Positions 1-64,000 of a DNA stretch of 64,000 nt are shown here, piece after piece (within the stretch, counting starts at the first letter, position 1; each line of letters opens with the position of its first letter). Location: positions 64,001 through 128,000 of the forward strand of contig CAVYSE010000017.1 of assembly GCA_963771075.1 (NCBI GenBank), given 5' to 3'. Position numbers and translations under genes: made by a program. The notes below the pieces were generated by a model. The model was not told the origin of the DNA, made no database searches, and was given only the letters and a program-made list of their open reading frames with translations. The DNA is from a candidate division FCPU426 bacterium. GTDB taxonomy: Bacteria > Oederibacteriota > Muellerivitia > Muellerivitales > Muellerivitaceae.

Positions 1-57
1 GAATTCGTCCGTGGAAAATGAGGGTTTGCGGGCCCGTCCCTCCGTAAAAAATACTGA
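1..57. promoter_or_regulatory. Duplicated regulatory element, copy 1 (may extend beyond the window's left edge)
   Basis: Aligns ungapped with 7527-7583 at 46/57 identity. Conserved blocks are GAATTCGTCCGTGGAAAA and CTCCGTAAAAA(A/G)TACTGA. Both copies are intergenic. Confidence 0.7.
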
Positions 58-276
58 AGACTCTGGAGTTTCATCCCTCTTTTCGTCCCCAAGCGCCCGC
101 TTCGCCCGGACGCCCGCCATCTAGGAAATCCTTGGCGGAAAACAGTAAGATGAAGGAGCGAAACCCTTTTGCGGGCGAAACGGCTTTTGTGCCTTGGTGG
201 AGACCGCGGGGTGGGTATGAAGCCGCGAACCGGGGAGTAAGCCCTCACCCCTAGAGATCAAAAAGGTTGAATCGCC

Positions 277-1326
277 ATGAAACCCAACGGTCCATCCCCC
301 GAGCCTTCAGCGCATCCGGCCCGGCCCGGCCTGAAGACGGCCTTCTCCGGTTTTTTCACCCGCCGCAACCTGGTCTGGATCTTTTTGGGTTTCGCGGTGG
401 GAGGCTTCGCCCTTTTCCAGTCCGTCCGGTATTCCTTTCTTCCCGACGGCCTGAACGAACCCGTCATCCAGGGGCCGCTGGATCTGCAGGAACCCCCGGT
501 CCAAGCCTCCGCGCCCCCGCCCGGCGTGAACCCGGGGAACAACCCGGCCTTCCGGATGGCCGTGGCGCCCCTGATCTCCCCCGAAAATTCCTTCACCCTC
601 TATTCACCCTTCGTGAAATACCTGGCGGAACAGTTGGGAAAAAAACCCCAATTGATCCAGCGGCAAACCAACGCGGAGGTGAACGAACTGGTGCGGGACA
701 ACGACTGCGACATCGCCATCGTCGGCGATTACGCCTACATGCGGGGAGAGCGGGATTTCGGCATGACAGCCTTGGTGGTTCCGCAAATAAAGGGGGCCGT
801 CACCTACCAATCTTACATCCTGGTCTCCAAATCCTCCCAAGCCCGGTCCCTGCTCGACTTGAAAGGCGAGAAATTCGCCTCGGCGGACATCCTGTCCAAC
901 ACGGGCTGGCTCTTTCCCGCCGTTTGGTTGAAAGAACACGGGCAGGACCCGGACCATTTCTTCCTCAAACACCTGATCACCGGCAGCAATGACCGGTCGA
1001 TTCAAGCGGTCATGGAGGGCCTGGCGGATGGCGCGGCGGTGAACAGCCAGGTTTACGACCTGGCCGCCGCGAAAAACCCCCTCATCCCATCCTCCACCCG
1101 CATCATTCAAAAATCCCCCCTCTACGGCGCCCCCCCCATCGTCATATCCAGGAACATGGATCCCAAATGGAGGGACGCGATCCTGCAGGCCCTCCTGGGC
1201 ATGCACCTAGACCCGATCGGGCGCATCATTCTTTCCTGCCTCAAGATCGACCGGTACCGGATTCCCGCCCCCGGGCTCTATGACAGCGTTCGCGCCAACG
1301 CGAAATATTTCGAGGCGGCCCCATGA
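277..1326 (+). CDS. PhnD/AioX-like periplasmic oxyanion-binding protein, N-terminal membrane anchor
   Basis: TM segment LVWIFLGFAVGGFALF; family-like motifs YQSYILV, LKGEKFASADILSNTG, AVMEGLADGAAV, PPIV. Overlaps the kinase start (ATGA). No ABC permease nearby. Confidence 0.85.
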   Translation: MKPNGPSPEPSAHPARPGLKTAFSGFFTRRNLVWIFLGFAVGGFALFQSVRYSFLPDGLNEPVIQGPLDLQEPPVQASAPPPGVNPGNNPAFRMAVAPLISPENSFTLYSPFVKYLAEQLGKKPQLIQRQTNAEVNELVRDNDCDIAIVGDYAYMRGERDFGMTALVVPQIKGAVTYQSYILVSKSSQARSLLDLKGEKFASADILSNTGWLFPAVWLKEHGQDPDHFFLKHLITGSNDRSIQAVMEGLADGAAVNSQVYDLAAAKNPLIPSSTRIIQKSPLYGAPPIVISRNMDPKWRDAILQALLGMHLDPIGRIILSCLKIDRYRIPAPGLYDSVRANAKYFEAAP

Positions 1327-2783
1327 AGGGCGCTCCCGCGAGAACCCGGCCCCACCTTGGGTGGGTGCGCCGCGTCTTATCGGTTCCCATTTTCTGGAAA
1401 GTCCTGGGCATCGGGATGGTGGTGGCGATGCTGTTCGGGTCCGTGACCTTCTGGCAGTCGCGCACCTCCACGTTGAAAATCCTCCACCGGAATCTCACCC
1501 AGCGTTCGCTCGAGCTGGCCCGCTCCCTGGCCGTCCAGGTGGAATTGCCCCTCTTAATTGACAACACGATGTACATCCAGGAGATCCTGGCCCATTACAT
1601 GGAAACCATACCCGATATCCGCTATATCGTCGTCCACGACACCACGGGAAAAATCGTGGCCCATACCTTCCGCCAGGGCGTTCCGGAAAGCCTGCTCAAG
1701 GCTGAAACCATCCCCCCCGGGCAGGAAAGCCTTTCACGGGTCTTCACCAACTCCAACGGCCTGCTTTTCGATACGGTTTATCCCATCCTCCAGAACCAGG
1801 CGGGCGAGCTCGAGGTGGCGCTGACGGACCAGTCGGTCGTGGGCCAATTGTCCATGTTGAGCCGGGCCATTCTCTGGACCCTGGTTTTTTGCGTGGTCGT
1901 GGGGATCGGCTTGGCCTGGGTCCTGACCCACGTATTGACCCTGCCCCTCCACCACCTGGACCAGGCCGCCCATACCCTGGGCGAGGGAACATTCTCCGCC
2001 AAGTCGGAGATTTTTTACGACGATGAGATTGGGCGTCTGGCCTCCACCTTCAACCAAATGGCGAGCAACCTGGAAAAATACCGCCGGGAAATACTCGAGA
2101 AGGATAAAACCAGGCTCTTCCTTCTGGACAAGATCGTGCGGGCCCAGGAGGAGGAGCGCCGGACGATCTCCCGGGAACTCCACGACCAGATGGGCCAATC
2201 GCTTTCCGCGATCCTTTTCTCCCTTCAATCCGAAGGCAAATCCGGGGACGGCTCCCCCGGCAGCCACAAGCCCTTGGAAGTCAAATTGCGCGCACTCATT
2301 GGGGACGTCCAGAAGCTGGCCTGGAATATGCGCCCTTCCATCTTGGATGATTACGGGTTGGATTCGAGCCTGGCGCGTTACGCCGAGGAAATGTCCCGGC
2401 AGTTGGGAATCCCCATCGATTACCAACACCTGGGCCCCCCGGAGCACCACCGGTTACCGGAGCGCGTGGAAACCACCCTTTACCGCATCACCCAGGAAGC
2501 CGTCACCAACATCGCGAGACACGCGGCCGCCACCCGCGCCAGTATCGTGGTGATCCATCAGCTTGATAATGTGACCCTTTTGGTGGAGGATAACGGCCGC
2601 GGGTTCAAGGCCGACGATAAGGCGAAAGACGGGCTCCATAGCCTGGGGCTCACGGGCATGAGGGAAAGAGCCGGACTTCTGGGCGGGACCTGTGTCGTGG
2701 AGTCCGAGGTGGGAAAGGGTACCGCCGTGCGGATTCAAATACCCCTGGAAAAGGAGATGGGCTCATGGCAATCCGCGTCCTGA
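1323..2783 (+). CDS. HAMP-domain sensor histidine kinase (NarX/HisKA_3 type)
   Basis: Two TM helices, HAMP (DEIGRLASTFNQM), H-box EERRTISRELHD, N-box QEAVTNIARH, G-boxes DNGRGF and GLTGMRER. Confidence 0.95.
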   Translation: MKGAPARTRPHLGWVRRVLSVPIFWKVLGIGMVVAMLFGSVTFWQSRTSTLKILHRNLTQRSLELARSLAVQVELPLLIDNTMYIQEILAHYMETIPDIRYIVVHDTTGKIVAHTFRQGVPESLLKAETIPPGQESLSRVFTNSNGLLFDTVYPILQNQAGELEVALTDQSVVGQLSMLSRAILWTLVFCVVVGIGLAWVLTHVLTLPLHHLDQAAHTLGEGTFSAKSEIFYDDEIGRLASTFNQMASNLEKYRREILEKDKTRLFLLDKIVRAQEEERRTISRELHDQMGQSLSAILFSLQSEGKSGDGSPGSHKPLEVKLRALIGDVQKLAWNMRPSILDDYGLDSSLARYAEEMSRQLGIPIDYQHLGPPEHHRLPERVETTLYRITQEAVTNIARHAAATRASIVVIHQLDNVTLLVEDNGRGFKADDKAKDGLHSLGLTGMRERAGLLGGTCVVESEVGKGTAVRIQIPLEKEMGSWQSAS

Positions 2784-3418
2784 TCGCCGACGACCATGCG
2801 GTCTTTCGCAGCGGCCTCAAGGCCCTTTTGGAAAAAGAAAAGGATATCACCGTGGTGGGGGAAACGGGGACGGGCCTGGAGACCATCAAGACCGCGGCCA
2901 AGACCCCACTGGACGTGCTTTTACTCGATATCAGCCTTCCCGACATCCCGGGCTCCAAGGTGGCCGAATCGGTTTTGCAGGATCATCCCCAAATGGCGAT
3001 CGTTATCTTGACCATGCACGCGGACGAATATTACCTTCAGGAAATGCTGAAAATCGGGGTTCGAGGTTACATGCTTAAAAAATCATCGGGAGCGGATTTG
3101 ATCCAGGCCATCCGGGCCGCCCACCGGGGCGAATCCTACCTGGACCCCGCCTTGGCTTCCAATGTCATCAACTCTTACGTAGGCGCCGGAAAAGGAAAAA
3201 GAAAAACGGGGCGGTTGGACCTTTTGACCCGCAGGGAGCAGGAAATATGCGCCTTGCTGGCGTTCGGCCACACGAACGGGGAAATTGCCGAAAAACTTTC
3301 CATTTCCGAGCGGACGGTGGAAACTCACCGCGTCAACATCCTTTCGAAACTGGGGCTCAAAAGTCGGGCCGAATTGGTTCGGTTCGCCATCGACAACAGC
3401 CTGGTGAAGTTCACATAG
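2765..3418 (+). CDS. NarL/LuxR-family response regulator
   Basis: Receiver motifs IADDH, LLDISLP, LTMH; HTH LTRREQEI...IAEKLSISERTVETHRVNILSKL. Confidence 0.95.
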   Translation: MAIRVLIADDHAVFRSGLKALLEKEKDITVVGETGTGLETIKTAAKTPLDVLLLDISLPDIPGSKVAESVLQDHPQMAIVILTMHADEYYLQEMLKIGVRGYMLKKSSGADLIQAIRAAHRGESYLDPALASNVINSYVGAGKGKRKTGRLDLLTRREQEICALLAFGHTNGEIAEKLSISERTVETHRVNILSKLGLKSRAELVRFAIDNSLVKFT

Positions 3419-3527
3419 CCGGCTTTTCAATGACAACCTAAAAACCTATTGGAATTGTTTTTTCCGGTGCCACGAACCCTTTCGGGGCGACCCCACAAGG
3501 GTTGGCCCCCGGTTCAAGTCACCCGCC

Positions 3528-4390
3528 TTATTTTTTTATCATAAAAGGCACGATGAGCGAGTCATAGGCTTGGCTCCAAACCCGGTATCGCTCATCCGCG
3601 TCCTTCGAGGTCATCAACTCGTTGACCCTTTCCTCCGGCATGAAATTCTTGTTCGAATTCAAGACGTCGATTTTCAACTGTTCGTTCAGGACGTCGTCTT
3701 GGTAAGGCAGGGATAATTTCTGGCAATGGTTGATCCAGACATTCTCATAAAAATTCCAGGCGTCCTTCCGGGTTTCCTGTTCCACCAGGTCCTGCTCCAG
3801 GATAAACGTATCGCGGCCGATCTTGCCATGCAAGGCCCGCTGGCACACCTTGATGTACGCGGCAGATTTTCTGGCGTTGAAAAGCTCGAAAATCGTTTGG
3901 TACCACAACATGGGGCCGTCTTTGGATTTTCCCTTCAGTTCAGCCTGGTCTTTCAGCGAGCCGACGCCTCCGTAATCTTTGGAAATATAAATGTGGATCT
4001 TGGAATCTGGCGGCCCAAAGGTGACGCCCCCGTCCAGGTCGGCATCCTGCGGGTTGGAAGGCGATGGATCCCACTGAACCTCGACTCGTGAAATTTCCCC
4101 CGCGAATTGCCGGACGGTCCAGTTCCAGAGGTCATCCCCCACGTTGATATAGGGCGCCATGACGGGCCGGTCTTTGAGCATTTTCCGCAATTGCTTTTCC
4201 CCCCACTTCAACCGCTCCGGGGATAAGTCGCGGGGGGTTCCGTAGATGAGTTTGATTTCATCATCGCACCATTGATTGACTTGTTGGGGGCTCAAACCGC
4301 CCCATACCCCCGCTTCTTTGCAAAAAGACGGGTGGGGGAAAAAAGAAGGCCCCCTACACACAAGCCTAATAGAATCGCCGTTCGCTTCAT
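3528..4390 (-). pseudogene. Secreted hypothetical protein with an apparent 1-nt frameshift after the signal peptide (pseudogene or sequence error)
   Basis: ATG at 4390 gives MKRTAILLGLCVGGLLFSPTRLFA (signal-peptide-like) and soon stops. The long ORF (..KEAGVWGGLSPQQ..) continues in the adjacent frame to 3528. Confidence 0.5.
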
Positions 4391-4535
4391 TCCAGTACTT
4401 TTCATGATGAATCGCCTCGCTTTCTTGGAACGCTTTTCTAGATTTCTTTCATTCAGAATTTGAGCGGGACCAGATTTCCCATAAACCGCAAGGCCGCGTC
4501 ATATTGTAAACCTGCCGTCCTCGGTCCTTCTTTTT

Positions 4536-5735
4536 TTAAGAGCTTTTCTTGGTTGAAGAAAGCCACGGGGGCAAGAGACGGGTCAAGACCCAAAGAATCA
4601 AGAAGGGCAGGATCAAAAGGAACCCGGCGATCAAAAACCCTTCCCGGCCCCATAATTCGGGTTCAAAGGTTCGAAGGCCCTCCCAACTCTTGGAAAAAAG
4701 CTGGCCTCCGATGACCATATTACAACGGTCCGCGAACACGCCGATGAGCACGAGGAAGGCGGAAACCAAATGGAACCACTCCCGCGTTTTTTCGGGAATT
4801 TTGAAGGCCTGGGTGCTGCCCAAGAGGGCGAGGGGCAAAAGCGTCCCCAGGCCTAATTGGATGACGATCAGGGATTGGAATAACTTCTCAAAAACCAGCT
4901 GGAACAGGATATTAAGGGATTCTTCCGAAGCGTAAAACCGGTGGGCCCCATCCAGCCCTTCCAGGGCAAAATCCACGATCAAGAGGTAAAAAAGAAATTT
5001 CCCCATCACGTCCAGGCAGGGCATTTGGAGGGGCACTTTCCGTATGAGGCTGGTCACAAAATAAACCACCATCATCAGGGCGATGCCCGAAACAATGGCG
5101 GAAAACATGAAGTTCACCGACATCATGGCCGACCCCCACCAGGGGTTGGATTTGACGGTGCTGAAAATGAGGGCCACATAGCCCGGCAGGAATAAGGCCG
5201 CCGGAATGCCGATGGTCCCGATCACCTTTCCCGCCTTTTGGTCGATGGCCAGGGCTTTTTCGGAAGTGTCCTTCACCCCGAGCGTAAGCAGGCCATAAAA
5301 TCGGCCCATCCATCCGGGTTTGGTTTTGGAAAACCCCACCAAGTCCGCCCGGTAGTTGTACCAAATCTCCAGGAACATCACGATCAAATAGGCCCCATAA
5401 ACGAACCCAAACATGGCCATGGGGGATGTCCAATGCGGGGTGATCAGAATTTCAAAACCCCTCAAGGGGTGTTCCAGGTGGAACAAGAGCGGGAGAGGCG
5501 CGACCAGGAGCAGGGAAAGGGAGGTTAGCATCGCCAGGCGTTGAATGGGCCTGATGTCATGAAACTTGAAAACCTTCTCCAGGGAAACCAGGATGAATGC
5601 ACCCGCCTCCAGGCCCACCAAATAGGGATAGATCACGATCAGGATGCTCCAAATCAATACCGACTCATTGGGGTAAATGTAACCCATGATCGGATGGAAA
5701 GGTTCGAAGAGGGACCGCCCCGTTTGGATATCCAT
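4536..5735 (-). CDS. NrfD/PsrC-family quinone-interacting membrane subunit
   Basis: WSILIVIYPYLVGLEAG, HLEHPLR, TSPM motifs; multiple TM helices. Start moved to 5735 (TAATG coupling with upstream gene). Confidence 0.9.
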   Translation of the reverse strand: MDIQTGRSLFEPFHPIMGYIYPNESVLIWSILIVIYPYLVGLEAGAFILVSLEKVFKFHDIRPIQRLAMLTSLSLLLVAPLPLLFHLEHPLRGFEILITPHWTSPMAMFGFVYGAYLIVMFLEIWYNYRADLVGFSKTKPGWMGRFYGLLTLGVKDTSEKALAIDQKAGKVIGTIGIPAALFLPGYVALIFSTVKSNPWWGSAMMSVNFMFSAIVSGIALMMVVYFVTSLIRKVPLQMPCLDVMGKFLFYLLIVDFALEGLDGAHRFYASEESLNILFQLVFEKLFQSLIVIQLGLGTLLPLALLGSTQAFKIPEKTREWFHLVSAFLVLIGVFADRCNMVIGGQLFSKSWEGLRTFEPELWGREGFLIAGFLLILPFLILWVLTRLLPPWLSSTKKSS

Positions 5736-6520
5736 TATTTCACCGCCATATCGAGGCCCACGTAGTAAACCTTCGGTTGGGTCCCCATGTAGGGTTTCAA
5801 CACCTGGATCTGGTTCTCCGCCAGGAAGGCATGGATGGGGCTTTGGGGGTCCTTCAGGTCGCCGAATTTCCGGGTGCCTGTGGGACAAACCTCCACGCAG
5901 GCCGGCTGGAGTCCGCGAGTAATCCGGTGGTAGCAAAAGGTGCACTTCTCGGCGGAGTGGGTGATCGGGCTGAAGAACCGGCAGCCGTAAGGACAGGTCT
6001 CCACGCAGAAACCGCAGCCGATGCAGTAATTGGTATCCACCAGGTCCACCCCATCCGGGGAACGGAAGGTGGCTCCCGTCGGACAAACCTGGGAGCAGGG
6101 GGAATTCGCGCAATGGTTGCACATTTTAGGCAGGAAAAAGGTCCGGTCCTCCCCTTGAAGCTTGGCGATGGGCGGAAAGCCATCCTTCCCCCCGTTGGGC
6201 GAGTCGATATAAACCACTTGGCCGTTCCTTGCCTCGTACCTTTCCACCCAGGTCCTGAAATAATGGGGCTCGTCGGGCACGCCATTTTCCGCCTTGCAGG
6301 CGGCCACGCAGCTTCCGCACCCAATGCACTTCTCCACGTCAATGCAGTAGCACCAATTATGGTCCTCGGGTTTGTAGCCTTCCGGAAGGACATCGGCGCC
6401 CCGGGCCTTTCGCGGGGCCCAGAAAAACAAGCCCGAGAGAACGGAAGACACCACTGCGGAACATTTCAAGGCCAACTTCATGAACTGCCTGCGGGAGAGG
6501 GTCTCGGTCACCAGTTTCAT
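5735..6520 (-). CDS. Tat-exported 4x[4Fe-4S] electron-transfer subunit (NrfC/PsrB/DsrO-like)
   Basis: Twin-arginine SRRQFMK; Cys groups CIGCGSCVAAC, CNHCANSPCSQVCP, CIGCGFCVETCP, CTFC..CVEVCP. Start 6520 gives ATGA overlap. Confidence 0.92.
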   Translation of the reverse strand: MKLVTETLSRRQFMKLALKCSAVVSSVLSGLFFWAPRKARGADVLPEGYKPEDHNWCYCIDVEKCIGCGSCVAACKAENGVPDEPHYFRTWVERYEARNGQVVYIDSPNGGKDGFPPIAKLQGEDRTFFLPKMCNHCANSPCSQVCPTGATFRSPDGVDLVDTNYCIGCGFCVETCPYGCRFFSPITHSAEKCTFCYHRITRGLQPACVEVCPTGTRKFGDLKDPQSPIHAFLAENQIQVLKPYMGTQPKVYYVGLDMAVK

Positions 6521-6963
6521 GGGTTCTCCGGATGATGGGGATTGTGACAGCTCAGGCAATCCACGTCGGGATTATGCTCGGCCTCGATCACCTGGGGAAA
6601 GGACTTCCGGCGAAATTCGTTCATACCGTGGCACTTGAGGCACCGGATATTCGTTAAGGTCGTGACAGGAGCGGAAACGGTGGGATCCTCCACGTGGGCC
6701 TCGGAAGGCCCATGGCAATTTTCGCAGCTGATGCCGGCGTGCTTGGAATGGTTGATTTCCTTCACCTTTGCGTCATGGCAATCCACGCAGGCTTTTTTGC
6801 CCGCAAAATGGATGGGTTTGGACGCTAGCTCGCCCAAAGCCGCACCCCGGTAATGGCCGTATTGACCAAAGGAAGCCGGATAAAAATAAGCCCGAACCAC
6901 CAGGAAAAGCACAAGCAGGGTCAGCACGATCACGAAGGGTTTCCAGATTTGCTCGGGAATCAT
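6517..6963 (-). CDS. Membrane-anchored small tetraheme cytochrome c
   Basis: Four CxxCH motifs (CVDCH, CENCH, CLKCH, CLSCH), N-terminal TM helix. GGAG precedes ATG 6963; alternative start 6978. Confidence 0.9.
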   Translation of the reverse strand: MIPEQIWKPFVIVLTLLVLFLVVRAYFYPASFGQYGHYRGAALGELASKPIHFAGKKACVDCHDAKVKEINHSKHAGISCENCHGPSEAHVEDPTVSAPVTTLTNIRCLKCHGMNEFRRKSFPQVIEAEHNPDVDCLSCHNPHHPENP

Positions 6964-7050
6964 TTTTACTCCGCCCATAGGGGGTGAATCGGTCTAGGAG
7001 TGGAATAAAGCCCCACCCCAGCGCGACAGCCGACCACCCGATGATTTCGA

Positions 7051-7419
7051 TTACTTCGTAGCCGCTATCCCCTGCAAGGAACGGAGATATTGGACCACAT
7101 CGGCGATTTCTTGCGCTGTCAGCTTGCCCGTGTATTTCGGCATTTTTTTCTTGCCGACGGCGATGGACTTGGCGGTGGCCTCGTCGGTCAATTTCACCAC
7201 GGTGGGCCGGGTCATATCCAAGGACGAGGGGTCCACTTTCAAAAGCGTGGACATCTTGACCACGCCCTTGGCGTCCTTGCCATGGCACGAAGCACACTTG
7301 GCGCCATAATTTTGCTGGGCCGCCGTCAGGTCCGCCCCTTGGGCGTAAGTGGAGTTGAAAAGAAGGACTGATAGAAGAATGCCTAAAAACACCACGATTT
7401 CCCGGATGTGCTGTTTCAT
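7051..7419 (-). CDS. Periplasmic class I monoheme cytochrome c
   Basis: Signal peptide, CASCH, distal Met in KKMPKY, C-terminal EIADVVQYLRSL; AGGAGA RBS. Confidence 0.92.
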   Translation of the reverse strand: MKQHIREIVVFLGILLSVLLFNSTYAQGADLTAAQQNYGAKCASCHGKDAKGVVKMSTLLKVDPSSLDMTRPTVVKLTDEATAKSIAVGKKKMPKYTGKLTAQEIADVVQYLRSLQGIAATK

Positions 7420-7526
7420 TTTTTTCTCCTGTTGAAAATGATGTAAACCTTGGATAAAAAGAGCGCGTTTGGTTGAATTAAAAACCTTTGCCTTTTGTTG
7501 AACGAATTCTACTCACGGGAAAAAAA

Positions 7527-7583
7527 GAATTCGTCCGTGGAAAAGGACGTTTTGTGGCCTGCGCGCTCCGTAAAAAGTACTGA
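7527..7583. promoter_or_regulatory. Duplicated regulatory element, copy 2, upstream of the cytochrome operon
   Basis: 46/57 identity to 1-57; includes imperfect palindrome TCCGTA-N5-TACTGA; about 108 bp upstream of the ATG at 7419. Confidence 0.7.
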
Positions 7584-8014
7584 CCCAGCGGCGTTCGATA
7601 CCTGTTTTCTCCCGAATGGGCTTTCCCGCACGGCCCCGAAGCGTCCCGGAAACCCCTGCGGATCATAATGTGATAAGTGAAAAGGACGAGCTATCGGGAG
7701 CGGCGGGCCTTTTTCCTTCTTTGTATAAATGGCAGGAAGGGAATGAAACCATGGGCCGCGATTAAATGGGTTGTCGCCAGCAGACAGCTAAAAAGCAAAT
7801 GTATGAGCCAAATCCCGATTGATTCCGATATGCAGAGATTTTTCCCACCCATTCTTTTCTTCTCCAGGGTCCGTCTTGATCTTCTCCATTACTTTCTTGA
7901 AACTAATAGCAAGCTTTCGACTGTTGGTTGATAATACCAGCTTCTCATTCGGTTTGCGGCCATGGCCCCCCAAGCAACTGGCCGGTAAATTTCACCTAGG
8001 GAAAGAAGGAAAAA

Positions 8015-9655
8015 ATGAAATTCAAAGCGGTATGGGCATTGTTACTTTTAACCATGCCCCCCCTTTTCGCCGGGGAGCTTGACTTCAAGTCCCTTTCCTT
8101 GGTGCCGATCCAGGAGGGAGGGCGGGTGAAACCACTCGACACCTTCGCGAGGGAAAGCGTCCGTTTGATTACGGGCCATGAGACGTTCGAGGGCCGGCCC
8201 GCGATGGATTTGGCCTGGGATTGGCTTTCCCACCCGCAAGAGTGGGACCGCAAGAATTTTATCCTGGTGGAAAACCTGGATCTCCGGGGCCTTTTGGGTG
8301 TTCCCAAGGATCAAAAATTCGTGTCTCCCCAGGTGTTAAAAAACCAAGAGGATTTCATGGTCTTGGCTCGTTCCAGCTTTGACAAACAGCAGAAAAAAGT
8401 GGCTTTGAACGCCATGGAGCAGGAATCCCTGGAAGTGTTAACGCGTTTAGAGAGTCTGGAGAGCCTGGAATCGGGCGATGCCCTCACCGTGGTCCCTTTT
8501 CCCGATTCTCCTACCCAACCATGGGCCTCCCTGGGGGATTTGCAAAGGGCCCATCAGCAGGACGGCAAAAAGATGCCTGATTCCGCGAGGGAGGTCCTCC
8601 TGGCTTTCGCCGGACTCCTGCAAAGTTATGAAAGCCATGACTTCCCTGAATTTACGAAGAATTCCCATCTTTTTTCCCAGGCCCTGGAAAGGATCGGGGG
8701 CAAGAATTACGCGGATTTCTCGAAAATTTCGCTGGAAGTCCAATTTAACTCATTGAAACCCTTCCAACTGGCCTGGATGATCCACTTGTTCGCCGCCCTT
8801 TTAATGGGGATTTCAGTTCTCTTTCACCTTCCCCGGCTTTTCAAGCCGGGTTTGCTCGTCTTTGCCGCCGGGATTTTGACCAGCGCCTATGGGTTCATCC
8901 TGCGATGCCTGATTGCCGGTCGGCCTCCAGTCTCCAATATGTACGAGTCGCTGATCTGGGTCATCTTCGGAATGACGGTATTCGCGCTCATTTTCGAACT
9001 GGTCACCCATAACCGCCAGTTCGCGCTTTCGGGCGCGATTCTGGCCGTGATCGGTTTCGTGCTGGCCGACAACGTGCCCACCATCATGGATTCCTCCATC
9101 CAGCCGCTCGAGCCGGTATTGCGAAGCAATTTCTGGCTGACCATCCACGTCTTGACCATCACCTTAAGCTACGCCGCATTCTTGCTCTCCCTGGGCATAG
9201 GCCATTTGTGCCTTTGGACGATCTGGAAGCACGGGGAGGACAAAGACAGGCTCCAGAAACAAACCAAAGTCCTTTACCGGGTCGTGCAGGTGGGCGTGGT
9301 GCTGTTGGCGGCAGGAACCATCTTAGGCGGAGTTTGGGCCAGTTACTCCTGGGGAAGGTTTTGGGGTTGGGATCCCAAGGAAACTTGGGCCTTGATCGCC
9401 CTTCTGGGATACGTGGCGATCCTGCATGGCCGCTTGGCGGGATGGCTCCGGGAAGTGGGTTTCACCATCGGCGTGGTGTCGGCATTCCTGGGAGTCCTGA
9501 TGGCCTGGTACGGGGTGAACTTCATTCTCGGCGTGGGTCTTCACAGCTACGGCTTTTCCAAGGGCGGGTTGCCTTACGTCACAACTTTTGTCGCGGTGGA
9601 AATTATTTTAATTGTATTTGTGGGTTTGCAGTCCGCTAAAAAACGGGTTTCCTGA
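8015..9655 (+). CDS. ccsA: Cytochrome c synthetase CcsA/ResC (system II) with N-terminal periplasmic extension
   Basis: WWD motif WASYSWGRFWGWDPKETW, WLTIHV, GLHSY; signal peptide followed by a GRVKPLDTFAR domain. Confidence 0.93.
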   Translation: MKFKAVWALLLLTMPPLFAGELDFKSLSLVPIQEGGRVKPLDTFARESVRLITGHETFEGRPAMDLAWDWLSHPQEWDRKNFILVENLDLRGLLGVPKDQKFVSPQVLKNQEDFMVLARSSFDKQQKKVALNAMEQESLEVLTRLESLESLESGDALTVVPFPDSPTQPWASLGDLQRAHQQDGKKMPDSAREVLLAFAGLLQSYESHDFPEFTKNSHLFSQALERIGGKNYADFSKISLEVQFNSLKPFQLAWMIHLFAALLMGISVLFHLPRLFKPGLLVFAAGILTSAYGFILRCLIAGRPPVSNMYESLIWVIFGMTVFALIFELVTHNRQFALSGAILAVIGFVLADNVPTIMDSSIQPLEPVLRSNFWLTIHVLTITLSYAAFLLSLGIGHLCLWTIWKHGEDKDRLQKQTKVLYRVVQVGVVLLAAGTILGGVWASYSWGRFWGWDPKETWALIALLGYVAILHGRLAGWLREVGFTIGVVSAFLGVLMAWYGVNFILGVGLHSYGFSKGGLPYVTTFVAVEIILIVFVGLQSAKKRVS

Positions 9656-9713
9656 CCGGTTGGATGTTGAAAGCCCCGATGAAAACCCGGCGGCATGATT
9701 CAAGGGGGAACGC

Positions 9714-11120
9714 ATGTTTCGAAACAATGGTTTTTTAAAATCCCTGGCCTCCATCAAACTGGCCGTCACTTTGTTGGCTTTGCTTATCCTCTCCCTGATC
9801 GTTGCCACTACCCTGGAATCGGTTTATTCCACCGAGGCGGCCCAGGCCATGGTGTACGGTTCCCCTTGGTTCAGCTTTTTGCTCGGGTTTTTGGCCGTCA
9901 ATGTCCTCTCATCGGCACTCATCCGTTATCCCTGGAAAGGGCACCAAGCGGGTTTCTTGATGGCCCACCTGGGGATCCTGGTTATCCTGGCCGGTTCCTG
10001 GGCGACGCGCGCCTTTGGCGTCGACGCCCGGATCTCCCTCGCCGAGGGTATGGCCAGTTCGCAAATACTGGAGAACCGCCCTACTTTCTATTTCCAGGAA
10101 GAGAACCAGCCTTATCAAATACGCCCCCTTTCTTTTCCCTGGTTCAAGCCTTCTCCCCAACACCCCTGTGTTTATTCGCCCCAGGAAGGGGTCACCGTTG
10201 CCTTGGATCAATTCTATCCAAACGCGAAGGGCATCGTGGAGGGACGGCCCGTCGACGCAGGAAAAGGTCCCAGCTTGGCGACGGTTCATGTCAAATTGGA
10301 AGGCTCCATGGCCAACCAGGATTTCTGGCTCTTTCTGGGCCATCCCGGAATGGACCGGCTGGTGTTAGGGCCGGCCGCTGTCGTTTTACAGAAAGCTTCG
10401 CACTGGAACCCTTCCAGCTTCGCGGGGCTGAGCCCCAATATCCTGGCCCTTCTTTTGAACAACGACGGAAGCCTGTCATACCGCATCCGCCGCCGGAGCC
10501 AATGGGAACCCGAGAGGAGCCTACCCAAGGGCCAAGCGGAGGACACCGGTTGGGCGGACATGCGCTTTACCTTGGTCGATTTTCTTCCCAGTGCCCTTCC
10601 GGAAACCATTTACGAACCCCAGCCTTTTGGCCACCAACAATCACCCCAACCCGCCCTTCATTACCGCCTCTCCACCTCGACCGGAGCACAAGAAGGATGG
10701 CTAAGTTATGACGGCAGTTCCTCTATCCACCTAGGCGGGCGTTTTTTCACGCTGGCCTATGGTGAAAAACAATCGGAACTGCCCTTCTCGCTTAAACTCT
10801 TGAAATTTCATGTCGGAATGAATCCCGGGACCGACCAACCGGCTTCCTTCCAAAGCTTGGTTCTCGTTGAAACTCCCGGAAAAGAAATGGGGGCCCCTAT
10901 TACCATCGAAATGAATCATCCCCTCAAGCAGGGCGGCTATGTTTTCTATCAGGCCAGCTATCAACCCATGGATAACGGCGGTTATCTCTCGGTTTTATCC
11001 GTGGCCCGGGATCCAGGAATGGAGCTGAAATACGCCGGTTCCCTGATCCTTGTGGCCGGTATCTCCTTCATGTTTTGGTTCAAGAAAACTCTCACCATTA
11101 AGGATTCCGTCCAAGCCTAG
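9714..11120 (+). CDS. ccsB: Cytochrome c biogenesis protein CcsB/ResB
   Basis: LASIKLAV, VYGSPWF, AHLGILVILAG, IEMNHPL..GYVFYQASY, DPG.ELKYAG. Confidence 0.88.
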   Translation: MFRNNGFLKSLASIKLAVTLLALLILSLIVATTLESVYSTEAAQAMVYGSPWFSFLLGFLAVNVLSSALIRYPWKGHQAGFLMAHLGILVILAGSWATRAFGVDARISLAEGMASSQILENRPTFYFQEENQPYQIRPLSFPWFKPSPQHPCVYSPQEGVTVALDQFYPNAKGIVEGRPVDAGKGPSLATVHVKLEGSMANQDFWLFLGHPGMDRLVLGPAAVVLQKASHWNPSSFAGLSPNILALLLNNDGSLSYRIRRRSQWEPERSLPKGQAEDTGWADMRFTLVDFLPSALPETIYEPQPFGHQQSPQPALHYRLSTSTGAQEGWLSYDGSSSIHLGGRFFTLAYGEKQSELPFSLKLLKFHVGMNPGTDQPASFQSLVLVETPGKEMGAPITIEMNHPLKQGGYVFYQASYQPMDNGGYLSVLSVARDPGMELKYAGSLILVAGISFMFWFKKTLTIKDSVQA

Positions 11121-11308
11121 AATCGTTCCTTATTTCAGGGGATATTCCAGCCCCGGATGCCGGGGGGTGTTTCACCCGAAACCCGTTCAAGTAAAATCCG
11201 ACATCCAACCCATCCGCCAGCGCCTCCCGAATGAAAGTGATATATTGATCCTTCGCCCAGGGGCTAAACCTGTTGAACACAAAATCGGCTTTTGGGAGTG
11301 ACAAGACG

Positions 11309-11518
11309 ATGAATATGAGAATTAACTTGGCCTTGATGCTTGTTTTGAGCCTCATGACGTCCATGGGATGCGGGAACAAGGATGAGGATTAAGGGAGCGG
11401 TGGAAACCCGCCGGCTGTCACGACCCAAATGGAGATGGCTGTCATCAAGGGGAATGTGGTCCTGAACGGCAAGGCCCCGGCCGGGGAAGAGGGCCTATAT
11501 TTCATAAGTATCCTTTGA
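11309..11518 (+). pseudogene. Lipoprotein gene remnant with premature stop
   Basis: GGAG then MNMRINLALMLVLSLMTSMGC (lipobox-like); TAA at 11390-11392; in-frame continuation GSGGNPPAV..VIKGNVVLNGKAP to TGA 11518. Confidence 0.5.
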
Positions 11519-11573
11519 TTCCGGAAAAACAGCCATGGTTTCTGCGAAGCGGAGAGTTCTCGGGCCGGGGCGG

Positions 11574-12611
11574 TCAGTGGTTGAGTTCTTCGATCAGCCT
11601 CTGCCCCAACTCCTCCGCGGAAACGGTGGCTACCCCGAGCTTTTCCACCTCGATGCCCGCCGCGTAGTTGGCCAGGGCGGCCGCCTGCAAGAGGTCGGCC
11701 CCGGCCGTGAGGGCCAAGGTAAGGGTGGCGATGACGGTGTCGCCGGCCCCGGAAACGTCATACACTTCCCGCGCGACGGTCGGAATGGTTCGGGGAGGAC
11801 GGTTTTTCTCGAAGATGGTCATCCCATGCTCGCTGCGGGTTAAAACCACCGATTGGCAATTGAGCCGCTTCATCACTTTAAAACCGATGGACTCAAAAGA
11901 TTCTCCGACCGCCTCCGTGCCCAAAGCCTCGGTCACTTCCTTCATGTTGGGCTTCATGACGGTAACGCCCTTAAATTCGAAGAAGTTATGAAACTTGGGA
12001 TCCACCGTAATGATCATTTTGTGTTTCTTGGCGTAAGCCACGATCTTGCCGATAACCTTCGGGGTCAGAAGCCCCTTGTTGTAATCCTCGAAGATCACCC
12101 CGTCCGCACCCTTCAGGGCTTTCAAGGCCTTTTGAACCACCCTATCTTGTTGTTTCTCGTTGAGGGCCGTTTTCACTTCCCGGTCAATGCGCACGACCTG
12201 CTGGGTATTGGCGATGACGCGGGTTTTCTCGGTCGTCGGACGGTCCGACAGTGCCAAAAGACCGGTCGTATCCACCTTGAGGGCCTTTAATTCCTGGACC
12301 AATTCCCGGCCCGCGGAGTCCCGGCCCATGGCGCCGATGATGGTGGAGTACCCGCCTAAAGCCGTGATATTGGCTGCCACGTTAGCGGCCCCTCCGGGCA
12401 TTTTCTTGTCTTGCTCGTTGATCTCCACTACGGGAATGGGAGCCTCCGGGGAAATGCGGGCGACCGATCCCTTGATGTAGACATCGAGCATCACATCGCC
12501 AATGACCACGATTTTTTTGCGCTGGATCTTTCCGATCAGGGCCAGGAGGGCCGTCTTATCCACGCTGGTCAAGGCTGGAACCTGGAATTTGAAGGTGGGT
12601 TTTTTGGTCAT
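11574..12611 (-). CDS. rfaE1: D-glycero-D-manno-heptose-7-phosphate kinase (RfaE domain I / HldA)
   Basis: GDVMLD, RISPEAPIPV, PGGAANVA, DYNKG, DVSGAGDT. Start 12611 gives TGATG coupling to gmhA. Confidence 0.92.
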   Translation of the reverse strand: MTKKPTFKFQVPALTSVDKTALLALIGKIQRKKIVVIGDVMLDVYIKGSVARISPEAPIPVVEINEQDKKMPGGAANVAANITALGGYSTIIGAMGRDSAGRELVQELKALKVDTTGLLALSDRPTTEKTRVIANTQQVVRIDREVKTALNEKQQDRVVQKALKALKGADGVIFEDYNKGLLTPKVIGKIVAYAKKHKMIITVDPKFHNFFEFKGVTVMKPNMKEVTEALGTEAVGESFESIGFKVMKRLNCQSVVLTRSEHGMTIFEKNRPPRTIPTVAREVYDVSGAGDTVIATLTLALTAGADLLQAAALANYAAGIEVEKLGVATVSAEELGQRLIEELNH

Positions 12612-13180
12612 CAGGGGAACATCGCCGATTCTATAAGTTCGCAAAAGATATGCCCCATCATCATATGGCATTCCTGGATGCGGTCGGTCGGCGAGGCGGG
12701 AACAATGATGGCGATATCGCACTCCTTCGCGATCTTTCCCCCGTCGCGGCCGAGTAAGCCAATGGTGTAAACCTTGTTTTTCTTGGCGGCCAGGATTCCC
12801 TGGTATACGTTTTCGGAATTTCCCGAAGTGGACAGGCCCACGGCCACATCACCTTCCTGGCAAATGCCCTCAATTTGGTGGGAATAAACCAGGTCGTAAC
12901 CGTAATCGTTTCCCAAAGCCGTCAAGGTGGATGTATTGGTATGCAGGGCCAGGGAAAGAAGAGCCCGGCGTCGTTTGCGGTAATCCCCCACCAGTTCGGC
13001 GGCGATATGTTGGGCGTCCGCGGCACTTCCTCCATTGCCGAACCAAACCGCCTTTTTCCCTCTTTTGTAGGCATTGACCAGCGCATCGCCGGCTTTCTCA
13101 ATTTGAGGGAGGCATTTGGCCAGGAGGGTTTGCTTGACTTGAATGCTTTCCTCGATGCGGCCACGGATTTTTTCGATCAT
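12611..13180 (-). CDS. gmhA: Sedoheptulose-7-phosphate isomerase
   Basis: GNGGSAADAQHIAAEL, GNDYG, STSGNSEN, RIQECH; AGGAG RBS before ATG 13180. Confidence 0.95.
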   Translation of the reverse strand: MIEKIRGRIEESIQVKQTLLAKCLPQIEKAGDALVNAYKRGKKAVWFGNGGSAADAQHIAAELVGDYRKRRRALLSLALHTNTSTLTALGNDYGYDLVYSHQIEGICQEGDVAVGLSTSGNSENVYQGILAAKKNKVYTIGLLGRDGGKIAKECDIAIIVPASPTDRIQECHMMMGHIFCELIESAMFP

Positions 13181-13497
13181 TCGGGTCTCCTGATAAATAC
13201 GACGGACCATTTTAACCGGGGGAACCGGGGAATTCCACGGCGCCTTGGTTAGGCGGGTAATATACTTGAACGCCCTTCATGGGCCAATAATAATAAAGGC
13301 CAGCTCCATCTTCACCTCGAAGACGCGAAGAAATGCTTGATAATTGTTAAGGCAAACCCACTTCAAGCCACGGATGCATGGAAACCATTGGATACCAACA
13401 AACATCAAAATCATTTTTCCTTTGCCGGTCGGTTCCCATTTCCATCCCATGAGTCCCATATATCCGCAGCGTTAATCGCTTTTGGATTTTGTGATCC

Positions 13498-14820
13498 GTG
13501 GTAATTCGACCTCCTTCCCCACGATTCTTGTTCCTCAGTTTCTTTCTTTACATCTTTCTGGTCTTTTTCGGCCTCTGCGAGTCGCTCTGGTGGGAAAGGG
13601 ACGAGATTCAGACCTACACGATCGGTTTGAAATGTTATACCACCCACACCTGGCCCTTCTTTGGGCCGGACGTGAACGGTCCGGAAAATCCCGATTTTCA
13701 AAGGCAGCTTCCAGGCGCACTCGAGGGTCTCTTGATCGGGCTCCCCTTTTATCTCTGCCCCATCCCGGAGGCGCCCTTTCTCCTATTGGGCTTATTGAAC
13801 ATACTCGGGGTGGCACTGTTGGCCTGGTATATTCACAGGCGCCTTCCGGCGCTTCCCCAAAGTTGGCTGATGGTTTGGATATGCGTCACCCCCTGGCTGC
13901 TCGAGAAATGCTGCCATATCATCAACCCCGCCTATGACTTCTTCCCCAGCGTTTTATTTTTTATTGGGTTTTTGGAAGCCTTGCCCGAAATGCGGAAGGA
14001 TATTCTCAATTCCTTCTGGGCAAACGCGGCCATGGGTCTTGGAATTTTTTGGATCATGCAAATTCACTTTTCCTATGTTTTCCTGGTTCCCCTGGCCGCT
14101 TATGCCCTTTATACGCAGGCCCGGGAGGGTAAGGCAGGCCTGGCCTTCGGAGCTTTTCTGTGCGGGGCCGCCCCCATGGTTTCGCTCATCCTACCCACCT
14201 GGATTTTGTATGGGTTTGGAAGGTCCGATGTGGCCTCGGGTTTCACCTCGCCTTTTTTCCTGAAAAATGTCCTGACCCTTCCCACCATCCTGGCCCGATA
14301 CCTGTCCCTGGTCTGTTTTGAGATACCCAGGTATATCGCCGAGCACACCACGGAAAGGATCGCCTTTCTCACCCAAAGGCCGTGGCTCTTAATACCCGGC
14401 TTCTTGCTTTGGGCAGGAGGTTGGGTCCAGGCCCTCCTTCTCCTCCTCTACGCTTTTAAGCGTACCGATCCCGATCCCTTTTGGGTTAAAACCCGCAATC
14501 TCACTTTTATTTGTTTTTTCCTGGTCTATGTCAGTTTTTGGTTCACGAGCAAATCCCCCAATTCGCACATCTATCTGGTCTTTTATCCCTTGATCATGTT
14601 TTATTCCTGTTACGTATGGTCCTTTATCGCGAAATATCCAAAAGTGGGTCTGGGGGCCAAGATCCTTGTCGTCAGCGCCCTCTATTTTCAAATCGGCCTG
14701 GCCGTAGGGCATTTCCCGAATTATTCCATGTACGGGGAGGAGCGGCCCAAAGTGGTCCAGGCCTTACAAAAAATGGATTTCCGCATCTTTCACGAACGCC
14801 GCCCGGGAACCCTTTATTAA
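13498..14820 (+). CDS. Polytopic membrane protein, predicted GT-C-fold glycosyltransferase
   Basis: Acidic DE motif after TM1 (WERDEIQTY), many TM helices; clear paralog of 16242-17549. Confidence 0.65.
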   Translation: MVIRPPSPRFLFLSFFLYIFLVFFGLCESLWWERDEIQTYTIGLKCYTTHTWPFFGPDVNGPENPDFQRQLPGALEGLLIGLPFYLCPIPEAPFLLLGLLNILGVALLAWYIHRRLPALPQSWLMVWICVTPWLLEKCCHIINPAYDFFPSVLFFIGFLEALPEMRKDILNSFWANAAMGLGIFWIMQIHFSYVFLVPLAAYALYTQAREGKAGLAFGAFLCGAAPMVSLILPTWILYGFGRSDVASGFTSPFFLKNVLTLPTILARYLSLVCFEIPRYIAEHTTERIAFLTQRPWLLIPGFLLWAGGWVQALLLLLYAFKRTDPDPFWVKTRNLTFICFFLVYVSFWFTSKSPNSHIYLVFYPLIMFYSCYVWSFIAKYPKVGLGAKILVVSALYFQIGLAVGHFPNYSMYGEERPKVVQALQKMDFRIFHERRPGTLY

Positions 14821-14895
14821 TTGGGCCGATTTTTTTCTTCTCCCCGAAAAGTGAAAAGAAAACCCATTCCACTCCATCCGTCAGCCTTCCATTAA

Positions 14896-14924
14896 TTCCA
14901 CTCTTCCATTTACCAGCGTATAAT
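14896..14924 (+). promoter_or_regulatory. Putative sigma70 promoter for nitroreductase
   Basis: TTCCAC-17-TATAAT, 40 bp upstream of ATG 14964. Confidence 0.45.
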
Positions 14925-14963
14925 CAGGGGAAACACAGGGGAGATTTCATCAACGAGGTGACC

Positions 14964-15488
14964 ATGAACTTTACGGATGTTGTAAAAAAAAGGCGTTCAG
15001 TCCGCAACTATGAGGAAAAAAAGATCGTTGAGAAGGACAAATTGAACCAGATACTGGATTCGGCCAATCTCGCCCCCTCCGCGGGGGACAACCAGTGTTT
15101 CGAGATAATCGTCGTGGAAGAGCAATTACTCCTGAATCAGCTATGGGAAAACCTCACGGGCCAAACCTTCGCGCACCCCGCCCACCTGGCGCTGATCTTC
15201 TGCGCCGATGAAAAAAGAAGCGCCGAAATCTACGGTGCCCGCGGCAAGGAACTCTTTTGCACGCAGGACGCCACGATTGCCGCCGCCTACGCCCAACTGG
15301 CCGCCACCGATCTCGGGCTCGCCACGGTCTGGGCCGGTTCCTTCAATGACGCGGAGGTTAAAAAGATCATCCAGGCCCCCGCCCATCTCCGCCCCGTGGT
15401 GATATTGCCCTTGGGCTACGCGGCTGAGGAGCCGCCCCGCACGGTCCGCCGCCAGTTATCCGACATCGTGCACGTGGACCATTTTTAA
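14964..15488 (+). CDS. Nitroreductase family protein
   Basis: KRRSVRNY, APSAGDNQ, LAATDLGLATVW, LPLGY; GAGGTG RBS before ATG 14964. Confidence 0.92.
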   Translation: MNFTDVVKKRRSVRNYEEKKIVEKDKLNQILDSANLAPSAGDNQCFEIIVVEEQLLLNQLWENLTGQTFAHPAHLALIFCADEKRSAEIYGARGKELFCTQDATIAAAYAQLAATDLGLATVWAGSFNDAEVKKIIQAPAHLRPVVILPLGYAAEEPPRTVRRQLSDIVHVDHF

Positions 15489-15539
15489 GGAATCCTTCGA
15501 CCGCCACCGTTCAGAAAACCTTCTTGTGGGGAGCCAGGA

Positions 15540-16160
15540 TTGTTTGACCGCAAATGGCATTGGGAAACGATTTATAAAGATCAAAGGCCCGAGGACGCAA
15601 GTTGGTTCCAACGCGATCCCGACAAATCCCTGGAATTGATCTTCTCGGTGTGCGTTCCCCAGGAGAGCCGCGTGATTGACGTGGGAGGCGGATCTTCCCT
15701 GCTGGTCGATAAGTTGTTGGAAGCGGGTTACCGTAAAATCGTGGTGCTCGACATATCGGAAAAGGCCCTCCAGCACGTCCAAAACCGATTAGGTTCCAAG
15801 GCCAGTCAGGTTTCCTGGATCACCTGCGACTCCACCCAATTCAAGGCCTTGTCTACCTTCGACCTTTGGCACGATCGCGCGGCGTTCCATTTTTTGACCG
15901 AAAAAACGGACCGGGACAAATATATTTCCTGCCTGAGAAGTTCATTGAAAAGGGAAGGATATTTTATTCTGGCTACCTTTTCCATGGATGGACCGGACCG
16001 ATGCAGCCATTTACCGGTGCGGCGTTATGATAAAAGCCTGGTCGTCGCGGAATTGGGGCCCGGTTTTGAGCTGGTAAGGGAAATGGATGAAATTCATAAA
16101 ACGCCATCGGGCAAAGAACAAAATTTCAGCTATTTCATGTTTAAGAAAACGCGGGATTAG
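15540..16160 (+). CDS. Class I SAM-dependent methyltransferase
   Basis: VIDVGGG, LDIS, WHDRAAFHFL, GPDRCS. Confidence 0.9.
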   Translation: MFDRKWHWETIYKDQRPEDASWFQRDPDKSLELIFSVCVPQESRVIDVGGGSSLLVDKLLEAGYRKIVVLDISEKALQHVQNRLGSKASQVSWITCDSTQFKALSTFDLWHDRAAFHFLTEKTDRDKYISCLRSSLKREGYFILATFSMDGPDRCSHLPVRRYDKSLVVAELGPGFELVREMDEIHKTPSGKEQNFSYFMFKKTRD

Positions 16161-16241
16161 GACGAGCTGGCCGTTTTCCCCTTTTTTATCGTTTTGAATC
16201 TTCGAATCCTTTTTTGTTTTAATGTCTTTCAAGGAGCCGTC

Positions 16242-17549
16242 TTGTCCAACCGCGCAAAATTCATATTATTATTCCTTTTTCTCTTCGCTATCCGTCTTTC
16301 ATTCGGGCTGGTTCAAAACTTCTTTGACACCGATGAGATGCAAACCTACCTCATTGGCCTCAAATGCTTCACCACCCACACCTGGCCCTACTTCGGGCCG
16401 GACCTGATCGTAACTGAAACGGGTTTTTATTCCCAAATCCCCGGCCCCTTGGAAGGCCTTTTGATCGGCTTGCCCTTTTATGTCCTGCCCATCCCCGAGG
16501 CCCCCTTTATCCTCTTGAATTTTTTATCCCTAAGCGCTCTGGCGCTCCTGGCCCGCTCCATTTACCGCCGGGTCTCCTCCATTCCCTATCTTTTTATATT
16601 CGCTTTTATTTCCCTGCTTCCCTGGACCCTGCACGAATCCACCAGCATCATTAACCCCACCTATCTTTTATTTGGAAGCACCCTCTTTTTCGTGGGATTC
16701 CTAGAAACCGTCCCGGCCCTATCAACCCATTGGTTCCAACCTCTTTTCGGATTTGCCCTGATGGGATTTGGCCTGTTCTGGGACATGCAGTTTCATTTTT
16801 CCTGGATCCTCCTGCCCCCTTTTGTCCTCTTCGCTTTGATCGCGCGGAAAGAATTAAAATTTCAACCCGTCCTGAAATCCCTACTTTGCTTCACGACCGG
16901 TTTTTTGCCCCTCGCGGCTTTGATTCTTCCGACTTTCATCAAATTCGGTTGGTCCCAGGGTTCCGGCGGAACGGGCACTGCACAGTTTTTTAACCCAGGT
17001 AACTTTTTAGCCTTCTTTACCGTCCTAATCCGGTATTTCTACCTGGCCTGTTATGAACTTCCCCGTTTCGTGGGCCAGCACACCCCGCAAAGGCTGGCAT
17101 TTTTCCGAGAGGCACCCTGGCTCATTCCGCCAGGCGTTTTTCTTCTTTTGATGAGCGCGGTCCAATTCGTTGTTTTGATGGTGGGCGGCTGGAAATTCTG
17201 GAAAAGTGGGAAAAGAACTCCGGTCTATTTGGCCGCGGGGAGCTTCTTCCTGGTCTATTTAAGCTTCTGGTTCACCTACAAGGAACCTCTTGCCCACATT
17301 TACTTTGTGCTAATCCCCCTCATTATCCTCTATTCGTTCCAATGCTATGGCTGGTGGTCGGAAACCAAACTTTGGAGGTGCTTAGGGTTTCTTTGCCTGG
17401 TTGCCAGCGTTTGGTTATGGGTGGGATATGTGGTCCAAGAATTCAAGGCTCCCCTTTCCCTCTATACCCACCGGGAAAAAGTGGTTCAGGCCTTGGGTCA
17501 AATGGATTACCGGATTTTAGGCGAAAGGCGCCCCCAAGCCCTTTATTAA
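16242..17549 (+). CDS. Polytopic membrane protein, predicted GT-C-fold glycosyltransferase (paralog of 13498-14820)
   Basis: FDTDEMQTYLIGLKC, PGPLEGLLIGLP, C-terminal ERRPQALY; AAGGAG before TTG 16242. Confidence 0.65.
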   Translation: MSNRAKFILLFLFLFAIRLSFGLVQNFFDTDEMQTYLIGLKCFTTHTWPYFGPDLIVTETGFYSQIPGPLEGLLIGLPFYVLPIPEAPFILLNFLSLSALALLARSIYRRVSSIPYLFIFAFISLLPWTLHESTSIINPTYLLFGSTLFFVGFLETVPALSTHWFQPLFGFALMGFGLFWDMQFHFSWILLPPFVLFALIARKELKFQPVLKSLLCFTTGFLPLAALILPTFIKFGWSQGSGGTGTAQFFNPGNFLAFFTVLIRYFYLACYELPRFVGQHTPQRLAFFREAPWLIPPGVFLLLMSAVQFVVLMVGGWKFWKSGKRTPVYLAAGSFFLVYLSFWFTYKEPLAHIYFVLIPLIILYSFQCYGWWSETKLWRCLGFLCLVASVWLWVGYVVQEFKAPLSLYTHREKVVQALGQMDYRILGERRPQALY

Positions 17550-17631
17550 TTGGGCATGAATTCAGGTTTAAGCCCAAAGATTTTCCCTGTGTCCCTGGGG
17601 TGAAAGCTTGGATTTGGCTTCTTTATCCTTA

Positions 17632-18816
17632 CTATTGACCCATCGGAGGAAAGCTGGCGTCCACCAGGTCGATATCGATGCTGCCTATCACCAGACTGCT
17701 CTTGATCTTGACCGGAAAATGCCTCGGATCAGTCGATATCCATAGGTCGATATCTCCCGTGTTATGGAAAACCGTGTCTTCCTTTACGATCGGCCTCACC
17801 TTGAAACAATCGAAAGTCCCCGCCGGCACGGTAACGGACTCGCGGCCTCGCACTTCCACGATCAACTGGTAATTCTTTCCGCCCGATTGGGTGGGGATGG
17901 AGTAGGTCTTACCCACTTCGACGGGCAAAAGCCTGAAATAGTAAAAACAGGAGATCAAATCCTGGCTGAAGGGCGCCAGGGGTTTCGTCTCAGGGGGATC
18001 CTGTTTATGCTGATGCCAGAAGGTATGCCCGATCTGGTCATAAAGTTCCAGGTTGGAGGCGTGATAGCCCCCCTCGTTCACGTGATTCTCGAATTTCCAG
18101 GTCAAAAAATTCACCGAGTCGAAATAACTGCTTTGGACGTCCTTGACGGGAAAGAGGGCGCTGAACGGGAAAACGGAGTTGGCCCGGGCGGTCAGGACCA
18201 TACAGGGACGGCCTGCCACGGTGGTGTAGTTTTCCACCTCAAGGGTCGCGTAACCCCCCAGCATGGACAAGGCCCGCACCTCGAATTTCATTTTCTCACC
18301 CGGCCCGAAAGCTTGGTTGATCCTGGGTCGGGGAACCCGGGCGATGGAAAGATCCGGCACGGGGATAGTCGGCTGGGGCGAAAAGAGGCCATTGGTTTTC
18401 TCCTCTGGCGGACGGGTGCCGTTTGAAACTTGGCTTTTGGTTTTGGCCAGGGCAGGCAAATGGATGAGATCGGGTGATTCGTCCGGGTTTAAAATTTTGA
18501 GGCGGGTACCGGGTTTCAATTTTTTCTTGGGAGAGAGATGATTCCACTGGGCAATGGACCTGGCCTGGGAATCGTCCCCGAAAAACAATTCCGATACGGA
18601 ACTGAACGTTTCCCGGGGACGGGTTTTGAACATCACGATGACGGGGGCATCGATTTGCCGGGTCAAATCCTCCGCCACGGGGACGGAGGCTTGTTTACCC
18701 TTGTCCATTCGGGTACTGCCCTTGGCGACGAACAGAAGCGAACAGCCGGATAGGCCCATCATGGCGGAAGCCATCATCAGTGGAACCAAGGCCCGACAGG
18801 CCCCCCTTGAACTCAT
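17632..18816 (-). CDS. Lipoprotein with LysM-like and DUF3108-like domains
   Basis: Lipobox LSGC; LysM-like ETFSSVSELFFGD..IAQWNHL..LKPGTRLKI; C-terminal FGPGEKMKF, VTVPAGTFDC, LWISTD. Confidence 0.8.
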   Translation of the reverse strand: MSSRGACRALVPLMMASAMMGLSGCSLLFVAKGSTRMDKGKQASVPVAEDLTRQIDAPVIVMFKTRPRETFSSVSELFFGDDSQARSIAQWNHLSPKKKLKPGTRLKILNPDESPDLIHLPALAKTKSQVSNGTRPPEEKTNGLFSPQPTIPVPDLSIARVPRPRINQAFGPGEKMKFEVRALSMLGGYATLEVENYTTVAGRPCMVLTARANSVFPFSALFPVKDVQSSYFDSVNFLTWKFENHVNEGGYHASNLELYDQIGHTFWHQHKQDPPETKPLAPFSQDLISCFYYFRLLPVEVGKTYSIPTQSGGKNYQLIVEVRGRESVTVPAGTFDCFKVRPIVKEDTVFHNTGDIDLWISTDPRHFPVKIKSSLVIGSIDIDLVDASFPPMGQ

Positions 18817-19868
18817 CTTTTCATGCCCGCCTTTTGGAGGTGCTTGTTCACGGCCGCAAGGACGTCGGAAACGGTGATGTTATCCATCGGGTCATGCCGG
18901 GAACATTCCCCCCGGTCGCAATCCGCGCACCCCCCTTTTGGGGGTAATAATACGGTGGAATCGTTTCCCCAAGGTCCCCAACGCACCGGAGTCGTCGAGG
19001 GTATATTGCAAAAGAGTGAAACGGTCGGCGTTCCCGCCGCGGCGGCGATATGCATGGTGCCCGTCGAACCGGATAAAAAGCAGGAGGCCCCCTGGTAAAG
19101 CGCGGCCAGTTGTTTGAGGCCCAGTTCGCCGATCACCAAAACCGGCCTTTTTTCCAGGGGAAGACCCTCCAGGAAAGCCGTCACCTTCGATACCAGCGGA
19201 GTCTCTTCGGGCCCAGCGCTTAAGACGACGCGCAAGTTCTTCACGACCGCCAATTGCCGGATGGCCTCCCCATACCGTGCGGGGCTCCAGTTCAAGGATG
19301 AACCCCGGTGCCCGGGATGCACGACCACATATCGGGTCTTGGGATTGAGGCCCTTTTCTTGGAGGAATTCCTGGACAAAATCTTTATCTTTGGCCGAAAT
19401 TGGAAAATCAATTTTTTGGGCGAACCGGGTCACGCCTAGGGGTTTGGCCAGATCCAGGTTGAACTCCGCCTCATGCCGTTCACCGCCATGCCGGTGCACC
19501 GCTATCTTTTCGTTAAAAAGAAAACTGTACCAACGGTAAGCCGTTCCGATCCGACGGGGAATTCCCGCCAAGGCGGAGGCAAATGCGATTCCTGGGCGAG
19601 GATAAACGGCCAAAAAAACATCCGGTTTTACTCGTTTGAGACGGTTCGTGAGCGCCATCACACCTTCCCCTTTTTCGATTGTTTCCACCGAGTCCACCGC
19701 GGGATGCCCGTCGACGATTTCCCTCGTATAGGAACTGACCAGGGCGGTTAAGTGGGTTTGGGGAAATGCGGCCTTGAGGCTTTGAACCAGGGGAAGGGTC
19801 AAGATCAAATCGCCGATCTTGTCGGTTCGGGAGACGAGAATGTGTTTGGGAGGAGTCTTTAGGTTCAT
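18813..19868 (-). CDS. GT9 family heptosyltransferase-like
   Basis: RTDKIGDLILTLP, VVHPG, STGTMHIAAAAGTPTV, RWGP. Confidence 0.9.
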   Translation of the reverse strand: MNLKTPPKHILVSRTDKIGDLILTLPLVQSLKAAFPQTHLTALVSSYTREIVDGHPAVDSVETIEKGEGVMALTNRLKRVKPDVFLAVYPRPGIAFASALAGIPRRIGTAYRWYSFLFNEKIAVHRHGGERHEAEFNLDLAKPLGVTRFAQKIDFPISAKDKDFVQEFLQEKGLNPKTRYVVVHPGHRGSSLNWSPARYGEAIRQLAVVKNLRVVLSAGPEETPLVSKVTAFLEGLPLEKRPVLVIGELGLKQLAALYQGASCFLSGSTGTMHIAAAAGTPTVSLFCNIPSTTPVRWGPWGNDSTVLLPPKGGCADCDRGECSRHDPMDNITVSDVLAAVNKHLQKAGMKR

Positions 19869-20365
19869 CAATGTTTGGGTTGGGCAGGCCCATACTTGCG
19901 TAATATTTCACCGATGAGATTTTTTGAAGCGTGGTCTTTCGGATCGCCTACCACCTTCACCTGGCCTCCATAGGAAGCCACGGTATCCCTCTCCGGCACC
20001 GTTTCGGGCGTATAGTCGGTGCCCTTGGCATGAATATCGGGTTTTAATTTAAGAAGCAAAGGCGTCACCGTGTCGTCATCAAAGGCGGTGACGAAATCCA
20101 CCATTTCAAAAGCGGAGAGGACACCCAGGCGGTCCTCCAAAGGGAGCAGGGGCCGCTCGGGCCCTTTCAACCGGCGGATGGAGTCGTCGGAATTCAAGGC
20201 CAGGACCATCACATCCCCCAGGGCTTTCGCCCCCCGCAGGTAGCGCACGTGGCCCACGTGCAAAAGGTCGAAACAGCCGTTGGTAAAAACGACCCTTTGG
20301 CCTTTAGCTTTCAGGGCGGCGATCTTTTGGGAAAGTTCTTCATGATTTAAGACCACTTCAGCCAT
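19868..20365 (-). CDS. rfaE2: Heptose-1-phosphate adenylyltransferase (RfaE domain II / HldC)
   Basis: VFTNGCFDLLHVGHVRYL, LNSDDSIRRLKG, AKGTDY. Confidence 0.93.
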   Translation of the reverse strand: MAEVVLNHEELSQKIAALKAKGQRVVFTNGCFDLLHVGHVRYLRGAKALGDVMVLALNSDDSIRRLKGPERPLLPLEDRLGVLSAFEMVDFVTAFDDDTVTPLLLKLKPDIHAKGTDYTPETVPERDTVASYGGQVKVVGDPKDHASKNLIGEILRKYGPAQPKH

Positions 20366-20375
20366 GGATTTTTCC

Positions 20376-21386
20376 TTATCTGGGTTTCAAGGCCTTGAGG
20401 ATCTCCTCCGGCGACGTGGTTGCGGTTCCCCGCTTGCCCACCACAATCCCCGCGGCAACCGTGGCCAAGGCCCCGGCGGTTAAAAGATCGGCGCCCGAGG
20501 CCAAAGCCAAGGTCGCGGTCACCGCCACGGTGTCGCCCGCCCCGGTTGGATCGACGGGTTGATCCGCCCCAAAAACGGGTAGATGCATCTTCTCGTTTAG
20601 TTCCCCAAATAAGGCCATCCCTTGGGGCCCTTGCGTGATGAGCACCCGACAGCCCAATCTTTCTTGCAGGGCACGGCCCGCCTTTTGAAGGCTATCCTCA
20701 TCCACGATTTCGATTCCCGCGGCGGGACCGGCTTCCGCCACATTGGGAGTGATCAGGCTGGCTCCCACATAATCACCCAGGTGATAGCGGGAATCGACCG
20801 TGATGATCTTGCCAGCGAAGGCGGAAAGGAGTGAGCGTCGAACCGCTTCGGTCATGACACCCAGCCCATAATCGGAAATGAGCAGGGCGTCCATCTTGGG
20901 AGCCAAAGCGGTGATGCGCCCCACCAGCTTGGCCTCAACGGCCCTGGAAACGTCCATATCTTCCAGCTTGTCGATGCGGATGACCTGTTGTTTGGCGGTA
21001 TGGTGCGCACCCGCCATGATGCGGCTCTTGACGGTAGTGTGGCGGTGCTTCACCGTAAGAATGCCGGTGGTATCGACCCCTTTTCCCTTGAAATATTGGA
21101 GAAGTTGGGCGCCCTGAGCATCCTCTCCCACAACACCCAAGGGGAAAACCTGGGATTTCAAATCCGAGGCGTTATTGGCGGCGTTGGCGGCCCCGCCCGG
21201 GGTCAAGTCAGTATGGGTATAGCGCAGAATGAGGACTGGAGCCTCGCGGGAAATACGGTCGGTATCCCCGTAAATGGCCTCATCCACCACCAAATCCCCA
21301 GCCACCATTAACTTCACCTTGGCCATTTTTTTCAGGAGACCGGGACAGCGGGAAGCGAAGTTGGGGGGGAAGTAGGTTTTTTTCAC
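20376..21386 (-). CDS. Second RfaE domain I-like PfkB sugar kinase
   Basis: RISREAPVLIL, PGGAANAA, SDYGLG, DPTGAGDT. Confidence 0.88.
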   Translation of the reverse strand: MKKTYFPPNFASRCPGLLKKMAKVKLMVAGDLVVDEAIYGDTDRISREAPVLILRYTHTDLTPGGAANAANNASDLKSQVFPLGVVGEDAQGAQLLQYFKGKGVDTTGILTVKHRHTTVKSRIMAGAHHTAKQQVIRIDKLEDMDVSRAVEAKLVGRITALAPKMDALLISDYGLGVMTEAVRRSLLSAFAGKIITVDSRYHLGDYVGASLITPNVAEAGPAAGIEIVDEDSLQKAGRALQERLGCRVLITQGPQGMALFGELNEKMHLPVFGADQPVDPTGAGDTVAVTATLALASGADLLTAGALATVAAGIVVGKRGTATTSPEEILKALKPR

Positions 21387-21973
21387 GCTTGTTCCCTTAG
21401 GCGGATGATCTTTTTCGCGGCCTGGAGCAGGTTGGACGCGACCCAGGTTCGGGGCACCGGTTTACTTTTTAATTCTTTTTCGCTTGTCCGGCCATTCCCG
21501 GTTCGAACCAGGATTCCTCCCGCTAAGCGGGCATTTACGGAAAGCATCAGGTCGTCCATTTTATCGCCCACCATGAAACTCCTCTTCAAATCGATGGGTA
21601 GAGACTTGAGTGCTTGTTTTACCATGCCTGTTTTCGGTTTCCGGCAATGACAAACCCGGCTGAAGGATTTTACTTTTCCCCCGGGGTAATGGGGACAATA
21701 AAAGAACGCATCGGGGGCGGCTTTTTGTTTTAACAAGTCCCCTTTGATCTGGGTGTGTATGATTTTGATGTCATTTTCGGCGAAATAGCCCCGCGCCACG
21801 CCCGATTGATTGGTGACAACAACTAAAAGAAAACCTGCCTTTTTAAGCAGCTTGAGGGCTTCCACGGTGTTTGAAAAATAATCGATCTTTTTCGGGTCAC
21901 TTAAGTATCCCTTGTCATGAATGATTGTGCCGTCCCTATCGAGAAAAACAGCGGGCCTAAGCTTGGATTTCAC
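21383..21973 (-). CDS. gmhB: Heptose-1,7-bisphosphate phosphatase
   Basis: FLDRDGT, VTNQSG, CPH..CHCRKP, MVGDK. Confidence 0.92.
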   Translation of the reverse strand: MKSKLRPAVFLDRDGTIIHDKGYLSDPKKIDYFSNTVEALKLLKKAGFLLVVVTNQSGVARGYFAENDIKIIHTQIKGDLLKQKAAPDAFFYCPHYPGGKVKSFSRVCHCRKPKTGMVKQALKSLPIDLKRSFMVGDKMDDLMLSVNARLAGGILVRTGNGRTSEKELKSKPVPRTWVASNLLQAAKKIIRLREQA

Positions 21974-23775
21974 TCTTTAGCCTCGTTGGCGTTTCCCGGC
22001 GTGCGAAACTGCATCTTGTAGAGCTTGGCGTAAAGGCCGCCCTTGGCCAGCAGGGCGGAATGCTTCCCCTGTTCCACAATACGGCCTTTGTCGATGACCA
22101 TGATACGATTCGCCCGGCGCACGGTGGAAAGACGGTGAGCAATGACCAGGGTCGTGCGGGTACCCATAAGTCCGTTGAGGGCCTTCTGGACCAGATGTTC
22201 ACTTTGGGTATCGAGGGCGGAAGTAGCCTCATCCAGGATCATGAGTGGAGGGTCTTTTAAAAGGGCGCGGGCGATTGCGAGACGCTGGCGCTGTCCACCC
22301 GAAAGTTTCACTCCTCGGTCGCCCACCAGGGTATTGAACCCCTGGGGAGTATTGTCGATAAATTCCTTGGCGAAAGCGCCCTTGGCCGCTTCCTGCACGT
22401 CCCAAAATGTTGCGCCGGGACGGCCATAGGCGATGTTCTTCTGGATGCTGTCATGGAAGAGAATAGTTTCCTGGGTAACGATGCCAATATGGGAGCGTAG
22501 ACTTTCAATCTTGATCTTGGACAGATCTTTTCCATCCCAAAGAATCTGGCCTTCGGTGGGCTGATAAAAGCGTGGGATAAGGTCTACCAAGGTGGTTTTG
22601 CCCCCGCCGGAGGGCCCAACCAGAGCCAGCACTTCGCCTTTTTTGAGGGTAAAGGAAATATTCCGCAGCACGGGATGGCCGGGCAGGTAATGGAAGCTGA
22701 CGTTTTTAAACTCCAGCCCCTTTTTGAGGGGTGCGACCTCCACCGCCCCCGAGGCATCGGCCAAGGGGTCCTTCGTATCTAATATCTCGAAACAGCGCTC
22801 AGCCGAGGCCATGGCATGCTGGAGCCCGGACCAAAGCCCGTTAAAATTTTTCAGCTGGGGATATAGTGTTCCCGTGGCGCCAAAAAAGGCCACAAATTGA
22901 CCCACAGTCATGTCGTGCGGGGGAAATAGCGCGCGATAAGCCAGCCAGACGATCAAGCCTAAAAGGGAGAGGGTGGCCAGGGTTTCCACGATGGGGGAGG
23001 AGGCCGCGAAAGCCTGGATAGATTTCATGGCGGTGGACATGAATTGATCATTCGTCTTCTCAAACTTATTTTTCTCGTATTTCTCCATTCCAAAAGCTTT
23101 CACGACCCGGATGCCCGCAAGTGTTTCATGAACCTGGGAATTTAAATCCGCCAGGTATTGCTGGCCGTCCCCGGAAGCACGGCGAATTCTGCGGCCAAAA
23201 CGGTAAATGGGAAAAAGCGCGAATGGAAAAAAGACAAGCGCTAGAACCGCCAGTTTCCAATCGAGATAAACCAGGACGCCCACCAGTGAAAGTGCGGTGA
23301 GAGTGGAGGTAAGCCCTCCACCGACCACGTTGGGGATGGAATCCTGCAAGACTTGGACATCCGAGGTTATCCGGGCTGCCAAGGCACCGGTACGCTGGGA
23401 ATTGAAATAGCTCATGGGCAAAGTCAAAAAATGCCCATAAAGATTATTGCGAAGCTTTTGGATGACATGCTGGCCGATGTAACCAATGAAATAAGCCTGG
23501 CCATATCCGGATAGGGCACGTAGGACCGCCGCAAGGAAAGTAATGGGTAGGGTAACCGCCCAAAGGGTTCGAAAAGTTTCCTCTGGATGGTCGGTAACAA
23601 TAAAAGCCCCATTGATGATTGGCTTCAATTGATACATGACGTATCCGGTGGCAAGCGCGGAAAGGATCATGCAAAGCCACATGAGGTAAACCCGGCCCTG
23701 AAATTCCTTGGCATAGGACAGGAGACGGAAGTAAAGCTTGAATGAGTCTTTTTTCGGGGCGGTCACGGAGGCCAC
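21970..23775 (-). CDS. msbA: Lipid A export ABC transporter (MsbA-like)
   Basis: N-terminal TM domain; GPSGGGKT, LSGGQRQR, ILDEATSALD, IAHRLST; heads an LPS-core operon. Confidence 0.85.
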   Translation of the reverse strand: MASVTAPKKDSFKLYFRLLSYAKEFQGRVYLMWLCMILSALATGYVMYQLKPIINGAFIVTDHPEETFRTLWAVTLPITFLAAVLRALSGYGQAYFIGYIGQHVIQKLRNNLYGHFLTLPMSYFNSQRTGALAARITSDVQVLQDSIPNVVGGGLTSTLTALSLVGVLVYLDWKLAVLALVFFPFALFPIYRFGRRIRRASGDGQQYLADLNSQVHETLAGIRVVKAFGMEKYEKNKFEKTNDQFMSTAMKSIQAFAASSPIVETLATLSLLGLIVWLAYRALFPPHDMTVGQFVAFFGATGTLYPQLKNFNGLWSGLQHAMASAERCFEILDTKDPLADASGAVEVAPLKKGLEFKNVSFHYLPGHPVLRNISFTLKKGEVLALVGPSGGGKTTLVDLIPRFYQPTEGQILWDGKDLSKIKIESLRSHIGIVTQETILFHDSIQKNIAYGRPGATFWDVQEAAKGAFAKEFIDNTPQGFNTLVGDRGVKLSGGQRQRLAIARALLKDPPLMILDEATSALDTQSEHLVQKALNGLMGTRTTLVIAHRLSTVRRANRIMVIDKGRIVEQGKHSALLAKGGLYAKLYKMQFRTPGNANEAKE

Positions 23776-23793
23776 TTGTTTCCTTGATGAAAC

Positions 23794-23821
23794 AAAAAGG
23801 CCCGGGCTTTTTAGCCCGGGC
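23794..23821 (-). terminator. Intrinsic terminator-like hairpin after DUF1573 gene
   Basis: GCCCGGGCT-N4-AGCCCGGGC followed by a T-run on the minus strand. Confidence 0.6.
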
Positions 23822-23895
23822 TTTCTAATAACAAACCTATTTTACCGAAGGGACCTCGCGATGGGTGCAAAAACCCTTCCCACGGTCCCGGAAGC

Positions 23896-24960
23896 TTAGT
23901 GGGACGTTTGCACATCCACCTTAAACGTGGGCATTTCGTTATCGTTGGTATTGACCACCACTTCATCTTTCCCATCGCTGTCTTTGGGGATGCTTTTCAC
24001 CGGAAGGATGCTCAATTGATAGCTCACCGTACCGTCAGGATTGTTCACCGATTTGATCGAAGGACGGCATAGGTGCTTTTCCGTGGAAACGCTTCTTACC
24101 GCAAAACCCTGGGGAGGATTGGCGGTTATATTGACGAACACCGGCTGTTCCTGACGGGGAGCGAAATAAACGTTCTTGGGGCTCCATTGAACCCGCCCCA
24201 CGACCTCCCCCATGACCTGGATTTCGATTTCAGGTTTCTTGAGGTCATCGGTCTTGACCACCACGTTATCCGATATACTGCCGATGGGCTGGGTGGCCGG
24301 AAGAACCACATTCAAGGTGACTCCCATTCGTTTATTCGTCCCGTCCCCTTCCGAATAGGGGGCGGACGTGACCGCGACCACCTTATTGTTGGAAGTAACG
24401 GAAAGGATATTCAGCTTTTTCCCGGGCTTGCCCAAGATCTTGACTTGAGTGTCTTTTTCCTCGCCATGCTTGACCGCGTAAAGATAAACCCGGTCCGGAG
24501 TGACGTCGATCTCACGAACGACGGTCATGTCGATTTTCACCTGGAAATTGGGGTTCGTCGGGTCGTTGGAGGTCACGGTAATGATCTTGGTAGCGTGCCC
24601 CGGGCGGCCTGAGGTGTGGTAAGTTACCTTGATGGTGCCTTTTCCCCCTGGCGCGATATCTTTTTTGTCACCCACGGCCGCCGTGCAACCGCAGGAGGTT
24701 CCCACGTTGTTGATATGCAGGGTGGATTTTCCGCGGTTATGAAAAACGAACTCATGCGTGATATCCGGCCCTTCTTCCACGTCGCCGAAATTGAAGGCTG
24801 TTTCCTTGAAAACGATCTTGGGTGCCATCGCCGCCGAAATTGTTGGTGTGGGCACAGGTTGATCTGGAGCCACTGCCCCCGGCGCAGAGGCCGGGGTACC
24901 ATCGGCCGAAACTAAAAGAGGCAGGGTAAAGGCAAAGGCTAAAAACAATAATTGGCGCAT
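23896..24960 (-). CDS. Secreted DUF1573 / Ig-like repeat protein
   Basis: Signal peptide; FNFGDV, TSCGCT, IAPG, TSNDP; GGAGG RBS before ATG 24960. Confidence 0.85.
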   Translation of the reverse strand: MRQLLFLAFAFTLPLLVSADGTPASAPGAVAPDQPVPTPTISAAMAPKIVFKETAFNFGDVEEGPDITHEFVFHNRGKSTLHINNVGTSCGCTAAVGDKKDIAPGGKGTIKVTYHTSGRPGHATKIITVTSNDPTNPNFQVKIDMTVVREIDVTPDRVYLYAVKHGEEKDTQVKILGKPGKKLNILSVTSNNKVVAVTSAPYSEGDGTNKRMGVTLNVVLPATQPIGSISDNVVVKTDDLKKPEIEIQVMGEVVGRVQWSPKNVYFAPRQEQPVFVNITANPPQGFAVRSVSTEKHLCRPSIKSVNNPDGTVSYQLSILPVKSIPKDSDGKDEVVVNTNDNEMPTFKVDVQTSH

Positions 24961-25068
24961 GGTATTTCCTCCGAAATAATAACGGGAAAAAATCAACGGA
25001 AGTTTAGCAAAAATCAAACCTTTTTGCCCCTCAAAAATCCGAGCGGCCTGAAATCCCGACCCAATACC

Positions 25069-25974
25069 CTAAGGATGCACCGAAAAAACGCCCGGACAGA
25101 CAGCCAACGCCAAAATAACACCAAAGATAAACCAAACCCACCGGGAGGCCGGACTTTTATCCAAAACCTGGCGTCGAAAACCCTCCAAGCCCACTCCCGC
25201 CCATAACTGCAAAAGCCATCCGTAAGCCTGGTCATCCACCGAAAAAGGGGTGTAGAAAGGCGCCCAAAGAAAATAACCCAGGGTGACCCAAAACAAACTA
25301 GATGCGGCCGCTCGTTCTCTTCCCCTGCCAGGAAGTATCGACCAGCCAAACAAGCCAAGTATCAGAAAAATAAAAATCCTTTTTTGAAAAAGAATCTCAT
25401 AAAGGCCCAATTCATTCCAAGTTAAGTGGCTCCAAGCCTTTTGGGAAACGGTCAAAATCGCGAGGCAGATGATTCCCGCCGCACAAGCCCAACTTTTCGC
25501 CCGCACCCGGCTTCGGGAAAAACCCAGGAAAGCCAGAACCAAGGGGATAGAACTATTCCAAACCATTCCCAAACCGATCCAAAGAGGGGAAAGAAGAAAG
25601 GCCAGTTTTTTCCCGTCACGAACCGCGAGGATCAGGAGAAGCCAAACCAAATAAAGAATTGCCCATAGCCAAGCCCGATGGTCCATGGTTTCGCATAAAT
25701 TCCATTGGAAGCGGGAAAGGCCCAGCCAGAGAAGCGGAAAAAATCCCATCCAGGAATTGGCGGACCGATCCACCCAAGAATAAAAAATAGCGGCCCCGGC
25801 CAAAAGCGGGATGCCTTTAAAAGTTACGGCCCAGGAAAAGAAAATTCCGAAGTGGAATTGCCACACCTGCAGAAAAAACCAGGCGAGGAGGCCGGCGCAA
25901 AACCAAGGAATGGCCTTGCGATGCCATTGAAATTTTAAACGAGGTCGCGTAGCCGGAATTTCCGTTTGGTTCAT
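25069..25974 (-). CDS. Hypothetical Trp-rich polytopic membrane protein
   Basis: Long hydrophobic ORF with no recognised motif; start uncertain (25974 or 26010). Confidence 0.6.
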   Translation of the reverse strand: MNQTEIPATRPRLKFQWHRKAIPWFCAGLLAWFFLQVWQFHFGIFFSWAVTFKGIPLLAGAAIFYSWVDRSANSWMGFFPLLWLGLSRFQWNLCETMDHRAWLWAILYLVWLLLILAVRDGKKLAFLLSPLWIGLGMVWNSSIPLVLAFLGFSRSRVRAKSWACAAGIICLAILTVSQKAWSHLTWNELGLYEILFQKRIFIFLILGLFGWSILPGRGRERAAASSLFWVTLGYFLWAPFYTPFSVDDQAYGWLLQLWAGVGLEGFRRQVLDKSPASRWVWFIFGVILALAVCPGVFSVHP

Positions 25975-26102
25975 TTCCTGAAATTGTAACAAGCCAAAAG
26001 ACCGCCCCATAGCGGAATCAATTAGGCCAATTCTCTACTTGGCGTGTTTAACTCCGGAAAATGTTTTGATTTAAGGGAAGCCAGGTTGTTAATATACACC
26101 GC

Positions 26103-27257
26103 ATGAAAAAGTTACTCCTTCTTTGCCTTTTCCTTTGGGGGTTCGCTTGCTTCCCATCTTCGGCCCAAGACGCCCATAGCATGGCGATCGGAGGGGCCTC
26201 AACCTCAGCCCCGATGGATGTGTTCGCCATGATTTGGAATCCCTCCTTAATCGCCCTTCCAGGCAATCCCACTTCCTGGACCCTGGCCTCCGGTTATTCG
26301 GCCTTTGATACAAGTAATTCCAATACGCCCATCCTGAGACTGAACCAGGACGAAGCCATACAATCCGCCGTGGATCCGGTGAACCGCTATCAGGATTACA
26401 CTGGGTTGTTCGCTGTTCGTTATTTTACGGGCGAGGGAGGTGTTCTTTTCGACCAAAGCCTGAATACCCAAACCTCGCAGAGCGCCTACCAGTTTTTTCA
26501 AGATCGATCAAACGGTTTACCTATTAACGGACAAACATATACCAACCTCAATTACCAAGAAACCGAACAACAGATAGCCAGTCTGATCCTTAGCTACGGA
26601 CAATCCCTTCCTTTCGGAACGATGCCGGTTTATGTTGGTGGAAGCTTGAAATATGAGGATGGGATTCAATACCTGCAAAATTCATTGACGGGTAATTATA
26701 CCCAGGGCGTGACGACCGTCGGCTATCAATACACTCGAACAACCTCATCGAATGGTCTGGGTTTAAGCATCGACGCGGGTTTCCTGGCCCAGCTTACCGA
26801 TTCCCTACAACTGGGCATGATGTTTGAGAACATTCAATCGAATTTTAGTTGGACGGCCACCCAGCAAACCATCGCTTTAAATCAAACGAACGGCCAGGAA
26901 ATTGTCACCTCCACCGTGCCCAACCAAACGATTGTCGCCAACCTTCCCTATATCACCCGCCTGGGGCTAACGGCTGATCCCCAAGGTAAAAACATTTATC
27001 TGATTGGAGAAGTGGAATGGGCGCCGAATCAAACCAACTGGAAATTCGGCCTGGAGCGGTATTACCCGGAGAACAACATGGTCGTGAGGTTTGGAACCTT
27101 CTATGACAACATCTCCCAATCCCAGTTATATAGCTTCGGCTGGGGAGTCTTGACCAAGGTTTTTACCCTGGATATAGCATTCGAAACCCGCAGCCTCCCC
27201 GCTATTCAAGATTCCATCGCGGTAGGAGGCGCCTTGGACGCCGAAGTTAGGTTCTAA
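26103..27257 (+). CDS. Outer-membrane beta-barrel protein (FadL/TraF/PorV-like N-terminus)
   Basis: Signal peptide; MAIGGA...WNPS motif; amphipathic strands; C-terminal Phe (LDAEVRF). Confidence 0.7.
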   Translation: MKKLLLLCLFLWGFACFPSSAQDAHSMAIGGASTSAPMDVFAMIWNPSLIALPGNPTSWTLASGYSAFDTSNSNTPILRLNQDEAIQSAVDPVNRYQDYTGLFAVRYFTGEGGVLFDQSLNTQTSQSAYQFFQDRSNGLPINGQTYTNLNYQETEQQIASLILSYGQSLPFGTMPVYVGGSLKYEDGIQYLQNSLTGNYTQGVTTVGYQYTRTTSSNGLGLSIDAGFLAQLTDSLQLGMMFENIQSNFSWTATQQTIALNQTNGQEIVTSTVPNQTIVANLPYITRLGLTADPQGKNIYLIGEVEWAPNQTNWKFGLERYYPENNMVVRFGTFYDNISQSQLYSFGWGVLTKVFTLDIAFETRSLPAIQDSIAVGGALDAEVRF

Positions 27258-27277
27258 CGCCTAAATTAAGTTTCATT

Positions 27278-28990
27278 TCACTCGTCAATTTCCAAGTCAA
27301 AAATAAGTTCCTTAAGCGCACTCCTATTGACCCAATCCTTGACATATTTCGGGTAGAAGGGACTGCGAACCTTGTAAAGCCCCCATTGGGGCGGATTAGC
27401 GCCGCTATATCCATTCAAGGTTGGAATTCCCCGTACCGCTGATATCAGCATTGCGTCGATTTGAACGTCCGTGGCGGAAAGCGGACCGCCGTAAGATCCT
27501 GTCATAAGGCCCGGTTTGACGGTCACGTAAAATGGGCCCGCGTTCGAAGGAAGTTTTTCACTCAACCGCTCCAAGCGGGCCAATTCCGAATGCTTGGAGA
27601 AACCGGGCGTGGGCGGAAAAGCCGTTTGCTCATACAGAACACAAAGTGCAAAAAAAACAACCAGTCCTTTCCCAATCCACTGAATTTTTAACTCTTTGAT
27701 AAATCCCATCTTTCCCCAGGACCAATCCATAAAAGCGGAGAAAAGTATCGACAGGGGCAAGGCCAAGACCACGGACCAACGGCCCAGCGCCCTTACCGCT
27801 GAAGCCCCCGGCACATATTCGTAAATCCATTTCCAGGGGGAAAACCCATCGTAGTCGAAAGCCAGCAAACAAAAAATAGCTGTGCCAAAAAAGGCCGCGG
27901 CTCCGATAGAATACCGCGGTGCTTTGTCCGATTCCCAATCCATCCATTGTTTTTTAAATAGCATCCCCGTCATTGCGAAGAAAGCTACCACTACAAGAAG
28001 GCTTAAAGCCAGGCCAAAACCCATGCGCATTTCACCTTCCACAGGCAGTAATTGGAGTGCGGGTATCCGGTCCCAAAGCCATCCCCACCAGGCGTGGCGG
28101 GGCCCCATCCAAAGATAGGTCCAAAGATTCGGCGTCATCATTTGAACTTCGGTATAGGGTTTTCCCCCGACCATTAAATAGGCCGGACCATAAATGACCC
28201 CAAAGGGGATCAATCCCAAAATTGTCATCCCCATCGCCCAAAGAAGAGGACCACGCTTTCGATTCCACACTCCACAAATAAAGGTGCGGATGTTTGAAAA
28301 ACACAGGCTTAACCCCAGGCAAAGGATGGACCAAAAAAGGAATAACCACCCCGGATAAAACGCCGTGAGCAGCTGAAAAGAAAAGATCCACCCCGCCGTG
28401 GAAATCCTGAGAAAAAACCGTCGATTGGAAAGGCTTTCCATTTCCCTCAAGGTCGAGGCCAGGATCCAAAGGATCAGGGGCAATCCGCATAAAAATTGCA
28501 ACTGTGTGTGGCTCCATTGGTTGAACTTTGGCGCGTTGAAAGCAAAGACAAAGGCGCCCAAGGCGGAAGAAAAGCGAGAAAACCTGAATCCCAGGCGGAG
28601 CATCAGATAGGCGAAAATATAATTTAGTGCATTGAAAAACAGGACCCACCACTGGAACGCGGTGAAGGGATCCTCTCCTAAAGCCCGAAGCAGGTGGTAA
28701 CCGAGGGCGTGGGCCAGGTACGCATCCGAATAACCAAGGACATCCCGAGCGGGAAAATAATAAGCCGGAGACAAAACGGATCCCATTCCCAGAAGGGCCT
28801 GATGCCAATATTCCAACTGGGCCGTCACCATACGGTTATCACCCCGGCCGCCGGGCACCAGCTCAAAACCCGTCTGGAACTCGCAGGCGTGGAATTGGAA
28901 AAGGCCCCATAGGCCCAACATGACGGCAAATGCCAAGCCCAACACTGTCACTAGTCGGCTTGAGGGAAAGCGGGCGGGGCTTGGGTTCAT
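27278..28990 (-). CDS. Membrane protein, predicted GT-C/YfhO-like glycosyltransferase
   Basis: GD after TM1, YFPARDVLGYSD, HTQLQ, VPGASAVRALGRW, PTLNGYSG. Confidence 0.7.
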   Translation of the reverse strand: MNPSPARFPSSRLVTVLGLAFAVMLGLWGLFQFHACEFQTGFELVPGGRGDNRMVTAQLEYWHQALLGMGSVLSPAYYFPARDVLGYSDAYLAHALGYHLLRALGEDPFTAFQWWVLFFNALNYIFAYLMLRLGFRFSRFSSALGAFVFAFNAPKFNQWSHTQLQFLCGLPLILWILASTLREMESLSNRRFFLRISTAGWIFSFQLLTAFYPGWLFLFWSILCLGLSLCFSNIRTFICGVWNRKRGPLLWAMGMTILGLIPFGVIYGPAYLMVGGKPYTEVQMMTPNLWTYLWMGPRHAWWGWLWDRIPALQLLPVEGEMRMGFGLALSLLVVVAFFAMTGMLFKKQWMDWESDKAPRYSIGAAAFFGTAIFCLLAFDYDGFSPWKWIYEYVPGASAVRALGRWSVVLALPLSILFSAFMDWSWGKMGFIKELKIQWIGKGLVVFFALCVLYEQTAFPPTPGFSKHSELARLERLSEKLPSNAGPFYVTVKPGLMTGSYGGPLSATDVQIDAMLISAVRGIPTLNGYSGANPPQWGLYKVRSPFYPKYVKDWVNRSALKELIFDLEIDE

Positions 28991-29005
28991 TCCAACTCCT
29001 GAAAT

Positions 29006-29038
29006 AAAAAAGGGGCAAGCCCTTTCGGGCCCGCCCCT
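29006..29038 (-). terminator. Intrinsic terminator after ahcY
   Basis: GC-rich hairpin followed by TTTTTT on the minus strand. Confidence 0.65.
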
Positions 29039-29074
29039 GATTTTACACTTTTTAATAGGGTTGGGATGGTTCTC

Positions 29075-30364
<1,290 letters not shown>

Positions 30365-30370
30365 TCAGTT

Positions 30371-30407
30371 AAAAAAATTCCAGCCTCCCGAAAAACCGGG
30401 AGGCTGG
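30371..30407 (-). terminator. Terminator-like hairpin between metK and ahcY
   Basis: 11-bp stem CCAGCCTCCCG/CGGGAGGCTGG followed by AATTTTTTT on the minus strand. Confidence 0.6.
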
Positions 30408-30418
30408 TTTAAAGCTTC

Positions 30419-31588
30419 CTACTTCAGGCCCGCAGCCTTCCGAAGGGCTGCAGCTTTGTCCGTTTTCTCCCAGGTGAAATCCTTGTCATTGCGGCCAAAG
30501 TGGCCGTATGCCGAGGTCTTCTGGAAAATCGGCCTGCGCAACTTGAGCGCCTGCATGATTCCTCGGGGTTTCAGGTCGAACACCTTTCGGACCAGTTGTG
30601 TGATCTTCTCCTCGGGCAATTTGCCAGTTCCAAAGGTTTCAACCAATACGGAAGTGGGTTCCGCCACGCCGATGGCGTAGGAGATCTGGACTTCGCACTT
30701 GTCGGCCAGCCCGGCTGCCACGATGTTCTTTGCTACCCAGCGGGCCGCGTAAGCCGCCGAACGGTCTACTTTGGAAGGATCCTTGCCCGAGAAGGCGCCG
30801 CCGCCGTGACGGCCATAGCCTCCATAGGTATCAACGATGATCTTGCGGCCAGTAAGGCCGGTGTCGCCCAGGGGCCCGCCGATCTCGAATCGTCCGGTGG
30901 GATTTACGAAGATCTTGGTCTTGGAATCGATCATGTGGGACGGGATCACCGGCTTGATGACATGGGCGATCACTTCCTTTCGGAGCTTGGCCTGGGAAAC
31001 GGGCGCGTGCTGGGTAGAAACCACCACCGCGTCCACCCGGGCCGGCTTGCCGCCGATATATTCGACCGAAACTTGGCTCTTGCCGTCTGGACGGAGATAC
31101 TTGATTTTTCCGCTCTTGCGGACCGCGGTGAGTTTTTCCACCAACCGATGGGCAAGCATGATGGGCAGGGGCATCAATTCGGGGGTTTCGCGACAGGCGA
31201 ACCCGAACATCATGCCCTGGTCGCCGGCTCCGCCCGTGTCCACGCCCATGGCGATATCCGGGGATTGGCGATTGATGGCCACTGAAACTCCAGCTGTGTC
31301 GGCGTCCAGCCCCGCCTTGGCGTCCACGTAGCCGATGCGGCGAATGGTTTGACGGATCACCTGCGGCCAGTTGACTGAGGCTTTGGTGGTGATTTCGCCC
31401 GCCACGACCACCCAGTTGCAGGTCAGGAGGGTCTCGCAAGCCACTCGACTAAAGGGGTCCTGTTCCAGACAAGCATCCAAGATGGCGTCCGAGATGGCGT
31501 CCGCGACCTTGTCCGGATGCCCTTCGGTGACCGATTCGGAAGTGAAAAAAAACTTTTCTTTGCCTAGTGGGGAAAGCGCGGTCTTCAT
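30419..31588 (-). CDS. metK: S-adenosylmethionine synthetase
   Basis: [32 protein letters not shown] before ATG 31588. Confidence 0.98.
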
Positions 31589-31690
31589 GAAACCATTCTC
31601 CTTCGAATTAAAATGATCGGCCAAGCGTCAAACTCATGGAAGCGTGGGGAGGTGTGGTCAAGGCCGGATTAGCTTTTAGTCCCAACCCGT

Positions 31691-31726
31691 AAAAACAAAG
31701 CCCTTGTTCCAACCGGAACAAGGGCT
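31691..31726 (-). terminator. Intrinsic terminator of sugar ABC operon
   Basis: 12-bp perfect stem AGCCCTTGTTCC/GGAACAAGGGCT followed by TTGTTTTT. Confidence 0.75.
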
Positions 31727-31744
31727 CGTGAATATCGTATGCGT

Positions 31745-32641
31745 TTACTTCAGGCCCGTGGTGGCGATACCCTGAATAAAATAACGTTGTCCCACCAGGA
31801 AAATCAACGCGATTGGGATGGAGATCAAAAGGGATGCCGCCATCAACAGGTGGTAATCCTGCCCATACAGTGAAATGAAATTCGTCAAACCCAAGGCCAG
31901 GGTCTTTTTGCTGTTGGAGTCCAAGTAGATCAAAGGATTCATGAAGTCGTTCCAGTTATAGACGAAGGAAAAAACCGCCACCGTCGTCAGGGCAGGCTTA
32001 CAAAGTGGCATCAAAATGCGCCAATAAACCCCCATGTTTGAGCAACCATCGATCTTAGCCGCTTCGTCCATTTCATAGGGAATGCTCATGAAGAATTGAC
32101 GCATCAAAAAGATGTTATAGGCACCACCGCCAAGGAAGGCGGGTACGATAAGGGGGTAAAAGGTATCCCTCCAGCCCAGGGTATTGAAGAGAATGAAACT
32201 GGGGACCATTGTAACCTGGGCCGGAACCATCAAGGTGGCCAGGCAAAGCAGGAACAGGGGACCCCGGCCGGGAAAACGAAGCCGGGCGAAAGCGAATGCG
32301 ACGACCGAGGAAGAAATTGTTGTCCCGAAACAGCTCAAGCCCGCGATGATCAGGGTATTGATCAAATAATTGGTGAATGTAACATCCGGAAACATCCCAT
32401 TGATATCCCAAGCTTTGGGATAGTTCTCGAAATGCAAGGGAGAGGGTATCCAGACTGGCGGAATCGCGAAAACGTCCGTCGGCGCTTTCAGGGAGGTGGA
32501 AAGCATCCAAAGAATGGGCCCGATCATGGTTATGGAACCGATCACCAAAACCACGAACACCGTGATGTTCGAGATCTTCTCGTTGCGCTTCTTACTCGCC
32601 CAATGCCCGGTGCCGGGGCTGGCCAAATTCTTTTCGGTCAT
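31745..32641 (-). CDS. Carbohydrate ABC transporter permease (MalG-like)
   Basis: EAA loop EAAKIDG, WNDF. Confidence 0.93.
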   Translation of the reverse strand: MTEKNLASPGTGHWASKKRNEKISNITVFVVLVIGSITMIGPILWMLSTSLKAPTDVFAIPPVWIPSPLHFENYPKAWDINGMFPDVTFTNYLINTLIIAGLSCFGTTISSSVVAFAFARLRFPGRGPLFLLCLATLMVPAQVTMVPSFILFNTLGWRDTFYPLIVPAFLGGGAYNIFLMRQFFMSIPYEMDEAAKIDGCSNMGVYWRILMPLCKPALTTVAVFSFVYNWNDFMNPLIYLDSNSKKTLALGLTNFISLYGQDYHLLMAASLLISIPIALIFLVGQRYFIQGIATTGLK

Positions 32642-32653
32642 TTTCTCACCTTG

Positions 32654-33568
32654 TTATTTGCGTAGTTCGCCTTCGTAGTAAACCCACTTGGAATACTTGA
32701 ATTGGATCCAGGTGGCCAGCATGATCACGATGAACAAAATCCAGGCCAAGGCCGAGGCATAGCCCATCTGGAAGTATTTGAATTTCTGATAGATATAAAG
32801 CACCATCACCAAAGTGGAGTCCGCCGGACCGCCCAAGCCGTCCGTCATCACGTAAACCTGGTTGAAAATCTGGAAAGAAGAGACGATGGAAATGATGAGC
32901 TGGAAAAAAATCACCGGGGAAAGGCCCGGCAGGGTTACGGTCCAAAATTGTTGCCATTTATTCGCGCCGTCAATTTCCGCGGCCTCATATAGGGTCGTGG
33001 GTATTCCCTGCAACCCCGCTAAGTAAATGATCATCCCAGAACCCACACTCCAAAAGCTCATGATTACCAATGCCGGTTTGCTCCAAGCTTCGCTAGCAAG
33101 CCATTTGGGACACTCCGACATGGGCAAACCCGTCAAAACAGAAATCAAGTAATTCAGCAGACCCGAATCCGCGTTGAAGATCCATTTCCAAAGAACCGCC
33201 ACGGCCACGCCGGAGGCCATGACGGAAGGAAGGTAAAAAACGGTCCTGAAGACGCCGATTCCTTTCACCTTTTGGTTCATCAGGATGGCAACGACGATGG
33301 AAAGAACCATCCCAATGGGAACGGAGAGGAGGGTGAAATAGGCGGTGTTAAACATCGACCGCCAGAAGCGCGGGTCATCGAATAGCATCGTCTTGTAGTT
33401 ATCAAAGCCAACGAACTGGATGGGGTTCAAAATATCCCATTTACAAAATGACAAGAAGAAGGCGGCCAAAATCGGCCCGCCCATAAGGAACACCATCCAG
33501 ATGAGAAAGGGTGCCAGAAAAATATAAGCGCTAATGGCTTCCTTGCGTTCGGCCGAAGTCATGTTCAT
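32654..33568 (-). CDS. Carbohydrate ABC transporter permease (MalF-like)
   Basis: LAGLQGIP.LYEAAEIDGA, MGYASALAW. Confidence 0.93.
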   Translation of the reverse strand: MNMTSAERKEAISAYIFLAPFLIWMVFLMGGPILAAFFLSFCKWDILNPIQFVGFDNYKTMLFDDPRFWRSMFNTAYFTLLSVPIGMVLSIVVAILMNQKVKGIGVFRTVFYLPSVMASGVAVAVLWKWIFNADSGLLNYLISVLTGLPMSECPKWLASEAWSKPALVIMSFWSVGSGMIIYLAGLQGIPTTLYEAAEIDGANKWQQFWTVTLPGLSPVIFFQLIISIVSSFQIFNQVYVMTDGLGGPADSTLVMVLYIYQKFKYFQMGYASALAWILFIVIMLATWIQFKYSKWVYYEGELRK

Positions 33569-33587
33569 TCGCTCCTAAACGGCTGGA

Positions 33588-34880
33588 TTAATTTGCCTCA
33601 GGTGGATTTTTGTCCAACTGGGGTTTTAATTTTTGCATGGCTTCCTCGGGCGTTTCGCTCCCGTTCCATACCCGGTCCAACTCGGGCCCAATGATACTGT
33701 CCACGGTCTCATGCCAATTCTTACACATGGGGCTGTATTTCACGTACTTGACAGCTTCCAAAAGCATCTTCTTATTATGGGGATCTTGGTTGTCCAAAAA
33801 GAGTGACGAATTGGCCTCGGCCATTAGAGAGGGTTGGGCCAAACCAGTGGCAGCCAGCTTCTTAGCGCCTGCATCTCCCGAAATATATTTCACTAACTCC
33901 CAAGCGTTTTTCTTTTGGGTTGAGTTTTTCAGGATTCCATAGCCCGACCCACCGGTCCCGAACGCCCGATAGCCGTTGGGTCCCTTGGGAAACATTACGA
34001 TATCCCATCCAAAATTTTTGATATCCCGGAAACTTGGCGTTTTCCAAAGTCCCGAAAGAAACATGGCAGTGGAACCATTGATGAACATGTCAGAAGTTCC
34101 CATGCCCCCCATTGCCGCCAAACCCGATGGAGGCAACATGACCTTGTATTTATAAATAAGGTCGGCCCTAAATTGAACACCAGCCAGCGTGTGAGGATCC
34201 GTAGCGAAAGTCCATTGGGTGGGATGCTTCACATCGTTCGCATAGCTTCCACCAAAATCATAGACCCAAGGTTGGGGCATGACCCAGTCATCCACGAAAC
34301 CCCACCGGGTGACCTTTCCAGACGCATCAGTTTTCATGACTTTTTTGGCGATTGCCACAAAGTCATCATAAGTCCAATCATCAGTGGGATAGGGGACTTT
34401 CGCCTCGTCGAACGCTTTCTTGTTGTAATAAATGCAAGCGATAGGTGCCGTATCCCGAGGGATCACATAGATTTGGTTGTCCACCGTGAAGCGATCCACG
34501 ACCGAAGGATAATAAACACTCATGTCAATCTTATCGGATTGGATGTAGGGGTTGAGAGGTTCAAGTGCGCCGCGAAGGTAGAGGTCGGCGAAATTCTCAA
34601 CCTCCGTGAAGATCACATCCGGACCCACGTTACCGGCTATTTGGGTCAAGAGCTTGGTCACATATTCATTGTAGGGAATTCGTTGCAACTCGACTTGAAT
34701 GTCTGGATGGAGTTTTTGGAAATCGGCGATCAAATCGACTAGAATTTGATTTTCCTGGAGGTCGCCCCAGGAGGAAATTTTTAATTTTCCGGAAGATTTG
34801 GAACCGCAACCCATCATAGTCATGGTGGAAATTAGAATCAGGCCAACTAACAGCGCAAACACCAACCGAAGATTTTTCAT
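33588..34880 (-). CDS. Sugar ABC transporter substrate-binding lipoprotein
   Basis: Lipobox MMGC, YYNKKAFDEA, AWELVKY. Confidence 0.92.
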   Translation of the reverse strand: MKNLRLVFALLVGLILISTMTMMGCGSKSSGKLKISSWGDLQENQILVDLIADFQKLHPDIQVELQRIPYNEYVTKLLTQIAGNVGPDVIFTEVENFADLYLRGALEPLNPYIQSDKIDMSVYYPSVVDRFTVDNQIYVIPRDTAPIACIYYNKKAFDEAKVPYPTDDWTYDDFVAIAKKVMKTDASGKVTRWGFVDDWVMPQPWVYDFGGSYANDVKHPTQWTFATDPHTLAGVQFRADLIYKYKVMLPPSGLAAMGGMGTSDMFINGSTAMFLSGLWKTPSFRDIKNFGWDIVMFPKGPNGYRAFGTGGSGYGILKNSTQKKNAWELVKYISGDAGAKKLAATGLAQPSLMAEANSSLFLDNQDPHNKKMLLEAVKYVKYSPMCKNWHETVDSIIGPELDRVWNGSETPEEAMQKLKPQLDKNPPEAN

Positions 34881-34949
34881 GGAACCTCCCGGGTGATAAA
34901 AGCTAAATTAAAAGGATGGAATAAGCGGTGAAAAATTAAAGCGTTCGTT

Positions 34950-34979
34950 AGTATGGCATAGGCCCCGAAGGGGCGTCAA
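34950..34979 (-). promoter_or_regulatory. Putative extended -10 sigma70 promoter of ABC operon
   Basis: TTGACG-18-CATACT with TGn extension. Confidence 0.55.
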
Positions 34980-35657
34980 CGCAAAAACCCCTGTGTTTCT
35001 CGTAATCCCGAAATTTCGTCGTGCCTTTTTACGTCTTTTGGGAAAGTTAAAAAAAATGGAAAAGCAAATATCATTCCCTACAACAGATCAACCGCTTTAC
35101 GGCGTGCAGCTCCTTCCGGATGCGCGCCTTTCTATCCCTAAACCAGCCCTTTTGATAAACTTTGCAAGCACTCAGGTCGACTCTATCGCCTTTCAGCAAA
35201 ATCAACGCGTCGGTTTAATTACGAGAAAACACTTTCCCTTCGCATCAATTTAAGCAGGGGCAGTGAGCATTGAATAGGAAATTATCGGACAGACCCTGAA
35301 CACAATGTTCAAGGTTAAAAAAACCAACATTTCCTTTACCCCATTTAAGGCCAGAGATACCCCACATGTTAGTGAACCCTCAACAGATGGTGTCGGGCTA
35401 TAAATTATGGGTGGTTTGTAGCAGCTTAGGTCATAACGCAACACGAATCCCTTGCCTAATAAAAACCTCTTGGGACCAAACCCAATAGAACACCCGAGCA
35501 AATCCTAAAACCAGTTTTCCATAAGGTCTTTTCATTGCATCAGGTTTTAAAAAAAGAAATATGTGGATGTTTTTGCGGTGTTTTTCCCAAGTTGCGATAA
35601 AATTCCTATCCCTCCACTTTCCGAATTTGAGGACCGAATACAACATGCGAAGGAGAC

Positions 35658-37976
35658 TTGAAGGTGCTAAAAATAAATCCAAAGGTTATCTTGCCCAAGA
35701 TCCTTTATCTTTTTGCCTTTTTTTCTTTCATTGTCAGCTTGTTCTATCGATCCAGGGGGTTCCAAACCGAGAGTTTAATATGGCTAATAGGGGGAGTAGT
35801 TCTCGTCGTCCTTAATTTCATCGACCTTTTTAGCATCTTTAATCGAAATTTATGGCAAACCCCCACCCCCCCTAAAGTTCCATCGAATGAACCGGGAAAT
35901 ATCGCGGCCGCCGCACTTTTTATCATCTATATCATATCCATATTTTGGAAACCTCTTCTGCATCCCAAACAATTGTTGGGTGGATATGACATGCAGTTTT
36001 TTTACGCCTACAAATGTTATTGGGCCCAAAGCCTGAAAGATGGCGATCCGGCCCTATGGAACCCCTATTACCATCTGGGCATTCCTTATTGGGGTTGGCC
36101 GATTGTGGGCGCTTGTTCCCCTTTCACACCCCTTTACCTTGTCTTCCCGCCCTCGTTCGCGATCACATTGGAATATGTCATCCATTTATTCCTCTCCGCA
36201 TTTGGTATGTATCTTTTGTTGAGAACGCTAGGAAGCAAATGGACCGGGGGCATCATGGCGGGAATGGCCTATACCTTCGGTTGTTATTTCATGTCCAAGG
36301 TTTACCAAGGCCAGGCTTGGACCCTCTTTGCCGCGGCTTGGATACCCTGGATCATCTGGAGCACGGAAAAATCCATTCAAAACGAAGAGAAAAGACTGTC
36401 TTGGCTGACACTGACCGCTTATTTAACCGCTCTGACCTATTTCGAAGGGCATCCCCAATTAACCGAATACGCCCTGTTAGCCATGGGTTTCTATTGGTTA
36501 GGCGCTTGGATTTTCCGGAGCACTTCTTTCAAAATATTTTTATTCTCAAACTTGGGTTTGGCGGCCGCCTTCCTGGCCCTGACCGCCTTAGCCCTATTTC
36601 CACAGACCGAATATGCCATGTTAACGAATCGTTGGGGATGGCATTACGGAGATATCATGGATAATTGGGTGGCGCCCGACTCCTTGCCCACATTCTTGCT
36701 TCCCTTCCGGGGCTCTCCTTTCGATCCTACGGGTTTCAAAACCGTCAAGTCATACCACGAAACCTGCAATTACATGGGCTATATACCCTTGGCCCTTTTC
36801 TTGTCTGGTCTCATTTATTTTCGCAAAGTCCCTAAAGTTTTGTGGTTTTCCATAACTGCCCTATTTTTCACTCTCTTAGCGATGGGTATCTCCAACCCTG
36901 TTTCCAAGGCTCTTTTTGATTTCTTTTATAACTTCGTCCCGGGGTTCAATCATCACCGCACCATTGGTCGGCTTATGGTGGTGACGACTTTTTTCATGGC
37001 ATGCTCTTCGGGCCTGATGATGGATTACTTCAGGGATTTCTTCAAAAAAAAGCATGGCATTAAAACTCGGTGGATCTTTTATGGGTTATTAGCCCTAACC
37101 CTGGTTGACCTATGGCATTACGGTTACCGGTTCGTGGGTCTGGAAGACCCTGACAAATATTATTCACCATCAATGGTCTTTTCATCAGACAAAGTTTTGA
37201 AAACCGTCCTTGCTGACCCAACCTATCCACGGGTTCAGGGAGAACACGATTTTGCGGTAAACCTTTCTTGTAAATTGACCCAACCTTTATATTGGGAAGA
37301 TACTTACCCCGATAATGAAGGGCGTTACGTGATTGATATGCATGATGATTGGGATACCCCCCTTTCAGACGTCATCAGCCTGAAATACCTCGCTTCCCGG
37401 CCATTGTTCAACAAGCCTACCACCCGGTGGCAACCCTTGGCCGACAATGTGGTTTACAACACGATGGCTTTACCCAGGGCTTTCGTGGTCAGCGGCTACC
37501 GGGTGATGGCTTCCAATATGAAAGAGGACGTGGAACAAATTCGTTTGGGAGAGGTGGATTGCAAAAATGAAGTTCTGCTTTATTCCCAGCCTTCCCAGAT
37601 GCCCCCATCCCAGCCCGGGTATCTTGGTGAGGCTAAAATCACCCACTTCAGCAATAACGAAGTTGATATGGAATGCGCCATCAGCCAACCTGGCATCCTG
37701 TTTTTGTCCGATCCCTTTTTCCCGGGATGGAATGCTTGGGTAAACGGACAAAAAGCTGAAATTCTACGGGCTAATCGGGCTTTTCGGGCCATCGTTTTGC
37801 CCCAAGCCGGTTCCTTCAAGATCAAAATGGCCTATCAACCCGGAAGCCTGAAGGCTGGTATCACGGTTAGCTCCTTAGCATGGCTCGCCGGTGCTTTTAT
37901 ACTTATTCGCGGCAGAAAACGTAAAAAGATAAAACCCGGAAAACGGGAGAATAAAACAAAACGCGGTAGAAAATAG
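35658..37976 (+). CDS. YfhO-family (GT-C) membrane glycosyltransferase
   Basis: LWNPY..GIP, GHPQ, LPRAF, LSDPFFPGWNAWVNG, RANRAFRAI; AGGAGA before TTG. Confidence 0.88.
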   Translation: MKVLKINPKVILPKILYLFAFFSFIVSLFYRSRGFQTESLIWLIGGVVLVVLNFIDLFSIFNRNLWQTPTPPKVPSNEPGNIAAAALFIIYIISIFWKPLLHPKQLLGGYDMQFFYAYKCYWAQSLKDGDPALWNPYYHLGIPYWGWPIVGACSPFTPLYLVFPPSFAITLEYVIHLFLSAFGMYLLLRTLGSKWTGGIMAGMAYTFGCYFMSKVYQGQAWTLFAAAWIPWIIWSTEKSIQNEEKRLSWLTLTAYLTALTYFEGHPQLTEYALLAMGFYWLGAWIFRSTSFKIFLFSNLGLAAAFLALTALALFPQTEYAMLTNRWGWHYGDIMDNWVAPDSLPTFLLPFRGSPFDPTGFKTVKSYHETCNYMGYIPLALFLSGLIYFRKVPKVLWFSITALFFTLLAMGISNPVSKALFDFFYNFVPGFNHHRTIGRLMVVTTFFMACSSGLMMDYFRDFFKKKHGIKTRWIFYGLLALTLVDLWHYGYRFVGLEDPDKYYSPSMVFSSDKVLKTVLADPTYPRVQGEHDFAVNLSCKLTQPLYWEDTYPDNEGRYVIDMHDDWDTPLSDVISLKYLASRPLFNKPTTRWQPLADNVVYNTMALPRAFVVSGYRVMASNMKEDVEQIRLGEVDCKNEVLLYSQPSQMPPSQPGYLGEAKITHFSNNEVDMECAISQPGILFLSDPFFPGWNAWVNGQKAEILRANRAFRAIVLPQAGSFKIKMAYQPGSLKAGITVSSLAWLAGAFILIRGRKRKKIKPGKRENKTKRGRK

Positions 37977-38118
37977 GGGAATTTTTTATCGGATATCCGC
38001 CGCCATTCAGTCCATACCCACCGCCCTGGGTCTCTATGTATAATAAGTCGCCTTTCACACGAGTAGGTTTAAGCCTGTGTTTGTCTTCTTTAAATAAATT
38101 ACCCTCATAGGAGTTTTT

Positions 38119-41091
38119 ATGCCCTTGGCAAGGTACCGAAAATATCTTCCGCCTTTTATTTATTATTTTCTTAATTCTTTATCCCGTTTGAACCTACTAC
38201 TGAAATCGGCTTCCCCCACAAAGGTCTCAAAAAAGAAAGCATCCTCCCGTACCAAGTCCAGGCCAATGCGTAAAATCAAACCTAAAACCATGGAATTTTT
38301 CGATTCCAAAAGATCTTTAATGGTTCTTTTTGCCCTGCTTTTGGCAGCCAAGGGCCAATGGGATTGGGTAGCCGTCGGCCAAAGCAATAGTCTATGGACA
38401 GGTTTGGCCTACTACGCCATTGCGGTTGGGCTGTTCCTTTATACATTTAACTCCTGGAAACAGGAAAATCTTCAAAAAGCCGAAATCAATCCCATCCTGG
38501 AATGTGGACTTTTCGGATTGATCATGCTCATTGCCGCCTTTTTCCGCGTTTACAAGCTGGATGAGATTCCCAACGGAATATTCATGGATCAAGGTTTTGA
38601 GGGCCTGGGCGGTTTGATGATTGGTCATAATGACTTTCACCAACCCGTATATTCCCTCGGGGACCAACCCGTTTTCGAAGTAGGGAAGCCCTTTTGGCAG
38701 CAGCCCTTTTTCATCGGAAAACCGTTGGAAGCTCCCGCCTTCCTGCTTTATCTTCTCGCCGCTTGGTTTAAGTTTTTCCAGCCGAATCAATTCACCTTAT
38801 ATCTTTTCTTCGCTTCCTTGGCCCTGGCTGCCTTTCCCCTTATTTATTGGACCTTCCGTCAAATCGCCGGACCCCGGATGGCCCTTTTGACGCTTTATTT
38901 TTTAGCGGTCATGCGCTGGCATGTGAACTTCAGTCGCAACGGGTTTCCTACCATCGAAGTTCCTTTTTATATGTTTGGAACCCTTGCTTTTCTTCTTTAC
39001 GGCTTTCGAAAGGGGAAAACCTGGGCTTTCTGCGTTTCAGCCGTGTTTTTATCATTGGGGCTTTATACTTACCAGGCCTTCAAGATATTTCCACTCTTGC
39101 TCGTTTCTTACTCTCTGTATGAATTCCTGGGTGATAACCCAAAAGTCCAAAAATTGTTTGAAACCCTTTCAAAAACCAGTCGTAAAACCAAGATGCCGGG
39201 GTGGGTGATTCCCTCCGTTCTTGCCTTGGTTTGCCTGATCATTATTGGTTGCGCGCTTTATTGGCTACCAACCTGGTACCTTTATGTCACCAACCATGCC
39301 CTTCTTTACACTATTGCAAAAGGAACCGTTTTAGTAATAGGCGTAAGCCTAATGGCCTTTACCCTTTACTTGTTTACAGGAAGCAAAAAATTCAAGCTGC
39401 ATTTGCGCCAATTGGGTCTTTTCTTTGGGATTCTCCTGGTTCTCACTTCCCCGATCCTCTTCAACATGTTGAAAACGGGAAGTTTGGGCTCCCGTGAGGG
39501 CTCGGATAATATTCTCGGCACAATCCTTCAGGAACATAGTTTTTACGGACCCGTCTCCAAAATGCTGGGTAAAACCCTTCTGATGGGCAACCGGATGGGA
39601 GACGATAATGAACGCCACAATATGCCCAACCATCGGATGTTGGATGACATTTCCGGAGTCCTTCTCATAATGGGATTTTTTTACTCCCTCCATCGCATCA
39701 ACCGACGAAAATATTTTTACGCACTCGCTGGATTGGGAGTCATGAGTTTGGCCTGTCTTCTCTCGGTTGTTCCGGCCCACGCTAACCGCCTATTGGCAAC
39801 CACTCCCTTCCTATGCCTCTTAATCTCCGCGCCCCTATCGGCGATTTGGGGACGGGCCAGGAATAAATGGGGTGGGTTCGGCGAAATGGTCTTTCTCTTT
39901 TTACTGCTCCCTCCCCTGTTGCTTGTGGGTTTTTTGAATTATCGCGTTTATTTCATCGAGGAACCCAAAGATGGGGCCTATTGGAATTCAAGCTATTGGG
40001 GCGGTTATTCCTTTGACGCCAGCCAAGCGGGAAAAATAATCGCGCAGAACGGGGACGCTTACGACTATTGCCTGACCAAACGGTACTTTTACCACAATAC
40101 CGTCAAATTCCTAAGTTATGGGTTGAAAGATCACGTCAAGCTTTTTACCCTGCCCGAAGGACTGGCACCCCTGCAAGCCAACGCCAATAGGGGCCTGCTC
40201 TTCATCCTCATGAATGAGCAAAAAGGGCTCGCCCAAAACATTCAATCCCTCTACCCTCACAGCCAGTTTGAGCCGGTCCCGAACCCCAATGGCAACCCCC
40301 TGGTTTATTGTGTCCGGGTGCCTGCCAGTGACGTGGCCCAAGCCAAGGGACTTTTCATGCAAACTTCGACTGGCATCACCACTCAATTGCCTGCATTTCC
40401 GGAGGGCCTGCCTTCCGGGCCATTCAAGGCTTCCTTACGTGGGACGGTCTATCTGGATCGCACCGCGGTTTACTCCTTTGAAGCGAAGTCCAATGCCTCC
40501 GTTTCCTGGTCCATCGGAACCCATAAGATCCGGTCGGGGCAAACCTTGAGTTTTGCGAAAGGGTTTTACCGGGTCGAGATCAATTTGAACGCGTCCAATG
40601 CGGGACCCGTTTCCCTCCAATTGCTTTCGAAAGCGGGGATTGAATCTCCCGTCGGGCTTGGCAACGACCGTTTCACCACGCTGGACATGGCGAGAGGTTT
40701 GAAAGGCTCCTACTTCGACCAAGATAGCGTCGTGGGTGTTCCCCTAGTACAACAATGGGATCCTTTCCTTAACTTTTACGACAGCTCCGACTTCCCCTAC
40801 CTGAACACGAGGGAATCCATCCTGTGGGAGGGCCAATTGAACGCTCCCACCACCGGACTCTACAAGTTCCTCGCCCGAACTGATGAATACACGAAAGTTC
40901 TCATCGACGGGAAAATCGTTGTCCCTTGGAGTCGTGGCCCCTCCGGGTCTTCTTTCTTAAAGGCTGGCCCCCATCATTTTCAGGTCGTTTTCCAGAAAAT
41001 TTTGGGTCCCAGTTTGACCTTATGTTGGACGCCGCCCGGTTCCAAGGATATGGAAGTCATCCCTAACCGTTATTTTGGGTACACCGACTGA
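38119..41091 (+). CDS. ArnT/PMT-like (GT39/GT83-like) glycosyltransferase with tandem C-terminal PA14-like domains
   Basis: FRVYKLDEIPNGIFMDQG, WHVNFSR, GLYTYQA; PA14-like GLKGSYF..WEGQLNAPTTGLYKF..IDGK. Confidence 0.85.
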   Translation: MPLARYRKYLPPFIYYFLNSLSRLNLLLKSASPTKVSKKKASSRTKSRPMRKIKPKTMEFFDSKRSLMVLFALLLAAKGQWDWVAVGQSNSLWTGLAYYAIAVGLFLYTFNSWKQENLQKAEINPILECGLFGLIMLIAAFFRVYKLDEIPNGIFMDQGFEGLGGLMIGHNDFHQPVYSLGDQPVFEVGKPFWQQPFFIGKPLEAPAFLLYLLAAWFKFFQPNQFTLYLFFASLALAAFPLIYWTFRQIAGPRMALLTLYFLAVMRWHVNFSRNGFPTIEVPFYMFGTLAFLLYGFRKGKTWAFCVSAVFLSLGLYTYQAFKIFPLLLVSYSLYEFLGDNPKVQKLFETLSKTSRKTKMPGWVIPSVLALVCLIIIGCALYWLPTWYLYVTNHALLYTIAKGTVLVIGVSLMAFTLYLFTGSKKFKLHLRQLGLFFGILLVLTSPILFNMLKTGSLGSREGSDNILGTILQEHSFYGPVSKMLGKTLLMGNRMGDDNERHNMPNHRMLDDISGVLLIMGFFYSLHRINRRKYFYALAGLGVMSLACLLSVVPAHANRLLATTPFLCLLISAPLSAIWGRARNKWGGFGEMVFLFLLLPPLLLVGFLNYRVYFIEEPKDGAYWNSSYWGGYSFDASQAGKIIAQNGDAYDYCLTKRYFYHNTVKFLSYGLKDHVKLFTLPEGLAPLQANANRGLLFILMNEQKGLAQNIQSLYPHSQFEPVPNPNGNPLVYCVRVPASDVAQAKGLFMQTSTGITTQLPAFPEGLPSGPFKASLRGTVYLDRTAVYSFEAKSNASVSWSIGTHKIRSGQTLSFAKGFYRVEINLNASNAGPVSLQLLSKAGIESPVGLGNDRFTTLDMARGLKGSYFDQDSVVGVPLVQQWDPFLNFYDSSDFPYLNTRESILWEGQLNAPTTGLYKFLARTDEYTKVLIDGKIVVPWSRGPSGSSFLKAGPHHFQVVFQKILGPSLTLCWTPPGSKDMEVIPNRYFGYTD

Positions 41092-41143
41092 TTCAAGCAA
41101 ATCGCCGGAACCTATGCCGTAATTCTTATCAAGGAGACACTGA

Positions 41144-43783
41144 ATGTTTTCAAAAATCTTGAGCCAAATTCTTCCACCCGCCCTTTTCGAGGCGTGGATG
41201 AAAAAAAGAGCCCCCAAAAAGGCCCCCCCCAGAACGGCCCGGGCTCAAAAGAAAAATACCATTCTCTCCCAGGCTAAAAAAACGACCTTGCCCCCCCCGC
41301 CTCCCTTCGGCATTATTCGATTGATCCTTGCCGTCCTTTCTTTTGGTTTTGCCGCCCTGGGCCAGATGCAATGGATTCAAATATCCGATTATTCCACCAT
41401 TGGACACGGGTGGCTTTGCTTTCTGGCATCCCTCGCGCTTATGACCGGAGCCTTGTGGCCATGGAACCGCGAGACACCAAAAATGGAGCTCTTTTCCGCC
41501 CCTTTGGAAATAATCCTTCTACTGGGTGTTTTAGCGGTTGCCGCCTTTTTCCGCCTCCATCGTTTGAGTGAAATGCCCCCGGGGATCTACGTGGATCAAG
41601 GCTTCGCGGGTTTGGCGGGTCTTCGCATTCTTCACGAGGGCTGGAGACCCTTCTGGGTCGAGGAACCCATGCATTGCAGCGCCTATCTTTTTTATCTGTT
41701 GGCGGCCTGGTTTGCGGTGATCAAAGCCTCCAAAGTCACGCTTCTTCTTTTTTTCGTTATGATTTCCCTCGGCACCCTGCCCCTCATTTATTGGACCTTC
41801 CGCCAGTTGGCCGGACCGCGGGCTGCCCTTTTGGGCTTGTACATCCTCGCAGTCATGCGATGGAACGTGAATTTCAGCCGTAACGGCTTTCCGACCATTC
41901 AAGTCCCCTTCTATATGTTTGGCACGTCGGCTTTTCTCCTCTATGGGCTTCGAACGAAAAAAAGGTGGCCCTTCATTGTTTCAGCCGTATTTATGGGGTT
42001 GGGTTTTTACACATACCAAGCCTTCAAGATTTTCCCTGTGCTTTTGGTCGTTTGGGGACTTTATATTTGGTTCACGAACCGGGAAATAATCCGACAAAAT
42101 CTACGCCATCTGGTCTTCTTCCTGGCAGTTTTTGCCGGGTTACTTTTGCCGTTTCTTTGGGTTTCTTACCAAAACAAGAATCTCGGACTGCGGGAAACCT
42201 ACTTGAATATTTTTTCCACCGTCCAGTCAGCCCATAGTTTGGAGCCGGTCATCAATATGGTTTGCCGTACCGCGCGGATGTTCAACCGCGAGGGAGATTG
42301 GATTGAGCGCCATAATCTCCCCAACTACCGAATGTTGGATGACGTAACGGGCGCCCTTTTCGTTCTCGGATTTTTATTCGCTCTTTTTCATATCCGCAAG
42401 AGAAATTATTACTTCGCTATTTCGGGTTTCCTTGTGATGTGCTTGCCCTGCCTGTTATCCCAGGATGCGGCACACGCCAACCGCATGCTGGGAACCACGC
42501 CTTTCTTGGCCTTGCTCGCCGCCATCCCCTTGTTGGAAGTTTGGTCTCGGGTGAGGAACCGATGGGGTGCCCTTGGGGAAACTTTATTCATCATCATTCT
42601 TTTGGAGCCCCTTTTTCTAATGGGATACCAAAATTTCCAGGTCTTTTTCGGCCCCCAGCTCAACAATAACGGGATGTGGACCACCTCCGTTTGGGCAGGA
42701 TTTTCCGTGTCCGAAACCAAGGTCGGAGAGAAGGTCGCCAAGGAAGGCGCCCATAACGATTGCTACCTGCCAGGGAGATTTTACGGATTTTCCAGCACTA
42801 GCTTCTTGGGTTATGACTACCAGTCCAAGGTTCGTCAAACGAAATGGCCCCGCGATCTCGCTCCCTTCCAAACCACCGAAGCAGGGCGTGGAATTTGTTA
42901 TGTTCTGACCAAGGAGCAAGAGGGTGTTTTAGGGGTATTAAAATCCCTTTATCCCCTGGGCAGGGAGGAAAAAGAAAGAGATTTGGAGGGGAATCCGATC
43001 GCGATTTATTTAACCATCTCGGAAAAGGAAATTCGGGAAGCTCACGGTCTCGACGGGGTGGTGAATGGCGTGCCCGGCCATTATGCCGACTTTCCCTTAG
43101 GCCTTCCCGCCGGGCCCTTCCACGGGATTTTCAAAGGCACCTTATTTGTGGATGGTTTTGGAAAATTTCAAGGTTCGTCCGAAACCAAGGGAAAAATTTC
43201 GTGGAAAATCGGAGGCCACACCCTATTGCCCAATAAGCCGGTGGAATTGGCGCAGGGTTTTTATACCGTGGAAATCCATTGGGACGCTCCGGCGGGGCCG
43301 CCCGATTTGAAACTTTACCTTACCAATGAGCTGGGAAAAAACCTGCCTCTCAACCCGAGTTGCCTGACCACCTTGCCGTTGAACCGGGGCCTGAAAGGTT
43401 ATTGGTACGGAGCCGGAAACGGCCCCACCCATCCCGCATTGATCCAATGGACCCCCATCCTCAATTATCCCGTCGGGGAAGATTTCCCCTATACCACCTC
43501 GGACCTATCCATCCAATGGGATGGAGTTCTCCTTGCGCCCGACACGGGAGATTATGCCTTCCGCGTAATCACGGATGAGTTTGGGAAGGTTGTGGTAGAT
43601 GGCAAACCCCTATTCGAGCTGGGTAAAAACCAAACGGGGCTTATCCATCTGCTCAAAGGGCGGCATACCTTCCAAGTGCAGTTCCGGAAGAACCTGGGGC
43701 CCTCCTTCACCTTGGTATGGAAGAAGCCCAAGAGCGAGGTGTTTGAGCCAATACCCCTGGAAGATTTCGGGGAAACACATTAA
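41144..43783 (+). CDS. ArnT/PMT-like glycosyltransferase with tandem PA14-like domains (paralog of 38119-41091)
   Basis: FRLHRLSEMPPGIYVDQG, WNVNFSRNGFPTIQVP; GLKGYWY..WDGVLLAPDTGDYAF. Confidence 0.85.
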   Translation: MFSKILSQILPPALFEAWMKKRAPKKAPPRTARAQKKNTILSQAKKTTLPPPPPFGIIRLILAVLSFGFAALGQMQWIQISDYSTIGHGWLCFLASLALMTGALWPWNRETPKMELFSAPLEIILLLGVLAVAAFFRLHRLSEMPPGIYVDQGFAGLAGLRILHEGWRPFWVEEPMHCSAYLFYLLAAWFAVIKASKVTLLLFFVMISLGTLPLIYWTFRQLAGPRAALLGLYILAVMRWNVNFSRNGFPTIQVPFYMFGTSAFLLYGLRTKKRWPFIVSAVFMGLGFYTYQAFKIFPVLLVVWGLYIWFTNREIIRQNLRHLVFFLAVFAGLLLPFLWVSYQNKNLGLRETYLNIFSTVQSAHSLEPVINMVCRTARMFNREGDWIERHNLPNYRMLDDVTGALFVLGFLFALFHIRKRNYYFAISGFLVMCLPCLLSQDAAHANRMLGTTPFLALLAAIPLLEVWSRVRNRWGALGETLFIIILLEPLFLMGYQNFQVFFGPQLNNNGMWTTSVWAGFSVSETKVGEKVAKEGAHNDCYLPGRFYGFSSTSFLGYDYQSKVRQTKWPRDLAPFQTTEAGRGICYVLTKEQEGVLGVLKSLYPLGREEKERDLEGNPIAIYLTISEKEIREAHGLDGVVNGVPGHYADFPLGLPAGPFHGIFKGTLFVDGFGKFQGSSETKGKISWKIGGHTLLPNKPVELAQGFYTVEIHWDAPAGPPDLKLYLTNELGKNLPLNPSCLTTLPLNRGLKGYWYGAGNGPTHPALIQWTPILNYPVGEDFPYTTSDLSIQWDGVLLAPDTGDYAFRVITDEFGKVVVDGKPLFELGKNQTGLIHLLKGRHTFQVQFRKNLGPSFTLVWKKPKSEVFEPIPLEDFGETH

Positions 43784-43802
43784 TTCGTTAAACAATAATT
43801 AT

Positions 43803-43839
43803 AAAAAAAGGGGGGGAGCCTGAGCTCCCCCCTTTTTTT
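43803..43839. terminator. Bidirectional intrinsic terminator
   Basis: A-run, GGGGGGAGC/GCTCCCCCC stem, T-run, between convergent genes. Confidence 0.85.
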
Positions 43840-43883
43840 ATTAAACCAACCTTTCGGGACTATTCTAAGTCCCTTGCTACCAT

Positions 43884-44888
43884 TTATTTAGTTTGGGGCA
43901 TGATCACCTTGATCATGTAAACCGAATCCGCTTCCGCCACAAGAAGTGTTCCATCGGAAGCGAAATTAATTCCACGGGGAGCATTAAATATGACCGCCCC
44001 TTTCGCATCCTTCAGGTCGCCTTGGTATTTGCCTTCCGAATTATAAACCTTAATGAACCCTCCACCCTCACCCGAAGCTACATAGAGGTTCCCTTGGCCG
44101 TCCACGGCCACATTGTTCGGACGGGCATCAAACTTGATGATTCGTTGGACCTTTCCTGCCCCGTTGAGGAACTTTACCCGTAGATTGTCGTAATCAGGCG
44201 CGTAAAAGTTTCCCTTGCCATCCGGAACCACTTCATAGACGTTATTGAAACAATCCTTACAATTTCCAGGCATGCCCCACTTTTCAAGCATCTCCCCCGT
44301 GGAGGATACCTTAATGATTTTCTGACCGCCGGTGTCGGCGACATAAAAATTGGTTCCGTCCCAATAGGCCCCCCGGGGCACGTAACAATTCATGGGAGCC
44401 AAGCTGATATTTTGGATATTCTTTCCCGTCACGTCGTAAACCCGGATGCTATTACTTCCGTTGTCCACCACGGTGATTTCGCCCTTGTCATTGGCGGATA
44501 TATCGGCGAAGCCCACCTTGTCTTGCGGAGTATTTCCCTGGGCCTCCCCGATGCTCTTAAGGAAATCACCCGTCCGGTTGAAAAGCAGGATCCGGCGTAC
44601 CTTTCGGTCGGTGACCACAAACTTGTCCGATCCTATCGCTGCTACATCCTCAGGCTCGAATTCACCACAGGTTTTCCCCAGGCCGGTAACCTGGCCCACC
44701 ACCTGGGCCTCGATGTCCTTTTTGACGTCGGTTCTGAAGAAGAAATAGTTAAAGGCGATAAATAACACGGCGTAGACAATGACTCCAAAAAGAATGAGTC
44801 CTTTGTGCCGGGAAATCTTTGCGGCCCAACCTTCTTTCTTACCCTTGGCCTTGGCGGTTTTCACCGGTACTTTCTTCTTGGCAACCAT
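43884..44888 (-). CDS. Membrane-anchored NHL-repeat beta-propeller protein
   Basis: Lys-rich tail plus one TM; repeats YVADTGGQKI, YAPDYDNLRV, VAVDGQGNLYV; GGAGG before ATG 44888. Confidence 0.85.
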   Translation of the reverse strand: MVAKKKVPVKTAKAKGKKEGWAAKISRHKGLILFGVIVYAVLFIAFNYFFFRTDVKKDIEAQVVGQVTGLGKTCGEFEPEDVAAIGSDKFVVTDRKVRRILLFNRTGDFLKSIGEAQGNTPQDKVGFADISANDKGEITVVDNGSNSIRVYDVTGKNIQNISLAPMNCYVPRGAYWDGTNFYVADTGGQKIIKVSSTGEMLEKWGMPGNCKDCFNNVYEVVPDGKGNFYAPDYDNLRVKFLNGAGKVQRIIKFDARPNNVAVDGQGNLYVASGEGGGFIKVYNSEGKYQGDLKDAKGAVIFNAPRGINFASDGTLLVAEADSVYMIKVIMPQTK

Positions 44889-44969
44889 ATCTTCCTCCCT
44901 AACCCTGGCTTGATAATCCCTCATAAACAGAAAGTCATCTTAAACCAACCCTTTAAAAACACGCAAGAA

Positions 44970-45722
44970 TTAAACCCGTTCCCGGCCGGAAACCCGCTTA
45001 GAACCTGAGGAAGGAAATGGCTCCAACCGAAGCCAAAGGGCTCGGCCTAGGTATTTGAGCAGCGTGGCCAATCCGAGTTTAGACTGGCCTTGGGTCCGGT
45101 CGATGAACTCGATTGGGAACTCCTTTACTCTTAGGCCCGCGCGGTAACAACGGTAAAGGATTTCGGAAACGGTAAAGGGGTCTCGGGCCTTCAAGGTTTC
45201 GACCCTTATGGCCCTCAGGGCCTCCCGGGTGAAGGCCCGGTAACCCGATGTTGGATCCTTCGCCCGAAGCCCGAGAACGGACTTGAGATAATATCGTGCG
45301 AAATTGCTAGTGAGCTGGCGGTAAAGGGGACGCTCCACATCTCGCCCTCCCTGAATGTAACGGCTACCCAAAACCACATCCGCCTCGCCCTTTTCCAGGG
45401 CCTTGGCCAGTTGGGGTATATATTTGGGTTGATGGGATAGGTCCCCGTCCATTTCCACAACAATTTCTGCTCCCATGGCCAGCGCCTTCACAAAGCCATC
45501 TCGGCCTGCCCAACCGCGCCCCTTGACCGACCGGTCCCGAAGCAACAAGTGCAGTTTTTTGTCTCTTTTTCCAAGTTTTAGGACCTCGTCATAGGTCCCG
45601 TCGGGTGAAGTGTCATCCACAATGAGGATTCGAGCCTGGGGCACGAATTTGTGAAGTAGTTGGATTAACTGTTTGATATTGGCTCGTTCGTTATAGGTGG
45701 GAACCATCACAACCGTTTTCAA
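44970..45722 (-). CDS. Polyprenol-monophosphomannose synthase-like GT2 (Ppm1/Dpm1-like)
   Basis: PTYNERANI, VDDTSPDGT, EMDGDLSHQP, GSRY, DPTSGYRAF, GQSKL. Confidence 0.9.
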   Translation of the reverse strand: MKTVVMVPTYNERANIKQLIQLLHKFVPQARILIVDDTSPDGTYDEVLKLGKRDKKLHLLLRDRSVKGRGWAGRDGFVKALAMGAEIVVEMDGDLSHQPKYIPQLAKALEKGEADVVLGSRYIQGGRDVERPLYRQLTSNFARYYLKSVLGLRAKDPTSGYRAFTREALRAIRVETLKARDPFTVSEILYRCYRAGLRVKEFPIEFIDRTQGQSKLGLATLLKYLGRALWLRLEPFPSSGSKRVSGRERV

Positions 45723-45883
45723 ACGATCAAATCTCCCGAATAAATGTTGATCTCCCCGGACAAGTCCAGGGCTCTTAAATCAAAAATCAAGCTTCGATTT
45801 CATGCCTTTTGAATGGACACCCTTCATCCTCGACCAATGCCGGAGATTACAGATCAAGTGACCAAGAAATTTGGATTCAAAGT

Positions 45884-47011
45884 TTAGCGAGCGAGTAGAA
45901 CCTGTCTTTCGACTGCGGCCAGCATATCCTTTTCCTTCAAGTTGTCCATACAGGAAATCTTCGCGGTACATTGGTTCTGGTAATAGCATTGGCAGGGGCT
46001 CTTGGGAAGGACCTTTTCCCCCATTCCGTAAAGATCGATTTCCGAGTCGGAAGTGGGTCCAAAATAGGAAACCAGCCTCTTGCCCAAGGCCACTGCCACA
46101 TGAAGGGCCATCGTATCTCCCGTCACCATGACCTGGCAGAGATCCACGAGGGAAGCGAATTGGCGTAGGTTGTTTTCTGTACCCGTGGGAATTACCAAAC
46201 CCTTGAGACTCCTGGCGAGGGATGGCATCAAGTCCCTTTCCTCCGGCCCCCCGTAAAGCAGAACCCCGGTATGAGGTTGTTTTTTTCTCAGTTGGCGGGC
46301 CAGCCAGGCAAACCCATCCAAACGCCAGCGTTTCATGGGCCATCGGCCTCCTGACCCGATGTTGAATCCGACTATCTTTTTAAACTTGGAAAGTTTGTTT
46401 TTGGAAGAAAAGCCTTTGGCCCATTCCTTTTCCATAGCGGTCAATATCAACTGGGGTTTCTCCCCCCCATACTTAAGGCCCGCCAGTTGGAATAGGTGGG
46501 ATTGGTAAGTCCGTTGGTTCGCCCGCTTGACCGTGTCAAAAATGCCCATTTCAAACCACTGTTGCGTTTCTTTTCCCAAGGGAATGACGACTCCCTCCCG
46601 GGAGAGGCCGAACCCCTTTTTCGCCGAACTATTCGCCAAGCAAAGGATTCCCGCCGCCTTTCGGCCCATATCAAAGTTGAAGGCCTGGTCAAAAAAAGTG
46701 GAAGCCAGGATTCCTGTCAGGCCGGCATCCACTCCAAGAAGAACATCGATATAGGGGTTCTTTTCTAAAAGGGGTTTGGAGGAAGGTTCGGTGACCCACC
46801 ATATGACCGTATTTTTTTTCTTGGCCTTCAGGGCGGGCAGCAGGGATGTTGAGCGGAGAACATCGCCAGCCGCATCCAGCTTGATGATCAAAACGCGGTA
46901 CTGCACCGCCTCAAAGCGGGGGCAATCTCTGCAAACCACCCCTTCTTTCTTATGGGGTAGGCAAGGTTTTTCCCCGGTGAAATGCCGGCAGTTGGATCGG
47001 AAAAAAAGCAT
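45884..47011 (-). CDS. GT9 family glycosyltransferase with Cys-rich N-terminal extension
   Basis: IKLDAAGDVLRST, TGDTMALHVAVAL, FGPT; N-terminal CRHF..KPC..CRDC. Confidence 0.88.
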   Translation of the reverse strand: MLFFRSNCRHFTGEKPCLPHKKEGVVCRDCPRFEAVQYRVLIIKLDAAGDVLRSTSLLPALKAKKKNTVIWWVTEPSSKPLLEKNPYIDVLLGVDAGLTGILASTFFDQAFNFDMGRKAAGILCLANSSAKKGFGLSREGVVIPLGKETQQWFEMGIFDTVKRANQRTYQSHLFQLAGLKYGGEKPQLILTAMEKEWAKGFSSKNKLSKFKKIVGFNIGSGGRWPMKRWRLDGFAWLARQLRKKQPHTGVLLYGGPEERDLMPSLARSLKGLVIPTGTENNLRQFASLVDLCQVMVTGDTMALHVAVALGKRLVSYFGPTSDSEIDLYGMGEKVLPKSPCQCYYQNQCTAKISCMDNLKEKDMLAAVERQVLLAR

Positions 47012-47077
47012 GGTTTTATCGGTTCCTTAGGTTTGAGACAGACAAGGCAGGATTATACCTTGGCCCTTCCATACCCT

Positions 47078-48151
47078 CTAGTGATTTACCTTTTGGGCGG
47101 CCGCGTAAAGCAAAAGGCCGTTGACAACCCCTATGCTTTTCAATTCAAAGCCCGCTTTTTGAAGAGCCTCACCCAGCCGACGCCGGGTAAAATGGTGGAT
47201 ATGACCGCAGCGGTAGCGGTGGTATCGGCTTCCCCGCAAATATCCCATATAGAGACAGTTCAAATTAAACAGGATAAAAAAGGGGCCTAAGAAATAATCA
47301 TAAGGAACCGTGATCAGAAAGGTCCCCTCCTTCTTGAGAACCCTGTTAACTTCCGCCAGGACCGCCTCCAAGTTAAACAGGTGCTCCAACACTTCACTCA
47401 TCAATACCAGATCTAGGCTTTGGGGTTTTAAACCGGTCATGGAAAGGTCGGCGCATACCTTATAATCCTCTAGCCTTCCCTGCCGTTTGGCGAATTGGAG
47501 CATTTTGGAATTGATATCCACCCCAAAAACCGGCAGGTGCTGGGTGTTCCAAAAGCAATTGCCACAGCCCAAGTCGGCCATCTTCATGCCTTTTTTGTAA
47601 TAGGCACCGACATGGGAATTGAGCCGCTCGTACCGGGAACGATGGTACCAGGCCCGGAAACGGCTGACCCTGGCCTCGTCGGTCATCCCATCATAGTAAT
47701 CCTCATCCATTTCTCGGTATTCCACCTGCGCCATTCGGGCCGAACTGAAAGTGGAGATGCGATTCAAAAGGGCGTTGGATAAGGCCAAAAGGAAAAGGCA
47801 GGAGATAAGGGAGACGAGAAAGGGCCATTGGAGAGTTCTCATCAAAAACCATAGGAGCATGGAGCTTCCCGCCGAGACACAGAGGCTCATGGCGAGATGG
47901 ACTGGAAGGGAGGTACGCATCCTGATCTCTTGATTCACGTAAACAACACGGTAATAAACGAAATGGAAAGCCTGATTGAGGAATGTTCCCAGGAAAAAGG
48001 AGATGAAAGGGGACCAGGCATTGGAGGTGAAAATGAAAAGGCCGATCCAAACGGTTCCCAGATTGACCCCTAGGCCTAAAAAACCGCCCAGCAGGAATAT
48101 TAGGACAGCGGGATAGCGCCAACGGTGAACAACCTTGTGCTCCGGCATCAT
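47078..48151 (-). CDS. GtrA-like membrane domain fused to class I SAM methyltransferase
   Basis: About four N-terminal TM helices; C-terminal ADLGCG, GVDIN, SEVLEHL, LITVP. Confidence 0.7.
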   Translation of the reverse strand: MMPEHKVVHRWRYPAVLIFLLGGFLGLGVNLGTVWIGLFIFTSNAWSPFISFFLGTFLNQAFHFVYYRVVYVNQEIRMRTSLPVHLAMSLCVSAGSSMLLWFLMRTLQWPFLVSLISCLFLLALSNALLNRISTFSSARMAQVEYREMDEDYYDGMTDEARVSRFRAWYHRSRYERLNSHVGAYYKKGMKMADLGCGNCFWNTQHLPVFGVDINSKMLQFAKRQGRLEDYKVCADLSMTGLKPQSLDLVLMSEVLEHLFNLEAVLAEVNRVLKKEGTFLITVPYDYFLGPFFILFNLNCLYMGYLRGSRYHRYRCGHIHHFTRRRLGEALQKAGFELKSIGVVNGLLLYAAAQKVNH

Positions 48152-48936
48152 TTAGCTTTTTTCGCTATTAGGAAATAGGCCACTCCCTTCTCGGTATGGG
48201 AAAAGAGGGCCCGGCGAACCAGTCCAGGGGCCAAGATCCGGGTGAAAATCCTGGGTGTGATAACCCATCGGCCGAGGAAAATCTTGAAAAATTTCGAGAG
48301 AAGGGCCGGAATCAACCAACGCTCATAGGCATGAAAAGCGTCGATGGAGACAAAATACTCGGACTCCACCATTTTCAACCCCGCCTTCCTGAACCGAATT
48401 TCCCAGGTTTTCGCGTCATTCACATGGTAGTGCTTGAAAATTTTATTTAACCCGTCGATGTAACGCTTTTCCATTCCTCCCATTCCCAAAACTCGGGCAA
48501 TTCCTCCGAAAAAGGAATGGGTGTTGTAACATTCGCTTGGGACCGTAATCATCAAACGCCCACCCGGCTTCATGACTCGGGCGATTTCCTTAAGGGCACC
48601 ATCAATATCCGGAACATGCTCCAAAACGCAATTGCTGATGACGGTCTTGAAGCTCTTCGAAGGAAAGGGCATGCGGTTGACACTTCCGCAAATCGTCTTT
48701 TGGTAAGCCTGGCGCCTTTGGGCAAGCGCGACTTCCTTTTGATCCAAGTCGATCCCAGCCTCAAGGGGTTCACCAAACACAGTCTGGGCGAAAAACCCAT
48801 CCCCGCACCCCACGTCTAACACTGGACCTAGTAGAGGTCTTCGGGCGAACTGCTCGCATTCGAGGGATCTCCAAAAAGAAAGGGCCACGGGGCAGGAAGA
48901 AAGATAAGCCTTAAAAAATTCATCGCGGGTTTTCAA
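48148..48936 (-). CDS. Class I SAM-dependent methyltransferase
   Basis: VLDVGCGDG, SNCVLEHVPD, RVMKPGG. Confidence 0.9.
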   Translation of the reverse strand: MKTRDEFFKAYLSSCPVALSFWRSLECEQFARRPLLGPVLDVGCGDGFFAQTVFGEPLEAGIDLDQKEVALAQRRQAYQKTICGSVNRMPFPSKSFKTVISNCVLEHVPDIDGALKEIARVMKPGGRLMITVPSECYNTHSFFGGIARVLGMGGMEKRYIDGLNKIFKHYHVNDAKTWEIRFRKAGLKMVESEYFVSIDAFHAYERWLIPALLSKFFKIFLGRWVITPRIFTRILAPGLVRRALFSHTEKGVAYFLIAKKAK

Positions 48937-49164
48937 TCAAACCTTCTTTCAGGATTCCAGGAAAACGAACGGGAAGAATTAGCTTCAAAAGAATATCCTT
49001 TGAAAATATTGAAATCCAGTTGAATTTAGGCATTTTACACGCTCCCCTCCGTTTACCCCCTATTCGATCCAAGGTCCTGATCGGGTCTAAACCACAGTAA
49101 AGGGGATCAACAATTCTTTGAATGAAAATCCTCCCCTTTTTTCCCGAAAAATGGATTTCGGGGT

Positions 49165-51192
49165 ATGATGAATCGGCCGAGATTTTTCGGATGGATAGTT
49201 GAATACCTTTATGCCTTGGGGAAATCTTTGACCCACCTCGCCGAAAAAATCAAACTCCTACCCGGGCCCATCCTCATCTTGGGCGCCAGCGGTTTTGTGG
49301 GTGCCAATTTATTGCGCCAACTACTCACGCAAAGGCCCGATGTTTTCGGGACCTATTTTCATTTTCCCGCTTGGCGCTTGGAGGGGATTCCCGCCGACGT
49401 CTTGGTTCAAGTGGACCTTCTTCACGAGTCGAAATTGGATGAAGTACTCCAGAAGGTCAACCCCAAGGTTCTGTTTAATTGTTTGTCCTATGGCGCCTAT
49501 TCATTCGAAACCCAACATGACCGGATCTACCAGACCAATTTCATCCTCACCGAAAAAATCCTCCGAAAACTGGACCCTCTTCATTTGACCGCCTACGTGC
49601 ACTCCGGTAGTTCCTCGGAATATGGGGACCACGGAGCGGGTCCCGTCGAGGAAGAATGGGCCCTCCCTAACAGCGAATACGCCGTCTCGAAACTATCCTG
49701 CGCCCATCTCTTGAATTATTACGGAAAAAAGAAAGGCCTACCCTGCGCCAATTTGCGTCTTTACTCTGTTTACGGCCCCCTGGAAGATTCTTCCCGGCTC
49801 ATTCCCGCCCTCATCCAGGAGGGATGTCATGGGAAATATCCCCCGCTGGTCGAACCCAAAGTTTCCCGTGATTTCGTTTATGTGGAAGATGTTTGCGAGG
49901 CCTTTTTGGATGCCGCATTGGGGCTGAAGCGTGAAAATTACGGTGATTCATTCAACATCGGAACTGGAACCAAGACCACGATTGCCGACGCGGCCTACAC
50001 CGCGAAAAAGATCCTCCAAATCCAGGCCGAACCTTCCTTTCAAAAGATGGAAAATCGCGCTTGGGATCTTCGAGATTGGTACGCCAACCCCGAAAAGGCC
50101 AAAAGAAGTTTAGGTTGGAAAGCCCGCACTTCCTTCGAGGAGGGGCTTCGCCTGACCATCCAATGGTATCTAGGCCTTCCGGACAAGGATGCCTATCGGC
50201 AAGCGTCCAAAATCTCCGCTCCCAGAGAGGCCCGAAGCGTATCAGCCATCGTGGCTTGCTACAAGGATGGACAAGCCATCTCGCTGATGCATGAACGGCT
50301 GACGGCGGTTTTCCGCAAACTCGGAATCGATTACGAAATCATCTTCGTTAATGACAACAGCCCGGATAACTGCGAGGAGGTTATCACACAACTGAGCGCC
50401 TCGGACCCCCATACCCTCGGTATCTCCCACTCCCGAAATTTCGGTTCCCAATCAGCGTTCCGAAGCGGCTTAGAAATCGCCACCAAGGGCGCTTGTGTTC
50501 TTTTGGACGGGGATCTACAGGATCCCCCCGAGGTCATCGAGACATTCGTGGCGAAATGGCGAGAAGGTTACGAGGTCATTTACGGCCGCCGGGTGAAACG
50601 GGAGGCTACCCTTTTCATGCAGCTGGCCTATAAAACTTTTTACAGGATTTTCGAGTATTTTTCCTATTTGCCCATTCCCCGGGACGCGGGTGATTTTTCC
50701 CTTATCGACCGCCGTGTAGTCCAAGCGATCTTAAAATTTCCGGAGCGGGACCTTTTCTTGAGGGGAATTCGGGCCTTTGTGGGTTTTAAGCAAACGGGAG
50801 TGGACTATGTCCGACCCGAGCGAGTTTTCGGGAAAAGCACGAACAACCTTTTTAAAAACTTGAATTGGGCGAAAAAGGGAATCCTTTCCTACAGTTACAC
50901 TCCTTTGAGTATGCTGACCTTCCTTGGCACCCTATTGTTTCTTCTCGGTCTTTGCCTGGGCGTTTATCAGCTTTTTTTTCGCCTTTTATACCCGGACCAA
51001 ACCCCCAAGGGAATGACAACCCTTCTTCTTTGCATTTTGGTTTTTGGCTCCATCAATTTATTCGGTCTGGCCATCTTGGGCGAGTACATCGCAAAAATAT
51101 TCGAGGAAGTTAAACAGCGCCCCCATTTTGTCCGCCGGGCCATTATCCAAAACGGTTTGGTTCGGCCGGTCGTCGAAACACCCAAGCTTTGA
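49165..51192 (+). CDS. NAD-dependent epimerase/dehydratase fused to GtrB-like polyprenyl-phosphate glycosyltransferase (GT2); true start probably slightly downstream
   Basis: GASGFVG, GSSSEYG, YAVSK, RDFVYVED; then FVNDNSPD, SRNFG, DGDLQDPPE, GDFSL, two TM helices, GEYI..EVKQRP. Confidence 0.9.
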   Translation: MMNRPRFFGWIVEYLYALGKSLTHLAEKIKLLPGPILILGASGFVGANLLRQLLTQRPDVFGTYFHFPAWRLEGIPADVLVQVDLLHESKLDEVLQKVNPKVLFNCLSYGAYSFETQHDRIYQTNFILTEKILRKLDPLHLTAYVHSGSSSEYGDHGAGPVEEEWALPNSEYAVSKLSCAHLLNYYGKKKGLPCANLRLYSVYGPLEDSSRLIPALIQEGCHGKYPPLVEPKVSRDFVYVEDVCEAFLDAALGLKRENYGDSFNIGTGTKTTIADAAYTAKKILQIQAEPSFQKMENRAWDLRDWYANPEKAKRSLGWKARTSFEEGLRLTIQWYLGLPDKDAYRQASKISAPREARSVSAIVACYKDGQAISLMHERLTAVFRKLGIDYEIIFVNDNSPDNCEEVITQLSASDPHTLGISHSRNFGSQSAFRSGLEIATKGACVLLDGDLQDPPEVIETFVAKWREGYEVIYGRRVKREATLFMQLAYKTFYRIFEYFSYLPIPRDAGDFSLIDRRVVQAILKFPERDLFLRGIRAFVGFKQTGVDYVRPERVFGKSTNNLFKNLNWAKKGILSYSYTPLSMLTFLGTLLFLLGLCLGVYQLFFRLLYPDQTPKGMTTLLLCILVFGSINLFGLAILGEYIAKIFEEVKQRPHFVRRAIIQNGLVRPVVETPKL

Positions 51193-51203
51193 TAGGTCGT
51201 CCG

Positions 51204-52115
51204 ATGAAAAAAATAAAATGGGTCTCCCGATCCTGCCCGGTTTGCGGCTCTCGGGACTCATCCCGCATCTTTGCCGAACCCCGCTACAAACTGGAAAAGT
51301 TGGGAGCTTTTGCCTTCTCCTCTCGCAAAATCCCTGAATATATGCATTATCGGCTGGTGGAATGCCCCTCTTGCGATCTTCTGTACGCCACCCCCCTGCC
51401 CTCCCAGAAAGACCTGACCCGGGCCTATCACGAGGCGGCTTTTGACAGCTCCGAGGAAGCTCATTCCGCAGCCCGCACCTACGGCCGAATTTTGGAGAGA
51501 TTCTTGGAGGACTTACCGAAAAAAAGACGGACGCTGGATATTGGGACGGGGGACGGGGCTTTCTTGGAGGAACTTTTATCGAGAGGATTTAAGGAGGTTC
51601 GAGGCGTGGAACCTTCCCCGGCTTCCATCCAAGCCTGCCTTCCCCAGGTAGGGCCCTTGATCCAGCAGGGGCTTTTCGACCAGAAACGATATAAAAGGGA
51701 AAGTTTGAGCCTGGTGTCCTGTTTCCAAACCATAGAACACCTTTTTGATCCCCTTGCCATGGCCAAAGATGCCCAACGGATCTTAACCAAGGGAGGCGCA
51801 CTTTTTCTGGTCGGGCATAACCGCCGAGCCTTCTCGGCAAGAATTTTGGGGCGCAGGTCTCCCATCTTCGACATCGAGCATCTTCAGCTTTTTTCACCCC
51901 GAAGCCTGAGGGTGATGCTGGAACAAGCCGGCTATGAGAGGGTTCGGGTTTTCCCGATCACAAACGCCTATCCCATCCATTACTGGGTGAAACTACTTCC
52001 CTTCCCCGGTTCCATGAAACCTGCCCTCATCGGCTTCCTGAAGGCAATGGGAATCGGCCGTCTCGTGGTTCCCCTGCCGGCCGGCAACATGGCGGCGGTG
52101 GGATTTAAAAAATAA
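51204..52115 (+). CDS. SAM-dependent methyltransferase with N-terminal Cys (Zn-binding-like) motifs
   Basis: CPVC, CPSC, LDIGTGDG, GVEPS, IEHLFDP, EHLQLFS. Confidence 0.88.
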   Translation: MKKIKWVSRSCPVCGSRDSSRIFAEPRYKLEKLGAFAFSSRKIPEYMHYRLVECPSCDLLYATPLPSQKDLTRAYHEAAFDSSEEAHSAARTYGRILERFLEDLPKKRRTLDIGTGDGAFLEELLSRGFKEVRGVEPSPASIQACLPQVGPLIQQGLFDQKRYKRESLSLVSCFQTIEHLFDPLAMAKDAQRILTKGGALFLVGHNRRAFSARILGRRSPIFDIEHLQLFSPRSLRVMLEQAGYERVRVFPITNAYPIHYWVKLLPFPGSMKPALIGFLKAMGIGRLVVPLPAGNMAAVGFKK

Positions 52116-52126
52116 CCGATCATTTC

Positions 52127-52957
52127 CTAATAGGATACGATGAGCCCGGTTTCCAGGGGAAACAGATTGACCGGGGAATCCGTATAAGCCACGTTCGCGA
52201 ACCGGGGAGATGTCATGGCCCATAGTCCCCTGCCCTGGACAAAAATCTCCATTCCGTTAAGAGCCTTAAAACTAAGACCCAGGCCTCCTTCCAAAAGGAA
52301 ATCCACCTCGCTACCGTTGATGGGCACCGTCACCGTTTGATAGGTAGTGTCCACCAAGGGGATCGTGCTTCGATCTTCGTTGTAGGTTAAACCCGGACCC
52401 AAAAGGACAAAAGGCGATAGGGGGCCGGTAAGAATCCGGTAACGCACAATTCCGGCTAAGCCGATCAACATATAATTATTATTGTTCGTCAAACCCGCAT
52501 TTTTATTGTTGAACTGGTCTAAGTTGAAATCAATCCAAAGGGATAAGGGGTCGGAAACCTTAAGACCCATTCCCAAGCCCAAATGGAACGCTGTGGAATA
52601 GGCTTCTTGCAAATGAGAGCTTAAAGGAATTCCCGCCCCTACGCTAATGAGGGAAAGCCAAACCCCCTGTTTGTACCGTAAATCCTCCGGCCGCACCGGT
52701 GTGGGGCTCGCGACCACCACCCAATCCTGAAGTTTGACCTTTTCACCGATGGTGGGGGTAAATGCTTTTTCCGGTTCATTCCGAACCTCGGAAAGTGATT
52801 CCCCTACACTTGCAGACCCCTGGGTTGGCAAAGAAGCGGATGGGGTCGCACCCAGGGGTTTGGGGGTAGGAGTGGGGCTGGATAATGTTTGGCCCCAAAC
52901 ACACCCCCAGGCCAATAGGCAGAAAAGGGAAACTGAAGCTACCAGTCGGGAGCTCAA
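52127..52957 (-). CDS. Outer-membrane beta-barrel protein with Pro/Thr/Ser-rich N-terminal linker
   Basis: Signal peptide, SSPTPTP linker, amphipathic strands (SPFVLLGPGL, LEGGLGLSF), terminal aromatic residue. Confidence 0.7.
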   Translation of the reverse strand: MSSRLVASVSLFCLLAWGCVWGQTLSSPTPTPKPLGATPSASLPTQGSASVGESLSEVRNEPEKAFTPTIGEKVKLQDWVVVASPTPVRPEDLRYKQGVWLSLISVGAGIPLSSHLQEAYSTAFHLGLGMGLKVSDPLSLWIDFNLDQFNNKNAGLTNNNNYMLIGLAGIVRYRILTGPLSPFVLLGPGLTYNEDRSTIPLVDTTYQTVTVPINGSEVDFLLEGGLGLSFKALNGMEIFVQGRGLWAMTSPRFANVAYTDSPVNLFPLETGLIVSY

Positions 52958-53241
52958 GTCTTTTCCACTCGGGAAACCAACCGAATTTGGCTTAATACGG
53001 CATCGACTGATTCACATTTCTCGAGGGCCCCAAAGTAGATTGACGCTTTTCCCTTTTCATGAACCCGCATGGTTAATTCGGCTGCCATTTGCAAGGGGTA
53101 TCCGGTCGCCTTTTGGATTTGAAGGATGACTTCATCAAAACCGTGAACATCATCGTTAAAAAGCACCACCTGCCAAGGATTATTCAATTTCGTTTCTTCG
53201 ATCGTTCTATTTGTTGTCTTTTCGATGGGCTTGTTTTTCAT
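52954..53241 (-). CDS. clpS: ATP-dependent Clp protease adaptor ClpS
   Basis: WQVVLFNDDVH.FDEV, VHEKGKA; start 53241 or 53271. Confidence 0.85.
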   Translation of the reverse strand: MKNKPIEKTTNRTIEETKLNNPWQVVLFNDDVHGFDEVILQIQKATGYPLQMAAELTMRVHEKGKASIYFGALEKCESVDAVLSQIRLVSRVEKT

Positions 53242-53257
53242 GTTCCGGGATTGATCC

Positions 53258-54169
53258 TTAACCCCTTTCAATAAAAGCTTTGATTTTTCTTTTCAACGAT
53301 GCCTGGTCTAAGCCCACCCGTTGAAGCATATAATTCCTAGACCCGGTGATTCCCTCCGGCATCTCACAAACCCCCATGGCCTTGAAGTTGACCGCCTTTC
53401 CCAAGGAAGCGATTGTTTCAGCCACAAGGGAACTCAACCCGCCAGGAAGGTAATGCTCCTCGATGGAAATAACATTTTTGAATCCATGGATTAGCTTTTC
53501 CAGTGCCAGTGTGGGAGGTGGATTGATCGTCGCAACGATCCCGACGGTGGCGTTTCCCAATGTATTGGCCACTTCCGCCACATCGCACGCCATGCCGCCG
53601 GTGGAAAGCAATAGCACCTCCCGTCCGGACCCCACGATCTCCACGGAACCCATTGAAAAGCGACCGTTTAAACCCTCCACTTTCCTGTCCCCTCCCTTTC
53701 CAATCCGGAAATACAAGGGGCCGGGATGGTCGTAAGTGGCATAGAGGGCGTTTCGGGTTTGATCCGGGTCGGCTGGCGCGATCACCCCCAAACCCGGTTG
53801 AACGCGCATGATGGAAAAATCTTCCAGCGAATAGTGGGAGGTGCCCGAATGCCCGTAGGAAAAACCGCCGCCGATTCCAATGATCCGCACCGGCAATTTA
53901 TGCAACACGGGACCGTTTCGGATTTGTTCATAACCTCTCATGGAGGCAAAAGTTGCGATGGAATAAACATAAGGGATCCAACCATCCAGGGCCAATCCCG
54001 TTGCCAAATTCACCATGTTCGCCTCGGCAATCCCCACATTAAAGAATCGGTCCGGATAGGCGGCCGCGTATTTTTCCAACACCATGAAACCCAGGTCCCC
54101 CGTAAGGAGACATATGCGTTTGTCTTGCGCGGATATCCTTAACAAAGTTTCGACAAAGGCGGTTCTCAA
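53258..54169 (-). CDS. Transketolase-like, C-terminal (pyrimidine-binding) subunit
   Basis: TGDLG, RFFNVGIAEANM, YEQIR, SHYSLED, IEEH..GGL. Confidence 0.92.
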   Translation of the reverse strand: MRTAFVETLLRISAQDKRICLLTGDLGFMVLEKYAAAYPDRFFNVGIAEANMVNLATGLALDGWIPYVYSIATFASMRGYEQIRNGPVLHKLPVRIIGIGGGFSYGHSGTSHYSLEDFSIMRVQPGLGVIAPADPDQTRNALYATYDHPGPLYFRIGKGGDRKVEGLNGRFSMGSVEIVGSGREVLLLSTGGMACDVAEVANTLGNATVGIVATINPPPTLALEKLIHGFKNVISIEEHYLPGGLSSLVAETIASLGKAVNFKAMGVCEMPEGITGSRNYMLQRVGLDQASLKRKIKAFIERG

Positions 54170-54942
54170 GGCTGATCCTCCAGCTCCCGGATCGCCTGAA
54201 GGGATTGCTCTTCATTAAGGGGATAATAATGCCATTCGAATTTGCCCTCCATGAAGGAAACACCTTTTCCCCCCACAGTCCGGGCTATCAAAACACGTGG
54301 CCGATCCCCGACTGGTGCGGAAAAGGCTTTTTCCAAGGCGCTTTGATCGTGGCCGTCCACCCTCTGGGTTTGCCATCCGAACGAACCCCATCGTTCCTCC
54401 AAGGGTTCTAGGTCCAGCACATCCCGGGTTTTCCCAAAGGCTTGAAGCCCATTGGCGTCTACGATCGCGGTTAGATTGGATAACCGATGATGGGCGGCGA
54501 ACATGACGGCTTCCCAAACCGACCCCTCATCGCACTCCCCGTCGCTCAAAAGGATAAAAACCCTTTTTTGTTGATTTCGCAATTTCGCCGAGAGCGCCAA
54601 TCCAGCTCCCACTGACAACCCATTTCCTAAGGAACCGGTGGTCAATTCAACACCCGGGATTCCGCGTTCGGGATGCACGCCAAGCCGGGAACCGTCCTGG
54701 CAATAGGTTTCAAGCTCCTCTCGCGTAATCAGGCCTTTCAAGTAAAGGGCCGCGTAAAGGGCCAAGCCCGCGTGGCCTTTGGAAAGGATGAATCGGTCGC
54801 GGAATGGTTCGGGCCCTTCCCGTAGGATCTTTTCGTACAAAACCGCCACCAAATCGCATACACAAAGGGCCGATGCGATATGGCCTACTTTCGCGATACG
54901 CGAAATTTCGATCACGATCTTGCGCAATTCCAACCCCGTCAT
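54166..54942 (-). CDS. Transketolase-like, N-terminal (ThDP-binding) subunit
   Basis: GHIASA, DRFILSKGH, TGSLGNG, SDGECDEG..N, GKG. Confidence 0.92.
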   Translation of the reverse strand: MTGLELRKIVIEISRIAKVGHIASALCVCDLVAVLYEKILREGPEPFRDRFILSKGHAGLALYAALYLKGLITREELETYCQDGSRLGVHPERGIPGVELTTGSLGNGLSVGAGLALSAKLRNQQKRVFILLSDGECDEGSVWEAVMFAAHHRLSNLTAIVDANGLQAFGKTRDVLDLEPLEERWGSFGWQTQRVDGHDQSALEKAFSAPVGDRPRVLIARTVGGKGVSFMEGKFEWHYYPLNEEQSLQAIRELEDQP

Positions 54943-54964
54943 GGGAACTCCTCTTTCCAGCGGA

Positions 54965-55804
54965 TCAGTCCAGTTTCATAGAATCGGTATAGGACAAAGA
55001 ATTGATGTTTTTGCCTAATTTATATATTTGATAGGTCGGCCCACCCTTGCATCCCATCACCAAAACGAGATAACGGAAACCTAACACGCGGATCACTTGC
55101 CTGGCAATCACGGGGCAGTCATCCTTGGGCTTGGGGTTTTTCAGTTTGGCCAGGAAAGACGAGTGGATTTTATCGACCGTGAAATCCATTCCGGACGGAT
55201 CCTCTTCGCTAGCCTGGGGTTGATCCTTGGCCGCCGTATTCGGCGGCACGGAAACAAACAACACCCATTCCAACACTTCAGCCGCAGTATCCCTGGAAAA
55301 CTTGGAGGTCACCTTTCTGAGCGGTTTGGTGTCAATTTTAAAATCGATCCCATATTCGCCATCAGCCCCGTCGTAATAGGCCTGATAGCCGGTCGGTTTC
55401 GTGACACCCAAAAACTTGATTTCATCCAAGGCCGGAGCGTAGCCGAAAGCCCATAATTTCTGACCAGGAGGAGGGAGCAGGTTTTGCCGGGCTGTGTTGT
55501 TTTTTAATTTCGGCGGGTGCTCCCGCATTAATTTGCTCAAGTCCTTTTCCTTTGGATGAAGATTGGGGATCAAGCCGATCTTTAAAAGGAATTTTTTGAT
55601 GTCGAGTTGGATAGCCGGGTCATACAAACCCTTTAATCGCTGAACGGGGGCTGTTTGAATCAATTGGCAATGACGAAACGCAAAAAAGGCAGGTTGGCTC
55701 AAAGTGTTTCCGGCAATTAAGGATCCGGCGGCGGACAAAATCCAAAACACCCCCAGTACCTGGAAGAACCAAAGGCGAATATAACGTTGGCTGGAGTGGG
55801 TCAA
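54965..55804 (-). CDS. Hypothetical exported protein
   Basis: 279-aa ORF with N-terminal hydrophobic segment; no family recognised. Confidence 0.6.
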   Translation of the reverse strand: MTHSSQRYIRLWFFQVLGVFWILSAAGSLIAGNTLSQPAFFAFRHCQLIQTAPVQRLKGLYDPAIQLDIKKFLLKIGLIPNLHPKEKDLSKLMREHPPKLKNNTARQNLLPPPGQKLWAFGYAPALDEIKFLGVTKPTGYQAYYDGADGEYGIDFKIDTKPLRKVTSKFSRDTAAEVLEWVLFVSVPPNTAAKDQPQASEEDPSGMDFTVDKIHSSFLAKLKNPKPKDDCPVIARQVIRVLGFRYLVLVMGCKGGPTYQIYKLGKNINSLSYTDSMKLD

Positions 55805-56113
55805 TCTAACCTCTACGGGATCATTCTAACCTTATTTGGACGCGCTAAGGTTCCCAAGACTGTTCATAATTTTAAACAAAAGAGGCAAAGTAGGAAAACG
55901 ATGTTTTTCTGGAAGAAATTGCTCCGGGAGGCTTTATGGATTCCGTGATAAGGATGAATAACGTAAAACTTTTGCCTTCCGGACGAACCACTTTTCATCT
56001 TTATTAAAATGACGATTCACCAAATCAACCCAACGGATCAAGTCGCCTCGTTATAACTTGGTGGTTAAAAGCGTTTCAAAGCAAAGAATACAAAGTGTTT
56101 CCAATTACGATTT

Positions 56114-56854
56114 TTATATCTTCTTGGGATCGTTTTCTATTCGAGAGCAAACATAATACTGCGCCCCCAGGGGGAGCCAGCTCAACCAGCGATCCAAAGC
56201 GGAAAACACAGGACTCCTATACGGCGTGAAAATAAGATAACCCGTTTCCGTGAGACGGCAGACCGCTTTTCGGAAAAGCCGTCGGACTTTTCCCATTCCT
56301 AAGAGGACCGCGTCATCATCCAACTCGCAACGGTGAACCGCCACCTGGGTCAATGGATTGAGGGGGTTATGCTCGAACACGATCACTAACCCGCCTTTTT
56401 TGGTGACTCGGATCATCTCCTCCGCGAACCTGTCCCAACCTTCCGGAACCACATGGTGCATGACGCATATGGCGAAGGTCACATCCATGGAATGATCTTT
56501 GTAGGGGAGGGTTTTTCCAGCGTAATACCGGTAGGCGGCCTTGGGGTTCAGGGCCTCTGCCTTTTCCACCACGCCCCGGTCCACGTCAATCCCGTGGACC
56601 TTTTTGAAATGGCCCGTGAGATAGTAATCGGTAAGACCAACCCCGCAACCCACGTCTAGGATATTCAACTTGGAAGGATCCCCCAGGGAACGGCGGACCA
56701 ATTCCAAAAGTTTTTTCACCTTTGCCTCGGTGAAAAAGGCCAGGTCCTGTCCAATGAAGGCTATGGATTTTTGGATTTCCTGGCGGTAAGTCTCTTTGTA
56801 GTACCCGAAATTGACCCTTAAATCATAAGGCCTTTTTGATTTTTTCGATGGCAT
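56114..56854 (-). CDS. Class I SAM-dependent methyltransferase
   Basis: ILDVGCGVG, CVMHHV, FEHNPLNPLT, LPLGAQY. Confidence 0.9.
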   Translation of the reverse strand: MPSKKSKRPYDLRVNFGYYKETYRQEIQKSIAFIGQDLAFFTEAKVKKLLELVRRSLGDPSKLNILDVGCGVGLTDYYLTGHFKKVHGIDVDRGVVEKAEALNPKAAYRYYAGKTLPYKDHSMDVTFAICVMHHVVPEGWDRFAEEMIRVTKKGGLVIVFEHNPLNPLTQVAVHRCELDDDAVLLGMGKVRRLFRKAVCRLTETGYLIFTPYRSPVFSALDRWLSWLPLGAQYYVCSRIENDPKKI

Positions 56855-56984
56855 TCATTTTTCTCATACTTTCAAAAGATGAACCGCCGGGTCCAAACGA
56901 CTATCCATGACAGTTTACTAGCCTGATATAAACGAAACACCGAATTAAAGGTGGAAATGAGCCCGGCTTACCCCCGAACGTTTC

Positions 56985-58031
56985 CTAATTCGACTGCTGG
57001 ACCGGAAGGTCATAGACGGAGATGGCGTTCTTTTCGGCAGCAATCAGTTTGCCATCGGTCGTCACGCATAATCCCACAACCGTGCGGTAGGCCAAGTCGG
57101 AATCGGGATTTTGCACCGCCAAATCGCCCAAATATTTCCCGTCGATCGCGGAATAGACCTGGATAAATTGGTCGTTATTGAAGCAAACGTAAAGACGACC
57201 TATGCCGTCCAATGCAAGCGCCACGGGCGCGGATCGGAGGTTGATACGCTGGATCACTTGACCCGAGGGGTCCATGATCTTCACCCGGTTGTTCCCCGAA
57301 TCGGCGATGTACAGGAAATTACGGGCGTCCGATATCCCCGCCATGGGATTGCTCCACTGGTTCTTGCCCTTGCCCGCCCCCGAGTAGATCTTGTCCGAGG
57401 ACCCATCCGGCCTCATGATGACTACCCGGTTGCTTCCGGTGTCGGAAATAATGAAATTATCACCCACGCATCCCAATCCGACCGGGTTGTAAAAATAGCC
57501 TGTGGGGGAAGCGTCCACTGTCGGGAGGGGCTTCCCTTCCGGGGTGAACCCATGAATTAGGATCTTACTCGAATTATCCAAAACATGAATGTTGCCCTTG
57601 GTATCGGAAGCGATCCCGCTCAAGCCATTGCGGGGGTCTTTGGGACCGACCTGGGGGCTGAAGGACCTCACGAGCTTTCCCTCTTCCGTGAATTCCAGGA
57701 TACGGTAGTTGGGGTTATCCGAAAGGGCGACTCGGTTCTGGGTAGTGGCGCAAATTCCCCAAGATTTGAAAGGCCCGCAAGAGAGCTTGTCACCCGAGAA
57801 ACGGTTCACCAGGTGGATATACAATTCTTTTTTTGCCGGATAAAAGTTAATTTTATCCTTTACCAAAAAGCCGATGACGGCCACTACCGCCAAAACACCC
57901 AGGATCAGCAGGCCGGAACTCGAAGAAGAGGACCCTTGAGTTGTGGAAGATACCGTCGAAGGGGTTTCCACCGGCATGACCGCGATGGGGGTTGCGGTTT
58001 TCGATTTTTTGACATTCTTTTTTGGAGCCAT
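56985..58031 (-). CDS. Membrane-anchored NHL-repeat beta-propeller protein
   Basis: Lys-rich and Ser/Thr-rich tail, one TM; ISDTGSNRV, LYIADSGNNRV, LALDGIGRLYV. Confidence 0.85.
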   Translation of the reverse strand: MAPKKNVKKSKTATPIAVMPVETPSTVSSTTQGSSSSSSGLLILGVLAVVAVIGFLVKDKINFYPAKKELYIHLVNRFSGDKLSCGPFKSWGICATTQNRVALSDNPNYRILEFTEEGKLVRSFSPQVGPKDPRNGLSGIASDTKGNIHVLDNSSKILIHGFTPEGKPLPTVDASPTGYFYNPVGLGCVGDNFIISDTGSNRVVIMRPDGSSDKIYSGAGKGKNQWSNPMAGISDARNFLYIADSGNNRVKIMDPSGQVIQRINLRSAPVALALDGIGRLYVCFNNDQFIQVYSAIDGKYLGDLAVQNPDSDLAYRTVVGLCVTTDGKLIAAEKNAISVYDLPVQQSN

Positions 58032-58076
58032 AATTCACCTCGTGGACTTAATAAAAACGTTTTTTAAGAAGGATAC

Positions 58077-58105
58077 GTTATAAAAGTTTTTCTGCTCTCT
58101 TTCAA
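58077..58105 (-). promoter_or_regulatory. Putative sigma70 promoter for NHL gene
   Basis: TTGAAA-17-TATAAC, about 45 bp upstream of ATG 58031. Confidence 0.6.
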
Positions 58106-58300
58106 TGCTTAATCCGCGTAAGGGGGTCAAAAAAAGACGGATTAACCCGGTTTCTTGGGGTCTGATGGGGGTGAATGGCCTTTTCAGCTGGATTTTTTCA
58201 CCGGGCGCCGATCTCGAACAACCTTCCCGCGGGTCCAGTCGTTGCGAAGCCATGTCCCCCTTTATCCAACCGCCCGAGGAGATTTGCGACGAGGGAAAAT

Positions 58301-61126
58301 TTAGAGATTAAACGAATTCCAAATGGATTTTTCCGTTCCCTTGGGGGCGCTTTCCTGTCGAATGAGAATATCAGGAAGCTTCTGGGACTTTTGATAGCAA
58401 GTCACCACCTTCAACCGGTGGTCTCCGGCCTCCAGAGGGATTACTTTTCGGAGTTCCAGCGGGGAGGCAAGAACGTAGCCATCGGGGTATCGGTTAAACC
58501 GTGCAAAAAAAGCGTCCATCCATTCATGCCCATCGATCCAAATTTTGGTTCTCCCATCGGCCTTCAGGTTCACCTCATATTTTCCGCCCTTCTCCATATG
58601 GAACTTTCCCTCCACTTGGACCGCCTCGGTATCCATGTTGATGGGTGGAGCGGTGGCATCGGTCACGCTGACGGCTCGGTCCTGAATGTCCAGGATTCCA
58701 AATCCCAAGCCGGACTTGCCGGAAGCATAGCGGCGCTCCCAAAATGGCGCGGTGATGGGTTTGACCTCAAAGAGCGGCTCCTGCGGAACCGGGGGAAGGG
58801 GTTTGCCGGGTTGCGCCGCTCGTCCACTCGTGATCCGGGCGTATCTCTTTTGTGCTTTCGAGTAAAGTTCCGTCGCGTTGGAAATGTCCGTTACCGGAAT
58901 CTGGCACCGTAGGGCCAGGGCGATTTCTCCCGCGACCGGATCAGTCCCTTTTACGGGATTAAACTGGGCTGCGGGGGTTTCTTTTTGGATTCGATCCTTG
59001 GTCGCGGAATCCGCGGCCTCAAAATAAACCACCACATCGTGGCCTTTGGTTTCTTTCGGGTCTTGATACAAGAAATTGGTGGGATGAAGAACACAAGCCG
59101 GATGGCCTTCATAGAGGGCCCCCGCGACCGATCCTCCGACGCCATCGGTCAAAAAGACAAGATTTCCGTGGTCGATGTCCTGGCGGGCTTGCCGTTCCAC
59201 CGCGATATAGCGGTCCTGATATTTCAAAAACCATTGGCCATAAATATGTTGTATATCCACTCGGACCGTCCAGACCGCAAACCCCGCAAGGAAGAGGCAG
59301 AAGAGTTTTGTTTCCCATCGGTTCGGGGAATTTTGTGGCAAACGCGACCATAGCTCTTCCAATCCCATCGCCCCCAGAACCAGGAATGGGACCACACAAC
59401 CGATCAATCTTCCTGTGTGGGCCTGCTGGGTGAGGAAGTAGGGGGTGATCCCCGCCAGCGCCGTCAAAAGCAGGCCGATTCTTTCCCAGCTCAGCCTGGC
59501 TAAGATCACGGCCAAACCCAGGGCAATGAGGACTATTTCCGAATATCCAAAAAAGGAGTCTTTCGGGGCCAGCATGTCCAACCGGTCGGTTCCGTTAAAA
59601 AAGAGGGTTTGGAGGGCCAGCACGGCTTCCGAGTAGATCCGCGAGAAGTAACCCATCCATCCAATTCCCCCCGGAGTCACGATATAGGCCTGCACATTCT
59701 TCACGAGGGACTCATGGGTCATGACCGGAAAGGTGAGGATCACAGACATCCAGGACCCCGCGAGCCAGCCGGTCCAGGTTCCACTTTGCGACCAGTCGCG
59801 TGGTTTTCGAAGGATGTAAACGGCAAAAACCAGGTAGAGGGCGAGGAGAACCGCCGGGGGCCCACAGTAAACCCAATCGCAGAGATAAGTAAACAAATTG
59901 TTCGCCGGGAAAACGCCGATGGTATAAAGAAAGTAAAGTGTGAAGTAGGCGAGGGTGGTTAAGAGCAGGATTTTGGCGGAAAAATCGAGCCGCCGTTCCT
60001 TGCTATCTCGGGCCCAAACCCAGACCCATGACACGAACAGGAAAAATGGAATGAAAATCCTGTAGGGAGTGTAGGTGTAGGCGCCAAATGAAAGGGCCAA
60101 GCCCCATTGAACAAAACGAGCGGGAGTGGGTTTGCGCAGGAGGCGCACAAAAAACAACAGGGCGAGGGCCACCCCCAAGGACAGGCTTTGGAGGCTCAGT
60201 CCCTGAAGGGTTCTCATGATTAGGGGTTTGCTGACAGCTCCCAAAGCTGCGGCCCAGAGGCCCAACCGGCGATTCAGTAGTTCCTTACCGATGAGGTATA
60301 GGGCACAAATGGTCGCCAGGTCCACGGCGACCCCGGCTATCCTCTGGGTAACGAGTGAAGTCATCGAGGGAAAAAGTTTCCATAGAAAAACGCAAAGATA
60401 AGCGAAAAAGGGTTCCCGGTAGCCCAGGGGGAAAACAAAGGCATCCCCAAAATCGTTGAGGTCCGCAACCCTTCGCACATCCAGGATTTCGGTCGCTTGG
60501 ACTGACCCATAGGCCCCCATCGGTGAAAACCCTTGATAGAGGCAAAGATAAGCCCCCAATCCCAAAAAGAGGGTGAGCAAACCATAAGCCACAGGCGCCG
60601 AAAGATCGGTGCCAGACGATCTTTCCGGCAAGATCCTGAAACCAATGATCAATCCAACCCATAAAAACAACAAGACGGGGTAAGATTCCTTAAAGGGAAG
60701 CCGCAAGGCCAAGGGCATCATCCAGCTAAAACTGGGGAAACTGATCAGGAGGATTGAAAAACAGGCTATCAGCAAAAGAAAGAGGATGGCAGCTCCCCCG
60801 GTTAAACGGGACGTGTCGATGAAAATCTTTTGGAAACCGGGGATTCGGCGGATGGGAATGCGCCCCTGGCGATACAGCTGGATCATGAGGATCACGAGGG
60901 CGGTGGTCAGAAGAATCTTGGTGGAGGCATTGAGATCATGGCGGGTCAGGAGAAAGACCGCTCCCGCCAGGAGCGCCACGGGAAGCCCCAGTTCCCGAAA
61001 ATCGAAAGAGGGCTTTTTCGCGCCGGGCTGACCCGATGGGGAAAGAGGCCGGGAATCCGGAGGAAGACGATCCGGTCTTTCCCCTTTTGATGTTTTTTTC
61101 TTTTTAGGCGAAGGCATAGGGCTCAT
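58301..61126 (-). CDS. ArnT/PMT-like glycosyltransferase with C-terminal PA14-like domain
   Basis: REPFFAYL, LYLIGKELL.RRLGLWAAAL, GAYTYTPYR; C-terminal GKYEVNLKADGRTKIWIDG..LEAGDHRLKV. Confidence 0.8.
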   Translation of the reverse strand: MSPMPSPKKKKTSKGERPDRLPPDSRPLSPSGQPGAKKPSFDFRELGLPVALLAGAVFLLTRHDLNASTKILLTTALVILMIQLYRQGRIPIRRIPGFQKIFIDTSRLTGGAAILFLLLIACFSILLISFPSFSWMMPLALRLPFKESYPVLLFLWVGLIIGFRILPERSSGTDLSAPVAYGLLTLFLGLGAYLCLYQGFSPMGAYGSVQATEILDVRRVADLNDFGDAFVFPLGYREPFFAYLCVFLWKLFPSMTSLVTQRIAGVAVDLATICALYLIGKELLNRRLGLWAAALGAVSKPLIMRTLQGLSLQSLSLGVALALLFFVRLLRKPTPARFVQWGLALSFGAYTYTPYRIFIPFFLFVSWVWVWARDSKERRLDFSAKILLLTTLAYFTLYFLYTIGVFPANNLFTYLCDWVYCGPPAVLLALYLVFAVYILRKPRDWSQSGTWTGWLAGSWMSVILTFPVMTHESLVKNVQAYIVTPGGIGWMGYFSRIYSEAVLALQTLFFNGTDRLDMLAPKDSFFGYSEIVLIALGLAVILARLSWERIGLLLTALAGITPYFLTQQAHTGRLIGCVVPFLVLGAMGLEELWSRLPQNSPNRWETKLFCLFLAGFAVWTVRVDIQHIYGQWFLKYQDRYIAVERQARQDIDHGNLVFLTDGVGGSVAGALYEGHPACVLHPTNFLYQDPKETKGHDVVVYFEAADSATKDRIQKETPAAQFNPVKGTDPVAGEIALALRCQIPVTDISNATELYSKAQKRYARITSGRAAQPGKPLPPVPQEPLFEVKPITAPFWERRYASGKSGLGFGILDIQDRAVSVTDATAPPINMDTEAVQVEGKFHMEKGGKYEVNLKADGRTKIWIDGHEWMDAFFARFNRYPDGYVLASPLELRKVIPLEAGDHRLKVVTCYQKSQKLPDILIRQESAPKGTEKSIWNSFNL

Positions 61127-61183
61127 AACCTCTTAAAAGTCTATGCTGAGTTCTCATCTCCCGGCATGTTAAAGTCAGGCCTT

Positions 61184-61945
61184 TCAGGCCGGGGGCAACC
61201 GGTAAACCCAAACGTTATAGCTTCCCGCGACGACCAAATAACCCTCCGGCGTCACGCAAAGATATTTCGCGTCCAAATAAGTCCGGTTCACGTCCGGTTT
61301 CTCGACCGTCAGGTCTCCCAGAAATTGGCCAGTGGCCCCCGAAAAGACCTGGATGAAATTATAGTTCCCATACCCCACATAAACGCGATCCTGCTTGTCC
61401 AAGGCGATGGTCCAGGGTTTTTCCTTGAGTTGGAGGCGGTACATAAACACGCCCTTGGAATCGATGACCTTGAGCCTCAAGTAATCGGACTCCACCTGGT
61501 AAGTACGCCCATTCACGGGCTCCGTTATGGAGTTTTCTGGATTGAAGGTGCCGAACTTATCGATCATTTCGGAATTCAGGAACTGCCCCTTTTGATCGAA
61601 TAGAAAAACGGTTTTCCCATCGGCGCTCAACACGGCAATCTTGCCCTCCCCGGGACAACAAATCCCCCGTATGGTGAGCGGCCCGGATTTTTGACCCGTT
61701 CCGTCGAAATGGCACATGAGATAAACCATGATCTTCGGGTGGGGCCAGCAACTAACCCCTCCCTGGTTAAAACGGTCCCAACCAAAACTGCAAGCCAATA
61801 AAAGGGGGATGCCGATCACCCAGGGCATCAGTCGGCTCCACAAAGACAAGGAAGCAGGAGGGGATAGGTTTTCCACGGGAAGGATTGGGGATTCCGGTAC
61901 GGTGGAAGCGGCGTTGGTTTTAGAGGTGTTTTTTTGTTTATTCAT
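61184..61945 (-). CDS. Short membrane-anchored NHL-repeat protein
   Basis: One TM; IALDKQDRVYV, FIQVFS.ATGQFLGDL closely match 56985-58031. Confidence 0.78.
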   Translation of the reverse strand: MNKQKNTSKTNAASTVPESPILPVENLSPPASLSLWSRLMPWVIGIPLLLACSFGWDRFNQGGVSCWPHPKIMVYLMCHFDGTGQKSGPLTIRGICCPGEGKIAVLSADGKTVFLFDQKGQFLNSEMIDKFGTFNPENSITEPVNGRTYQVESDYLRLKVIDSKGVFMYRLQLKEKPWTIALDKQDRVYVGYGNYNFIQVFSGATGQFLGDLTVEKPDVNRTYLDAKYLCVTPEGYLVVAGSYNVWVYRLPPA

Positions 61946-62215
61946 TCTTTTTTAATCAGGACGGCCGAATAGGAGAAAAAGCCAAGTTATTATCCTTAAT
62001 CCTTAAAAAGATTGCCAGCTTGAAATGGCCGAGCGGCCTTGGTTCATTACAAGGAGGAATTGCCGGACCTGCGCTTTACACTGTCCGCTTCAACGCTTTA
62101 CAATGTGACTACCGATAGGCTTTCGCGATCCTGATTAAGACGCGGATTCTTTTTCAACTTTATCAAAATTGAGAGGGCAGACTCTCTCGAATCGAACACT
62201 TCGCCCCGGGATCCT

Positions 62216-64000
62216 ATGCCGCGTCCATTAAAAAAATATCAACCCGACTCGAACCGAAGTTCAACCACTGGACAACCGGCGGGAGAAAATCTGAACCAGG
62301 CCCCGTCCCCCCACCCCAAATCCCCCTGGGATATTCCGATTTACGTCCTGATGGGCTTGTCCTTCCTCTTGTTGTTCCTCCGAAAGACCGGGTGGGGAGA
62401 AGATCTCTTGGCCCTTTCCATCCTTTTATTCTTTACGAAAAACAGCTTGGTTCGATGGCTGGCCAAGCCCTTGCGCTGGCTCTTCTTCCTCACCCCCTTC
62501 AAGCTCTTTATCTTGCTTCTGTTATGCTGGACGGGGTTTTCGCTAGTTTTGTTGACCTTCCCCTCCCACCGCTGGATGATCCCCCAGGCCACCGCCCTCC
62601 CCTTTCAATACTCACTGGAGGCGATGTTCGCCTGTTGGGCGGGAATCGTTGTGATCATGAAGCTCTTCCCCTCCAGTTCCACAGTCCCCAAGGATCTTTC
62701 TCCCTGGACAGCCGGGTTCTGGCTCCTTCTCATCCTGGGCGTGGATGCCTATTTGATCTTCTACAACGTGGACAAGCCCATTGGGGCGGCCTCGGAGGAC
62801 ACCGTGGTTTTTTCGGCCTTTGCCCGGCTGGTGTTCGACCTGAAAGATTACCGTTTCTTTTTCAACGGCGGCGCAGGCAACAGCTGGCAGCCTTTCTACC
62901 AATGGCTAATGAATTTGCTTTGGTACGTGAACCCGGATACCCCGGGAGTCCTCCTGGAAAGGATCACTTCCGCGTGCGTGAACCTTGCCATCGTGATCTT
63001 TCTATACCTGGCCGGCAAGGAAGCCGCCGGAAGACGGGTCGGGGTCTTCGCGGCAGGACTCGCCACGATCTGCCTGCCCCTTCTGACCAAAACCCTCGCC
63101 TGCCAGCACGGCAACACCCACACCCTCTTTGTCGCCCTGTCCCTTTGGCTATTCTTCCGGACTCTCCGCTCCCCCAAACTCATTAATTTTTTGCTTTGGG
63201 GAACGTCGGTGGCCCTGGGTATATACGCCTATATCATGTTCAGGCCCCTAGTCCCGCTCTTTGTTTTCAGCTCCCTTCTCTGGATCTATTTGAAACGAAA
63301 GGAAGAACGCGTCATTGATAAATCCGTCCACTTGGCTGTTTTCCTGACCCTCTTGATCTTCTTCTTTTACATCTTCTTTACCAACCACCTTTACGCGACC
63401 GACAACGACCTGGCCCGCATGGTCAACGTCTTCGGGCCATGGCTGCCCTGCATGGTTGTGGGTCTCTTTGTGGGGATCGTCCTTGCCTCCGCCCCACGCC
63501 TGATGTCCGTCGCCGACCGGTATCCGGGTCTGCTGGGTTGGGTGGCCGGTACCTGGATCTGCATGATCATTTCCTTCCCTCAGATGGCGAATCCCCACGA
63601 GCTATGGAACATGGTCTCGGCGGGAGCCTCCGGCAGGCCCATGACCTTCAAATCCGTCCAGGTTTACACCTACTTCTTTGATGTTCATTCCTGCGATTGG
63701 ATCAACCTGCATTTCCCCAACGATTCCTTTTTCGGTTTCACCGAATTGATATTCGGTGCGCTCGGTCTGGCCCTTGCGCTGGTTCGGCCCAACCTGAACC
63801 GGGTTTACCTCCTCCTGGCATTTCTATCGACTTTCGGGGTCTGGCTTTTGTCCGAATCCACCCACTCGGAGCGAATGATGGTTTGCGTTCCCCCCTTCCT
63901 GTTGCTTGGCGCCATGGGTGCGGGGCAGGTTTGGGACTGGATCACCCTGGCCACCCGAAGCGTCTTGGCCCGGGTCATCGCCGCAGTTTTCCTGGTGGGC
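62216..64000 (+). CDS. ArnT/PMT-like glycosyltransferase, paralog of 58301-61126; truncated by window end (absent from ORF track)
   Basis: Manual translation of several segments in the frame of ATG 62216: LYLAGKEAAGRRVGVFAAGL, DSFFGFTE, THSERMMVCVPPFLLLGAMG. These match the 58301 protein, and I saw no stop in the segments read. Confidence 0.82.
   Translation, partial: MPRPLKKYQPDSNRSSTTGQPAGENLNQAPSPHPKSPWDIPIYVLMGLSFLLLFLRKTGWGEDLLALSILLFFTKNSLVRWLAKPLRWLFFLTPFKLFILLLLCWTGFSLVLLTFPSHRWMIPQATALPFQYSLEAMFACWAGIVVIMKLFPSSSTVPKDLSPWTAGFWLLLILGVDAYLIFYNVDKPIGAASEDTVVFSAFARLVFDLKDYRFFFNGGAGNSWQPFYQWLMNLLWYVNPDTPGVLLERITSACVNLAIVIFLYLAGKEAAGRRVGVFAAGLATICLPLLTKTLACQHGNTHTLFVALSLWLFFRTLRSPKLINFLLWGTSVALGIYAYIMFRPLVPLFVFSSLLWIYLKRKEERVIDKSVHLAVFLTLLIFFFYIFFTNHLYATDNDLARMVNVFGPWLPCMVVGLFVGIVLASAPRLMSVADRYPGLLGWVAGTWICMIISFPQMANPHELWNMVSAGASGRPMTFKSVQVYTYFFDVHSCDWINLHFPNDSFFGFTELIFGALGLALALVRPNLNRVYLLLAFLSTFGVWLLSESTHSERMMVCVPPFLLLGAMGAGQVWDWITLATRSVLARVIAAVFLVG

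Follow-up and report, generated by a model that had tools for sequence, protein, structure and literature searches.

What does a bacterium build with a run of large membrane glycosyltransferase genes interleaved with anchored NHL propellers and sugar-processing genes? This question is raised by the last part of the window (the whole 64,000-nucleotide stretch analysed, from a candidate division FCPU426 genome), where the open reading frames called in a first-pass annotation were located exactly in place (Table 1). Three-component glycosylation systems follow a GtrA/GtrB/GT-C layout, and the cluster is likely a three-component line acting on lipid-linked sugars in the periplasm; lipid-linked periplasmic glycosylation as such is very probably its function. 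No published account of this cluster was found in a literature search. Genes for ClpS, an OMP beta-barrel-like protein and a hypothetical protein are also scattered among the cluster genes.

Table 1. Features of the cluster, in window coordinates
Feature	Position	Strand	Basis or remark
YfhO-like GT-C, 772 aa	35658..37976	+	Pfam YfhO E 9e-10 (C-terminal 80 aa only), DUF6044 E 5e-5
GT1: family-A GT-C, middle alpha/beta domain, two PA14, 990 aa	38119..41091	+	EL1 motif R..P.G..MDQ
GT2: family-A GT-C, middle domain, two PA14, 879 aa	41144..43783	+	D151 aligned with ArnT D55
Terminator-like hairpin between convergent GT2 and NHL1	43810..43832	both	Consensus scan only
NHL1: type II membrane anchor, six-bladed NHL propeller (predicted), 346 aa	43884..44924	-	Pfam, model
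DPM-like GT2-family glycosyltransferase, likely polyprenyl-phosphate-sugar synthase, 250 aa	44970..45722	-	Sequence similarity
GT9 (heptosyltransferase-like), 375 aa	45884..47011	-	Pfam; conserved in cluster
Putative GtrA-like flippase domain (four helices), class I methyltransferase fused to it, 357 aa	47078..48151	-	Below-cut-off GtrA_DPMS_TM
Class I SAM methyltransferase, 262 aa	48148..48936	-	Pfam
NAD-dependent epimerase/dehydratase fused to GtrB/PgfS/ArnC-like GT2-family domain, 675 aa	49165..51192	+	Pfam, PgfS model
Class I SAM methyltransferase, 308 aa	51189..52115	+	Pfam
Split transketolase	53258..54942	-	C half 53258-54169, N half 54166-54942
Class I SAM methyltransferase, 246 aa	56114..56854	-	Pfam
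NHL2: type II anchored NHL propeller, 348 aa	56985..58031	-	Pfam
GT3: family-B GT-C, PA14, 941 aa	58301..61126	-	Pfam below cut-offs
NHL3: shortened propeller, 253 aa	61184..61945	-	About 95 aa of propeller missing
GT4: family-B GT-C, PA14, 891 aa	62216..64000	+	EL1 motif ASED; runs on to 64891 past window
TMEM260-like (DUF2723) and TPR GT-C	65032-67110		After GT4, past window end

As the first-pass annotation had proposed, the four large PMT-like genes form two paralog pairs, GT1 and GT2 sharing 38-42% identity and GT3 and GT4 29%, and blastp returned no match between the pairs at E<1e-3. Pfam matches to PMT_2 and PA14 lie above the cut-offs in GT1 and GT2 and below them in GT3 (E 0.003 and 1.3e-4), while GT4 has a PMT_2 match and, once read to full length, a C-terminal PA14 match (E 0.0026). 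The AF2 model of GT2 (pLDDT 89) matches ArnT, STT3, AglB, PglB, EmbA/C, AftD and ALG9/12 in Foldseek, together with the tandem PA14 structure 6QE7; by this model, GT2 has the GT-C fold predicted at the outset. For the other GTs, the assignment comes from PMT_2 matches and 8-14 hydrophobic segments. Residue D151 of GT2, aligned to the ArnT DE motif, is kept in 96 of the 97 family-A members. The first external loop (EL1) carries its acidic residue as DQ in GT1 and GT2 and as ED in GT4, DE itself being found in 67/97 family-A members. GT3 has YGSV against the family-B YWDD, whose second Asp is present in 94% of 51 members, and is possibly inactive since the catalytic Asp is absent. Given the GT-C fold and the neighbouring GT2-family synthases, the donors of these enzymes would be polyprenyl-phosphate-sugars. 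The family-A GT-C domain comprises 10,203 clusters at 50% identity (E<=1e-30), a count that possibly includes neighbouring GT-C families, and our searches found no characterised member. The YfhO-like gene, also recognized at first pass, adjoins PA14 GTs in several relatives; the genome has about 13 such genes in total.

All four PMT_2-type GTs end in PA14, as had been claimed for three of them; the fourth module, that of GT4, lies past the window end. The PA14 fold was assigned by Pfam and by matches to 6QE7 and 6QDI in both sequence and fold. PA14 was first proposed to read a growing glycan, a role that would be tentative: in the C-terminal modules, those checked for the Ca-binding Asp-Asp motif, this motif is degenerate (TDEY, TDEF, ADGR and NDSR in the four GTs), and its two positions hold D in 23/97 and 40/97 family-A members. 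Human B4GALNT3 likewise carries a PA14 module on a glycosyltransferase; passages of PMC13018970 describe this module as a lectin required for activity on glycoproteins and modelled to bind Ca via D189-D190. B4GALNT3 is a Golgi nucleotide-sugar enzyme, unlike a GT-C, and its D189-D190 pair is not kept here.

NHL1 is predicted to be a six-bladed NHL propeller, its model (pLDDT 90) best matching the TRIM2/Thin/Brat NHL folds (E 1e-19 to 1e-17). NHL3 has no Pfam NHL match and has lost blades, and its length is retained in two congeners (G001, G003). The three NHL proteins had been described as single-TM proteins each abutting a large GT. Their adjacency stands, while the arrangement is not uniform and the NHL3 anchor is weak (hydropathy 1.48): NHL1 is convergent with GT2 across a 100 bp gap containing the terminator-scored hairpin, and NHL2 and NHL3 flank GT3 in the same direction (gaps of 269 and 57 bp). 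In this genome, each of the five NHL genes assigned to this subfamily has a GT-C no further than two genes away, compared with 1/34 other NHL ORFs and 141/3940 non-GT-C genes. Among close NHL relatives, 17/38 are within 1 kb of a GT-C, 26/38 within 3 kb, and 34/38 within 3 kb of a GT-C or a DPM-like synthase. Phylogenetic analysis revealed one 41-row clade (SH-aLRT 100) in which 38 rows are near GT-C or DPM-like synthase genes. The three solo propellers belong to a GT-linked subfamily.

The genes lying between the GTs probably do concern donor synthesis, as first suggested: two likely lipid-sugar synthases, a GtrA-like fusion, methyltransferases (one fused to the GtrA-like domain and three stand-alone) and sugar-building enzymes. 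Both synthases, one DPM-like and one GtrB/PgfS-like, resemble their models at scores under the equivalog cut-offs, the epimerase fusion reaching 219 bits (E 1e-64) against the PgfS model for a cut-off of 500. In relatives, the DPM-like synthase is conserved beside GT9, NHL and family-A GT genes, GT9 gave 20 matches in the fetched loci (overlapping loci included), and the synthase, GT9, the GtrA-methyltransferase fusion and a methyltransferase recur next to arrays. The GtrA_DPMS_TM model (PF04138) matches 6/9 orthologs over its full length, all under cut-off (best E 0.0028), and an Atlas GtrA score of 0.89 for the flippase-like domain is a lead only. The split transketolase, found near arrays in only some relatives, likely serves branched or higher-carbon sugar synthesis. 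Overall, the likely product of the cluster is a coat of methylated sugars outside the inner membrane.

The many Thr-rich secreted proteins are candidate acceptors of this coat. Thr-rich proteins number 114 in this genome and make up about 9% of its called residues, and 4/7 tested tails exceed the T9SS type A cut-off. All 45 phylum genomes carrying family A have at least 3 matches to a Thr-Pro-Thr repeat pattern and 42 have at least 20, with counts close to control in G020 and G027; among the 16 without family A, 15 have no match and one has 2. The NHL profile follows the same division (43/45 and 0/16), while T9SS tails occur in 61/61 genomes with or without family A. The RpoB tree needs 2 changes for the 16 genomes lacking all three features and the AU test does not reject their monophyly (p 0.15), so the split of 45 and 16 may reflect a single evolutionary event. 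Acidobacteriota, the phylum of G049, provide a weak control: among 119 genomes (G049 and G084 left out), a family-A match at E<1e-30 was found in 2/9 repeat-rich and 6/110 repeat-poor genomes, and three of the repeat-richest had none. Thr-rich genes are not clustered near GT-Cs in this genome (6/114 vs 135/3826, p 0.30). Whether a protein is the acceptor appears evenly balanced, and the best candidate, still a tentative one, is the Thr/Pro stalks found on secreted proteins.

The same chemistry could instead extend a lipid-anchored or wall-linked glycan, be it a LAM/arabinan-like lipoglycan, an extension of the LPS core or a glycan that anchors secreted proteins, made stepwise by many GT-Cs. 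As many as 8 GT-C paralogs, their tails of a carbohydrate-binding type, occur in one array, recalling mycobacterial AftD and EmbA/B/C (PDB 6W98, 7BVC, 7BVE), in which a GT-C core bears extracytoplasmic beta-sandwich modules and several paralogs serve one envelope glycan; the modules here are PA14 rather than mycobacterial CBMs, and structural similarity is low (TM 0.23-0.32). A heptosyltransferase-like GT9 belongs to the conserved core, heptose genes occur in the window, the genome has about 45 GT-C genes, and a lipid acceptor is conceivable because LpxC is present and LPS is made. Against this, LPS is not a shared acceptor, since LpxC was found in 0/5 Chloroflexota genomes with the fused form (incomplete MAGs), an absence with which statements in PMC13319060 agree. 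Family-A GTs co-occur with Thr/Pro stalks in their own phylum, and a TMEM260-like gene borders the cluster both in this genome and in several relatives, its human homolog being described in PMC10214176 as a protein O-mannosyltransferase. We regard a lipid or wall acceptor as a doubtful but substantial possibility. That the enzymes are ArnT-like and add single sugars to lipid A phosphates is very improbable. ArnT (GT83; PDB 5EZM/5F15) is the solved GT-C closest in sequence (E 6.5e-6) and ranks with the top fold matches, its D55 (chain position 58, assuming a 3-residue tag offset) has an equivalent in the family profile, and both lipid A genes and an ArnC-like GT2-family domain are at hand. Yet the K85 and K203 positions, required in vivo according to passages of PMC8698208, are a and q in the profile, middle and PA14 domains have been added, the family is common in Chloroflexota in which LpxC was not found, and 8 paralogs in one genome would exceed the few lipid A phosphates.

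The GT-Cs might also glycosylate something while the NHL genes are mere passengers of an envelope-gene island with a separate role, such as a hydrolase or lyase activity of their own. The partners of solo NHL genes vary (either GT family, YfhO, DUF2723, DUF2298 or a lipid-sugar synthase), as does orientation, and 12/38 close relatives have no detected GT-C inside 3 kb, some being at contig ends. The window clade is not sister to the GT-fused domains, which group weakly (83) with another solo NHL type, the deep tree does not resolve, and a fused-domain profile ranks NHL1 and NHL2 under several unrelated NHL proteins of the same genome. Arrays have fewer NHL than GT genes (2 vs 8 at G018:C19), and 4/8 PA14-bearing GT-Cs here lack an NHL neighbour. 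The fixed, repeated GT-PA14-NHL module first envisaged is consequently not supported in that form, and PA14 is not a constant part of it either, some of the GT-Cs that carry a fused NHL lacking PA14. The NHL link is to the cluster as a whole, with no fixed one-to-one pair. This linkage is nevertheless conserved across the phylum, and fusions add to it: GT-C+PA14+PA14+NHL in 15/67 loci, NHL on 39 of the top 150 representatives, and NHL joined in Chloroflexota to family A and overall to three or more kinds of GT-C, namely TIGR03663, family A with PA14 and a family A-like type that lacks it. With GT2 modelling as a GT-C and NHL genes linked or fused to such enzymes in other genomes, neither of the findings named beforehand as refuting the first-pass proposal was made. 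The blade motifs FYGPRG-like and DxW occur in 9/27 and 11/27 fused domains and in none of 51 generic NHL, although NHL1 and NHL2 have lost the family Trp and NHL2 the FYGPRG Arg. Catalytic PAL-type NHL propellers have conserved His metal ligands. No conserved His was found among columns at least 70% conserved (vs NHL2) or at least 90% conserved in A2, one appearing only in the majority line, which appears to contradict a PAL-type role. With NHL presence also following family A, a passenger status seems improbable and NHL quite probably belongs to the glycosylation pathway; given its fusion to the enzyme in other genomes, it is less likely an acceptor than a helper. To our knowledge, no NHL partner exists for mycobacterial AftD or Emb.

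In the glycosylation line that we favour, unusual sugars bearing O-methyl groups would come from the methyltransferases together with GT9, the epimerase and the split transketolase. The two GT2-family enzymes would load these sugars onto polyprenyl phosphate, and the GtrA-like domain, weakly homologous to known flippases, may flip them. A priming GT-C, perhaps the TMEM260-like enzyme, would attach the first sugar to Thr; extension or decoration of the glycan would fall to the PA14-bearing GT-Cs, acting through their EL1 Asp. NHL would act as a non-catalytic ligand-binding helper that stays close to the enzymes, in this genome through a membrane anchor of its own and in Chloroflexota through being fused to them. 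That all these components form one line, with the Thr/Pro stalks as its most likely acceptor, has, in our view, slightly less than an even chance. The fuller scheme is rather unlikely to hold in its entirety: an undescribed mucin-type O-glycosylation, shared with Chloroflexota and run wholly on lipid-linked single sugars, with a priming GT-C acting on Thr-Pro-Thr stalks of >100 secreted proteins, extension by PA14 GT-C arrays, methylation at the flippase-methyltransferase fusion, and a dedicated NHL family, fused or anchored, reading the substrate.

Streptococcal Pgf (PgfS, PgfE, PgfM1/M2) and GtrB/PgtC2 share with this cluster a lipid-sugar synthase, an epimerase and GT-Cs, and perhaps a GtrA-like domain, which is putative here. 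PgfS/PgfM1 and GtrB/PgtC2 glycosylate Ser/Thr-rich disordered regions according to PMC12041528, and the candidate acceptors here are Thr-rich disordered stretches. Unlike these systems, which have one or two GT-Cs, this cluster has six, drawn from four families, with PA14 tails, NHL helpers, four methyltransferases and GT9, in a diderm host with T9SS-type tails. MIR domains are an accessory module of PMT enzymes. The PMT_2-type core and EL1 acidic motif recall TMEM260/DUF2723 and PMT O-mannosyltransferases, as portrayed in PMC10214176 and PMC8698208, and a TMEM260-like gene with TPR closes the cluster; however, window proteins match PMT_2 only, none matching PF02366 in Pfam, EL1 carries DQ, ED or SV rather than DE, and PA14 replaces MIR or TPR. 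The same NHL subfamily co-occurs with Agl23 (TIGR03663) and Chlor_Arch_YYY (TIGR03662/DUF2298) clusters, fused in Chloroflexota and solo at G000:C1, whereas GT1 and GT2 score 20.9 and 28 bits against TIGR03663 for a curated cut-off of 126. Agl23 is reported as a flippase in PMC11182771.

Chloroflexota envelopes are multilayered and chemically undefined, as described in PMC13319060. If the proposed line is real, a widespread envelope glycan would have its enzymes, donors, helper and candidate acceptors identified from this cluster, and cultured Anaerolineae or Caldilineaceae would allow direct tests. NHL propellers and PA14 would then join the accessory modules of GT-C enzymes, and the flippase-methyltransferase fusion would represent a route to methylating sugars on their lipid carrier.

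All genes named in the first-pass annotation were recovered by ORF calling and Pfam, and the four large glycosyltransferase genes form two paralog pairs as proposed, GT1/GT2 (family A) and GT3/GT4 (family B). The PA14 tails claimed for three of them were found, and GT4, which extends past the window, ends in PA14 too. A TMEM260-like GT-C gene with TPR lies downstream of GT4. With this gene and the YfhO-like one included, a stretch of 32 kb holds six GT-C genes from four families.

Features of the window and of other regions of the source genome G000 (window coordinates unless a contig is given)
Feature	Coordinates	Content
NrfD-like region	4536-11120	NrfD-like, cytochrome c assembly, ResB-like genes
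ADP-heptose/LPS-type genes	12611-23775	SIS isomerase, PfkB kinase, cytidylyltransferase-like, HAD phosphatase, GT9, ABC exporter
PorV/PorQ-family protein	26103-27257	NF033709, E 5e-9, under cut-off
Immediately upstream of cluster	29075-34880	ahcY, metK, sugar ABC transporter
GT1	38119-41091	family A GT-C + PA14
GT2	41144-43783	family A GT-C + PA14
NHL1	43884-44924	single-pass membrane-anchored NHL propeller
DPM-like synthase	44970-45722	DPM-like GT2
Within cluster	52127-55804	OMP beta-barrel-like gene, ClpS, 279-aa hypothetical gene
NHL2	56985-58031	single-pass membrane-anchored NHL propeller
GT3	58301-61126	family B GT-C + PA14
NHL3	61184-61945	single-pass membrane-anchored NHL propeller
GT4	62216-64891	family B GT-C + PA14
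Inverted duplication, 15.5 kb, 94% identity, up to contig end	72902-104020, past window end (G000:C17:136902-168020)	PTS genes, rpoN, amidohydrolase, 1490-aa Thr-rich protein, inositol-phosphate-synthase-like gene
L215, second GT-C cluster, conserved across phylum	G000:C1:129361-141118	PMT_2 protein (955 aa), two Chlor_Arch_YYY/DUF2298 proteins, two single-pass NHL propellers, DPM-like GT2

The AF2 model of gene GT2 (pLDDT 89, pTM 0.85) combines a helical core in the membrane with a middle domain of alpha/beta type and a pair of beta-sandwiches. Foldseek searches with this model returned first the tandem PA14 of RsgI3 (6QE7), then STT3, ArnT, AglB, PglB, EmbA/C, AftD and ALG9/12, in agreement with the GT-C fold assigned to the membrane domain. 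In PDB searches the full-length profile matched PA14 only, while the GT-domain profile reached ArnT. Residue D151 of GT2, aligned to the ArnT DE motif, is conserved in 96 of 97 family-A proteins; counterparts of ArnT K85 and K203 are not kept, leaving ArnT membership unsupported. Membership in Agl23 was also weighed and found unsupported. We set these GT-Cs apart from both ArnT and Agl23 and make no PMT assignment. The family B motif, YWDD, reads ASED in GT4 and YGSV in GT3, and judging from this replacement GT3 may be inactive. Since an Asp-Asp pair is not conserved in the C-terminal PA14 module of the family-A and window proteins, calcium-dependent sugar binding by PA14 cannot be assumed. 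B4GALNT3 provides a precedent for a PA14 lectin on a glycosyltransferase (PMC13018970). Local profiles detected about 45 GT-C genes in G000, including four family-A paralogs with a single PA14, none of which has an NHL neighbour.

The NHL1 model shows a long N-terminal helix followed by a six-bladed NHL propeller. Lys and Arg are more numerous before the helix than after it in 36 of the 41 members of this subfamily, which by the positive-inside rule points to a periplasmic propeller. In G000, all five subfamily members are encoded within two genes of a GT-C, against 1/34 other NHL ORFs and a background of 141/3940. Among 30 relatives we collected 56 NHL2 matches, 38 close (E<1e-17) and 18 weaker. 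Conserved linkage was evident for the close matches: 17 have a GT-C within 1 kb and 26 have one within 3 kb, and the count at 3 kb rises to 34 when DPM-like synthases are included. Among the weaker matches, 8/18 have a GT-C at a distance of up to 3 kb. These counts are lower bounds, because the ORF calling and the local HMMs overlook part of the GT-C and NHL genes. The fixed GT-NHL module proposed earlier was not supported. Next to an NHL gene there can be a gene of family A or B, of YfhO, DUF2723 or DUF2298, or a DPM-like synthase, in either orientation, and the linked unit is therefore the cluster rather than a one-to-one pair.

Fusion of NHL to GT-Cs in other genomes, an expectation of the first-pass annotation, was found: 15 of the 67 genome loci, each with a Chloroflexota label, encode GT-C+PA14+NHL as a single protein, and Pfam bore out this layout in proteins P0108 and P0113 and in one from locus L059. 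NHL is also fused to GT-Cs lacking PA14 and to TIGR03663 proteins. PA14 is present in 114 of the best 150 family-A domain representatives and NHL in 39. Several of these representatives (P0173, P0174, P0176 and others) have family-A-like GT-C domains in tandem, two to four per protein, although some double-domain cases may be one domain divided by the search profile. A tree of 172 rows, from which NHL spans <190 aa were excluded (7/39 in G000), placed NHL1-3 in a 41-row clade (SH-aLRT 100). Of the fused NHL domains, 26/27 group together (95); their union with another solo type, encoded on contig C1 of G000, is weak (83), while generic NHL proteins stand apart (87). A direct origin of NHL1-3 by splitting of the Chloroflexota fusion was weighed and is unsupported. 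The blade motif DxW occurs in 11/27 fused domains and an FYGPRG-like motif in 9/27, each against 0/51 generic NHL proteins, this contrast being the sole fair motif test because the patterns derive from the window clade. Single-sequence NHL2 searches returned mainly generic NHL proteins, and the Atlas search generic NHL clusters. TRIM NHL domains bind RNA; the conserved Trp/Tyr/Arg/Glu set of the subfamily, which includes no conserved His, would by analogy lie on the ligand-binding face of the propeller. This set is partly lost in NHL1 and NHL2 and about 95 aa are missing from NHL3, marking the copies of the window genus as diverged.

In the window's own phylum (61 genomes), family A (E<1e-60) occurs in 45 genomes. 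Of these, 43 also match the NHL profile (E<1e-40), against 0/16 of the others. For family B, 18 of 31 genomes gave matches, every one of them from the family of the window genome. Both Chlor_Arch_YYY/DUF2298 proteins of the second cluster exceed the TIGR03662 cut-off; this model takes its name from Chloroflexi and archaea, which makes the phylum a further host group. Genome G084 was left out of all counts.

On the donor side, the DPM-like synthase, GT9, the gene at 47078 and the methyltransferase at 48148 recur near arrays across the family, as do an epimerase-GtrB fusion and a split transketolase in some relatives, among loci that were picked by GT or NHL matches and partly overlap. The N-terminal 140 aa of the 47078 product show a weak match to GtrA that spans the full model in 6/9 orthologs (Atlas 0.89), so that this gene, which the first-pass annotation had not named as such, likely encodes a flippase-methyltransferase fusion. 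GtrA/B/C systems have a three-component layout. The synthase, likely flippase and GT-C of the cluster would form the same layout, which is also known from Pgf systems (PMC12041528). The SAM-cycle genes ahcY and metK may supply the four methyltransferases. The binding protein of the sugar ABC transporter adjoins arrays in five of the loci compared; the OMP-like and 279-aa hypothetical genes lie near arrays in one congener only.

The G000 genome (4.39 Mb, 97% complete), in which the window spans C17:64001-128000, belongs to a diderm cell, given the presence of LpxC and of heptose, GT9, ABC-exporter and PorV-like genes earlier in the window. The closest named relatives of GT2 on public contigs were deposited as Ca. 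Firestonebacteria, Ca. Goldiibacteriota or plain "bacterium", and MetK is 71-72% identical to that of two genomes so deposited. The inverted duplication is either a true duplication or two strains assembled together.

What the system would glycosylate was approached from both lipid and protein. An acceptor role of lipid A common to all hosts is unlikely, because LpxC was not found in five Chloroflexota genomes that carry the fusion protein. On the protein side, 114 Thr-rich proteins of up to 2993 aa are encoded in G000, with 27,525 Thr (about 9% of called residues). A loose pattern for sorting-tail-like ends matched 83 of them, and 4/7 tails tested passed the T9SS type A cut-off. Tails of T9SS type occur in 61/61 genomes of this phylum, which lies outside Bacteroidota. 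The Thr-Pro-Thr repeat pattern has at least 3 matches in 45/45 family-A genomes; of the 16 without family A, 15 have none and one has 2. Unlike these repeats, T9SS tails do not follow the family-A split. On an RpoB tree of 38 of the 61 genomes the split requires 2 changes, and with an AU p of 0.15 for their grouping the 16 genomes may be one lineage. In the phylum of comparison genome G049, family A was detected in 2/9 repeat-rich vs 6/110 repeat-poor genomes, and the sole full-length GT+PA14 match among these 119 came from a genome with 8 repeats. At least 7 matches to the repeat pattern were found in 13/15 Chloroflexota-labelled genomes of a 30-genome scan, which is not independent evidence, as no background was drawn for Chloroflexota and several of the other genomes may share the window's phylum. 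In G000, a gene-neighbourhood test found no clustering of Thr-rich genes with GT-C genes. Given this result, the possible single lineage and the weak link in the G049 phylum, a protein acceptor is a lead rather than a finding, its chances being evenly balanced.

The cluster is real, conserved and uncharacterised, and no publication on a GT-C/PA14/NHL architecture was found in the literature searched, which lay outside subscription journals. New aspects are a subfamily of separate, membrane-anchored NHL proteins in a diderm phylum, the likely fusion of GtrA to a methyltransferase, and the co-occurrence with secreted proteins that carry Thr/Pro stalks. By analogy, the cluster would work as a three-component lipid-linked glycosylation system that has grown into a line of many GT-Cs, comparable to mycobacterial arabinan assembly and to glycan assembly in the ER.
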